From positions 13,082,001 through 13,146,000 of the forward strand of contig CM059432.1 in the NCBI GenBank assembly GCA_030390025.1: DNA of 64,000 nt. Direction: 5' to 3'. Below are positions 1 to 64,000 of this stretch, piece after piece. A program made the position numbers and the translations under genes. A model generated the notes under the pieces. It was not told the origin of the DNA. It was given only the letters and a program-made list of their open reading frames with translations, and ran no database searches. This DNA is from Squalus acanthias. Its lineage: Eukaryota. Numbering within the stretch: position 1 is the first letter of the stretch; each line of letters opens with the position of its first letter.

Positions 1-585
1 TGCAAGTGTTAAAGTTAGAACTTTTGAAATATCTCATTTTGGAAAACTTTAAAATCTACCACATTTTCGTCAACCATTTCAAATAGATACCATTGCCTAG
101 AAATTACTGTCGCCAATATATCAGCTAAACACAAGTCATGTTCATATGGCCTTCCTTTGTCTGCTACTTTAGCAGAGCTGTTATCCTTATTAAAATATAT
201 TTATGGAAATGTGACATCCAGTACTTCACGGGACATCGCTTCGGGCCTTGAAAAAGTTATTGATGCAAGAGCAACACTTGCGTAGCGAGGGCCCCATCAT
301 TTTACTCGGCAATGATACTCAGCACTACCTACTTATTAACCTGATATAAAATCCACACAGGTATAATCGTGAATAGGCATGTTTTGCAAATAGGTAATAT
401 AAAAATACTTGACAAGATGATGAGTGATCAGCTATTAACGTTGTGTAGGCGCGCTTTCACTCAATCTGCTTAGGACCCCGTGCAATTGCATGGGTTACAC
501 GGGGCCGCGGCATTGATGGAATACAACCAGATAGAGCTGAATAATGTAAACTGCAATGTTTGACTGAGATACACTGATTGGCTGT

Positions 586-963
586 TTGAAACATACAAAC
601 TTCTTACAAGGCTTGACAGGACAGATCCAGGGAGGATGTTTCCCCTGGCTGGGGAGTCTAGAACCAGGGGTCACAGTCTCAGAATAAGAGGTCGGCCATT
701 TAGGACTGAGATGAGGAGAAATTTCTTCACTCAGAGGGTGGTGAATCTTTGGAATTCTCTACCCCAGAGGGCTGTGGAGGCTCAGTCGTTGAGTATATTC
801 AAGACAGAGATCGATAGATTTTTGAATATTAAGGGAATCAAGGGATATGGGGATAGTGCAGGAAAGTGGAATTCAGGAAGATGATCAGCCTTGATCTTAT
901 TGAATGGTGGAGCAGGCTCGAGGGGCCGAATGGCCAACTCCTGCTCTTATTTCTTATGTTCTT
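586..963 (+). mobile_element. CR1 LINE 3' fragment
   Basis: ORF 636-884 MFPLAGESRTRGHSLRIRG...FFTQRVVNLWNSLP is the CR1 ORF2 C-terminus; the 3' UTR ends in a ttcttatgttctt tail. Confidence 0.9.
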
Positions 964-1866
964 AAATCTCGGAATTTTAATTCAATGACCCAAAAATTGC
1001 GGTCGGCAGCGTAGCTCCGGAGTACACCGCCGACCTACGGAAAGAATACAAACTTCCCTTGTGCGAGGCCCAGATCGGAGACTTGCTGTTTGGCGGTGCG
1101 GAGTCGTGCGCAGCGTATGACGACAGGAAGGCCAGGCGCGCAGCGTGCAGCCTCTGCGTAAGGGAGGGCACGCCCACAAAATCTGTCGAAACTGAGCCAC
1201 GCCCACAGGAACCTCTCAGTCTCTTCCATTGAAATCACATTTTAAATACCTTTTAAAAACTTTCAATGAAGCTGGTACTTGGACTTATTTCATTTATCGG
1301 CATTTTGTTAAAATGATGTCACAAAAATACCAACAACAGTTTGCCACCTGTTTTCCACTTGAAGGTTAAAAAAAAGATAATTTGAGGTCAATGGAAAGGT
1401 TCTCGTCGTTTACTAAAGTGAAGTAAATCGTTTAGCTGTTCCGCCTTCTGTTAGCTGGCTTGCGCTGCCATTTCCACTGGCTTTTAGTTTGTGCTCATGG
1501 TCCTACCATTCTATCACAAGCCTTCCTTTGCAAGAGATTTCAACCAGACCAGGAATTACGGTGCTGGGTAGTAACTGCGGACTGCGAACTCCCTATCTGT
1601 ATAAACAAGTACCTGGTTAAGGTTCAGACACAATGGATGACACACATCATCACTTAACAGACCCTTTGCATAGTGAAGATCGGGGTTCGGTGCACGGATG
1701 TGTGCGTGAAAACTTAGTTCACAGTTCTTTTCTTTTCCCTTGTATCAACACGTAACCAGGATTCATGATCTTAATAGCAGGTTTGCTGGAGACATATCCA
1801 CTGGCCAATCAACGTACCATTTAACCTGCTGTTGTCATCTCATCTCACTCACTCTTTCCCAGGTAA

Positions 1867-2162
1867 TTCTAATCCTGCCCTCTTGAGCATCCCTGATTAT
1901 AATCGCTCAACCTTTGGCGGCTGTGTCTTCTGTTGCCGAGGCCCTAAGCTCTGGAATTCTCTGCCTAAACCTCTCCGCCTCTCTACCTCTCTTTCCTCCT
2001 TTAAGACGCTCCTTAAAACCTGCCTCTTTGACCAAGCTTTTGGTCACCTGCCCCATTTTATCCTTATGTGGTTCGGTGTCAAATTTTTTGTCTTAAAATA
2101 CTCCTGTGCAGCGCCTTGGGACGTTAAAGGCGCTCTATAAATACAAGTTGTTGTTGTTGTTG
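1867..2162 (+). mobile_element. L2 LINE 3' fragment
   Basis: GPKLWNSLP...FKTLLKT.LF motif and (gtt)n tail; same family as 3614-4140 and 25322-26030. Confidence 0.85.
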
Positions 2163-3613
2163 GTAAACACATACAAGCAGCACAGTTTCTATCACTTGGG
2201 AAGTCTATTGAATGTTGCATTATTTATATTTCACACTAAGAAACATGTTCCTTTTCTTATTTGCTCGAAGGAGCATTGTAGAGTGATTTGCTAGCCCAAA
2301 GTACTTCACACAGCCAGGCTTTTGAAATTAAGGATGTGCTCGGATTTATTTTATGCAAATCTGATAAGTTTTTTATTCTTTTAAGGTTGGCATTTAATAT
2401 CCTGTCAGAGATCAATTACGACGGATTGCAATTCAACAGCACTGAAAGGCGTTGGCAATGATCCTTTTGGTTTACTGCACACCAGGCACGTAGCACACCA
2501 GCTGTGGGCCAGCTTTAAATGTATTATATAAAATAATCAAATACTAAAATGGTTTTATTTCATACATTTGGTGGAAGTATAAATGAGCCCAGTTCTTGAT
2601 CATACAATTGGAGTGCAGAAAACATTGATAATTCTAAATATTAATTGTCATATTTTATATTTTTTATGTTTCTAAATATTGCCGCTCGGTAGATGTATTT
2701 TATTGTGACGTGATACCGGAACGGTTAACAATCCCTTCAGACGCACTCTAGTGGGTTCCTTTCACAGTGAAACAGGCTCCTGCGCCTGCTTTCACTCACC
2801 AGTAAAATTTTCGGACGTAATTGCTGGGCAGTTGGTGGGCAATTCGCCCAACTCTGCGCCAGCAATGAGTATTCCCCTGTCGGTGCGGATCATCCGTCAA
2901 GGTGTCCCTTGACAGATCGCAGGTTCGGGACTTAGCGTGTGCGGAAATCCCGAGCCTGCGGTATATTTCAAAGGCGGTATGACAGTGTACTCTCAGAGTG
3001 CGCCGGCATGCTCACCGCAAAGTCTGCCCCAATGTCTTCAGCGGTCAGGGCACACTTTAGACTTTTCTCTTCTTGGAAGCTCTGCTTATAGTTATTCGCC
3101 GACCTTATTCCATATTTTATGCATCCGTTTTTTTTCTCCCCATTTCTCTTCTTCCTCCCACCAACTCCCCCCCCCCCCCAACCCCCACCCACCCCCTCCA
3201 AAACCAGAGGACGCACTTCCACAATGTGCAATCTGGCTGAGAACAAGCAAAATACATCCTAGGAGATTAATGTAAGTGGGTCAAGGCTTGGGTTTGAGTT
3301 CATGATCTTCTGTGTAAAAGTCCTAGTAACTACTGCTAAACATACCCAGAACTCTTTAGGTATATATATATATATATCTGTAATCCTTATCTTAATTAAA
3401 CCAATCTCATCTTCATCCTTTCTGCTGTTATCCTTTCTGCTGTTAATAGTATTTTGACCTTGGAGCAATGGTTACTAAATGGCAATGGTTAAAAAAAAAG
3501 TGCTGTATTCCTGTGGGATTAAGTCATAGTTCAGGCTGGAAAAATTACTATTATCAGCCTAGGACAGCTGTAGAGTGGTATCAGTAATCTATTATGAATA
3601 TAAAACTGACTAG

Positions 3614-4140
3614 CAACAACAACAACAACTTGTATTTATATAGCACCTTTAACGTAGTAAAACATCCCAAGGCACTTCACAGGGAACAAAACTAAAACAA
3701 AATTTGACACCGAGCCACACGAGGAGATATTAGGGCAGATGACAAAAAGCTTGGTCAAAGAGGTAGGTTTTAAGGAGCGTCTTAAAGAAGGAAAGAGAGG
3801 TAGAGAGATTCAGGCAGGGAATTCCAGAGCTTAGGGCCCAGGCAGCTGAAGGCACGGCCGCCAATGGTTGAGCGATTATAATCAGGGATGCTCAAGAGGG
3901 CAGAATTAGAGGAGCGCAGATATCTCGGGGGGGTTATGGGGCTGGAGGAGATTACAGAGATAGGAAGGAGTGAGGCCATGGAGGGATTTGAAAACAAGGC
4001 TGAGAATTTTAAAATCGAGGCGTTGCTTAACCGGGAGCCAATGTTGGTCAGCGAGCACAGGGGTGATGGGCGAACGGGACTTGGTGCGAGTTAGGACACG
4101 GGCAGCCGGGTTTTGGATGAGCTCAAGTTTACAGAGGGTA
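3614..4140 (-). mobile_element. L2 LINE 3' fragment
   Basis: IQNPAARVLTRTK...HWLPVKQRLDFKIL motif; (caa)n tail at the left end. Confidence 0.9.
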
Positions 4141-4500
4141 GCCAATTTCCATTTTGACCTCTCATGCTCCCCGTTCTGCAGATTTAAAAAAGCTAATTAT
4201 TGATAACTTCTTCAGTTAAATGACGACTTTTGGAATATTTTATCATTTCAATCAAGGCAGCCCAGTGAATGCTTAAAGAGACAAGGGGAATCCCCCAAAC
4301 TTCAATCTCTTGCTGTCATACATAAACAATTAGGAAATAAAATGATGAAAAGCAGTTGAGTTATTAGGACATCAAAAGATAGTTCAGGAAACATCAGAAC
4401 CAGAAGGGAACAGTTGATGAAATGAAACCTTTGCACCCCTGAAGTGTGGGTCATTGGAATTTCTTTGCGAGTAAAAATAAATCAATAGCAGAACATTTTA

Positions 4501-4925
4501 CAGGAAACTTTCGTTTATCCGGCACCCAAATATCCGGAATTCTCGCTTAACCGGCAAAAATCATCCTCCGAAAACTCCTCTCAAATAACCGGCAATGTTG
4601 CCGAGTCGCAGTCGAGTCTCCGCGAACGCCGAGTGCTCCGAAAACTCCTCTCAAATAACCGGCAATGTTGCCGATCCCGAGTCCAAGTCCGAGTCCGCGA
4701 ATGCCGATTTAGTCAGTAGGGGTACTTTTCAAAAGTGCCACTACTCGGCCTCCTGGCGCTGTCGGAAGTCCGAAACACTGCAGTAGCAAGAGTTGATTCT
4801 CCCGCGCTGCCTGGAGTCTCTTTGTTAAAAATAGCCTCGGTAGATATAACTCTCCGTTATCCGGTACTTTCGATAAACCGGCACCACGCCGGTCCCGTCG
4901 ATGCCGGATAAACGAAAGTTTCCTG
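4501..4925. mobile_element. Tc1/mariner (pogo/Tigger-like) MITE
   Basis: Perfect 24-bp TIR CAGGAAACTTTCGTTTATCCGGCA at both ends, flanked by TA on each side; internal ~37-bp direct duplication. Confidence 0.85.
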
Positions 4926-5308
4926 TACTCTGAATTTCTAACTCCCAACTTTCCTACTGCTAAATAATTAAGGAAAACTGCATTTCTATTCCTTGCAAAC
5001 TCTTTAAGTGCATGAAAAACTAAAATTTATTTTAAAATAACAAAATCAATTTTACTACCCGCCAGCAAGGAATTAAAACCACATCTTTTCAACTTGCCTA
5101 TGTATAACATGCCAAAATATACATAACCCACTTCAGTGCAAAAAGTGCAGAATTTTACAGTTTATCATTATAATAAATTATTTTGACTTTTGGAAAATAA
5201 ATTACCTGAATTATCTTCACACCATTTAGGTGCCACCGTTCACAACTACTCAACCAAAGAGATAGAAAGGATAAGCACCCGATTCAGTTTGTCAAACTGT
5301 TCCTAAAC

Positions 5309-5327
5309 TGGCCACTAGATGGCACCT
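5309..5327 (+). promoter_or_regulatory. Putative CTCF binding site
   Basis: TGGCCACTAGATGGCACCT matches the core consensus CCACYAGRKGGCRS and lies in non-repeat sequence; motif match only. Confidence 0.45.
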
Positions 5328-5762
5328 AAGGGCAACGCAGTTTGATTCCACCCAAACTTCCCTGCCTCTGAGGAACAGCACCTCTTCTACTCACTTAACC
5401 GCTTGCTTGATGTATAAGAGGGCCAAAACTGCTGCACCCCCCAGCCCAAAAGCATATTGTTCAAACCGCTTTAATGTGGCGGTGTTTTTTCGGACCATAA
5501 CATATTGTATATCTTTGAGCCAAGATACCTGTCACACTTAAGCTCCAAGATCAGTTTTATTTATATATACATCTTTATATTTAGGGTGACAACTTGCTCA
5601 TCAGGCCTCCAGTAATGCTGTTGTAAAACCAGATGGCAGGGGGATGTGCGAAGACAGCTAATAGAAGATTTCTCATCGCTTATTCTCTCTCGCTCCTTGT
5701 GAAGAAACATCTTCCAGCACCTCCACCAGAGTAGCACAGCTGAGATTGGGAACCCAGCACCT

Positions 5763-5945
5763 CGGATTACATCGGATTACACAGGATATACGGCACAGAA
5801 ATAGGCCATTCGGCCCAAACCAGTCCATGCCGGGGTTTATGCTCCACTTGAGCCTCCTCCCGTCTTTCCTCATCGAACTCTATCAGCATAACTCTCTATT
5901 CCCCTCTCCCTCATATGCTTGTCTAGCCTCCCCGTAAATGCATCA
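5763..5945 (-). mobile_element. CR1 3' UTR fragment
   Basis: cggattacatcggattac tail followed by the acagaaataggccattcggccc CR1 3'-end motif. Confidence 0.65.
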
Positions 5946-6125
5946 AATTTAATTTCACACTTCCACGTCCTGCCAGTTTGTGGCACAGAGTGAAAATTGT
6001 TGTTGCGCTAAATCTATCTGCTATTTTAAAGTAAAGTTTCTCATGCACTTAAGGAATACCACCGCATCACCAGGGGCACCCTCCATACGAGTCATTGGCC
6101 ATATATTGGAGGAAGTGGGCATGCT

Positions 6126-9100
6126 CCAGACAGGGACAATTAGAGTAGATTGGGCCATCCGAGACAGGGACAATTAGAGTAGATTGGGCCATCCAGACAA
6201 GGACAATTAGAGTAGATTGGGCCATTCCAGACAGGGACAATTAGAGTAGATTGGGTCATCCCAGACAGGGACAATTAGAGTAGATTGGGTCATCCCAGAC
6301 AGGGACAATTAGAGTAGATTGGGCCATCCTAGACAGGGACAATTAGAGTAGATTGGGCCATCCCAGACAGGGACAATTAGAGTAGATTGGGTCATCCCAG
6401 ACAGGGACAATTAGAGTAGATTGGGTCATCCCAGACAGGGACAATTAGAGTAGATTGGGTCATCCCAGACAGGGACAATTAGAGTAGATTGGGCCATCCT
6501 AGACAGGGACAATTAGAGTAGATTGGGCCATTCCAGACAGGGACAATTAGAGTAGATTGGGCCATTCCAGACAAGGACAATTAGAGTAGATTGGGCCATC
6601 CTAGACAGTGACAATTAGAGTAGATTGGGCCATCCCAGACAGGGACAATTAGAGTAGATTGGGCCATTCCAGACAGGGACAATTAGAGTAGATTGGGCCA
6701 TCCCAGACAGGGACAATTAGAGTAGATTGGGCCATTCCAGACAGGGACAATTAGAGTAGATTGGGCCATTCCAGACAAGGACAATTAGAGTAGATTGGGC
6801 CATCCCAGACAAGGACAATTAGAGTAGATTGGGCCATCCTAGACAGTGACAATTAGAGTAGATTGGGCCATTCCAGACAGGGACAATTAGAGTAGATTGG
6901 GCCATTCCAGACAGTGACAATTAGAGTAGATTGGGCCATTCCAGACAGGGACAATTAGAGTAGATTGGGCCATTCCAGACAAGGACAATCAGAGTAGATT
7001 GGGCCATCCCAGACAAGGACAATTAGAGTAGATTGGGTCATTCCAGACAGGGACAATTAGAGTAGATTGGGTCATCCCAGACAGTGACAATTAGAGTAGA
7101 TTGGGCCATCCCAGACAGTGACAATTAGAGTAGATTGGGCCATTCCAGACAAGGACAATTAGAGTAGATTGGGCCATTCCAGACAGGGACAATTAGAGTA
7201 GATTGGGCCATCCCAGACAGTGACAATTAGAGTAGATTGGGCCATTCCAGACAGGGACAATTAGAGTAGATTGGGCCATTCCAGACAGGGACAATTAGAG
7301 TAGATTGGGTCATCCCAGACAGTGACAATTAGAGTAGATTGGGCCATCCCAGACAGTGACAATTAGAGTAGATTGGGCCATTCCAGACAGGGACAATTAG
7401 AGTAGATTGGGCCATTCCAGACAGGGACAATTAGAGTAGATTGGGCCATCCCAGACAGGGACAATTAGAGTAGATTGGGCCATTCCAGACAGGGACAATT
7501 AGAGTAGATTGGGTCATCCCAGACAGTGACAATTAGAGTAGATTGGGCCATCCCAGACAGTGACAATTAGAGTAGATTGGGCCATTCCAGACAGGGACAA
7601 TTAGAGTAGATTGGGCCATTCCAGACAGGGACAATTAGAGTAGATTGGGCCATTCCAGACAGGGACAATTAGAGTAGATTGGGTCATCCCAGACAGTGAC
7701 AATTAGAGTAGATTGGGCCATCCCAGACAGTGACAATTAGAGTAGATTGGGCCATTCCAGACAGGGACAATTAGAGTAGATTGGGCCATTCCAGACAGGG
7801 ACAATTAGAGTAGATTGGGCCATCCCAGACAGGGACAATTAGAGTAGATTGGGCCATCCCAGACAGGGACAATTAGAGTAGATTGGGCCATCCCAGACAG
7901 TGACAATTAGAGTAGATTGGGCCATTCCAGACAGGGACAATTAGAGTAGATTGGGCCATTCCAGACAAGGACAATTAGAGTAGATTGGGCCATTCCAGAC
8001 AGGGACAATTAGAGTAGATTGGGTCATCCCAGACAAGGACAATAGAGTAGATTGGGTCATTCCAGACAGGGACAATTAGAGTGGATTGGGCCATCCCAGA
8101 CAGGGACAATTAGAGTAGATTGGGCCATTCCAGACAGGGACAATTAGAGTAGATTGGGTCATCCCAGACAAGGACAATAGAGTAGATTGGGCCATCCCAG
8201 ACAGTGACAATTAGAGTAGATTGGGTCATTCCAGACAGGGACAATTAGAGTAGATTGGGTCATCCCAGACAAGGACAATTAGAGTAGATTGGGTCATTCC
8301 AGACAAGGACAATTAGAGTAGATTGGGCCATTCCCAGACAGGGACAATTAGAGTAGATTGGGCCATCCCAGACAGGGACAATTAGAGTAGATTGGGTCAT
8401 CCCAGACAAGGACAATTAGAGTAGATTGGGTCATCCCAGACAAGGACAATTAGAGTAGATTGGGTCATCCCAGACAAGGACAATTAGAGTAGATTGGGCC
8501 ATCCCAGACAGGGACAATTAGAGTAGATTGGGTCATCCCAGACAAGGACAATTAGAGTAGATTGGGTCATCCCAGACAAGGACAATTAGAGTAGATTGGG
8601 CCATTCCCAGACAAGGACAATTAGAGTAGATTGGGTCATCCCAGACAGGGACAATTAGAGTAGATTGGGTCATCCCAGACAAGGACAATTAGAGTAGATT
8701 GGGTCATTCCAGACAGGGACAATTAGAGTAGATTGGGCCATCCCAGACAGGGACAATTAGAGTAGATTGGGCCATTCCAGACAGGGACAATTAGAGTAGA
8801 TTGGGTCATTCCAGACAGGGACAATTAGAGTAGATTGGGCCATCCCAGACAGGGACAATTAGAGTAGATTGGGTCATTCCAGACAGGGACAATTAGAGTA
8901 GATTGGGTCATCCCAGACAGGGACAATTAGAGTAGATTGGGTCATCCCAGACAAGGACAATTAGAGTAGATTGGGCCATCCCAGACAGGGACAATTAGAG
9001 TAGATTGGGTCATCCCAGACAAGGACAATTAGAGTAGATTGGGTCATCCCAGACAAGGACAATTAGAGTAGATTGGGCCATTCCCAGACAAGGACAATTA

Positions 9101-9839
9101 GAGTAGATTGGGTCATCCCAGACAGGGACAATTAGAGTAGATTGGGTCATCCCAGACAAGGACAATTAGAGTAGATTGGGTCATTCCAGACAGGGACAAT
9201 TAGAGTAGATTGGGCCATCCCAGACAGGGACAATTAGAGTAGATTGGGCCATTCCAGACAGGGACAATTAGAGTAGATTGGGCCATCCCAGACAGGGACA
9301 ATTAGAGTAGATTGGGCCATCCTAGACAGTGACAATTAGAGTAGATTGGGCCATCCCAGACAAGGACAATTAGAGTAGATTGGGCCATTCCAGACAGGGA
9401 CAATTAGAGTAGATTGGGCCATCCCAGACAAGGACAATTAGAGTAGATTGGGCCATTCCAGACAGGGACAATTAGAGTAGATTGGGCCATCCCAGACAAG
9501 GACAATTAGAGTAGATTGGGCCATTCCAGACAGGGACAATTAGAGTAGATTGGGCCATTCCAGACAAGGACAATTAGAGTAGATTGGGCCATCCCAGACA
9601 GGGACAATTAGAGTAGATTGGGCCATTCCAGACAAGGACAATTAGAGTAGATTGGGCCATTCCAGACAAGGACAATTAGAGTAGATTGGGCCATTCCAGA
9701 CAGGGACAGTTAGAGTAGATTGGGCCATCCTAGACAAGGACCATTAGAGTAGATTGGGCCATCCCAGACAAGGACAATTAGAGTAGATTGGGCCATTCCA
9801 GACAGGGACAGTTAGAGTAGATTGGGCCATTCCAGACAG
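6126..9839. repeat. Minisatellite, 34-bp unit, about 109 copies
   Basis: Tandem unit CCAGACAGGGACAATTAGAGTAGATTGGGCCATC with a few variable positions and no spacers. Confidence 0.97.
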
Positions 9840-9860
9840 ATCAGTCTCTCAACATTATAA

Positions 9861-10877
9861 TAAGAACATAAGACATAGGAGCAAGAGTAGGTCATTTGGC
9901 CCCTCGAGGCTGCTCCGCCATTCAAAAAGATCATGGCCTCAACTCCACTTCTCTGCCCACTCCCCATAACCCTTGACTCCCTTATCATTCAAAAATCTGT
10001 CTATCTTCACCTTCAGCTCTCTGGGGCAGAGAATTCCAAAGATTCATGACCCTCTGAGAGAAGAAATTCCTCATTTCTGTTTTAAAAGGGTGTCCCCTTA
10101 TTCTGAAATTATGCCCCCTAGTTCTAGATTCCCCCATGAGGGGAAACATCCTCTCTGCATCTACCCTGTCAAGCCCCTTCAGAATCTTATATGTTTCAAT
10201 AAGATCCCCTCTCATTCTTCTAAATTCCAATGAGTATAGGCCCAACCTGCTCAACCTTTCTTCATAAGATAGCCCCTTCATCTCTGGAATCAACCTCGTG
10301 AACCTTCTCTGAACTGCCTCCAATGCAAGTATATCCTTCCTTAAATAAGGAGACCAAAACTGTACGCAGTACTCAAGGTGTGGTCTCACCAAAGCCCTGT
10401 ACAGTTGTAACAGGACTTCCCTACTTTTATACTCCATTCCCTTTGCAATAAAGACCAACACTCCATTTGCCTTCCTAATAACTTGCTGTACCTGCATGCT
10501 AACTTTTTGTGATTCATGTACAAGGACCCCCAGATCCCTCTGTACCTCAGCATTTTGTAATTTCTCCCCATTTAAATAATAATTTGCTTTATTTTTCCTA
10601 CAAAAGTGGATAACCTCGCATTTTCCCACATTAAACTCCATCTGCCAGATTTTTGCCCACTCACTTAGCTTATCTATATCCCTTTGGAGATTCTTTGCGT
10701 CCTCCACACAATTTGCTTTCCCACCTATCTTTGTATCATCAGCAAATTTGGCTACATTACATTCAGTCCCTTCATCCAAGTCAATAATATAGATTGTAAA
10801 TAGTTGAGGCCCCAGCACTGATCCCTGCGGCACCCCACTAGTTACAGTTTGCCAACCTGAAAATGACCCATTTATCC
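9861..10877 (-). mobile_element. CR1 LINE 3' part (RT C-terminal half)
   Basis: 305-aa ORF with SGVPQGSVLGP and KFADD motifs; aagaacataag tail. Confidence 0.95.
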
Positions 10878-11066
10878 CATCAACCAATACTGCTGCTGTC
10901 AAATACAGATACAGACATTGGAACCTGAGTGAATTGTTGCATCATCTGTAAGACAATACATGATTTTAAAAAAACAAGTTAATTTGCTTGTGGGTGCAGA
11001 AGCCATTGGACTGATTTATTTTATGGGTGGAGGTTTAAAAAAGAGGGAGGGAGGAAGGAAGGAAAA

Positions 11067-11527
11067 TAAATTCTTGCATTTATATAGCACCTTTCACGAC
11101 CACCGAATGTCCCAAAGCACTTTACAGCCAATTAAGTACTTTTGGAGTGTAGTTACTGTTGTAATGTGGAAAACACAGCTGCCAATTTGCACACAGCAAG
11201 CTCCCACAAACAGCAATGTGATAATGACCAGATAATCTGTTTTAGTGATGTTGATTGAGTGATAAATATCAGCCAGGACACCGGGGATAACTCCCCTGCT
11301 CTTCGTCGAAATAGTGCCATGGATCTTTTACGTCCACCTGAGAGAGAGCAGACAGGGCCTCGGTTTAATGTCTCATCTGAAAGACAGCACCTCCGACAGT
11401 GCAGCACTCCCTCAGCACTGCACTGGAGTTTCAGCCTAGATTTTTGTGCTCGTCTCCGGAGTGGGACTTGAACCCACAACCTTCTGACTCAGAGGCAAGG
11501 GTGCTGCCCGCTGAGTCACAGTTGACA
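11067..11527 (-). mobile_element. tRNA-derived SINE (Deu-domain/SacSINE1-like, L2-type tail)
   Basis: A/B-box head (ggttcaagtcccactcc) and 3' tail shared with the L2 copies; paralogues at 17272 and 37287. Confidence 0.8.
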
Positions 11528-12709
11528 CGAGGGTTGCAATTAAATGGGAACAGGCAGCTGGTTGGTGGGGTGTTATGGTTTGTTTGAGCTGTGCATCCAA
11601 AATAGAGCAAGGAGTCTTAATATCTAAATGTATAATCAGGGTTCTGCGATATTGAAGTGCTTTTGGTGCAGTGGAATCTGCCTTTATATTTCCAGGCAAA
11701 TCCCACAGGACTGAAGCAATGAAAAACTGGCTAGTTGTTTGAAAGTTACAATTTGCAAGTTCACTCTAACCGTTGGAGTTTCCCTGAGATATAAAAGATC
11801 TGAACAAGCCAGAAAGTCGACCCACATATTTTATTGGTTGGCAAAACTGCAATACAAAGAATACATAGATTATGATCATGCCTAAATTAGGGCCATATTA
11901 TACAGGTGTTGCCACCAACATTGTAGGTGTTGTGGATGGGGGCATTAATCCAGACCAAATTCAGTGGCAATGGGCCTTGGGATGCGAGTACTTTCACCGA
12001 TGACGTGTTGTGAAGGGAATGTTAATGGGAGCCCAGCATTAGATCAGCTTGTGGCATAAAGCAAGCTGATCTTGTATCTCGCTCCCTGTCTCTCTACTCC
12101 CCAATAAATCTCACTTGATTGGGCCTCTTGTGGAATGGCCTAATACTTTTAATACTATGTACATTTATATTTGGGCTTGTAACCCGTCGAAAGTCTGAGA
12201 AAAATGCTTTGTCTTTCTGCTGCTCAGTAACCGGTTACGTGGATGACCGCTAGATGAATGCTCCAATGGACTGCCTTGCACAATGTCAGGGCTCTAATAT
12301 TCCTGGCTACAAGGCTCGACTGTTGGTTCAGTGTCAGCCCTCAATGACCCATATATCAATTACACAAGCATCTGTGTCCTCATTTACTGGAGCTGTTTTT
12401 CCGCTTATAGTGGGCTTAGTGCCAATATTTGTGCCTCTCCATTGCCTAAGCAGCACTAGATTTACACTGAATGCATAGCGTCAACTAACAATGACAACCT
12501 ACATATATTTGCGAGTCGCTCTGTAAAAAAATTTTTTTTTTTATTTATTTGTTCTACATCTATTGGTGATTTAAAATTAAAAATGGCTCACCGTGCAACT
12601 GATACAAATTGATGAGAATTAAGTGAAAAAGGTATTTGCCCAAAAGTATTTTTGTTAGCCCTTTCCAATTAGATTTTCAGTACATTTGCTGGGGAAACGC
12701 CAAATAACA

Positions 12710-13457
12710 ATTTTTTTTTATATTCATTCACGGGATGTAGGCGTCGCTGGCAAGACCAGCATTTATTGTCCATTCCTAGTTGCCCTCGAGAAGGTGGTGG
12801 TGAGCCACCTTCTTGAACCGCTGCAGTCTGTGTGGTGAAGGTACTCCCACAGTGCTGTTAGGGAAGGAGTTCCAGGATTTTCACCCAGCAACGATGAAGG
12901 ATCGGCGATATATTTCTAAGTCAGGATGGTGTGTGACTTGGAGGGGAACTTGGAGGTGGTGGTGTTCCCATGTGCCTGCTGCCCTTGTCCTTCTAGGTGG
13001 AAGAGGTCGTGAGTTTGGGAGGTGCTGTTGAAGAAGCCTTGGCGAGTTGCTGCAGTGCATCTTGTAGATGGTACACACTGCAGCCACGGTGCGCCAGTGG
13101 TGGAGGGAGTGAATGTTTAAGGTGGTGGATGGGGTGCCAATCAAGCCGGCTGCTTTGTCCTGGCTGGTGTCGAGCTTGAGCATTGTTGCGGCTGCACTCA
13201 TCCAGGCAAGTGGAGCATATTCCATCACACCCCTGATTTGTACATTGTAAGTGGGAGAGAGGGTTTGAGGTGGCAGGGGTGAGCCATATGCTGCAGAATA
13301 CCCAGCCTCTGACCTGCTCGAGTAGTCACAGTATTTAATGGCTGCTGCAGTTGAGTTTCTGAATGGTGACGCCCACAATGTTGATGGTGGGGGATTCAGT
13401 GATGGTATCATTGACTGTCATGGGGAGGTGGTTAGATTTGTTCTTGTTGGAGATGGT
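12710..13457 (-). mobile_element. HER1-like LINE 3' fragment
   Basis: ORF with VMEYAPLAWMSAA...LHHWRTVAAVCTIYKMHC; its 3' end (cccacatcccgtgaatgaata) is shared with the HE1-like SINEs. Confidence 0.75.
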
Positions 13458-13954
13458 GCAGGCAGGTTAATCCACTTAGCATCTATCCTGACATCAAACT
13501 CATCCATGGTTAGTAGATGGAGGGCACCTTATCGACAAAGATCCCCGTTAGCTGCGCAGCTGTGCAGCGCTCCAGGATTCCGTGCGGCCAGCTTGCCGGC
13601 TTTTCAATGCAAAAACCGCTCATGCATGGTACTTTGAATGGGCTATGCCAAAAAAAATTTACAGGGAATATCACTTACCGGCATTAGCCCAGACCCAATA
13701 CCCAGCTATAGCAGGAATCTTAGTAGTCAAGTCAATGAGTAGACTGTGCAGCTATACACCATTGAAGAAGATATTTGCAAATACATTTAGGGGGGAATTG
13801 GAGCTCCTGCATGGGGGATTTGCTATTTTAATTTGCACTTGAAAATCAATGGCAAATCAGTACATGGCAGTGTTTGGAGAAACACTTCAGATGCTGCAGG
13901 AGATGGGGAGGGGATAACGTCATTCACAGCTGGATGCTATTTTGCTTGGCACAA

Positions 13955-14302
13955 ATCATAGAATAGTACAACACAGAAGGAAGCCATTCGGCCCATCAAG
14001 CCTGCGCCGGCTCTTTCGAGGAGCAATCCAGTTATCCAATTCCCTTTTGAAGGCTACTATTGAATCTGTATCCACCACCCTATCAGGCAGCGCATTCCAA
14101 ATCCTAACCACTCGTTGTGTAAAAAAGTTTTTCCCTCATGTCAACTCTGGTTCTTTTGCCAATCACCTTAAATCTGTGCCCTCTGGTTACCGACCCTTCA
14201 GCCATTGGAAATAGTTTCTCTTTATTTATTCTATCTAAACCCTTCATGATTTTAAACACCTCAATCAAATCTCTGCTTCGCCTTCTCTGCTCTATGGAGA
14301 AT
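13955..14302 (-). mobile_element. CR1 3' fragment
   Basis: atcatagaat tail and the antisense of the FFTQRVVRIWNALP-type coding region. Confidence 0.8.
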
Positions 14303-14379
14303 CTCTAACATCTTTAGATGTTCCTAAATTACCTTTGCAGCATCAAACTAGTAACTAAACCTGAAGGTGGTAAATTTAT

Positions 14380-16675
14380 TGATGAAAGCTGGGAGAAGCA
14401 GATGAGGACATTGCAGATGCCCGAACTATAATCTTCCAAAGTTCTCTCTCGGACCGTAACTCTAGATTAGAAAATTGTGCACGTGACTCTGCTATTTAAG
14501 AAAGATGAGAGGGAAACCAGGGAATTATAGACCATGGAATTGAAGGCAAATTATTGACTTGGTTAGGAAATTGGCTGAGTGGCAGGAGACAGAGAGCAGG
14601 GATAACGGACAGGTACTCAAATTAGCAGGATGTGACTAGTGGCGTCCTGCAAGGATCTGTGTTGGGGCCTCAACTATTCACAGAATTTATTAATGACTTA
14701 GATGCTGGGATAGAAAGCCACATATGTTAGCATGGATAGAGAATTGGCTAACAGAAAGCAAAGAGTCAGGATAAATGGGTCATTTTCCGGTTGGCAAACG
14801 GTAACTAGCGGGGTGCCACAGGGATCGGTGCTGGGGCCTCAACTATTTACAATCTACATTAATGACTTGGATGAAGGGACCGAGTGTAATGTAGCCAAGT
14901 TTGCAGATGATACAAAGATGGGTGGGAAAGCAAGTTGTGCAGAGGACTCAAAGAACCTGCAAAGGGATATAGACAGGCTAAGTGAGTGGGCAAACATTTG
15001 GCAGATGGAGTATAATGCAGGAAAGTGCGAGGTTATCCACTTTGGTAGGAAAAATAAAAAAACAAGTTATTATTTAAATGGAGAGAGATTACAAAATGCT
15101 ACAGTTCAGAGGGACCTGGGGGTCCTTGTGCATGAAACACAAAAAGTTAGCATGCAGGTACAGCAAGTAATCAAAAAGGCAAATGGAATGTTGGCCTTTA
15201 TTGCAAGGGGGTTGGACTGTAAAAGCAGGGAAGTCCTGCTCCAACTATACAGGGTATTGGTGAGACCACACCTTGAGTACTGCGTACAGTTCTGGTCTCC
15301 TTATTTAAGGAAGGATATACTTGCGTTGGAATCAGTTCAGAGACGATTCACTAGGTTAATTCCAGAGATGAGGGGGTTGACTTATGAAGAAAGGTTGAGC
15401 AGGTTGGGCCTATACTCATTGGAATTTAGAAGAATGAGAGGTGATCTTATTGAAACATATGATACTGAGGGGGCTCGACAAGGTAGATGCAGAGAGGATG
15501 TTTCCCCTCGTGGGGGAATCTAGAACGCGGGGGCACTGTTTCAGAATAAAGAGTCGCCCTTTTAGAACTGAGATGAGGAGGAATTTCTTCTCTCAGAGGG
15601 TCGTAAATCTGTGGAATTCTCTGCCCCAGAGAGCCGTGGAGGCTGGGTCATTAAATACATTTAAGGTGGAGGTAGACAGATTTTTGCAAGATAAGGGAGT
15701 GAAGGGTTATGGGGAGCGGGCAGGGAAGTGGCTTTGAGCCCAAGATCAGCCATGATTTTATTGAATGACAGAGCAGGCTCGAAGGGCCAAGTGGCCTATT
15801 CCTGCTCCTATTTCTTATGTTCTTATCCAAATTTGCAGATGGCACAAAGATAGGCGGCATTATAAGCAAATTATAAAGATATTAATAGATTAAGCAAATA
15901 GGCAAAACAGTGGCAAATGAGAGGTCATCCACTTTGGACCTAAAAAGGATAGAACAGGGTACTTTCTAAATGGTGAAAAGCTAACAACAGTGGAGGTCCA
16001 AAGAGACTTGGGGGGTCCAGGTACATAGATCATTAAAATGTCATGAACAGGTACAGAAAATAATCAAAAAAGCTAATGGAATGCTGGCCTTTATATCTAG
16101 AGGACTAGAATACAAAGGGTTAGAAGTTATGCTACAGCTGTACAAACCCTTGGTTAGACCACACCTGGAGTACTGTGAGCAGTTCTGGGCACCACACCTT
16201 AGGAAGGATATATTAGCCATGGAGGGAGCGCAGCGTAGATTTACCAGAAAGATACCCGGACTCCAAGGGTTAAGTTACAAGGAGAGATTACACAAACTAG
16301 GTTTGCATTCCCTAGCATTTAGAAGGTTAAGGGGTGAATTGATCGAAGTTTTCAAGATATAAGGGGAACTGATGGGCTAGATAGAGAGAAATTATTTCCG
16401 CTGGTTGGGGATTCTAGGATTAGGGGGCATAGTCTAAAAATTAAAGCCAGGCCTTTCAGGAGTGAAATTAAGAAACACACAAAGGGTGGTAGAAGTTTGG
16501 AACTCTCTTCCGCAAACAGCAATTGATGCTAGATCAATTGTTAATTTTAAATCTGAGATTGATAGCTTTTTGTTAACTAAAGGTATTAAGGGATATGGGC
16601 CAAAGGCAGGTATATGGAGTTAGGTCGCAGATCAGCCATGATCTCATTGAATGGCGGTACAGGCTCGAGGGGCCA
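14380..16675 (+). mobile_element. Older CR1 interrupted by a younger CR1 (about 14726-15825)
   Basis: Degraded RT at 14380-14725 resumes at 15826 (tccaaatttgcagat); the inner copy has ORFs 14732-15523 and 15441-15737 and its own ttcttatgttcttat tail. Confidence 0.85.
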
Positions 16676-17271
16676 AAGTTGAAAGAGACCCAGACATCTA
16701 TTCCCCAGCTGTATAATCCACTGAAGAATGTCCCATGACCAATTCATGGTTTGAAAATGTCCCTGGGAATGAATTAGTACTTCTATGCCAAGCTGAACTC
16801 ATGTGTCTGTGCCAAGTTATGATTTTCTTGAAAGCAAATTCACTACCCAGTGAATGATTCAGCCATATCAACCCCTTTCCTGAGTTTCAAATAGATTTCA
16901 CACTTCGGACTCATCTGATGACAGAACACTTTGTGGACAGATGCTGTACGAATCATTTGCATCTGACGCTTGATGCAAATTTTTAAAATCAGGAGCTGGC
17001 CTGTGCCAGTGACTGAGGTGGAGTTACCAGAGTACGCTGCAGAAACCCAATACTCAAAATAGTATTAGTGCAATTAGCTGTACAAGGACATGGTAACTTA
17101 AAAGAATGAATAAACAGCAAATTTACAAACTCCTAGCTTGAGAGACAGAAATCTTCTGCTGAGAGAAACAACCAACTAAGGCCATTGCTAAGAATTAGGT
17201 CTTGTATAGAACAAAGTGGAGCTAAATTACTTGACTACATAAGATATAAATTGCCACCAGTTTCACTTTTA

Positions 17272-17716
17272 GTGTCAGCCATGGCTCGGAGTCAGAAGGT
17301 TGTGGGTTCAAGCCCCACTCCAGACTTCTTGAGCACAAAAAAATCTAGGCTGACATTCCAGTGCAGTGCTGAGGGAATGCTGCACTGTCAGAGGTGCCGT
17401 CTTTCGGTTGAGACGTTAAACCAAGGCCCCATCTGCTCTGGTGGACGTAAAAGATCCCACGGCACTATTTCGAAGAAGAGCAGGGGAGTTATCCGCGGTG
17501 TCCTGGCCACTATTTATCCCTCAATCAACATAACACAAGAGAGAGATTATCTGGTCATTATCACATTGCTGTTTGTGGGAGCTTGCTGTGCGCAAATTGG
17601 CTGCCACGTTTCCTACATTACAACAGTGACTACACTTCAAAAGTACTTAATTGACTGTAAAGCGCTTTAGGACACCCTGAGGTTGTGAAAGGCGCTATAT
17701 AAATGCAAGTCTTTCT
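17272..17716 (+). mobile_element. tRNA-derived SINE (Deu/SacSINE1-like)
   Basis: Reverse-orientation paralogue of 11067-11527. Confidence 0.8.
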
Positions 17717-18014
17717 CACAGATTATAAAGAAATTTCTGCCCATTTTAGTTCATTCAGAATAATCCTAAAGTCCCCCATCAGAGCATCGAATCAGTTTTT
17801 GAATGATTCCAGAGTTTTCACATTCACTACTCTATCTGGGAGTCCATTCCATAGGTTAATCACTCCATATGTAAATAAGGACTTTGTGATAGCAGTACTA
17901 AATCTGCTTTTAACTGGTTTGAACCTGTTGTCCCTTGTTCTGCTCTTGAAAATTAATTTAAAGTAATTTTCTGGATTTAGATTTTCCATACTGTTTACAA
18001 CCGTATAAGATCAC

Positions 18015-18897
18015 GGGGGGAGAAATTCGGTATTGCCCCGTTTGGGGCACAATGTTTAGTGCCTGGTGCTAATTATCGCCTCCGACTGCAAACTTGGCTT
18101 CTATCGCCCCTGGAAGTGATTGGAGCGCTAAATCAGGTGCTACACACCTCTGTTAAGGCACTAACACCGAGGAGCAAGGTGCTACCTCAGAGCGCTGGCG
18201 AAGCTCAGGTGATGTCAGTCAGCAATGGAACACAGACACACTGGCGCCGGCCAGTTCTTAAAGGGGAGGGTCGATCTTGCTCTCCATCCACACCCTGCTC
18301 ATTGCAGCCTTGAATCTCGGCCGAGAGACCTGTACATCAATTCTGCTGGAAAGAACAATGGAGGGCGCCCAGGGAAAGAGCTCAGAGTGTAGTCCCCATA
18401 GTCTCTTCTAAATCGATGCAAGGAAGATCAAATCAAAATGAACCTGCAAAGTGCAGCTCAGTACCCAAAACTCCTTCACACAGCGTTGAATCTTTCCCGA
18501 AGTCTCTCTCTCTCTCTTTCTCTCTCTGAATGCGTGGTGCAAAAATGTCGCCGACAAAAAAAGTCAGAAGCGGTCGCCTTTAAATAGCACTCCCCCAGTC
18601 CCTTCCCAACTGCAAAACGTTCCCCTCAACTTCTCGTTGCGAGCGGCAGGCGGTAAGGCAGGGGGCGCCACTCAATATCCGGTCTGGGGCACTACCGAGG
18701 CATTGCGCGCTCGACTGACGTCACGATCTGCGGGCGCAGGAGATCATGGCGGTAGTGTTTAGCGCCGCCGCAAAATGTCTGGTCAATTTCACGAGCAGCG
18801 CAAACATCGCCGCGCCCGGGCGCGAGTTGCTTTGTGCCCCATTAGCGCACTCTTAGGGCGCTAACAGGAGGTGCAAACCAACCGAATTTTCCCCCCC
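18015..18897 (-). mobile_element. Non-autonomous PIF/Harbinger MITE, internal-deletion derivative of the 37851-42120 family
   Basis: Ends GGGGG(A/G)AAATT...AATTTTCCCCC match both ends of the full element; apparent 3-bp TSD CAC; near-identical to 53300-54143. Confidence 0.85.
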
Positions 18898-21115
18898 CAC
18901 CTCTCATACACCTCCATTCCAGTCTGAAAAGCCAAGTTTCTCCAGTCTTTTGTCATACCTCAGAATCAACGTTGTGGCTCTTCACTTCACTGCCTCCAGC
19001 ACCTGAATATCTCCCTTGTATCTCGGTGACCAGAACTAGACACAGTACTTGAGTGTGGCCTGACCAGAGAAACTATAGAGTTTGATCATCACTTCCTCTG
19101 GTTTCTAATCTACTGTTTTAGCCATTGGTTTTGTTGATAGCAGACTTAGCACTCAACCAATTCAGCAAAGACTCTTTAGCTCTTTTTCGTAACCATTTCC
19201 AAACCATCCATGGGCCATGTCTGTTACCTATTTCTTCTCCCTAGAAGCAATATTTTACATTTGTCTGTATTCATTTTTATCTGCCAGTTTTTTTCCCATT
19301 TACATATCTTGTTCAACTCTTTTCTGCAATTTATGAGTTGCATCTTCCAATTACTGCCCCTCCTAGTGTATCATTTGCAAATTTGACCAACTTACATTGA
19401 TTTTCTGAGTCCAACTCATTAATACAAATTAGGAGTTGTGACCCCAATGCCAATCCAAGGCACCCTGTCAATACTTCCCCCACCCCAGCTTAACTCCTCT
19501 AACGTACCCATTGTTTTCTAGCCAATGCACAATTTCTTATTCATATCGGAGGTTTACCTTGAATCCTCGCAGCCTTTAGCTTAATAATCTTTGTGTGGAA
19601 ATTTGTCAAATGCCTTCTACATGTCTAGATACACAGTCCACTGGGGCTAGAACTTCCTCACAGCAATTGCAGAGGTTGGCCAGGCAGGATCTTCCTCTTC
19701 TGAATCAATGTCAGTTGCTGCTAACTAAGTTATTACTGCGCAGATAATCTTCAAGTTTATATCAGATAATCAATTTCCTTATTTTTACACAGGGCAAGAC
19801 TAATGGGCCTTGTAATTGCCAGTGTCTGATGTGTTGCCCTTTGGAATATGACCACATTTGTGGATTTTGAAACTAGTGGTACCGACCCAGTATCCAGTGA
19901 CTCCCTTACGATAGTCAATAACTCCCTGGTTCCTTTAGCTCTTTGGGATATGTATTATATATCCTTGGTGGGGTTTTTTTATTGGTTTTGAGTACTTTTA
20001 GCCTATCTAGGGTTTTTTTTTAAAATGGTTTTGAGTCCTTTTAGCCTATCTAGAGCTTTCATCATATCAAAACCATTAATTTTTCCTGGGCTAACTGTTT
20101 GGGGAAGGCATTGCTCATGTCTTCCCTTGAGAATATTTGGAGGAATTAATCATATAGAATGTCTACTAACTAATGCAAGGCCTTCCTTTCAAGCCCATTT
20201 GAATCTTTTATGGTTCTTATCCCCGATTGCTCTTGTACTGTTGTGTACTGTTTGCAACTGCATCTATGATATCTCTTATCGTGTTTCTTTGCGTTCTTGT
20301 ATTCAGCCGGGTAAACTACATCTCCTTTTTCCCTACAGGAGTTTGAGGGGTTATTTTCCTCTCTATTTTACTTTTGATGTGTTTATTAATCCATTTAGGA
20401 CCATGCTGGTTCTGGGTATCTATTTATCCAGCATGCTCAACATTACGCATTTCAATGGTATTCCACTTGTCCTCTACTTTCTCACCTGAACTCATATTCT
20501 TTGGCTCATTAGTCCAGGCCTCTGGATTCCTAGTCCAGTAACATAACCACTATACTATCATGCCACACCACTGAAATTATCACCTTTGAAGTTATATGCC
20601 CAGCACTCGGTCTTTGGTATATCAAATCCCATATCACATTGAATTTAAACCATTGAATGGTCGCTATCCTCCTTCCCCACCACCCCCCCTCCCTCCCCCA
20701 AAGCAGGCCACGACTTCCATATTCCATATGTGGTCTAGGTCATTTGCAAAAGTCAGGTTAAGAAACATTACTTCTCTAATGTACTGGGTCACAGAGCAGT
20801 TGTGCATTACATTTACCAGCTCAGACTCCAATCCACTTGGGTTTCCCCCATACTGATTGAAGTCATCCATTAAAATAACTTCCCTATTCTCACCTGACCT
20901 CCACAGAAGGGGCTGTCTTCCTTCTTGCGCTGACCTGGTGTCAGCTTGGATTTCTTTCTCCCCCCCCCCCCTCCCCCAATATTAGAAATGTCTAACCAGA
21001 GTAGTTAATCGGGTAGTTTTCCAACTGCCACAGAAACAACTTCATTTACCTCACAGGCCTCCGACATATGGCTGCACCATCTACTTTGCTGTCCACCATC
21101 TTTTCTGAACACTAT

Positions 21116-21381
21116 GGCCCCGATTTTAACTCCAGGTGGATTCCCCGCTCAGGCCCAAGTTAAAATTACAGCCGGGTTTCAATGATGTCATCGGGCCACA
21201 ACATTTCTGTAACAAAGGACGCTGTTGGCTCCGGGCGCGTGTCCTTGCTGCCTGCTCAGGAGAGCAGGTTAAAATTGCAGATATTGCGAACATGACGGCT
21301 TTCAGACAGGCAAGAGCCAGGGCGATTTTAACCACCCACCCGCCAGGTTTCTGCTGAGCGAGTAGGGTTAAAATCGCCCCC
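21116..21381. mobile_element. Probable Harbinger-type MITE
   Basis: Imperfect TIR GGSSSCGATTTTAACYC at both ends; a GC-rich insert in the old CR1. Confidence 0.55.
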
Positions 21382-21595
21382 ATTAATACCTCTGAATATT
21401 ACATCCATTCCCATCCTCTGAAGTTAGCTACTTTTGTTATTCCTATTACATCAGTTTCCTACAGCTACAAGTCTCCAGATTCAGAATCATATTCCTAAAG
21501 CTTCTAGTATGTGTGTACACAGATGTTGATACAGATTTTCCTCCTTTTCACATACCTACCTTTACCTGGTCACTGCATATTAATCGGAGTTTCTC

Positions 21596-22202
21596 GGGGG
21601 AATTTTAACTGCGAGCAGGATGCAGGTGGGCGTGAAACACACCCGATCTTGGCAGCATCAGACCCGTGCGATTGGAACTCCCGGGCCTCAGTTGCCTTCC
21701 GCCGGACTTCTGCCTGCCCAGACAGGCGGGAAGTTGCAGCTAGCAGGCGGGCAGGAGCGTAAGTTTGGACTACAAGATGCTGCCGTTCACAAGCAAGGTA
21801 GGTAAGTCACAGGGAGGCCTAAACTTTCCTCATGGCCTGGAGAGCAGTCCTGCTCCTCATGGCCACACACGTTTAAAAAACACTTGCTTTAAGTGGCCTC
21901 TTGACCTGGATCCTCTTTCGTTGATTTCACCTGGTTTCAGGGCCGGGGGGAGGGTGGTGAAGGGGCCACAGCAGCTTCACTGTTCAGCGTTAAAATTATA
22001 GTCAGGATCTGATGACATCGGACACAGATGTACATTTGAAGAAAGGACCCCCACCAGCTTCAGGCGGGTGTCTTTGCCAATTGTTCACAAGAGCAGGATA
22101 TAAATTGAAGACGACAGGATCCAGGCGAGTCATTCACGGGTAAGCCAGCGGGCCAAGTTTTAAACGGCCCACCTGCGTGGTGTCTGTGGGTTAAAAATCG
22201 CC
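21596..22202. mobile_element. Possible Harbinger-type MITE
   Basis: Ends GGGGGAATTTTAAC and GTTAAAAATCGCC; GC-rich; TSD not resolved. Confidence 0.4.
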
Positions 22203-22303
22203 ACTTCTGTGTCCATACACACCCAACTACCTTCTACACTGCATCGAGTATCAGCTGATAACCAGTTTCCTCCCTGCCCTCCCCATCCCACCCCACCTAT
22301 CAT

Positions 22304-22718
22304 GGTGTACGGTAGCATAGTGGTAATGTTACTGGACTAGTAATCCAGAGGCCTGGGCTAACGATCCAGAGACATGAGTTCATAATCACACCAAGGCAGC
22401 TGCGAAATTTAAATTCAGTTAATTAAATAAATAAAAATCTGGAATAAAGCGCTAGTATTAGTAATGGCGATCATGAAACTGTCTTAAAAACGCATCTAGT
22501 TCACTAACGTCCTTTAGGGAAGGAAATCTGCCGTCCCTACCCGGTCTGGCCTATATGTGACTCCAGACCCACAGCACTGTGGTTAACGCTCAACTCCCCT
22601 CTGAAATGGCCTAGCAAACCAGTCATTTGTATAAGGCGGCTCACCACCACCATCTCAAGGGCAATAAATGCTGGCCTTGGCAGCAACGCCCACATCCCGT
22701 GAATGAATAAAAAAAAAA
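22304..22718 (+). mobile_element. HE1-like tRNA-derived SINE
   Basis: ggtagcatagtggtaatgttactggactag head, HER1-type 3' end and A tail; paralogue at 52835. Confidence 0.8.
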
Positions 22719-24424
22719 TCCAGTTTAAATGATTCTCAATTACTGACTCAGTTATTCAGAAGTCTTTGTCCTTATTTACAGCCAGTCCTATCTCTACATG
22801 TCCTTTTTATTTTTGACTGTGTTCTGTTATTTATGAATGATTTGTTTAGATGTCTCTACATTAAAATAAAATTGCAATTTTTGTGGTTTGCACATGTAGG
22901 ATTAGAGACATTGCCGAATTAGTACATACTTTTTGACATTCTTGCTAAATTAGTTTTAAAAAAGTAATGCATCACATTGCACATGATTAGCTCCATATGC
23001 CCCATCAAAATGGTTTATTTCCAAGATTTTTCAAGCACCAGCACATAAAGGGTTCAACCGTAAAACACAAAAATATTTGGAGTGAATGACACAAGCAGGT
23101 TCAAGTCCAACCAGACTGATGGGGTAATGTTTAATCCAGCCGCAGTAAGGTCCTCGTAGTTTCTAAAAAGTCAGGAAGGGCACGTTGGGCGCAGTGACCT
23201 ACTCTTGCTCCTAAACTGCTTATGGTCTCCCTCAAGATCATAAGGATGATTGCAAGGAGGAGAGCGTTCAGATGGCACAGAATACATTTTCTCAGCATTT
23301 CATCATACTGAATTTGGTTCAAGATTGCCATTGGTCTATTCTCCAGCATATCATCGCTCCTATTAATCAATAAAATTCACCAAAACATTTTAAGTTCAGA
23401 AAGCATTTCATACCTTTAGTTTGAAAGCACTAAGCATTTTAAAACAAAATTCATGGGCATTTCTAAAAGGATAGCTCTGCTCAATAAAGCAAATATAAAT
23501 GTTTAAACTTTGCCCCGCCAGTATCTGTAGCAAGCACTCCCAGGTCAAGTACAGCACAGCAGAATGCAGAGTAGACCTCGCTCAACCTCAAAAGTACCCA
23601 CACCTACACCTGTATAATGTTTATCAGGTTTCACACCAGCCTTCATGATCCGAATGAACATGCAAATGTGGGTTCAAATCAGAGGCAGCTTTGTACTGTA
23701 GACATGCACCCACTAGTAACCAGGCTGAAAATCTCCAAACTCCAGGCAAGACCCTACAGCAAATAAATATACTTTATTTTGATCTGTGATTAATTATACT
23801 AGGGTTTAAAGAAAAGTCGTTTTTGTCACATACATTTCTTCCTACAAAATTTGATTTTTCTCCCTGTCTTTTGTAGTCATTAGCTACAGTGAGTTTGTAG
23901 ATAGAAGAGCAGGTGTCTAAATCTTAGATATTTCAACCACATTGACATTTTGCATCATAGTTGCACAGGTTTCAATAACCTCAAGTAGTACTGCCCCTCA
24001 TTCCAAATGACTACAATCTAACAATTGCAGTATTGTCTGTTACAGAGATAGGTGGGATACATAAAGAGACGGATCTCTTATTAAAACTGTAAACTTGGAC
24101 AGGAATAAAGGCACTGCAAAGCACAAAACTCCTAGTCCATTTTTCTGATAGCTCATTAAAGAGTTATACCAAGTTTATAATGATCCAAAGGTACCTGGCT
24201 TTGAATCTCACCTTGACCTCCAATGGTCTTTGATTAGAGACAGGTAAACTACAATGGCAAAACAGAGGTAAGTAGTTCTAAAATCCAATGTACAGAGGTC
24301 ATTTCTGCATAACAAGTTCACATCATGTAAAAGTAATGCTAGAATAATGTGTCGGTTCTGTATCAGCAGATGATATATGGCCATACCTAAAATGCAAATA
24401 CTAAAGCCTGGTGATAACACAGTT

Positions 24425-24644
24425 GAGAGGTCGCACAACACCAGGTTATAGTCCAACAGTTTTATTTGAAATCACAAGCTTTCGGAGCTATCGATCGCCC
24501 CTTCCTCAGGTGAACTTCACCTGAGGAAGGGGCGATCGATAGCTCCAAAAGCTTGTGATTTCAAATAAAACTGTTGGACTATAACCTGGTGTTGTGCGAC
24601 CTCTCAATTTTGTCCACCCCAGTCCAACACCGGCATCTCCGCAC
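24425..24644. mobile_element. Penelope-like pLTR remnant, head-to-head palindrome
   Basis: About 90-bp arms around a 1-nt centre (24515); 12-bp TSD GATAACACAGTT (24413-24424 and 24645-24656); sequence matches the 3' end of the GIY-YIG element at 58683-60128. Confidence 0.9.
24472..24514 (-). ncRNA. Minimal type-I hammerhead ribozyme motif
   Basis: On the minus strand: ttcac-CUGAGGA-a-ggggc(gaucgaua)gcucc-GAA-AGCU-U-guga. The plus-strand twin at 24516-24558 has GAA changed to AAA. Confidence 0.7.
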
Positions 24645-25321
24645 GATAACACAGTTAACATGTTGAAATGTCAGAAGGCTTCAAACCTGCAACTAATAAT
24701 ATGTAAAAGACAGGGGCCCTAGCTATTATAGCACTATTTTGGGGGGAATTATTTCAGCAAGTACATTTCAGAGATGACTACATACAATAGCTTTTTTGTA
24801 ATGATATTTATGTGAACAAGAACAAAATTCTCCATTTGTTGATGGTAGACAGACTTCTTTTTAAAGCCATATACAGACAGGTTTATTCATAGGATCAATT
24901 ATGCAAGCGGATCAATATTTTCCTACAGTTTAAAAAAACCAAACATGGGCAGGAAAACACTGAACAATGGATATTTTTCATCAGAACAACTATAGCATTT
25001 TTGAAGAGCTGTTTGGTTGATTCATACACAAATATGGTCGTTACTCCTTCAATACATTAGGGAGAATTATTAAACTTTCAAATGGAGGAAAAATCTGCAG
25101 CATGAACCACGCATCAAAACATTGTTTAGGCAAGTGTTTCAAATTACTTCTTGTGCAGCTTTTCCGAGTCTGCAAATAGTCTATATATACTGAAGTGTTT
25201 TCTTGAACACAAGCTTAATTTCCACCTTGGTCCTTGAATTTAAAAAGCTTCTTCTAAAGAACCGTTATTACTGTTTGAAATTTAAACTTTGTAATATTTG
25301 ATCTAAATTTGTGTTCAATAG

Positions 25322-26030
25322 AACAACAGCTTGTATTTATATAGCGCCTTTAACGTAGTAAAACGTCCCAAGGCGCTTCACAGGAATATTAGAAGACAAA
25401 TAATTTGACACCGAGCCACATAAGGAGATATTAGGGCAGATGACCAAAATCTTGGTCAAAGAGGTAGGTTTTAAGGAACGTCTTAAAAGGAGGAAAGAGC
25501 GGTAGCGAGGCGGAGAGGTTTAGGCAGGGAATTCCAGAGCTTAGGGCCTAGGCAACAGAAGGCACGGCCACCAAAGATTGACCGATTATAATCAAGAGGG
25601 CAGAATTAGAGGAGCGCAGATATCTCGGGGGGGATTGTGGGGCTGAAGGAGATTACAGAGATAGGGAGGGACAAGGCCATGGAAGGATTTGAAAACAAGG
25701 ATGAGAATTTTGAAATCGAGGCGTTGCTTAACTGGGAGCCAATGTAGGTCAGCGAGCACAGGGGTGATGGGCGAACGGGACTTGGTGCGAGTTAGGACAC
25801 GGGCAGCCGAGTTTTGGATGACCCCAAGTTTACATAGGGTGGAATGTGGGAGGCCAGCCAGGAGTGCGTTGGAATAGTCAAGTCTAGAGGTAACAGAGGC
25901 ATGGATGAGGTTTTCAGCAGCGGATGGGCTGAGGCAAGGGCGGAGACGGGCGATGTTACGGAGGTGGAAATAGGCGGTCTTAGTTATGCTGCGGATATGT
26001 GGTCGGAAGCTCATTTCAGGATCAAATATG
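25322..26030 (-). mobile_element. L2 LINE 3' fragment
   Basis: ORF with TKTAYFHLRNIARLR...SRLDYSNALLAGLP...LHWLPVKQR. Confidence 0.92.
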
Positions 26031-27900
26031 AACTAAAGTTGGCAACATATCTACTGAAGAACAGGGATAGTCGCACAAATACTTTCCATCTGACTAAGAA
26101 TTGTTCTAATCATAAGATACTAGAGTGCCACCTAATGTCAAATGTTAGAATTTGGCTGGCTTTCTGTAAACAGTTATGCTGTGTATAAAAATTAGAATGA
26201 GACAATATTAGCATGCTGATTTCCTGGTCATGGTGACCTTTTATTGTTTTCTTTAGAGCCAAACTTAAACCACAAACCCTTTAAACAACTAACTACCTTG
26301 AGCGTGTACCACAAGTGATTGCCAGCAATTGGACAGGTGACTTCCAGCTGGATACTGCTGGAGGTTACACTGTAGCAACAAGAAACTAATACATAAGAGT
26401 TTTATTGTACTTACATGGCCAAAATTTAATCAAACATTGAAAGCAACTACAATTTTCTATCTAAAAAGCGTAGAAGCTTAAACATAGCAAACCAAATTTG
26501 TAGAACACGTTTTCTGGTAGATCACTCATACACGTCATTTATTGCACAAGAAAGGAGTATTCAGTAACAAGTCATGACCGTCTTACAAAGTAAAAACAGA
26601 ACCTCACTATATACTGTTTGTAATGGAATTTAAAAATACACATTTAGTTTGGTGCTAAATGCATGTTATTTTGAATTATTCAGAAACCAAGTTTATTTTA
26701 GAAGCTAGCAACACACTACAACATTCATTCAAGACACGATCGAATATAGCGTAGGAACGAGGCTCTTCAAATTTGCATTACAATGACTTCATTATATGAA
26801 GTTATATTCCACATAACTGATATATGTATATCATAGCTTGTGAAATGTGGGAACCCTCTAGGTCAGGTCATTACCTACCATTTCTAGATTACTTTCTGGA
26901 ATAAAATCTAATCCAATGCCATTTCCGGTCAAGGTCAGCAAGACTGTGTAGAGATCTGATCACTGGGGGGCTGTACACAGCTTTCAACTTTCTTTTCTGG
27001 TGGTGAATTTTCACTTCCTCCAGCGCTGATCTCCATTCAGTTGACTGTAACTATGATCCCTGACAATATCTGGTCTCCCCAGTGAGTAAAGCTGAAAATT
27101 ATTGAATATGAACTTGAAAAGCACTGCTCTAAAGGTCACTATTCCACAACAGAGAATTACTGTTCAGAATTCCTCAAGGCAATCTTCATTCAAATTTACC
27201 TCGCCTCAGAAGGTCCCTGAAGTGACTCAGAGACTGATCGAGTAATCTCTTGGTCACTTGCTCGCTGAGGGCAGCTAATTTCTTTTTTAAATAAATGTCC
27301 CAGCCAATTTTTCTCCTTTCCCCTCCTGAAGGGGAATATTCCTTGCTGGGGTGGCACTAATCACACCCCATACCTTACCCAGGAAGTCGTTTGTTCAAGA
27401 GCCTCAATAAGGAGAGTCTTTCAGGCTATTCTTCCACAACAGGATAGGAAGGTATCATCAAATCAAACGCTGATTCTGTCCTCATCTGATGATGTCTTTC
27501 GACAATGGGTCGCTGGATAGAAAGAGAGCAGGAACCTGGTTTGATTTTCCATTCCCAAGGCGGAGGTTATAGCTCTCCTACTGCTGCCCTGGCCATCAGC
27601 TATTTAGACAGAAGAGTTGCACCTCAGACAATCCTTGTTTATATGACTCAGCTACTCAAGAGATAAAACTCATGGAATGGGTGGACATGTGGCAGATGAA
27701 ATTTAACATAGAAAAGTGCTAAGTGATACATTTTGGTAAGAAGAACGAGGAGAGGCAATATAAACTAAAGGATACAATGCTAAAGGGGTGCGTGAACAGA
27801 GAGACCTGGGGGTATATGTGCACAAATCGTTGAAGGTGGCAGGGCAGGTTGAGAAAGCTGTTAAAAAAGCTTACGGAATCCTGGGCTTCATAAATAGAGG

Positions 27901-28699
27901 TCATGATGCGGAGATGCCGGTGTTGGACTGGGGTGGACAAAATTGAGAGGTCGCACAACACCAGGTTATAGTCCAACAGTTTTATTTGAAATCACAAGCT
28001 TTCGGAGCTTACTACTCCTTCGTCGGGTGAAGTAAAAAGATACAAAATCGCCAAAGCATATATAGATAGAGAACAATGCATGTGTACCTTACAATTGCAG
28101 ACAACTAAATTAAATCATCCTGACTATCTGCCGAGGTGTGATAAAGTTAATCAGGTCAGCCAGGAAGGTACCACATCAAAGACATAGCAAGATACAACTG
28201 AGACAATGAGGTGGAGTCGCAGGGGGTCTAACGTGTCAAAAGCTGCCGTCTGTATGTAAAACGATAAGCTTTAAAATTTTTACTTTTTTTACTGGGTTGT
28301 TGGCTTGTTCACAGATGTGATTCCCAGTAAAAAAGTAAAAATTTTCCCAGTAAAAAAGTAAAAATTTTAAAGCTTAGCGTTTTACATACAGACGGCAGCT
28401 TTTGACACGTTAGACCCCCTGCGACTCCACCTCATTGTCTCAGTTGTATCTTGCTATGTCTTTGATGTGGTACCTTCCTGGCTGACCTGATTAACTTTAT
28501 CACACCTCGGCAGATAGTCAGGATGATTTAATTTAGTTGTCTGCAATTGTAAGGTACACATGCATTGTTCTCTATCTATATATGCTTTGGCGATTCTGTA
28601 TCTTTTTACTTCACCCGACGAAGGAGTAGTAAGCTCCGAAAGCTTGTGATTTCAAATAAAACTGTTGGACTATAACCTGGTGTTGTGCGACCTCTCAAT
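27901..28699. mobile_element. Penelope-like inverted pLTR pair (about 355-bp arms)
   Basis: 27941-28296 is the near-perfect reverse complement of 28346-28700; matches 59720-60128; TSD TTCATAAATAGAG (27887-27899 and 28700-28712). Confidence 0.92.
28610..28649 (+). ncRNA. Hammerhead ribozyme motif with variant core CCGACGA (mirror copy on the minus strand at 27992-28031)
   Basis: ttcac-CCGACGA-a-ggagu(aguaa)gcucc-GAA-AGCU-U-guga. Confidence 0.55.
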
Positions 28700-29466
28700 T
28701 TCATAAATAGAGACAGAGTACAAAAGCAAGCAAGTTATGAACAACCTTTATAAAACACTGGTTCGGCCTCAACTGGAGTATTGTGTCCAATTCTGGGCAC
28801 TGCACTTTAGGAAGGATGTAAAGACCTTAGAGAGGGTGCAGAAAAGATTTACAATAATGGTTCCAGGGATGAGAGACTTCAGTTACGTGGATAGACTGGA
28901 GAAGCTGAAGTGTTCTCCTTAGAGCAGAGAAGGTTGAGAGGAGATCTGATAGAGGTGTTCAAAATCATGAGGGGTCTAGACAGAGTAGATAGAGGAAACT
29001 GTTCCCATTGGCAGAAGGGTCGAGGAACAGAGGACACAGATTTAAGGTGATTAGCAGAAGAACCAAAGGCGACATGAGGAAAAACCTTTTTACACAGCGA
29101 GTGGCTAGGACCTGGAATGCCACTGCCTGAAAGGGTGGCAGAGGCAGATTCAATCGTGGCTTTCAAAAGGGAATTGGATAAGTACCTTAAGGAAAAAAAT
29201 TGGCAGGGCTACGGGGAAAAGGCAGGGGAGTGAGACTCGCTGAGGTGCTCTTTCAGAGAGCCGGCACGGGCTCGACGGGCCGAATGGCCTCCTTCTGTGT
29301 TGTAACCATTCTATGATTCTAACCATTGGATGCCTGATTTGGTACTATGCCATACAGACCAGCGGTTTTCAGGTTCAATTTCTGGTGTGCGTTGAGCTTG
29401 CTGATCTCAGCTCTGACTGCAGTCAGGTGGTACAATTAGCCTCAGCACCTCAAGTTGGGGGTGAGG

Positions 29467-29467
<1 letters not shown>

Positions 29468-29504
<37 letters not shown>
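29468..29504. repeat. (GA)n microsatellite inside an old SINE-like repeat
   Basis: Read directly from the sequence. Confidence 0.9.
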
Positions 29505-29509
<5 letters not shown>

Positions 29510-31714
29510 CAAACAATAGCCAGGGTTTCTGCTCCTGATTAGTATCCAGTGGCTTCTGCAGGAACGTATATGTGCAACCATCAGGAATAGGATTGGACTC
29601 AACTGTGATGCCCAGTAAATAGCATGCAAATCCTTACCCAAGCTCTCATTAAAAATAGCCACTTGGGCAGGGTACTCTGGCAGCCAGTGATCCATAATGC
29701 AATAGAAATCAGCAGCATCAAGAAAAGAAGGAAGTTGGAAAGGTGAGTGAGAGAAACAAATTTTCAAAAAGAAAAGCAAGCAGATTTATGGCAGCCCTAT
29801 AACCCATCAGTAAACTATCTACCACCCAACCATGGAGTTGGGATAGATGCCCAGAGCAGTCAGTTCAATCCAAAAAGAGAGAAGTTGGAGACTCTTTATT
29901 TCCAGCCACATGATTAGACAGACTATCGGTCATGTGGAAGCGCACCGTCTCGAGGGAAATAAAACCAGAGAATGTCTAGCTTTCTCTCGCTTCTGTGGTA
30001 ATGCTAATCATAACATGGCATTGACTGAAATCATAGAATCATACAGCACAGAAGGAGGCCATTCAGCCCATTGTGCCAATGGAAATTGTGGTTAAACTAC
30101 AGAAGCAAAATTGACCAGACTTTCTGGTCATGCAGAATCAGGTACAGCAGCAATAATGAACTTGAGCAACCAGGATAATGAAGCTGGAATAGTTATAACT
30201 GAAATGCAAGACAGTTTCAGTATCAAAAGGCTGCTCAAATTGCAGAGTAAAGGTTAAAGCATTTCCAGAAGTCATTAGAAACTGCTCAGCTTACAACCTT
30301 CATTTTTCAAGGGTTATAATATAGTGGATCTCCCGTGTTATCGCACAGTGAGTCAGAGAATATGCTGGTTTCTTTCATTTAATGCTCAATTTTTATCTCA
30401 AACTCTGTTTCTTGTTTTTTTTTTTAAAGTACAGGAAACGGAACAATATGATAGACAAGAAGTGCCAGACTGGAGATAGGTACCTGGCATTTAGGAGTAT
30501 GGAGGAAGGGTTGTTAAATTTAGCAGCATTGACTGAGTGGTCTTGGAGTTTGGCAGCACTGCAGAGGGAGAATCAGACCTTCAGCAGGACTAGCAATATG
30601 ACTCACAGAGTGGGTGAAGGGGGTTCACTGGGATCTCAGCACAAACAGCATTCTCACCAGTCAGGAGGGAGGGTGCCTGGATTAGAGTGGCACTGGAAAA
30701 GAGGGCCTGGCTGCAGTAATGAGGTAAATCCCAGGATTTGGCAGAATTGGAGAGTTGGGTTCCAGGATGTGTGGTTGGTGGGAGGGGGAGGGAGGGAGGA
30801 GAGTGGAGGGGCGAGCAAAGAAGATTCTACGGTCTGTCCAGCATGGTTGGGGGGGGGGGGGAGAAAGAGAAGAGGCTCCCAGATCAATGGGATGTAGATC
30901 AATGAGTCTAGCAGCACTGAGGGAGCCAGGCAGAAAATCGCTCTTCCCACTGTCATGGGCACTTACGCCACCAATCCGGCACTGCCAGACTCTAGACCTC
31001 ATTCCTTCCTATGTACTGTCCAACATACTGTACCACAACTCCTGCTTGTTCCAGGGCAATAGGCACAATGTTGAGCTCATCATGCTTGCTATATACTAAC
31101 TACCAAGCTGCAGGTGAACAGGAGCTGCACCACTACAGATTACCCAAATTTAACATTACAGCTGAAGCTGGAAACGTAATTTTTTATTTATAGACGAGTA
31201 GAATGATTAGCAATTCTACCACTTACAGCAATCAACGGACACCATTCTTTCAAAAAATGAAACCACGATCTTGTACATTATAAATCAGTACCACACTTTG
31301 TGAACACTTACTTGAAAGGATGGTGACGGTCTCAAATTGGATTATACCGAGTGGTATTATACAGGCTCTTCCCAAGTCGCCCAATACAGTGAGTCATAAT
31401 CTGTCTGGGAAAGGTGAAGAAAACTAGAGGGCGAGTCAACTCATGCCACTATTGTACATCTCGTACCAGCTGATCAGACAGCAGCATAGGCACCTGGTCA
31501 CCTTTGTCTAGGAAGAGTGCATGGAGTGGAGACTTGGGAAGGGGGGGGGGGGAGGAAAAGAGATGAAGAGGTAAAGAGATAACAAAGTAACATTTTAACA
31601 AAGGCATTCAAGTCCATAAATTCTACATAATCAATGACAAGAAACCGGAGGTATAATTTTGTTAAAATAAGCGAGACAGAAAAAAAACACACAGTAGTTT
31701 AACATGTTAAAGAT

Positions 31715-31720
31715 TTTATT
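31715..31720 (-). terminator. Putative polyadenylation signal of the VAPA-like gene
   Basis: AATAAA on the minus strand about 580 nt after the stop codon, followed by a GU/U-rich tract (ctgtgtgttttttt). Confidence 0.55.
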
Positions 31721-32295
31721 TTCGTTAAATACCATGGGACAGGATTGGTAAGAATGGAGAGCTTTCAATCAACATTTGCCTCACAGGGGATGTTTCTGTG
31801 GCTAGGGAGAAACTCTGCATTGATAAACTGGTCAGCCTTCAGCAGCAAGGAAAGGAAGGGGGTAATTTACAAGGAGGCACCTTTTTTTTCAGTACATCTC
31901 TCATCACTGGTAAACAAGTGGCATGAGCAACCTGACTATAAAATGAAGAATTTCAAGAGGTAATCCAGCAACAGGTAACAAAATTTAAAAGGATTAAAAT
32001 AACATTTACAAGACACTTAACATTTCATTCAACTCTTATTAAACCACAGAGAGAACAACTCATTATTTCCAAGGACCTTTATGTGAAACCTTGAGACACC
32101 TGCTATTGATGTTTTGACAATGTACAACTCCAATTATCCAAGAACTGAAAGTAATTTGTGTGTTCTAACCGGGTGAGATCATTAAAGGCAAGGCCTGTAA
32201 GATGCTGTACACAAACATGGTCACTGTGAGCCATACTACCAATGATATGGCAGATCAACAGGACATTTCAGGCCTCAATAACTTGCATGCTTCCT

Positions 32296-32457
32296 CTACA
32301 AGATGAATTTCCCTAGAAAGAATCCAATGAAAATGGCTGCAATTACAACAAGGAGGGAGGGAAGAGCAGTGGAGCCGTTGTCTCTGTTTGCAACATTAGA
32401 TGTGGAAGACACTGGGTTGCCTGACTGAGCTGCCTTCCTCAGCCTCAGTCCATCATC
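32296..32457 (-). CDS. VAPA: VAPA(-like) last coding exon, containing the TM anchor
   Basis: ttctctttag acceptor, then [53 protein letters not shown]; the C-terminus matches the VAPA tail anchor. Confidence 0.93.
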
Positions 32458-34007
32458 CTAAAGAGAACAAAACAGTAGAGTTACAATGGAAATGCACCGC
32501 GTTAGGCAGCATCTCACAAATTCTCATAATTAGTCCAAACAGTGAGAATTTAGTTTTGTATCAACAGCCATTTGGCTCTTACCACCAATTGGTTTGCAGG
32601 CCACTGAATTACAGGTACCAGAAACTGCATTGTACCCCGTATTTTTTCATTTTTTAAAAAAATATATATATATAAACATTCTACATTTCATGCAAAGCTT
32701 AGTCTCAAGACAGGTCAACTACAAGCATCAAGTGGAAACAAGTTGCTTCTCCACACCAGGAAAACATCTGGAAAGGCAATCACTGGCCTGTTTTTGGGCC
32801 CCACCAAGTGGTCAGTTCTAGAGCAGATTTGACAGCAGCAGGAATAAGTCATCTCTGCTTTCGGTTGTGGAATGACGCATGGTTTTTGAATGGCAGAACA
32901 GTACAGATTAAGTTTCACCATATATCCTATAGACCATAATATATAAATTTACACACAGATGGATAAATATTTTAATTGTCTATTTATGAGGGTTAATGTC
33001 TCAGTTATGTGCTCAAATCCTTTCCAACAATATTTTCATTCCTTCAGTTTGTACAGGAGGTGGGGGCAAGAAAGAGTCTGTGTATTAGCCACAATATTGA
33101 CTCAAAAGCTTGAAGACCAAAAATCATTTTTACAGTCAAAAAAGTAAGTCATTTAATTCTGATGAGACACAATCCAAAAGTTTAGTCTCAGATTATAACT
33201 GTTCCATATGACCTTTGCTTTCGTGGGAAAGTCCACCAGAAACTTGCAAAGATAAATAAATTCCAACTCCGAGCGTTCAGAAAAGCTTTTGGAAAATTTC
33301 AAACAGGAAAATTTGAATTTGAACCAAAGGCAACAAGCTGGACGAGTGCCAGTCCAGGGCAAGCATACTCTGAGGATCCCATTCAGTCTCCTTTTCAAAA
33401 GGAGGATAATTGTCATCTGGTTCAAATGGAACACATTCCAGAATTGTGAAGGAATTGAGTGAGAAAACAAGTGAGGTTCAAGAGTTAATATTTTGGGGGC
33501 TCCACCCAAGTCAGGGGTTAGGAAATACTTTCCCAATAATCAAAAAAAACCTACAACCTAATATTCTAGTAGGAAAAATAATCAGCAGCATTTTACTGGA
33601 TACTAAACGCGACAGAACCCATGAGTAGTTAGCATGGCTTCAGAAGCAAAAGGGCATGCATCGCACAAAATTACTGGTATTGTAGGAGGAGGTAATTATA
33701 TTAGTGGATAAAGGTTAGCCAGTGGGTGCGAGTTACTTGGAATTTTTAGACAGCATCTGATAAAGTTCAGTATGTGATGCTTTTAAAAAGTCTCATGGAA
33801 TTGATGCAATTAATTAGCTGGATTACACATGGGGTAAGAAACAGAAAGCAGATGATGAAAAATGGAAAACGCTCTGCCTGGCCATGGCGCAGTAAGAAAT
33901 GAGAGTTAAGTGTGGGTCTCTTTTACGTCTGCTGCTGCTCATCATAATATTGTGAAGGAAGAGTAGTTCTGAATATGAAGATAACACCAAGCTTTGTGTC
34001 CAGGTGA

Positions 34008-34492
34008 CTTTTACAATTTACCAAAACAGAAGAAACAAATTAAAGTTAGCATATGAAAAAATATAAAAGTGCATTACAATCTCTGATCTTCATAAGTGCA
34101 TAATTGGGTGCTCAATTATTCAAATACCCTGAAATGTGCTAGGGATATTTATAGCATTCAAAAGGGATCTAGATTAATTAAGCAGATTTTATTACTGACA
34201 ATCAGAAGGGAACACATTTTAGAACAGCAAATATATGTTCATAATAAAAAAGTGCTCATTGTTCATAATAAAAAATGTTCATGAACAGAAAACAAAAAAG
34301 GATTAGGGTACAATTACTGACCATTTACTCAGTGACCAGTCAATGTGAAACTAAACAAAGCTACATTTCAGGGTATTTGAATAATTGAGCACCCAATTAT
34401 GCACTTGTGAAGATCAGAGATTGTAATGCACTTTTATATTTTTTCATATGCTAACTTTCATTTGTTTCTTCTGATTTGGTAAATTGTAAAAG
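34008..34492. repeat. 130-bp inverted duplication with a 225-bp spacer
   Basis: 34008-34137 is the reverse complement of 34363-34492 with about 3 mismatches. Confidence 0.9.
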
Positions 34493-35744
34493 CTGCGCAA
34501 AAATGCAGAGGTGCAATTTTAACTAGAAACGGTCAAGCATGCAGATTAAGCAAAAAAGTTGGTAAGAATCGGTTTGATTTGGAAGTCAAAGTGAACTCCT
34601 GTAACAAAAACACGCACACGGACTCGGTGCTGAAGGGCTGGAAGCAGAATACGTAGTGTAAATCCAATCCTTAAAAAGTTCAGGAATGGGATGCTGGAAA
34701 TTATAGGCATTATTTTGAACTCTACAGAGTAGAAAAAATTAGTCCAATGCAAGGAAGCATTCAAAAGCAGCTCGAATAAAGGCAATAACTCCAAGTTAAC
34801 ACAAGTTTATTTTAATTTTGCATGCAACTAGAAAATCGATAAAGGGAAGATGATTTCGAAAGTGTATTTAATAAGGTTTCTCCAGTATTGTGGCTGAAAC
34901 AAAACTGTACAAGAGCCACTATCAATGCTGTAAATTTGGTTGGCAAGATAGAAGAAAACAGTACTGCTGTCAATGGTAGTAGTTCCAACTTGTGATCTAA
35001 AATTACTCACATTAAGAACTAGGGTAAAGGATAAATTTGTTGTTTTAAAATAATTTCATAATGTGGTAGTAGATGGAGAAGTGTCATATGGAAGTAGGAG
35101 AGCTAGCAGACACGTATATAACAAAACTAAATCTTGAGTATCTTTCACACTTTGAGCCCATTTACAGAATGTAGGGCAGTTAACAGTCTTCAAAAGCATT
35201 AAAAAATATCAATATTCCTGACTTAGCACCAAGTCAGACGACAAATCAGAATCAACAGCTGTTAACTTCAAAGCAACGGTTTTCTGTTTCAGCCTGTTTA
35301 CTGGTAGATCATTCTCTAACAGGTTAGAGAAACTTCTTCTGTACTTAGTAACCAAATTTACACTCTAAATAGATAATAGCAATGTTCCACCTCCTGTCAA
35401 CAAAGCATAACTTGGGAATTCCAGATGGCTTTAGATGAAAAGAACACTGTTGACAGCTGGCATTTATGAGACACAAGAGACTTGCAAAGCTTTCAAAATC
35501 TCATGGCAAACAGCAGGGATGACCATAAATCCAGGCAAGTAGCCTGTTAATCCCAGATTTTGTTGGTTTAATAAGGCTGGTCTGAAACCAAGGCTTGTTT
35601 AGTTTGGTCTTGAATTTGATGGAAATATGAACCCCAAAAACAAAATCAAAACTAGGGAGAAAGAGTTAGGAAGGAGTCTCTACTTCTGAATTATATTCAG
35701 TTGGGCAGTGATTTTAATGAAGATCTTTGCAGTTGTATCCAAGT

Positions 35745-37250
35745 CAACAACTTACATAATATTTTGCTTTTTACATACACAACTTTCCACTGCACGTTAC
35801 AGAATAATAGCAAAAGGAATGGAAACACCAAAAAGGAGGCAGAGTTTAGGGGTGGGATTGTAAAAATGGGATTTAAGAACGTTCTTAAAGGAGAGGGGGT
35901 AGAGCAGCAAAGGAATCGCAGGAGGGAGTTCCAGAAATAGAAGGGCGGAGGTGGCTAAAAACTTTGCCATCACTAGTGAGACAAATGTGAGACGCAAAGG
36001 CAGCCAAAATCAGAATAGTGCAAGGAGGGGTTTGCAGAGATAGAGCGGAGTGACGCCATGGAGAGACTGAAGACAAGGATTTTAAATTTAATGTGATGGG
36101 AGAGGGGAAGCTAGTAGGTTTGAGAGGAGTAATGATGGACTAGGCATAGTGTAGGACAGGATATGTACAACTGAATTTTGAAGAAGTTGGAGTTTATAGA
36201 ACATCAACAAAGAGAGATGCATTGGAAGAGTTAAGCCTGGAGGTGACAAAAGTAGAGTGGTTCGGCAGTACAGTAACCAAGGTAGTGTTGCAGAGGTAGA
36301 AATAAGCAGTCTTGGTGATTGAGGGAATATCAGATTTGAAGCTCAGCTCAGGGTTGAAGAGGACACCAACCCTACGCATGATTTTGTTACGCCTGAGAGG
36401 GAGATAGAATTAATGTCGAGGGATGATGCTGCAGAGGGGCTAAGGACAAAGTTGCACAGAAAGAAATAGACAATCTTGATGATAGACAGGATGTGGGTTT
36501 GAAACTCATCTTAGTATTGAACAGGATGCTAAGATTTTGCAGTCTGGTTCAGTTTGAACAAGTAACTAGGAAAGAGGTTGGAATCAGTGGCAAGGGAGCA
36601 GATTTTAAGGCAGGGGTCTTCTCTTTTCAAGTTAGTGGAAGTTGATGCTTATCCATGATTTGATGGTGGACAGGCAACAACTTGCATTTATAGAGCACTT
36701 TTAATGTAGTAAAATGTTCCAAGGCAATCTGACATTAGGGAAGTTGTCACAGGAAGTGAGTGAGGTGAAGATATAGATGGGTGTCATCAGAATACATATA
36801 GAAACCATCACCAAAGAGCAGCTTCTAGATGAATGAAGAAAGGGACAAGTATAGATCCTTGGGGATCCCAGATATGATGGTACATTGGTGTGAAGAGAAG
36901 TAATTGCTGCAAATGCACAGTCTGCAGTCAGATAGGTAGGAGTGGAACCAGGTTAAAGATAGTTCCAGAGGAGATGCAACATATTAAATGCTGCAGTCAA
37001 GGTTAAAAAGGGAGAGAAGTCGAGGTTAACAATGAAGGATAATGTGTCACAGTCAAGAAAATAATTTTGTAACATTGACCAGGGCCATCTTGGTGCGGTG
37101 AGCAGGGCGGAAACCAGACTGAAAGGATTCAAACTGAGGTTTGGCAGGGACCTGGGAGGTGATAATGCATTCAAGAATCTTAGAGTGGACAGAGAGGAAA
37201 TGAAATATGAGCTATTAGAAACACGAGCTACAGCAATATAAATTTCCATA
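35745..37250 (-). mobile_element. Degraded L2 LINE(s)
   Basis: Remnants GVLFNPELSFKSDI.SITKTAYF and LTAAFN; L2-type 3' ends. Confidence 0.65.
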
Positions 37251-37286
37251 GGCAGTGGAGATTTGTGGGGCGGGAGGAAAGAGAAA

Positions 37287-37726
37287 GAAAGACTTGCATT
37301 TATATAGTGCCTTTCACGACCTCAGGAGGTCCCAAAGCGCTTAACAGCCAATGAAGCACTTTTGAAGTGCAGTCACTGTTGTAATGTGGAAATGCAGCAG
37401 CCAATTTGGGCACAGCAAACTCCCACAAACAAAGACGAAATAAATGTCCAAATCATTTGTTTATATGGTTAGTTGAGGGATAAATGTTGGCCAGGACACC
37501 TGGAGAACTCCCTTGCTCTTTGAATAGTACCCTTTTACGTCCGCCTGAGATGGCAGACGGGGCCTCGGTTTAACATCTCAGCCAAAAGGCAACACCTCCA
37601 ACAGTGCACCATTCTCAGTACTACTGCATTTCAGCCTAGATTATGTGCTCAAGTCTCTGCAGTGGAACTTGAACCCACAACCTTCTGACTCAGTCAAGGA
37701 TGCTACCACTGAGCCACAGCTGACAC
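37287..37726 (-). mobile_element. tRNA-derived SINE (Deu/SacSINE1-like)
   Basis: Paralogue of 11067-11527. Confidence 0.8.
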
Positions 37727-38213
37727 TTAACAGCTATTTGTCATGAGCTACATGATGGCTATTTGTCATGACATTTGTTGAGTTATTGGTTATTAAACAG
37801 GAAGTTATTGCAAGTAAATCCATCATCATTTAAAATCTTAAAAGGACTAAGGGGGAAAAATTCAGTTGGTTGCGCCTCCCGTTAGCGCCTTAAGAGGCGC
37901 TAATGGGACGCAAAGCCACTAACGCCCGGGCGCAGCGATGTTTGCGCCGCTCGGGAACTTAACTAGACATTGTGCGGCGGCGCTAAACTTTACCGCTGCG
38001 ACCACCTGCACGCGCAGATTGTGACGTCATTCCATGGTGCAACGCCCTTGTGGCGCCCCGGAGCGGAAATTGAGTGGCGCCCCCTGCCTTACCGCCTGGC
38101 GCATCCAGCGACCGGAAGACTGGAACGCTATCAATCGCTGTGGGGCGGGGGCGCTATTTAAAGGGGGCCTCTTCCTGTCTTTTTCTGTGGTCAACATTTT
38201 TGCACCACTCGTT

Positions 38214-38253
<40 letters not shown>

Positions 38254-38372
38254 CGGAGAGAGAGAGAGACTTCTGCATTGAGTCAACGCTTTGTGAGGTA
38301 GTTTTGCCTACTGATCCTAACTTCGCTGGTACTTTGGTTGCTGTCCTTCATAACTTTGCTTGCAAAGAGACT

Positions 38373-39521
38373 ATGGGGGCTGCACTGAATGGGGGCGTCG
38401 TCCTGCTCCAGCTGAATCGGAGGACACAGAGACGCAGAGAGTGGCAATGATGGCCAGACGGAGGAGGGCCAACAGGCGTCTGTACAGGGTATATCGTGAA
38501 CAGCTCTCCTACATTCATTTGTCGGAGGAGCTGCGTTTGCGAAGGCTGCGATTCAGCAAGGAGGTTGTCACTGCGCTCTGCCACCTGCTGCAGCCAGATC
38601 TGCAGCCTCAACTGAGGTCCAGACGTCTCTGTCGGTGGCAGTGAAGGTCACAGTGGCTCTCAACTTCTATGCTACTGGCTCATTTCAAGCTGCTGCTGGG
38701 GACCTCGCCAATATCTCCCAGTTCGCGGTGCATTGCTGCATCCGGCAGGTCACAAATGCCCTCTTTAAAAGGAGACGAGAGTTCATCTCTTTTCCCCATG
38801 ACCCCAGACAAGCAGCGTGACCGCGCTCTGGGCTTTGCGAGGATAGCGGGCTTCCCCATGGTGCAGGGCGCCATTGACTGCACGCATGTGGCTTTGCGTG
38901 CTCCACATGAGAATGCCGAGGATTTCCGGAACAGAAATGGGTTCCATTCCTTGAATGTTCAGTTGGTCTGTGACCACAGACAGCTGATACTCGCTGTCAA
39001 TGCCCACTATCCTGGCAGCTGCCACGATGCTTTCATCCTGCGCCAGACTACTGTGGCAGAACTTTGAGGCACCGCATCAGCCAGTTGGTTGGCTTCTCGG
39101 GGACAAGGGGTATCCATTGAGCACCTGGCTGATGACACCGCTCCGTACGCCCAACACCCCTGCTGAGCTGCGGTACAACGAGAGCCATCAAGCTACCAGG
39201 AACATCATTGAGCGCACAATCGGCGTGCTGAAGCAACGGTTCCGCTGTCTCGACCATTCTGGAGGAGCCCTGCAGTACTCGCCTGAGCGAGTATCCAACT
39301 TCGTAGTTGTGTGCTGCATGTTGCATAACATGGCAATCGTCAGGACCCAGCCAATGCCACCAGGCCTTGGAGCACCACCAGAGGAGGAGGAGGAAGAGGA
39401 CGAGGAGGAGGAGGAAGAGGACGAGGAGGATGATCATCAGCAGCACCAAGGCGGGAGGGCGGCCCACAATGGTGAAACTGCAAGGGCCGTCCGTCAACGG
39501 CTGATAGCAAGCCGCTTCTAG
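38373..39521 (+). pseudogene. Harbinger DDE transposase (HARBI1-family nuclease) with about 4 frameshifts
   Basis: Motifs [61 protein letters not shown] and CCMLHN are spread over shifted frames (breaks near 38445, 38625, 38795, 39060); acidic C-terminal tail. Confidence 0.9.
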
Positions 39522-39796
39522 GGCCCCTGCTGTGGAAATGGCTTCTGCCATTGCTAACAACATCAATGAACCCAGCACGCAACCCCTAAGCCGGCCAAGG
39601 CACCAATGATTCCAAACACCAAACATGTATATTTTGAATACAAAAACTTATTTATTTTACAAACTCTGTGTGTGTCATTTCCTCATGACAAACTCATAGA
39701 AATAAACACAAAAAAAGTCATTAACATAACTGGTTCTCACAACCTGGAGATAATGTCCAAAACACTAGACAAAAGTTGGACCACGAGCCTCGGCCT

Positions 39797-40808
39797 TTAA
39801 TAAAAAAATGACCAGCATTTTGTCACACCTCCTACTTTTTGCCCTTCGAGGGTGATCTCCTTCCCTTGCGCACTTCCCCCCCTTCTAACCCTACTGCTCC
39901 TCCGTAATGGGACCTCAGTGGCTGCAGCAAGGCTGGTGGAAGGCTGCTGATTGTCAGACCCTGACACTGCAGATGCCCCTGAAGGACGGCCTCGACCAGT
40001 TCTGGGCCTGGAGGGCCCGGCTGCAGACTGCACCAACTCTGCATGGGTGGCAGCAGTCTGTCCTACAGGCGGTGGCAAGTGCAGTGGAGAAGTGACAGTG
40101 TTGGCAGCAGGAATGCTGTCATCGTGAGAGAGGACAGCAACTCCCTGCTCAACCGACACACTGGCACTCCCAAGGGGCAGCACTTCAGCATCCGGAGCAA
40201 TCTGCTGGAGCACAGATTGCTGGCCTGCTGCGGCGCGGTGAGAGCCCCGGAGACATGTGAACGAACCATCGAGGTTGGCAGCAGTCACTGCTCGCGTGGC
40301 CTCAATCTGAGTCTGCATGAGAGCAGTCAGAGATGGGATCACGGCAGTCAGTGACTGAATTGCAGCACTAAGCTTTAGTGTGGCATCCGCCTGTGCTACA
40401 GCGAAGTGCTCCACACTCCTTGCCAGTGACTCAATGCATTCGGGCACCCTTCCCACTGCACCATGAGCTCAGTGTGCATGCCCACCGCCTGGGTGTTCAT
40501 TTCTGCGATCAGCCGCTCCTCCTCTGCGTCCATTGCAGTAGGAGTCGCTGGCATACTCTCCCTCTGGGGAGAAGGCCCCCGTTCTTCCCTACCCCCATGG
40601 CGTTGCTGCAGCCCGCTGGGTCCTGGAGCTTCACCCTCATCAGACCCTTCCCCCCTGCTCCCCTCCAGGGAAGGCGTGTTCCCAGTGTGGGCATGGGCTT
40701 CCTCGGGAGAGGGTGGCACTGATGCTCCGGCTTCCTCTTCCTCCTCGGCTGCAGCTTCACTCCCACTGGCAGCTTCAGGGCCCGTCTCCTCAGCTGGTGA
40801 ATCACCAT
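39797..40808 (-). pseudogene. Harbinger Myb-like protein, exon 3 (acidic low-complexity region, then a coiled-coil-like region), one frameshift near 40455
   Basis: ctccctgctttcag acceptor matches phase 1 (G|AT); ORFs 40396-40719 and 39797-40456. Confidence 0.7.
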
Positions 40809-40967
40809 CTGAAAGCAGGGAGGTACAAGAGTGGCTTTAGCGTGAGGACAGGGTGGCAGTAAGGGAGGAATAAGTGCAGCAAGTTAGCAAGTTGGATTGA
40901 AAGTGTCAAAGGCTGGTGTTGTGAGAGACAAGTGGAAGGACAGAGGACAAAAAGGTGATGACCTTAC

Positions 40968-41130
40968 CATTGCTGTCCAGAACGGGGTCGGCGTCTCCAG
41001 TGGCGACGGGACCGATCACCCGGCTTGCCACAATCCTGTGGACGCGCTCCTCAAGATCGCTGAGGGGTTGCAGCTGAGGCCGCCCTCCACCTGTCCGTTG
41101 CTGCTGTCTCCTATTATGAGCCAGCTTGGC
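40968..41130 (-). CDS. Harbinger Myb-like protein, exon 2
   Basis: ttttacttgcag acceptor, then AKLAHNRRQQQRTGGGRP... (conserved TGGG); G|gtaagg donor, phase 1. Confidence 0.82.
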
Positions 41131-41160
41131 CTGCAAGTAAAAGGACAGCATCTGAGTAAA

Positions 41161-41380
41161 TATACAGCCATGGTCTTGCCTGATGTGCCTCCCATAGGTG
41201 AATAGCCCTTACTGTATGCAGCCATGGTCTGGCCTGATGTGCCTCCCATAGGTGAATAGCCCTTACTGTATGCAGCCATGGTCTTGCCTGATGTGCCTCC
41301 CATAGGTGAATAGCCCTTACTGTATACAGCCATGGTCTTGCCTGATGTGCCTCCCATAGGTGAATAGCCCTTACTGTATG
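41161..41380. repeat. 54-bp tandem repeat, 4 copies, in intron 1 of the Myb-like gene
   Basis: Unit TATRCAGCCATGGTCTTGCCTGATGTGCCTCCCATAGGTGAATAGCCCTTACTG. Confidence 0.92.
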
Positions 41381-41522
41381 CAAAGTGTGGAATGTGTGTG
41401 TGTGTTTCATGAAAGGGCCATAGGTGTTGGATGAGTGTTGTGCATTGGGGTTTTAAGACCCTCTGGCCATAGAGTGAGGTTGAGATGGAGGGATGGAGAG
41501 GTATTGAGAAAAAGCCACTCAC

Positions 41523-41759
41523 CCTGATGACCCGAGTGAGGTCGTTGAACTTTTTGCGGCATTGAACATGGGTCCTGGGCACCATGCCCCTGGAGGAGAC
41601 GCTCTGAGCCACCTCCCTCCACACTCTTCTGTACTCGCGTGGCAAAGGCCTCCTGCCACTCTCAGGGAAGAGTATAGATCTTCTGCGCTCCACCGCGCCA
41701 ACCAGAGCATCCAAGGCCCGCTCGGTGAAGCGCTGAGCTCGTTCTCTCACCCTCTCCAT
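41523..41759 (-). CDS. Harbinger Myb/SANT-like DNA-binding protein, exon 1
   Basis: MERVRERAQRFTERALDALV...WREVA...RTHVQCRKKFNDL (trihelix pattern); AGG|gtgagt donor, phase 0. Confidence 0.88.
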
Positions 41760-42389
41760 CCTTGGCTGCAAAATGGATTCACAGGTCTCTCCAGGCCGAG
41801 ATTCAAGGCTGCAATGAGCAGGGTGTGGCTGGGGAGCAAGTTGGCCCCCCCCCCCCTTTAAGAACTGGCCGGCGCCAGTGTGTCTGTGTTCCCTCGCTAA
41901 CTGGCAGCACCTGCGCTGCGCTCGCGCGCTGAGTTAGCGCCTCACTGCTCGGCCTTTGCGCCTTAAGACAGGTGTGCAGCGCCTGATTTAGCGCTCCACT
42001 CACCTCCCGGGGCGGTAAAAGTGAAGTTTCCAGTCAGTGGCGATAATTAGCGCCAGGCGCTAATTTTTGCGTCCAGACGATATTTGCGCCCCAAACGGGG
42101 CGCGACCTAATTTTTCCTCCCAAAAGTTTAACTTCTAAAGAAAATTTCAATTATTCCAATCATGTTATCCAATATTGTGTCATGTTCAGCCAAACTATCA
42201 ACGATAAAACAAAACAACTGAGACACTTGTGTACCACGGCAGGGGTATTCAAGAGGTACTAAGGAGATGGGTGAAAATAGTGTGTTTAGCAAGATTTAAG
42301 GCTGTTTTAAAAAAATAAAAAAAGACTTGTTCTCTAACTATAGTGGAACCTTACAATAAGCTTTTTAGGAACTTCACAATAGGTTTATT

Positions 42390-42860
42390 TTATAATAAAA
42401 AGGGAATAGAAATTCAAAAAGTGATTTATTTTGAAGGGGGAAGAGGACTACCAAGTTTTGGACACCTTACTTTAGGAAGGATAGCAAGGCCATGGAGAGA
42501 GTACAAGAGAGATGCACTATGACCAAAGATGAGGATTTTGATAAAATAAACCAGAAGAAACTATTTCCCATGGTCAGCAAGTCAGTAATTGGAGGGCATA
42601 AATTTATCATCACAAAGGGGGCGGTTAAGAGAATAATTTTTTTTTTAAAATCTATGTCGTTAGGGCATGGAATGCCCCATCAGAAACAGTGGTGGAAGTA
42701 GAAACTATAATAGCTTGTAAAAGAGAAGTAGATAAGTATTTTAAAAAGAAAAAAAGGTAAGAGGATAAGGAAAGGGACTAAGTGGATAGCTCTTGCACAG
42801 AGCTGGCACAGGCATGATGGCCTGAATGAGACCTTCTTCTGTGCTGTATGGCTCCATGAC
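42390..42860 (+). mobile_element. Degraded CR1 3' fragment
   Basis: Remnants of FRKDSKAMERVQ and KLFPMV...GGHKF, followed by a CR1 3' UTR. Confidence 0.65.
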
Positions 42861-44692
42861 CTACTGTTAAAAAGCTATGCTGAGTGGCCCAAATGAACTC
42901 ATGTTTCTCCACGTGCTTTGCAATTTAATTCCATAGTCTGGTAGTTTACCAACAATAACTGGTCTAAGAGTTCCTGGCTTATCTCTGTCTTCTTTAAGGT
43001 AGGGTGCCACATTTGCTACCCTCCAGCACAATTTTTATTTGCACAGAATGTTGGAAAATTAAGGGTTCGAGTCTCTGCTAGTTCTTCCCGAGCTTCCCTC
43101 AGAATCTTCAAATGTTAAACCAACAGGCCCTACTGATTTGACTACCTTACGTTTCAGTAGCTTCTTTAGTAACATAACCTCCACTAACTGCACTACATGG
43201 GTCCCTGGGTGGTTCCACAATCTCAATAACCAGCTTCTCTGTGAAAACTGAGAAAGTATTTATTTAATATATGATGTGATATTATGCAATACAAGCCAGA
43301 AAATCCCAGGCTCAATTCAAACCCTCCAGCGGAGGTTGGGTTCCTACAATTGGTCTTTGCACCCCTAAATTAAGGAGGGGGGGAAAAGTGTTAGCTAGAT
43401 TTCCAGCTCCTGAATGCTAATTGGCAAGGTACCTTCAAAACCTAAACCAGGCAAGAGTTGGCATCTTCAGGTAAAATTTATAATGCTGGGAATGGCAATG
43501 TGTCAGATATGGATTGCAATTTAATACGGTAACATGCATCTTGTAATCTAAAATCACAAGTGCATAAATTCAGCATCAAGCAAATCTCAAAAAAAAAAAT
43601 CAGAAAACATCACAATGCCAGATCACTATATACACATTGCTGTATCAAATAGCAGTAAATCAAGTTTACTTGTAAGTAGTGGAACACATTTTAATCCAGG
43701 ATCGTTATCCCAAAATGTATTTCATACTATAAAAACTGGTGTAAAAGACCACTTGCACTTCTGCACAGACTCCCAAGTTATGAGAACTTGCAGTAAAGTG
43801 CAATTTATGCACCAGATTTCACGGTATTTTTATCTTCTGAACCCTGAAAGCAATCCAACGATGTGTCTTCAAATATTTATAAAATCATAGGTGACCCCCC
43901 CATCTGTGTTTTTAGCTCTGACTTGTTTTAAAAAAAAATACAAGAATGGGATTTCCACCCCCTTAGCAAGTTTATCCTGAAAGTTGCTGAACCACACCAT
44001 CAAGAAGGTCGGAGGTTCAATGCCCAATGTCTGCAGTAATGAAGTTTGAATTGCTTCTTTCACTTAAAGATCAGATTAGTTTGTGATCAAATTAGTTTGT
44101 TCCTTGATTTATTTACAGCAGTGTTCCTTTGATTTGAATACCATTTTGTTTCATTGGATAGATTTGCACATTTGATGTGTGAAATGTTCATATTGGTTAA
44201 GTTATGTATCTCAGTATTTGTGATATTGGATATATGTACATGGTCAATTGTACATATATGAATGAAGTATTGCAGAGTATGTACGAAAAACATTACTTCA
44301 GAAGGAAGCTAATCAAAGTGTTTGGTTTCGTATCCAATAGATTAAACAACTCAAATTCTTCCAAATTATGGTACTAGATTCAACAAGAATCTGGGCTTAT
44401 CGCCCTACTGGAGGACAAAGATACTTTACGATACACTGATACTGAAAGTTTTACGAGAAGACAGAAGCAATTGAATTTGATGTACATATCTAAAGAGACT
44501 CAAAAACAGACATCCCAGCGAAAGGTAATCAATCCATAACAGACTGTCTCATTGTATGTATGAATATGTTAATGTGTTATATATATATATATGCTTTTAT
44601 CATTTATTGAATAGTGTGTTGTAAATAAATGTTAGCCCCTTTAATCTGCATGCCTTTGATCCTATGGCAATATCCATCATTTCAAAGAGTTT

Positions 44693-44931
44693 ATGATGTG
44701 GAGATTGACACGTTGGACCCCCTGGGACACATCTCATTGTCTTGGCTGTGCTCTTAGTGTGTCTTTGATGTAGGGAAAGATTTGAATACATTTTTTCTGT
44801 GTTTATATTGTGAATTCTGGGAGATTCTCTCACAGCTACCCTACCTGAAGAAGGAGCGACAGCTCCGAAAGCTTGTAAAATTAAATAAATCTGTTGGACT
44901 ATAACCTGGTGTTGTGCGACTTCTCATTTTT
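44693..44931 (+). mobile_element. Penelope-like pLTR fragment from a diverged subfamily, with a hammerhead motif
   Basis: Homologous to 59830-60128; 13-bp TSD TT(T/C)CAAAGAGTTT (44680-44692 and 44932-44944); begins with an inverted piece of the tail, ATGATGTGGAGAT. Confidence 0.8.
44842..44877 (+). ncRNA. Minimal type-I hammerhead ribozyme motif
   Basis: uac-CUGAAGA-a-ggagc(gaca)gcucc-GAA-AGCU-U-gua. Confidence 0.7.
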
Positions 44932-45847
44932 TTCCAAAGAGTTTGTTAGTGTAACGCAAGTCTAAATCAAATCAAGTAAATAGATTACAGCAAGTACAAG
45001 CTGTTAATCCCTTGCATACACACCGTCAAAGTAAAAGGGCTAAGATCTGCTCATCTGTTAAACCATTGAGACAAACTGCTGAATGAAAATGCAAAATTAT
45101 AACACTTGTTGACTTGCATTAGGCAGAGCATTACCATTGCCCTCAATTACACTGGCTTATGGGCGGGACAAGCAGAGATGGTGAAGAGAAGAGAGTGAGA
45201 GTTCTTGCTCCTCTTCATTATCCAGTAACGGCTGGAAGTACATGTGTGGACCTCAGGTGATAACATCAGGTGAGTAAAGGATCAGGCTCAGCTGTGATGC
45301 ACCCCATTCTAATAAACCTGCAGACACACAGTCAAAGCTCAAGTGAATAGTGTCCACTTAGTCCAAGTACTGGAGGAAGACTGCTGACCATCAGTCAGAG
45401 CCATGGTAAGGAAAAAACACATTTTAGAAACAAGAAAAGCTCATTATTAGGCACAACCAGTTTATCCCTCTTAACTATTTAAACACAATTCTGTACTATA
45501 ATGGTGTCTTTATATGCATTATATGGAAGTAAAGCTTCTGTACTTTTACTGGAGGATGCATTCAAAGGCAGTCAAGTAAGTTGGCGTACTGGTGCAATGC
45601 AACACAGTAGGTTCCAAGCTCGTATCTGCAATTCTGTGGCACACTACACTGGCTCATCAACTTACTCAACTGCCTTTGTACACATATTCTAATAAATGGT
45701 CCAAAAACCTCCCTATCTCACCCAGGCCAACTGATCACACCAATTCTCGTGGAAGGAGAAGGGAAATGCATGTATTACAATCATGTACCCTCTAGCAAAC
45801 AAATCTTGAGCAGCACTAGTTGAGGCCTGGAAGCAAGTGGCCTAAGT

Positions 45848-46110
45848 AGAATCACAGAAGGAGGCCATTCGGCCCATCGTGTCTGTGCCGGCCGAAAAAG
45901 AGCTAACCAGCCTAATCCCACTTTCCAGCTCTTGGCCCGTAGCCCTGTAGGTTACGGCACTTCAAGTGCATATCCAAGCACTTTTTAAATGCAATGAGGG
46001 TTTCTGCCTCTACCACCCTTTCAGGTAGTGAGCTCCAGACCCCCACTACCCTCTGGGTGAAAAAAATTCTCAATTCCCCTCTAATCCTTCTACCAATTAC
46101 TTTAAATCTA
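45848..46110 (-). mobile_element. CR1 3' fragment
   Basis: FFTQRVVGVWSSLPERVVEA...GYGPRAGKWD. Confidence 0.85.
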
Positions 46111-46538
46111 TACTTATAATTACACTCCGTTAAATAATGTATAATGGAAATGTAAAACACAACAGGAAACAAAAGTATGACAAGTGAAGAAACTGAATTT
46201 TTAAAAGGAATATTACTCGACAATATGCTTGATCGCGTCAGTCCATTCTGTACATACAGTCGAAGCCATTCCTTGGTCAACCTGAAATGGGTGCATTAGT
46301 ACGGCGCAGAAGGAATCCTTTCCCTTTCTCCATTCCTTCCCTCCCCATGCCAGTGTCTGGTGGAGATTCAACCTCCGATCACCTCATTGATTGTACCAGC
46401 CGCTTGAGTGGTTCCAGTATCTGGTGTTAATCTCTCAGATTAAGAGTAACATTCTTCTGCCAACATATCTTGACAGACCTCCAGGAATGAATGTGTTATA
46501 CTGTGCAAAGCTTTTTGTACTGGTTCATAAAGGCTTAC

Positions 46539-46718
46539 TTTCAGCTGTCGATTCTCATCTGTAACTTTCACCAACTCAACTTGAAGCCTCTTGCATTCTT
46601 CCATTAGTTTCCTCACTTCAGTGTCATCCAGTGAAGCACTGGCAGATTTTGGCATTGCCGGTCCATCTGATTTAGGTGCATTCGTTATTCCAGCAGATTT
46701 GCTTATTTCAAGATCATT
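46539..46718 (-). CDS. VAPA: VAPA(-like) coiled-coil exon (180 nt)
   Basis: cag acceptor, NDLEISKS...DGPAMPK...[32 protein letters not shown], gtaag donor; phase 0/0. Confidence 0.93.
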
Positions 46719-47883
46719 CTGTAAACATTTTAAAAAAGGAGCATTATTTATGCTTAATGCACTTATGAAAACTTGTTTACACACAAATGAAGTACAGCAG
46801 TGTGAAACACATATGTATACCCAATGTCTTAAAAAAAATGTTTTTTGGTCAACTACAAGCATTTACAGACGAGTTATTCTAACAGGATTCTCAACATATA
46901 AGGTAGATACTTCCTTTAAACATTGATTATTTAGCTCATGCACTAACACTACTTTGAAAGAAAAATCTTCTCCCACAGAAAATAGATATGTATTTACACT
47001 TAATACTTGTGCCCTCTCTTATCAATTTAACTCAGATATGATCACTTAGTAATCTTTTGGTATATCTCCCATTACTCAAATATTTAAATGATGTATTAAA
47101 ATATACAGAACTGCTACATCTTTCATCACCTGCACATTGTGAATAATGTTCCTTTTTGTCTTAGCAGAGTGTTGTAATGTTTGAAAATACCAGGAAATTG
47201 GCAAGTATTTGCATTATAAAAGTTCCCTTGCTGCCATTTAAAATTTGAGATTACATACGGCAATGAAGAAAACCTACCACAGTATCTCCGATAAAACTTA
47301 AAATATTTTGTTTGACACCGTTTCTGCTGAATACATCCATCTAACTTTGTACAACTGTAAATGTACAGGTTCAAATGTTAAAAGAAAAAACTTCTAAATT
47401 AAAAAAAAAACAGTATTTACTCCATTACTTATGCATACCTAAAGACCTGCTTATGGTTCAGAATCTAGAAAACCCTATCCACCTTCTGCAAAAATGTCAA
47501 ACATATATGCAACCAGAAGAACAGTGGACTCCTCTTATTGTCTTTTTGTCAGTTTTCTAAACTGTTAATTCTTCAATTTTTGTTACAGTACATTTTTGTC
47601 ACACCAGTCAGATGAGTGCTCACAGCTCCCTCAAGATGGGAAAAGAAAATTAAATCCCCATTGCACTGCAGCAGCAGTCATCTGAAAAAAGGCCACTGCA
47701 TTTTGATTTGATTTGATTGCAGAATAATTAAATTTAAATGCTTTGTGCCAGAGAAACTACATATGGAGTGTCATATTTTCCCCCATTATTAGTTGCAAAC
47801 GTGACAACAGGAATCCACTGTACGATTCTTGCTGCAATACTTGCATTAATCCTAAACTGAACTACTTGCTCACTAGAACAGAC

Positions 47884-48150
47884 CTGGACCTTTTGCACTG
47901 TGGTTTCACTGGTTGGGGCAGATATAAATCCCTGCAGGTCACTTCTATGGCTACCACTGATTGGAGTCTGACGGTTGCCACCACGGATTGGAGTATGAAA
48001 CCTGAGCGCATTTCCTGGTGTGGGTACAGCACGTGGAGGTGGTCGAGCACTGTCATAATAGTGCACAAAGCTGTGCAGATCCATCTTTGCTGTATCTAAT
48101 GGGGTGTCTAAATCACTGCCTAATGGATCGCATTCTACAATCTCGTTCTG
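47884..48150 (-). CDS. Candidate alternative cassette exon of the VAPA-like gene (267 nt, 89 aa)
   Basis: ttttttttttctatgtag acceptor, stop-free phase-0 frame QNEIVECD...PPPRAVPTPGNALRF...TVQKVQ, CAG|gtctgt donor; the donor choice is uncertain. Confidence 0.5.
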
Positions 48151-49982
48151 CTACATAGAAAAAAAAACTTCAGATAGATACATGCAATAATAACTAGCTT
48201 CTCTTTTGACTCTTATAAGCAGAGCTTGCATTTTTTGTTTTTGAGGTCTTTTAGTATTTTTGTCCTAAAAGAAAAGCACACATTATTTAAGAGAATACAG
48301 TTATCCGATAAATGGCACACTCCTCTGCTGGTTTTTGAGTCAAATATTCCAATAAATTGACATAAGTTTTGTCCACTGTTACCAATGGCATATTTACAGA
48401 AGGGGGAAGAATTTTTAAACAAATATATATACACACACACGTCCAATTGCTTATAACAAAAATGCATGCCCTTCTTATAAGCCAAGTCCTCTGTTAACCT
48501 TGAAAGCACTCGTCACTGCATTTGTTGCATCAATCATACAAAGTTACTATTTCAATGAGGTCACTAGTCTTTCAACAAAGCACAATACTGGGCATGTGAA
48601 AGTTTTATACTGTGTCCATTTGAACAATTATAACGACAAGAGCCACACAGCACAATTAGATTTTTGTCCTTCCAAGTCTGGGAAGTAGCAAGACCTCTAA
48701 GACACCAATGGGAGCAAATTGAGGTGACTTAGTCTGACTTGCCCTGTATCACATTTGTACTAATATTTTAAATACACGTAGTAACAACACTGATTTAGTT
48801 ATTCACTAGATTAAGTTTTAAGCCCACAATCTTGAATTTAGTATGTTTATATGCTCTTGCAATAATTCTGTTAAATACTTCACAGCAAGCACTTGGTCTA
48901 ATTCCAAATTAAATGGGGAAAAAAACTACTATAGAAAGTCAATTCAACTAAAGAAAACGTGAGTGCTTTGGCTAATGCAAGACAGTGAGAACTGAGGTCA
49001 GCAATAATAAAGGAAATAAGGGAATTACTGATTATGGTTATAGACTGTCCAGATAAAAGATAAATGGAAAGGTTTTTACAAATCAAGGAGGCCTGTAAAA
49101 AGGCCAGAATGTTTATCACCCAGAGACTGACTAGGAAAACAGCAGATGGGGGCGGGGGGGAAAGTGAATGCTTCTGCAGGCAATGCATGTTTGCTTTCTT
49201 ATTCATTTTCTTAAAGGGAAAATGTGGTCCTTGGCTAGTCTAGATCTAATCTTTACCAATGACCCAGGTTTGATACATAAAGTGCAGAATATGCAAAAAT
49301 TATTACAATAACCATATTCAAATCAAATATGCTTATAAAGGTATACAAAAACCATAGTAATTCAAAAATAATAGACTTTAAAAAAAGAGCCTTTGAGGAA
49401 GTGACTTTTTTTTTAAACCAGTTAACTGGACACAGTAATAATTGGTAGAACATCAGAAAGTGTCTGAAGAATTGTTTGGTTCCACATTCACATATAATGG
49501 CTAAGAGAAGGAGTGATAGATTAGGAAGTCCTAACACTGGATAAATATTTGGCTTAAAACTGGGTAGAGGTCATTTGTGAGATCTCCTCAAGAGTGTGTC
49601 TTGGGACCATTGCTACTTTAATACAAAATTAACGTCCACATTTCTACATTTGCATAAGATACAAAAATGGGAAATAAGACTGAAAAATTCAACCAGATGC
49701 TTCGTCTTTGCAATTAGATAAAGAATAATTCCATTCATCAAAAGAAACTTTCTTCTAAAATTACTCAGGAAGCAAAGACAGAAAATGGTTAAAAGTTATT
49801 TACATTTGTGATAAGTAAAACAACTAGTACTAGATAGTCACTACACTTTGTGCTGTACAATCAAAGTACAGCATCTGTACAAGCAGAAAAGTTACAACTA
49901 TTCTACATGGGAGAAAAAAAGTCAAATATAACCTTCCAGAACTCAGTGAATAGTCATTTTTGTCTCTTCACTGTCCTCTTAC

Positions 49983-50063
49983 CGATTTCTCATTCTCCAA
50001 AGGCAATTCAAAGACACATCTCAGTTTGGAGTCCATGAGGTCTTCAGACTTTGCATCCTTCCA
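49983..50063 (-). CDS. VAPA: VAPA(-like) exon at the end of the MSP domain (81 nt)
   Basis: tttccttag acceptor, [27 protein letters not shown], gtaag donor; not in the ORF track. Confidence 0.93.
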
Positions 50064-50744
50064 CTAAGGAAATGAAAAAAGTCTGTGTAAATAACCACTC
50101 CTTGGACACAGAAAAATCATCAAAAATTATCAGTAGAAACAGTAGCACAAACAGTGAAGAACTCACTTTAAAACTGTTCAACAACCTATCCCAAAGCACA
50201 CTCTGTCTGCAGACGAGAGACAGTCAGTTCAATAATGCACATCACAAGCTTTCAATTAAAATAAAAAATTTTAAAGGCCACTTTTCTAAGGTTAAAGTGG
50301 AAATGTGCCAGAAATCTGGAGATTTTCATGCCGAAAAGTGCAGCATTGACTGTAGAATTCCAGACTAGTATTTTGATAAAGGTGCAACATTTTCAAATCA
50401 AGAACAGTATTTTTTGAATTTAGGAAACAAATTAAAGAAATGCCTAGTCTAAGGCGAATAGCGCCTTTTTAGTATGATACAATTACAGAACAAATCAAAT
50501 GTGCTTCAAGCTTTCTTGGTAGATCACAGTTAACTGGACTACAGTGAAATACTTTCCAGCACCCAGTTTTCTAAAAAATTAAATAGATCTTAAGAAACCA
50601 TGGGTTCAAATGGGTCTGACACAGGTATTTTAAAATTTTGTACAAACTTTTCACAAACCTACACATCACTGGATGTTCCCAAAATTGAATTTACCACCAA
50701 CAGGCAGGCGATGGGCTGCAACGACTGCAATTAACACCGTTCAA

Positions 50745-51095
50745 TGAATCATAGAATAGTACAGCACAAAAGGAGGCCATTCGCCCCATCGAGTCTGCGG
50801 CAGCTCTTTCGAAGAGCAATCCAGGTTGTCCCACTCCACGCTCTTGGCCCATATCCCTGCAATCCTTTCTCCTTCAAGTATTTATCCAATTTCATTTGGA
50901 GGGCTACTACTGAATCTGTTCCCACCACCCTATCAGGCAGTGCATTCTAAATCCCAAACACTTGTTGCGTAAAAAAGTTATTCCTTACGTTGCCTCTGAT
51001 TCTTTTGCCAATCACCTTAAATCTGTGCCCTCTGATTATCGACTCTTCAGCTATTGGAAACAGTTTCTCTTTATTTACTCTAGCTAAACCCTTAA
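50745..51095 (-). mobile_element. CR1 3' fragment
   Basis: Same subfamily as 13955-14302. Confidence 0.8.
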
Positions 51096-52834
51096 TACTG
51101 TAGATCAATATTCAGTTCATAATGAACTACATAATAGACGGAGCATGGAAAAATTACAAAGAAGAAAGAATAGTTGGATGGCTGCACTCTTTAGTCTAGT
51201 ACCATCTTAGTTTCAATTTAATATTGTAAGCTTTTATGTTAAATGCTTTATCGGACACCAAAGCTATCAAAAATTAAATGGATAAATTCTAGCATAAGCT
51301 GGTTCTCAAGAGCCAAAGCATCCAATGGTAGCACTGGGAAGCATTGTGCCATATCTGCCCTACTTGAAACACCAAGTGTTGGCTGCACAGCCCAAAGTTT
51401 CTCCAGTTACTACAAAGCAATTAAACCCTTTGATGTGCCTTCCATCCAGATCTTGTAAATGACCATGGGCATGAAAACAAATAATAGCAAAACATCCCAA
51501 CTAAGAAAATGTACACGCCAATAGCATTTAACACTCCTTCAAAATATTGACAATTTTTAAGATCAGAAAATTCCACTATTGCATTTTGGGGTTTATACTT
51601 TAGATATTTTTCTTGGGTTTAGCATCCCGCATCACTCCCATAGGTGAGCGCTCACTCCCTATGGCTCTCAGGACACCTATACCTGTCCAATATCTAGGTA
51701 ATTTGTAGCATGCCCAGGGATCAAAGAGTTACTATATTTCACTTACTGGTTATATCACATATCCTCACATGACCGTCCTAGACTTTGGAAGGCTGTAGAA
51801 TAAACTTCACTAAACTGTGGCTTAGGCTGTAACTGCCGGATTGATGAAATAGCAAATGGAGAAGTAAACAAAAGCATGGCACGCAAGATTTACAGTAGAT
51901 ACTGGTTAACTTACAAGGATAACTTGGACCTCCTCCACGCCAAACTTTCTCCTCTCCCTGTAGGGGCTTCCCGATTCCCCACTCAATACTTCCCGGAGGC
52001 GATAGTCGTGGGTCCTCAGCAGTAGCCCGAGACCCGCCCCACCTCATGACTTTTGACGCCCGCCCACAAGCAGTGACATCATCCCTGCCAGCTTCAGGCA
52101 GGAGTCAGTGTTGGAATGCCTTAATGAGGTCCCGGTTAAAATAGTCCGGGCCTTGCACGCCAGGGGTCCACGCGGTTATCTGTCAGCTTCAGCCCCCGCA
52201 CGCACGATGCCCGCCCCCAGTGAAAATCCGCCCTTCTGTCTCTGATCAACATTACCTTCAAGTACAGAGGCCATATACATAGTTAAAACTTGCCACGGTG
52301 TCTACTGTGATAGTCCACATCCTATTAGCTGTTCAAAAGAACATTAAAATTTTGCCACCAATGCCATATGTTTGGGTCAAGATGGAAATGAGGAGGAATG
52401 AGACATTTATGTCATTAACTATAGCAGCATAGTCTTGCTACTAATTTGTTCCTTGAAAAGCAGCAGAGCTAGTCATAAGCATCAAGTACAAGTTAGTTGA
52501 TGGCTAGGTCTGGTAATTTTGGGCTTATGGTCCCTGAAAATGGACACCATCCTTTGAGGAAGGAGTGACAGGCGTAGCAAATTTTTCGGCCACAATTTGT
52601 TCATAAAAACATAAGAATTAGGAGCAGGAGTAGGCCATCCGCCCTTCGAGCCTGCTCCGCCGTTCAATAAGATCATGGTTGATCTTCGACCTCAACTCCA
52701 CTTTCCCGCCCGATCCCCATATCCCTTGATTCCCCTAGAGTCCAAAAGTCTATCGATCTCAGTCTTGAATATACTCAACAACTCAGCATCCACAGTCCTT
52801 TGGTATAAAGAATTCCAAAGAGTCACAAAGATAC

Positions 52835-53235
52835 GGGTATGGTAGCATAGTGGTAATGTTACTGGACTAGTAATCCAGAGGCCTGGACTAATGATCCGGA
52901 GACATGAGTTTAAATCCCACCACAGTAGCTGGGGAATTTAAATTCAGTTAATTAAATAAATCTGGAATAAAAAGCTAGTATCAGTAATGGTGACCATGAA
53001 AGTACCGGATTGTCATAAAAACCCATCTGGTTCTCTAATGTCCTTTAGGGAAGTAAATCTGCCGTCCTTACCTGGTCTGGCCTATATGTGACTCCAGACC
53101 CACAGCAATGTGGTTGACTCTTAACTGCCCTCTGAAATGGCCCAGCAAGCCACTCAGTTGTATCAAAGGGAAAGTAGGGATAGGCAATAAATGCTGGCAT
53201 TGCTAGCGACGCCCACATCCCATGAATGAATAAAA
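52835..53235 (+). mobile_element. HE1-like SINE
   Basis: Paralogue of 22304-22718. Confidence 0.82.
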
Positions 53236-53299
53236 CCCTCAGTGAAGAAATTTCATCTCATCTCAGTCTTAAATGGCCGACCCCTCATCCGGAGACTGT

Positions 53300-54143
53300 G
53301 GGGGAGAAATTTGGTATCGCCCCGTTTGGGGCGCAATTATCGGCCGGGCACAAAGTTTAGCGCCTGGTGCTAATTATCGCCTCCGACTGCAAACTTGGCT
53401 TCTATCACCCCTGGAGGTGATTGGAGCGCTAAATCAGGCAGTACACCCCTCTCTTAAGGCGCTAATGCCGAGGAGTGAGGCGCTACCTCAGAGCACTGGC
53501 GAAGCTCAGCTGATGTCAGTCAGCAATGGAACACAGACACACTGGCCAGTTGTTAAAGGGGAGGGTCGATCTTGCTCTCCATCCACTCCCTGCTCATTGC
53601 AGCCTTGAATCTCGGCCTGGGGAGACCTGCACATCAATTCTGCAGGAAAGAACAATGGAGAGACCCAGGGAAAGAGCTGAGTGCAGCCCCCATAGTCTCT
53701 TCTAAATCGATGCAAGGAAGGTCAAATCAAAATGAACCTGCAAAGTGCTGCTCAGTACCCAAAACTCCTTCACACAGCGTTGAACCTCTCCAGAATGCGT
53801 GGTGCAAAAATGTCGCCAACAAAAAAAGGCAGGAAGCGGTCGCCTTTAAATGGCGCTCCCCCAGTCCCATCCCGACTGCAAAGCGTTCCCCTCAACCTGT
53901 CGTTGCTAGCGGCAGGCGGAAAGGCAGGGGGCGCCACTCAATATCCGGTCCGGGGCGCTGCACACTCGACTGACGTCGTCACGATCTGCGGGCGCAGGAG
54001 ATCGTGGCGGTAGTGTTTAGCGCCGCCGCAAAATGTCTGGTCAATTTTGCGAGAGGCGCAAACATCGCCGTGCCCGGGCACTAGTTGCTTTGCACCCCAT
54101 TAAGGCGCTAACGGGAGGCGCAAAGCAACCAAATTTTTCCCCC
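53300..54143 (-). mobile_element. Non-autonomous PIF/Harbinger MITE
   Basis: Ends GGGGGAGAAATT and AATTTTTCCCCC, flanks TGT and TAT; paralogue of 18015-18897. Confidence 0.85.
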
Positions 54144-54662
54144 TATGTCCCTAGTTCTAGACTCTCCAGCCAGGGGAAACAACCTTTCAGCATCTACCCT
54201 GTCAATCCCTCCTAGAATCTTATGTTTCAATGAGATCACCCCTCCCTCATTCTTCTAAACTCCAGAGTATAGGCCCAATCTACTCAATGCATTGGTAATG
54301 ACATTAAAAGATACAAGGGAATAAGACTGTTGATATCAGAAGCAATCCAAAAATTCTTACATTAAGATTAAATAAATGAGCTTGGTAAAATTACTACAAG
54401 ACTAGGTAATTTTCTTAAATGCTTTCTTTAAATCAGTTTTCACATGAAGATTGAACAAATTTCTCAACCTGTCCTTTTGGTTCAGGCATCTACAACATAT
54501 ATACTTATGAAAAGAAAGGCATTATTAAGAAACTCAAGATTTTAACCTCTGCAGGGCACCCAAGCCAAATCTTGGGATACCTCCAAGAAAATGACTAAGT
54601 AAACAATATAAAGTTCTGGTTGATATTTGACACTGATAAATAAATGGATGGATCCAAGAATA

Positions 54663-54947
54663 GATTTTAGGTGATTGGCAGAAGAACCAAATGTAACATG
54701 AGGAAAAACCTTTTGACGCAGCAAGTGGTTAGGATCGGGAATGCACTGTCTAAAAGGGTGGTGGAGGCAGATACCATCGTGGCTTTCAAAAGGGAATTGG
54801 ATTAAGTAGCTGAAGGAAAAAAAATTTGCAGGGCGACGGGAAAAGGGCGGGGGAGTGGGACTAGCTTAAGTGCTCTTGCAGAGAGCTGGCACGGGCTCGA
54901 TGGGCCGAGTGGCCTCCTTCTGTGCTGTAAACCATTCTATGATTCTA
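54663..54947 (+). mobile_element. CR1 3' fragment
   Basis: Matches 29040-29320; attctatgattct tail. Confidence 0.8.
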
Positions 54948-55409
54948 ATAGGAAACTAGCAATTGTCATCTCCAACTTTAAAAGGAATGAAGCATCAACC
55001 CAAAATTTCAGATTGATTAGTCCAACGCTTCTAGTGTGAAAAACACTTGCACATTTTTAGAAATGCTACTGAATATTTTTCAAAGAGTACAAATCTCAGT
55101 CACAGCATGGATCTACTGGAATTCTTTGAGCTACTGAAATTAATTAAGAATTATCCAGTAATTTAGTTGGATTTTCAGAAGCATTTATTCTACTCGTGTG
55201 TCTTTTAAAAGACCATTAAACCTCATGACTAAATGACAAATTAGCTAGCTGGGTTAAAAACTGGCTTCGCAATAGACAGCAGAAGGCAATAAAAGAAGTG
55301 CTCTTCTGAACAATGACTATTGAAACTACAAACAGATGGGTCTTCAGCCCCGTTATTCCCATTACTCAGAGAAGGCTAATTCTAACAGTGTTGCAAGTAG
55401 ATATTAATT

Positions 55410-56130
55410 ATCAGGGCAATTGTTAGCATTCAAGGTGATCCTGACAAATTAAAGTAGACGTGCTAAGGAATGAGGGATGCATTTTAATGAGAATATAAAC
55501 ATAAGGTAATATATGTTGAAACATGAAACACTGCTATGCTACTAGCAAAGGTAGAAAGTGAAAAGAATCTTTTAGTCTTTGTATTGAATTACTTAACTAG
55601 AATAAAGCACTCTCGCACTTCACTTCAGCTGGGAGGGCGAGATTGAACATTGCCATCAGCTTTTGTTAAATGCTTCATCTCGTGAGCCAGCTAGAAGTTA
55701 CAGGATCTTTCCAAATGACGTGAGGATTATGGGCTTGAATTTTGCCTAGAGTATTTGTGTGCTTCCACTAGAATTATGGGGCCTGCCTTCTAAGCCCTGG
55801 TCCAAATTTGTAATAGGTTTTATTCTAGAGCAGTGGCTGTTGTTGAAATTAAAATTCAGAATTTTTGACTTGTCACCTGCCTTTAAGTCCAGCTTCATTG
55901 GTTTCACATACCTGCCTTTAAGTCCAGCTTCATTGGTTTCACATCAACTATGTGACTAGTTAATAGCCCAAAATTCTTTTCACTTTCTACCTTTGCTAGT
56001 AGCATAGCAGTGTTTCATGTTTCAACATATATTACCTTATATTTATATTCTCATTAAAATGCATCCCTCATTCCTTAGCCTGTCTACTTTAATTTGTCAG
56101 ATCACCTTGAATGCTAACAATTGCCCTGAT
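55410..56130. repeat. About 158-bp inverted duplication with a ~400-bp spacer
   Basis: 55410-55568 is the near-perfect reverse complement of 55973-56130; the spacer has a 35-bp tandem duplication (55875-55944). Confidence 0.9.
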
Positions 56131-56945
56131 GTTAACTGCAACTGTTTGGTTCAGTGCCAAAAATTCTTTCCCATTTCTGCTAAAAATGTACAGAATTATG
56201 GCATAAAATTTCCACTACCACTATTCCTACTTGATTCAGCATCTGACTGGTGTTATTTTTTACCTCACCACTGAAGCAATCAATAAACCAGCAGTAGGTG
56301 AAAAAGTTCAGGTAGTACTGTATGAGCAACATTTCTACGGCAATTGCTGCATTGAGACGGCATCACAAAGTGGGACAATTTAGTCAAGAATCTACAGCTT
56401 TTACAGCAAATTCTAGCAACTTTTTTCACTATATGCAATTCAACAATTACAGTAATACCAACTGCACCTAGAGAAACTTCAAATAGCAACAGCATTACCC
56501 TTTCACAAAAAATGGAAATAAATTGGACTCTGTTGAACCAATTAAGCATGCCCTACACTTTGAAGATAACCTTATCTATCAAGAATATACAGTAATCCAC
56601 AGAGCCTACTTTTTCATCCAATCTTCACTTTCTAATTGAAACATGCAGAGCAATACAAGTAACATCTAGAAACTGCAGCAAAGTCAGCCTGTCTACCTCT
56701 AACATGATGCTGACTGATCACCAGCACGGCATTAGGTTAGGTATGGGTATTGGGAAGAATTTGTAAAGATCACTAATTGTAGTCAGTAAAACTTTATGAA
56801 GTACACAAAACAGAGGTGGAACAAACTGATTTTTGTTTTTTAAAACACAGGTTTTACAAATCTTAGAATTAGTAGTACTGGCTGTTGGAGAATGCAGTAA
56901 ATACTTTCGCTCTTTTAATCCTTACTGATAAAATGTAATACTTAC

Positions 56946-57049
56946 TACTGCCTCCATGTCTGCAGCGCCAGGCGGAGCATAGACTGTCTGTACCATGAAT
57001 TTGTGTTTGCTTTTCTCATTGGGATCATAGTCAAATGGCTGTAACATTA
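56946..57049 (-). CDS. VAPA: VAPA(-like) MSP-domain exon (104 nt)
   Basis: tccctctccag acceptor, (V)[34 protein letters not shown], gtaag donor; upstream exons lie outside the window. Confidence 0.95.
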
Positions 57050-57708
57050 CTGGAGAGGGAAAACAGAAGTGTTAGTTTTGAGAAGGCCAGGGGGTTGGTT
57101 CTTAATTTGAACATTTAAAAACTGTTAGCGCATGAAGTAACTGTTGCCCCTCCCGTTAGTTTAAATACTATTCAAGTGATGATGATAAATAAAGTAGCTG
57201 CCTAGCCCTGGTGTTGCCATTAAGTCTCCAGTCTAGATACCGGTAAGTGGTGCATTGATTCCCTTAATCTGTCTAAAAATGTAACTACAGCAGTGCGAGT
57301 ACACGAATAGCTAGTACTAAGAATCAGATAACAAACTTCTGATGAACAACCACTACCACTGGCAGTGCTTTTAAGTTTCAGTTCTCATTTTCTGCCAGGC
57401 ATGAACAAGCAAACAGCTGGAATTGGCACTGAAATTCAGTATACAAGCTGGTTACACATTGCCATCCACTGGCAAGAATCAATTTGAAGACCAAAATACA
57501 AATGAACATTTTTTCTTCGGTGGTCCGGAATAAATGGGGGGGAAAAAAGACCCGAACCTCAGAATATCCATGAAATACAAGACCACTGGAAGGTGTTTTA
57601 CATACTTACACACAAAATAGTATACTTGATCACTCAGGCAAGCAACTGAAAATGCTGGGAATAGACAGCAAGTCTGTACGCATCGATAATGGCAAAATAA
57701 ATGTTCAC

Positions 57709-57870
57709 CAATGTTCCCTTTAATTTTTTTTGGGTGCGCGGCCCCTTTAACGGGCTGCACATCCCATTCGAATACCCGCACCGGCGCGTTTCTTCCTACT
57801 TAAAAGCCAATACGCCAGCTGCGCAGGAGCTTGGACAGCTGTGCGGCCGCACAGCTTAACGGGAACATTG
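57709..57870. mobile_element. hAT-type MITE (162 bp)
   Basis: TIR CAATGTTCCC/GGGAACATTG and a perfect 8-bp TSD ATGTTCAC (57701-57708 and 57871-57878). Confidence 0.88.
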
Positions 57871-58683
57871 ATGTTCACCCTTCCATATCCAGAAGGGTCC
57901 ACACGAAAAATCTTTTCTCTTTACAGTTGTGATTGAGCTGGCGTGTATTTCAGCATTTTCTGTTTTTATTTCAGATTTCCAGTTTCTTGCCATCAGGTTA
58001 GTAACTGATATTATCTCAAGACCACACTTCAGTACACCAGGTTAGAAACTGATACCAGCACTCCTAGAATCATAGAATGGTTACAGCACAGGAGGCCATT
58101 TGGCCCATCGAGTCCGTGCCGGCTCTCTGCAACAGCACTCCAGCTAGTCCCACTCCCCCGCCCCTTCCCTGTAGCCCTGCAAATTCCTTCAGGTACTTAT
58201 CCAATTCCATTTTGAAAGCCATGATTGGATCTGCCTCCACCACCCTTTCAGGCAGTGCATTCCAGATCCTAACCACTCGCTGCATAAAAAAGTTTTTCCT
58301 CATGTCACCTTTGGTTCTTCTGCCAATCACCTTAAATCTGTGTCCTCTAGTTCGCAACCCTTCCGCCAATGGAAAACAGTTTCTCTCTATCTACTCAGTC
58401 AAGATCCCCCCATGATTTTGAACACCTCTATCAGATCTCCTCTCAACCTTCTCTGCTCTAAGGAAAACAACCCCAGCTTATACAGTCTATCCACGTAACT
58501 GAAGTCCTTCATCCCTGGAACAATTCTTGTAAATCTTTTCTGCACTCTCTCTAAGGCCTTCACATCCTTCCTAAAGTGCAGTGCCCAAAACTGGACACAA
58601 TACTCCAGTTGAGGCCGAACCAGTGTTTTATAAAGGTTCATCATAACTTGCTTGCTTTTGTACTCTATGCCTCTATTCATGAT

Positions 58684-59706
58684 AACATAAACAAGTTCCA
58701 TCCCACCATCAAACTCACCATGGACTACTCCTCAGAATCGGTCTCATTCCTGGACACACGAATCTCCATCAAAGACGGACACCTCAGCACTTCACTCTAC
58801 CGCAAGCCCACGGACAACCTCACGATGCTCCACTTCTCCAGCTTCCACCCTAACCATGTTAAAGAAGCCATCCCCTATGGACAAGCCCTGCGAATACACA
58901 GGATCTGCTCAGACGAGGAGGAACGCGATGGACACCTACGGACGCTGAAAAACGCCCTCGTAAGAACGGGATATGACGCTCGACTCATCGATCGACAGTT
59001 CCGACGGGCCACAGCGAAAAATCGCATAGACCTCCTCAGAAGGCAAACACGGGACACAACCAACAGGGTACCCTACGTCGTCCAGTACTTCCCCGGAGCG
59101 GAGAAACTACGACATGTTCTTCGCAGCCTTCAACATGTCATCGATGACGACAAACACCTCGCTAAGGCCATCCCCACGCCTCCACTACTTGCCTTCAAAC
59201 AGCCGCCTAACCTCAGAAGTGCCATCGTTCGCAGCAAATTACCCAGCTTTCAGGATAACAGCGACCACGACACCACACAACCCTGCCATGGCAAACTCTG
59301 CAAGACATGCCAGATCATCAACACAGATACCACCATCACACGTGAGGACACTACCCACCAGGTACATGGTACATACTCATGTGACTCGGCCAACGTTGTC
59401 TACCTCATACGTTGCAGGAAAGAATGCACCGCGGCATGGTACATCGGCGAGACCATGCAGACACTGAGACAACGTATGAACGAGCACCGCGCAACAATCG
59501 CCAGGCAGGATTGTTACCTCCCAGTCGGGGAACACTTCAGCAGTCAAGGACATTCAGCCTCGGATCTGCGGGTAAGCGTTCTCCAAGGCAACCTTAGAAA
59601 CACACGACAACGCAAAATCATCGAGCAGAAACGGATAGCCAAGTTCTGCACTCATGAAGACGGTCTCAATCGGGATCTTGGGTTTATGTCACGATACATG
59701 ACGTGA
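58684..59706 (+). CDS. Penelope RT C-terminus/thumb plus GIY-YIG endonuclease (partial, uninterrupted)
   Basis: VSFLD...LYRKPTD...SFHP; Cys linker CHGKLCKTC; NVVYLIRC...YIGET...R.RMNEHR; HF...GH; GLN. Confidence 0.9.
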   Translation, partial: NINKFHPTIKLTMDYSSESVSFLDTRISIKDGHLSTSLYRKPTDNLTMLHFSSFHPNHVKEAIPYGQALRIHRICSDEEERDGHLRTLKNALVRTGYDARLIDRQFRRATAKNRIDLLRRQTRDTTNRVPYVVQYFPGAEKLRHVLRSLQHVIDDDKHLAKAIPTPPLLAFKQPPNLRSAIVRSKLPSFQDNSDHDTTQPCHGKLCKTCQIINTDTTITREDTTHQVHGTYSCDSANVVYLIRCRKECTAAWYIGETMQTLRQRMNEHRATIARQDCYLPVGEHFSSQGHSASDLRVSVLQGNLRNTRQRKIIEQKRIAKFCTHEDGLNRDLGFMSRYMT

Positions 59707-60039
59707 TCCGGACTCGAGTCGTCGTTAGCTTGTTCACAGATGTGATTCCCAGTAAAAAAGTAAAAATTTTCCCAGTAAAAAAGTAAATTTTTTTTTTAAG
59801 CTTTTCGTTTTACATACAGACGGCAGCTTTTGACACGTTAGAACCCCTGCGACTTCACCTCATTGTCTCAGTTGTATCTTGCTATGTCTTTTGATGTGGT
59901 ACCTTCCTGGCTGACTTAATTAACTTTATCACACCTCGGCAGATAGTCAGGATGATTTAATTTATTGGTCTGCAATTGTAAAGTACACATGCTTTTTTTT
60001 CCATCTATATATGCTCTGACGATTCTGTATCCAATTTAC

Positions 60040-60078
60040 TTCACCTGAGGAAGGAGCGATAGTTCCGAAAGCTTGTGA
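60040..60078 (+). ncRNA. Minimal type-I hammerhead ribozyme motif
   Basis: uucac-CUGAGGA-a-ggagc(gaua)guucc-GAA-AGCU-U-guga, followed by AATAAA at 60084. Confidence 0.72.
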
Positions 60079-61602
60079 TTTCAAATAAAACTGTTGGACT
60101 CTAACCTGGTGTTGTGCGACCTCTCAATTCTATTCATGAAGCCCAGGATCCCATATGCTTTTTTTAACCGCTTTCTCAACCTGCCCTGCCACCTTCAACG
60201 ATTTGTGTATATATACCCCCAGGTCTCTCTGTTCATGCACCCCCTTTAGGATTGTACCCTTTTGTTTATATTACCTCTCCTCGTTCTTCTCTCCTCGTTC
60301 TTCTTACCAAAATGTATCACTTAGCACTTTTATGCATTAAATTTTTCTGCATTAAATTTCATCTACCACATATCTGCCCATTCCACCAGTCTGTCTATGT
60401 TCTCTTGAAGTCTATCACTATTCTCCTCACTGTTCACTATACTTCCAAGTTTTGTGTCATCTGCAAATTTTGAAATTGTGCCCTGTACACCCACATCCAA
60501 GTCATTAATATATATATCAAGAAAAGCAGTGGTCCCAGTACCGACCCCTGGGGATCACCACTGTATACCTTCCTCCAGTCCAAAAAACAACCATTCATCA
60601 CTCTGTTTCCTGTCACTTAGCCAATTTCGTATCATGCTGCCACTGTTCCTTTTATTCCATAGGCTTCAACTTTGCTGGCAAGCCTATTATGTGGCACTTT
60701 ATCAAACGCCTTTTGGAAGTCCATGTATACCCCGTCAACCGTACTGCCCTCATCAACCCTCTCTGTTACCTCATCAAAAAACTCAATCAAGTTAGTTAAA
60801 CACAATTTGCCTTTAACAAATTCGTGCTGGCTTTCCTTAATTAATCCACACTTGTCCAAGTGACTGTTCATTTTGTCCTGGATTATCGTTTCTAAAAGCC
60901 TCCCAACCAGAGATTAAACTGACTGGGTTTATCCTTACGTCCTTTTTTGAACAAGGGTGCAACATTTGTAATTCTCCAGTCCTCTGACACCACCCCCCGT
61001 ATCTAAGGAGGATTGGGCGATTATGGCCAGTACCTCCGCAATTTCCACCTTTACTTCCCTCAGCATCCTAGGATGCATCCCATCTGGTCCTGGTGACTTA
61101 TCTACTTTAAGAACAGCCAGCCTTTCTAGTACCTCCTCTATCAATTTTTAGCCCATCCAGTATCTCCACTACCTCCTCTTTCACTATGACTTTGGCAGCA
61201 TCTTCTTCCTTGGTGAAGACAGATGCAAAGTACTCATTTTGTACCTCAGCCGTGCCCTCTGCCTTCATGTGTAGGTCTCCTTTTTGGTCCCTAATCAGCC
61301 CCACTCCTCCTCTTACTGTGAAGGAATAAGCCATATAACCTATTCAGAAAAATACACCATCTTATGAAAGAATTCTGGCCTTATTAAAACATGGCAAACT
61401 GGGTTTGGAAATTTAGAAACCTAACTATGAAATAGCTATGAAAGCATTCTGGCTATTGAGATAAGATAGTTGTTGACACTGAATCAATAACCTTATTGAA
61501 ACAGAAGGTGAAGGGCTCAGACAGGCTGACCTTTGGGGAAAAAAAACAATGGTTCACCCTGGATGAGGTGTTCTAATTTTCACTTCGTAAAGAAGCACAT
61601 AA

Positions 61603-64000
61603 AGTCATAGAGTTATACAGCACGGATAGAGGCCCTTCTGCCCATCGTGTCCGCGCCGGCCATCAAACCCTGTCTAATCTAATCCCATTTTCCAGCATTT
61701 GGTCCGTAGCCTTGTATGCTATGGCGTTTCAAGTGCTCATCTAAATGCTTCTTGAATGTTGTGAGGGTTCCTGCCTCCACAACCCTTTCAGGCAGTGAGT
61801 TCCAGACTCCAACCACCCTCTGGGTGAAAAAGTTCTTTCTCAAATCCCTTCTAAACCTCCCGCCCTTTACCTTGAATCTATGCCCCCTTGTTATAGACCC
61901 CTCTACTAAGGGAAAAAGCTCCTTAGTATCCATCCTATCTATGCCCCTCATAATTTTGTACACCTCAATCATGTCCCCCCTCAGCCTCCTCTGCTCCAAG
62001 GAAAACAAACCCAATCTGCCCAGTCTCTCTTCATAGCTGAAGCACTCCAGCCCGGGTAACATTCTGGTGAATCTCCTCTGCACCCTCTCCAAAGCTATCA
62101 CATCCTTCCTGTAGTGTGGCGACCAGAACTGCACACAGTATTCCAGATGTGGCCTAACCAGTGTTTTATACAGCTCCATCATAACCTCCTTGCTCTTATA
62201 TTCTATGCCTCGGCTAATGAATGCAAGTATCCCATATGCCTTTTTTACCACCTTATCCACCTGTTCCGCCGCCTTCAGGGATCTGAGTACTTGCACACCA
62301 AGATCCCTCTGACCCTCCGTCTTGCCTAGGGTCTTACCATTCATTGTGTATTCCCTTGCCTTGTTAGTCCCTCCAAAGTGCATCACCTCGCACTTTTCCG
62401 GATTAAATTCCATTTGCCACTGTTCCGCCCATCTGACCAACCCATCTATATCGTCCTGCAGACTGAGGCTACCCTCCTCGCTATTTACCACCCTACCAAT
62501 TTTTGTATCATCCGCGAACTTACTGATCATACCTTTTACATTCATATCCAAGTCGTTAATGTAGACCACAAACAGCAAGGGACCCAGCACCGATCCCTGT
62601 GGTACCCCACTGGCCACAGGCTTCCAGTCACAAAAACAACCTTCGACCATCACCCTCTGCCTTCTGCCACTGAGCCAGTTTTGTATCCAATGTGCCAAGG
62701 CACCCTGGATTCCATGGGCTCTTACCTTCTTGACCAGTCTCCTGTGCGGGACTTTATCGAAGGCCTTACTGAAATCCATGTATACCACATCCACTGCGTT
62801 ACCCTCATCCACACACCTAGTCACCCCCTCAAAAAATTCAATCAAATTCGTCAGACATGATCTTCCCTTGACAAAGCCATGTTGGCTAATCCTGATTAAT
62901 CCTTGCCTCTCCAAGTGGAGACTAATTTTGTCCCTCAGAATTTTTTCCAATAATTTTCCTACCACTGATGTTAGGCTCACTGGCCTGTAGTTCCCCGGTT
63001 TTTCCCTACTCCCTTTCTTGAATAATGGTACTACATTAGCGGTTCTCCAGTCCTCTGGCACATCCCCTGTGGCCAGAGAGGTTCTGAATATATATGTTAG
63101 AGCCCCCGCAATCTCCTCCTTTGCCTCACACAGCAGCCTGGGATACATTTCGTCCGGACCTGGGGATTTATCCATTTTTAGACCTGCTAAAACCGCCAAT
63201 ACCTCCTCCCTCTCGATGTTAAAATGTTCGAGTATATCACAGTCCCCCTGCCCTAATTTTATGTCTGCATCGTCCTTCTCCATAGTGAAAACAGATGCAA
63301 AAAATTCATTTAGAACCCCACCTACATCTTCCTGCTCCACACACAGATTGCCACTTTTGTCCCTAATAGGCCCTATTTTTTCCCTAGTTATCCTCTTACC
63401 CTTAATATACTTATAAAACATCTTAGGATTTTCCTTTATTTTGCTCGCCAGTGTTATTTCATGGCCCCTCCTTGATCTCCTAATTTCTTTTTTAAGTATC
63501 CCCCTGCACTTTTTGTACTCCTCTAGGGCTTCCTCCGTCTTTAGCATTTTGTATCTGCCAAAAGCCCTCCTTTTTTTCCTGATCCATTCTCGTATATCCC
63601 CTGACATCCAAGGTTCCCTGGGGTTTTTGGAACCACCCTTGACCTTTACGGGAACATGCTGCCATTGTATGATCTCAATCTCCCTTCTGAAAGAATCCCA
63701 TTGCTCCGATGCGGATTTTCCTACAAGCAGCTGATCCCAGTCCATTTTGGCCAGATCCTGCCTTATCTTATTAAAATCGGCCTTCCCCCAATTTAGAACC
63801 TTTATTTCCGGCCCATCCCTGTCCTTTTCCATGACCACCTTAAATCTCACCGTATTATGGTCACTGTCACCAAAGTGCTCACCTACTAGCATTTCTTCCA
63901 CTTGGCCGGCCACATTTCCTAGAATTAGGTCCAGTACCGCCCCCTCCCTTGTAGGACTTTCTACATGCTGGCTCAAAAAGCTCTCCTGGATGCACTTTAA
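61603..64000 (-). mobile_element. Young CR1 LINE that runs past the window edge
   Basis: 3' tail ctgtataactctatgac; uninterrupted ORF2. Confidence 0.95.
61679..63976 (-). CDS. CR1 ORF2 (end of APE endonuclease plus reverse transcriptase), at least 765 aa
   Basis: Motifs SDHN, KSPGPD, NYRPVSLTS, DFSKAFDKVPH, GVPQGSVLGP and KFADD with no stop codons. Confidence 0.95.
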   Translation of the reverse strand: MSQHVESPTREGAVLDLILGNVAGQVEEMLVGEHFGDSDHNTVRFKVVMEKDRDGPEIKVLNWGKADFNKIRQDLAKMDWDQLLVGKSASEQWDSFRREIEIIQWQHVPVKVKGGSKNPREPWMSGDIREWIRKKRRAFGRYKMLKTEEALEEYKKCRGILKKEIRRSRRGHEITLASKIKENPKMFYKYIKGKRITREKIGPIRDKSGNLCVEQEDVGGVLNEFFASVFTMEKDDADIKLGQGDCDILEHFNIEREEVLAVLAGLKMDKSPGPDEMYPRLLCEAKEEIAGALTYIFRTSLATGDVPEDWRTANVVPLFKKGSREKPGNYRPVSLTSVVGKLLEKILRDKISLHLERQGLIRISQHGFVKGRSCLTNLIEFFEGVTRCVDEGNAVDVVYMDFSKAFDKVPHRRLVKKVRAHGIQGALAHWIQNWLSGRRQRVMVEGCFCDWKPVASGVPQGSVLGPLLFVVYINDLDMNVKGMISKFADDTKIGRVVNSEEGSLSLQDDIDGLVRWAEQWQMEFNPEKCEVMHFGGTNKAREYTMNGKTLGKTEGQRDLGVQVLRSLKAAEQVDKVVKKAYGILAFISRGIEYKSKEVMMELYKTLVRPHLEYCVQFWSPHYRKDVIALERVQRRFTRMLPGLECFSYEERLGRLGLFSLEQRRLRGDMIEVYKIMRGIDRMDTKELFPLVEGSITRGHRFKVKGGRFRRDLRKNFFTQRVVGVWNSLPERVVEAGTLTTFKKHLDEHLKRHSIQGYGPNAGKWD

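What the first reader, a model, noticed from the sequence alone, without database searches (positions are those of the whole stretch)
27887..60139. Two independent Penelope insertions at the same 11-bp site of one CR1 subfamily
Seen: both the 27.9-kb and the 58.7-kb PLE insertions duplicate TCATRAATAGA within the CR1 RT sequence cctgggctTCATRAATAGAg. They point in opposite directions relative to the CR1 and differ in 5' junction, content and ribozyme core, so one is not a copy of the other. Other CR1 subfamilies here have a different sequence at this position (about 10445, 15200, 16095, 62215) and are uninterrupted. Known: PLE GIY-YIG endonucleases are generally described as having only loose AT-rich preference. 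Inference: this PLE may have a hotspot inside another retrotransposon's ORF, giving it a multicopy safe haven that also inactivates the CR1. Caveat: n=2, and the other two insertions in the window (24.4 and 44.7 kb) are at unrelated sites.
Basis: partly seen in the sequence, partly recalled or inferred. Interest (0 to 1): 0.75.

Follow-up and report, generated by a model that had tools for sequence, protein, structure and literature searches.

The report
Penelope element cuts a mirror-image target
A young Penelope-type jumping gene in this shark-like genome has landed at least 639 times, independently, at one spot of a CR1 LINE, likely because that spot is among the best multicopy matches to a mirror-image DNA motif found at its landing sites in non-repeat DNA too, which suggests a likely paired enzyme cutting both strands 12 bases apart rather than a hunt for CR1.

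Summary
The hotspot is real. Genome-wide, 436 sense and 203 antisense junctions join the exact pLTR end to this site, against 4,894 exact empty sites. That is about 8-12% occupancy and about 5% of the family's insertions. 45 of 48 resolvable copies have different 5' breaks, so the insertions are independent.

CR1-seeking is not supported. Targets in non-repeat DNA share a pseudo-palindrome, (C/A)TGNN-12 nt TSD-NNCA(G/T): 34 of 45 carry both TG and CA, against 0.57% of background. The window's 24.4-kb insertion fits it too. A matrix trained without CR1 ranks this site 1st or 2nd of 2,127 CR1 positions. The host copies were already dead fragments.

The motif is incomplete. It under-predicts this site about 8-fold or more, and a homologous site in another subfamily scores well but is nearly empty (3 junctions, 16,245 empty sites).

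The element is a Neptune-type PLE with intact ORFs. Dimeric cutting and priming from both nicks are inferred. Six literature searches found no such motif in print. This scan noted the same reading earlier in other windows of this genome and in other genomes.

The parts
27666..27886 (+). Host CR1 copy 1, upstream part; 5'-truncated, begins near ORF2 aa 682 of 935
   Evidence: tblastn
27887..27898 (+). Target-site duplication, left copy (TTCATAAATAGA)
27900..28296 (-). Inverted PLE arm: pLTR with the long (41-nt) tail facing outward
   Evidence: 96% to the reference unit
28296..28700 (+). Direct PLE arm: pLTR ending without tail at CTCAATT
28700..28711 (+). Target-site duplication, right copy (first T shared with the element end)
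28712..29320 (+). Host CR1 copy 1, downstream part with stops (3' end approximate)
58060..58671 (-). Host CR1 copy 2, 3' part (outer end approximate)
58672..58682 (+). Target-site duplication, left copy (TCTATTCATGA)
58683..60128 (+). 5'-truncated PLE: ORF 3' part 58684-59706 (RT thumb, Cys linker, GIY-YIG) and pLTR ending without tail
   Evidence: 97% to the reference unit
60129..60139 (+). Target-site duplication, right copy
60140..61132 (-). Host CR1 copy 2, 5' part; truncated near ORF2 aa 429, with stops
24413..24656 (.). Third insertion of the same family, twin-ended, in non-repeat DNA; 12-nt TSD GATAACACAGTT at 24413-24424 and 24645-24656, framed by CTGGT and AACAT, which fit the motif
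62210..62221 (-). Empty homologous position in another CR1 subfamily (CpG in the spacer); the genome-wide cold control

Best explanation
The CR1 site is hit at least 639 times by independent insertions of a Neptune-type Penelope-like element whose landing sites in non-repeat DNA share a two-fold symmetric motif, (C/A)TGNN-12 nt-NNCA(G/T), and it is likely a hotspot because it is a very good, multicopy match to that motif rather than because it is CR1. Shown: the pile-up; independence; the motif in non-repeat DNA, with C favoured at -7, T at the first TSD base, and an AT-rich, CpG-poor spacer; duplications of 11-14 nt centred on 12; insertion in both orientations at the same pair of boundaries; one tailed and one tail-less end in twin-ended inserts; a small excess of microhomology. 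Inferred: a protein dimer holds two GIY-YIG domains on the two half-sites and nicks each strand 2 nt 5' of CA, leaving 12-nt 3' overhangs. Either or both 3'-OH ends prime reverse transcription on the element's RNA at one of two start points about 38 nt apart, helped by 1-3 nt of pairing. When both prime, the two cDNAs join head to head. Unexplained: what lifts this site about 8-fold or more above a simple matrix, and what keeps a similar site about 30-fold below it.
For: Counts. Independence: 45 distinct 5' breaks in 48 resolvable copies of 60 fetched. Motif from 25 non-repeat events with an exact 12-nt TSD: G at -3 in 47 of 50 half-sites, T at -4 in 43, C/A at -5 in 41, G at -5 in 0. 34 of 45 non-repeat events have TG-N16-CA against 0.57% of 190 kb background; a matrix trained on 10 events puts 16 of 17 held-out events in the top 0.6%. 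A matrix trained without CR1 ranks the site 1st or 2nd of 2,127 positions, and its top-12 lists include positions homologous to other observed CR1 targets. The window's other CR1 copies at 10445, 15200 and 16095 score 3.5 bits or less. Twin-ended inserts have one short and one long end in 63 of 65, and in 23 of 23 among the first 100 unselected ends (my count). The N-terminal 300 aa is predicted to self-pair: score 0.53, best control 0.15, pLDDT 59, runs share at least 15% of contacts; that mark was reached by 21 of 30 microbial and 17 of 29 eukaryotic solved homodimers and by 0 of 23 and 0 of 30 single chains. The anole PLE protein cuts and extends both strands, starts at two adjacent RNA sites and is predicted to be a dimer (PMC11167929, parts 1-2 of 4 read).
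Against: The matrices under-predict the site: expected occupancy 0.04-1.3% against about 8-12% seen. The homologous site of another subfamily scores about as well (expected 0.17-0.66%) but has 3 short-end junctions against 16,245 empty sites. A site 451 nt upstream in the same subfamily, ranked first by the core matrix, has only 3, though the wide matrix predicts about that rate. One half of the hot site has a mismatch at -4. The older 44.7-kb copy does not fit the motif. 'Non-repeat' means at most one spanning BLAST hit in the fetched loci only. For TSDs not exactly 12 nt the register was chosen by best score, which is partly circular. The dimer score is modest, and only 1 of 7 eukaryotic homodimers without an older solved relative reached that mark, so a pass may come from memory. 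No cleavage was measured.
Confidence: 0.78

Rival explanations
1. The motif sets the base position, but an added CR1-linked factor (chromatin, nucleosome placement or an extended protein contact evolved on this subfamily) makes this one site a favoured refuge.
For: Occupancy is about 8-fold or more above the best matrix. The site takes about 5% of insertions at about 1.5 millionths of the genome. Only 45 of 100 resolved targets were left as non-repeat after filtering.
Against: Within the same subfamily a second predicted site is nearly cold, so the CR1 context alone does not raise insertion. Non-CR1 repeats have recurring sites too. Host copies are about 90% alike to each other and mostly broken.
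Confidence: 0.13
2. The symmetry comes from one monomer nicking the two strands in turn (as GIY-YIG homing endonucleases do) or from two independent ribonucleoproteins, not from a stable dimer.
For: Group I intron GIY-YIG enzymes act as monomeric nickases (PMC8557442, passages). TSD lengths spread over 11-14 nt. Most insertions have only one exact outward end.
Against: Both half-sites are constrained at a fixed spacing even in single-ended inserts. The short/long pairing is strict. Self-pairing of the N-terminal helices is predicted (with the limits given above).
Confidence: 0.2
3. One CR1 copy that already carried the PLE was amplified, by retrotransposition or segmental duplication, so the pile-up is inherited.
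For: Two of 48 copies share the same break on both arms (L040, L048).
Against: 45 distinct 5' breaks among 48, both orientations, inserts from 32 nt to over 1.5 kb; matches are spread over many contigs.
Confidence: 0.01

Closest known systems
Neptune-clade EN+ Penelope-like elements (PMC8557442, passages read)
   Same: Single ORF with telomerase-like RT and C-terminal GIY-YIG; CX2-5CxxC linker upstream of the GIY-YIG; pLTRs, partial tandems, inverted 5'-truncated copy, 30-40-bp tail at one end.
   Different: The paper describes microsatellite bias for Neptune, Naiad and Chlamys, and variable TSD length set by a late second nick. Here the target is a non-repetitive gapped palindrome and the stagger centres on 12 nt.
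Poseidon PLE of Anolis carolinensis, PAc (PMC11167929, parts 1-2 of 4 read)
   Same: Two adjacent RT start sites that define the tail; both strands cut and extended; predicted dimer through N-terminal helices.
   Different: PAc prefers ATT in AT-rich DNA on the substrate tested and primes without homology. This family has a TG...CA two-sided motif and a small microhomology excess (1.25 vs 0.65 nt).
rDNA-targeting PLE-X families of spike mosses (PMC8557442, passages) and other target-specific elements such as R2, Dada and Tx1L (PMC8869645, passages; Tx1L only as a cited title there)
   Same: Repeated insertion at one base of a multicopy sequence.
   Different: Those are tied to one target (PLE-X lacks the GIY-YIG domain). 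This family puts most insertions elsewhere, at many sites that share a short motif.

Membership tests
Endonuclease-positive Penelope-like element | Single ORF with telomerase-like RT | tested here: met
   892-aa open frame in L278; RVT_1 in the L181 copy; best fold matches are TERT
Endonuclease-positive Penelope-like element | C-terminal GIY-YIG with CCHH motif | tested here: met
   Y792, C796, C800, Y805, G807 and H820 are near-invariant in 98 aligned sequences; a second His lies at 836 in the sequence. Pfam did not call GIY-YIG on the L181 or window protein, but many relatives carry PF01541.
Endonuclease-positive Penelope-like element | pLTRs, partial tandems or inverted copy, optional 30-40-nt tail | tested here: met
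Endonuclease-positive Penelope-like element | Hammerhead ribozyme in the pLTR | tested here: inconclusive
   No Rfam hammerhead hit; CTGAGGA...GAAA core-like letters seen by eye (core motif recalled)
Neptune clade (versus Nematis) | CX2-5CxxC linker before the GIY-YIG | tested here: met
   C753, C758, C761 in 97, 97 and 96 of 97 ungapped rows; the paper gives this motif to both Neptune and Nematis
Neptune clade (versus Nematis) | RT phylogeny with named reference elements | not tested
   No named reference sequences were available from the tools
Target-specific retroelement of the R2/Tx1 kind | Nearly all copies at one site of one multicopy target | tested here: not met
   About 5% at this exact site; 10 of 76 unselected events at this position counting variants; 45 of 100 resolved targets non-repeat
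Target-specific retroelement of the R2/Tx1 kind | Endonuclease cleaves the target sequence in vitro | not testable with these tools
   Needs purified protein

The most novel reading that the evidence does not exclude
This PLE is a retrotransposon that integrates like a dimeric transposase or restriction enzyme: it reads a 22-26-bp gapped palindrome, makes a concerted double-strand cut with a fixed 12-nt stagger, and primes reverse transcription from both ends at two different RNA start points. That would explain the one-sided tail and the inverted copies of Penelope elements in general, and its best genomic site happens to lie in a LINE's thumb codons.
Probability: 0.5. Interest if true: 0.8.

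Novelty: new variant of a known kind. Interest (0 to 1): 0.62.

Why it matters
PLE endonucleases are described as having moderate, AT-rich or microsatellite preferences and variable duplications (PMC8557442, PMC11167929). A defined symmetric target with a near-fixed stagger gives a ready substrate for testing how PLEs integrate and why they carry a tail at one end and an inverted copy. The pair of homologous CR1 sites, one about 10% filled and one about 0.02% filled, is a natural experiment on what else the enzyme reads. It also shows that a pile-up of one transposon inside another need not mean targeting of that transposon. A sequence-selective RT-endonuclease with intact genomic copies could interest gene-insertion work.

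Tried and rejected
Composite amplification of one filled CR1: rejected.

CpG methylation as the reason the homologous site is cold: targets avoid CpG (4 of 198 junctions have one in the first 14 nt, against 30, 35 and 34 in the next three windows; 3 of 100 targets against 28% of motif-matched background). But CpG-decayed copies stay cold (2 junctions, 3,826 empty sites by subtraction), so CpG is not the main cause.

The core 6-position matrix as a full account: rejected, because it ranks the -451 site first and that site has 3 junctions.

The idea that the tailed arm is always the short arm: not held, since L024's tailed arm is full length.

No result from: Rfam for a hammerhead; a PDB sequence search. 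The script stopped with an error in its last block, so the density of homologous sites in random DNA was not obtained. The '+16' site was scored in a wrong register and is ignored. Genome-wide occupancy of the other hotspots (aa ~475, ~607, and the non-CR1 repeat) was not counted.
Full report
OBSERVATION. The two insertions are as described, with small corrections. At locus 1, TTCATAAATAGA stands at 27887-27898 and 28700-28711 around a head-to-head pair of pLTR arms; the left arm carries a 41-nt tail. At locus 2, TCTATTCATGA stands at 58672-58682 and 60129-60139 around a 1,446-nt 5'-truncated copy with the ORF 3' end. Both split the same CR1 ORF2 codons, aa ~757-760 of a 935-aa reference. The hosts are 86% identical to each other, 5'-truncated and carry stops. 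The window is G000:C8:13082001-13146000 in a 3.71-Gb genome. The nearest named proteins are from sharks, at 80-93% identity.

GENOME-WIDE COUNTS. The exact 19-nt pLTR end occurs 16,519 times. The first 100 matches make 76 insertions by my count (23 outward-facing pairs and one internal pLTR), so about 12,500 insertions genome-wide, an extrapolation from one 17-Mb stretch. 436 junctions join the end to the site in the CR1 sense and 203 in antisense. Empty exact 20-mers number 4,894. The filled pattern tests only 10-11 nt of the site, and 39 of 60 fetched filled loci show both exact halves, so occupancy is 8-12%. The site takes about 5% of insertions while making up about 1.5 millionths of the genome. 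Insertions with only a tailed end are not in these counts.

INDEPENDENCE. I fetched the first 30 of 436 and the first 30 of 203. Twelve ran off the locus edge. Of the other 48, 45 have distinct 5' breaks, lengths run from 32 nt to over 1 kb, and only L040 and L048 share both breaks. This rules out amplification of one filled copy.

THE TARGET IS A MOTIF. I resolved duplications of 10 nt or more in 128 events from 246 junction rows; the rest were dropped. In the two sets not chosen for this site, 90 of 97 duplications are 11-14 nt. From 25 events with an exact 12-nt duplication and no spanning repeat hit, the 50 half-sites have G at -3 in 47, T at -4 in 43, C or A at -5 in 41 and G at -5 in none; both sides show the pattern without symmetrising. 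After dropping ten loci I judged CR1-related, 45 non-repeat events remain. 34 have TG-N16-CA, against 0.57% of 190 kb of evenly spaced background. A matrix trained on 10 events from C1 0-17 Mb puts 16 of 17 held-out events in the top 0.6%. Further biases are C at -7 (46 of 90), T at the first TSD base (45 of 90) and an AT-rich spacer (3.5 vs 5.2 G+C of 12, p = 7.5e-8). The held-out set was selected for a non-T base after the pLTR end. The window's 24.4-kb insertion fits the motif; the 44.7-kb copy, 82-85% identical to the young family, does not.

WHY THIS SITE. 83 of 196 junction flanks map to CR1 ORF2, and 57 of these lie at three positions: aa ~475 (12), ~607 (17) and ~758 (28, three from this window); twin-ended inserts count twice. 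Matrices trained on the 25 non-repeat events rank the site 1st, 1st and 2nd of 2,127 positions across 29 aligned empty copies, and their top-12 lists include positions homologous to other observed targets. The empty copies were picked by an exact match at this site, which favours it somewhat. The window's other CR1 copies at 10445, 15200 and 16095 score 3.5 bits or less nearby; the one at 62210 scores 7.3.

WHAT THE MOTIF MISSES. With 45 events, predicted occupancy of the site is 0.04%, 0.18% or 1.3% by matrix width, against 8-12% seen. The homologous site of the subfamily at 62210 is predicted at 0.17-0.66% but has 3 sense and 0 antisense short-end junctions against 16,245 empty sites. That subfamily was available, since it is hit a few codons downstream (L091, L125). 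Its spacer has a CpG, and targets avoid CpG, but decayed copies stay cold: 2 junctions against 3,826. A site 451 nt upstream in the hot subfamily has 3 junctions; 16 of 29 copies reach it, so this is near the wide matrix's 0.15% and well below the core matrix's 0.56%. So the CR1 context alone does not make a site hot, and real discrimination is sharper than an additive matrix from this few events.

THE ELEMENT. L278 holds an open 892-aa ORF. Its model has mean pLDDT 92, its best fold matches are telomerase RTs, and no solved chain matches by sequence. A C-x4-C-x2-C linker and the GIY-YIG tyrosines, glycine, two cysteines and first histidine are near-invariant in 98 aligned sequences. PMC8557442 (passages) gives that linker to the Neptune and Nematis clades. 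Long copies in the loci are a median 97.7% identical to the reference unit (87 hits).

MECHANISM. Shown: sense and antisense insertions use the same two boundaries; element ends cluster at two points, near the pLTR end and about 38 nt into the tail; twin-ended inserts have one short and one long end in 63 of 65 (two of the three sets were selected for a short end) and in 23 of 23 unselected pairs; microhomology at the 3' junction averages 1.25 nt against 0.65 +/- 0.06 in 2,000 permutations (132 junctions). Inferred: a dimer nicks each strand 2 nt 5' of CA, leaving 12-nt 3' overhangs, and either or both ends prime. Two copies of residues 1-300 scored 0.53 against a best control of 0.15, with pLDDT 59 and at least 15% shared contacts. 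The mark was met by 21 of 30 microbial and 17 of 29 eukaryotic homodimers (animals 7 of 16; 1 of 7 without an older solved relative) and by 0 of 23 and 0 of 30 single chains. This is weak support. Whether one or two RNAs template the two arms I did not test.

LITERATURE. PMC11167929 (parts 1-2 of 4): the anole Poseidon protein cuts and extends both strands, prefers ATT, starts at two adjacent sites and is predicted to be a dimer; its supplements were not read and may bear on target preference. PMC8557442 (passages): moderate preferences, microsatellite bias, variable TSD, rDNA-targeting EN-less families. PMC3846280 (passages): 8-10-bp TSDs, one-sided tail, one copy inside a LINE, self-priming proposed for inverted copies. 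PMC9977147, PMC8869645 and 10.64898/2026.07.22.740005 (passages) gave no such motif. Six searches (listings seen) showed no report of a gapped palindromic PLE target. The library lacks most subscription papers and Repbase reports, so absence from print is not established.

EARLIER SCAN NOTES. After I had reached this reading (note), look-ups showed unreviewed notes with the same conclusion in other windows of this genome and in other genomes. They are not independent evidence.

VERDICT. A real and strong hotspot, best explained by a symmetric sequence preference of a Neptune-type PLE (0.78), not by CR1 targeting. New variant of a known kind; interest 0.62.

Noticed in passing
window 6057-9900 (approximate end): Tandem array of about 104 or more copies of a 34-nt unit, about 95% alike.
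   Followed up: no
window 44690-44936: Older PLE relative, 82-85% identical to the young family, with a roughly 12-nt duplication that does not fit the TG...CA motif; it may be decayed or have another preference.
   Followed up: partly
window 24586-24607 and every pLTR end: The element's own pLTR end contains a TG-N16-CA match (6.1 bits) with two CpGs in the spacer; it could serve as a self-target for tandem formation.
   Followed up: partly
L011, L019, L020, L094, L097, L103 (C1 0.8-5.3 Mb): Seven insertions at one position of a non-CR1 repeat (CCATCAAACAC), with junction microhomology to either RNA start point.
   Followed up: partly
L106, L115, L116, L244: Recurring target in another short repeat, SINE-like by recall.
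   Followed up: no
L190 minus strand, 876-residue open frame: A second, different PLE-like ORF with a GIY-YIG-type C-terminal end by eye, found in a background stretch; its target preference was not examined.
   Followed up: no
L265, L271: Insertions whose two flanks come from different parts of a CR1 or from CR1 and other DNA, suggesting a deletion or rearrangement at integration.
   Followed up: no
window 34008-34492 and 55441-56100: Two further inverted-repeat pairs (130-131-nt arms, 97-98% complementary) without the exact pLTR end.
   Followed up: no
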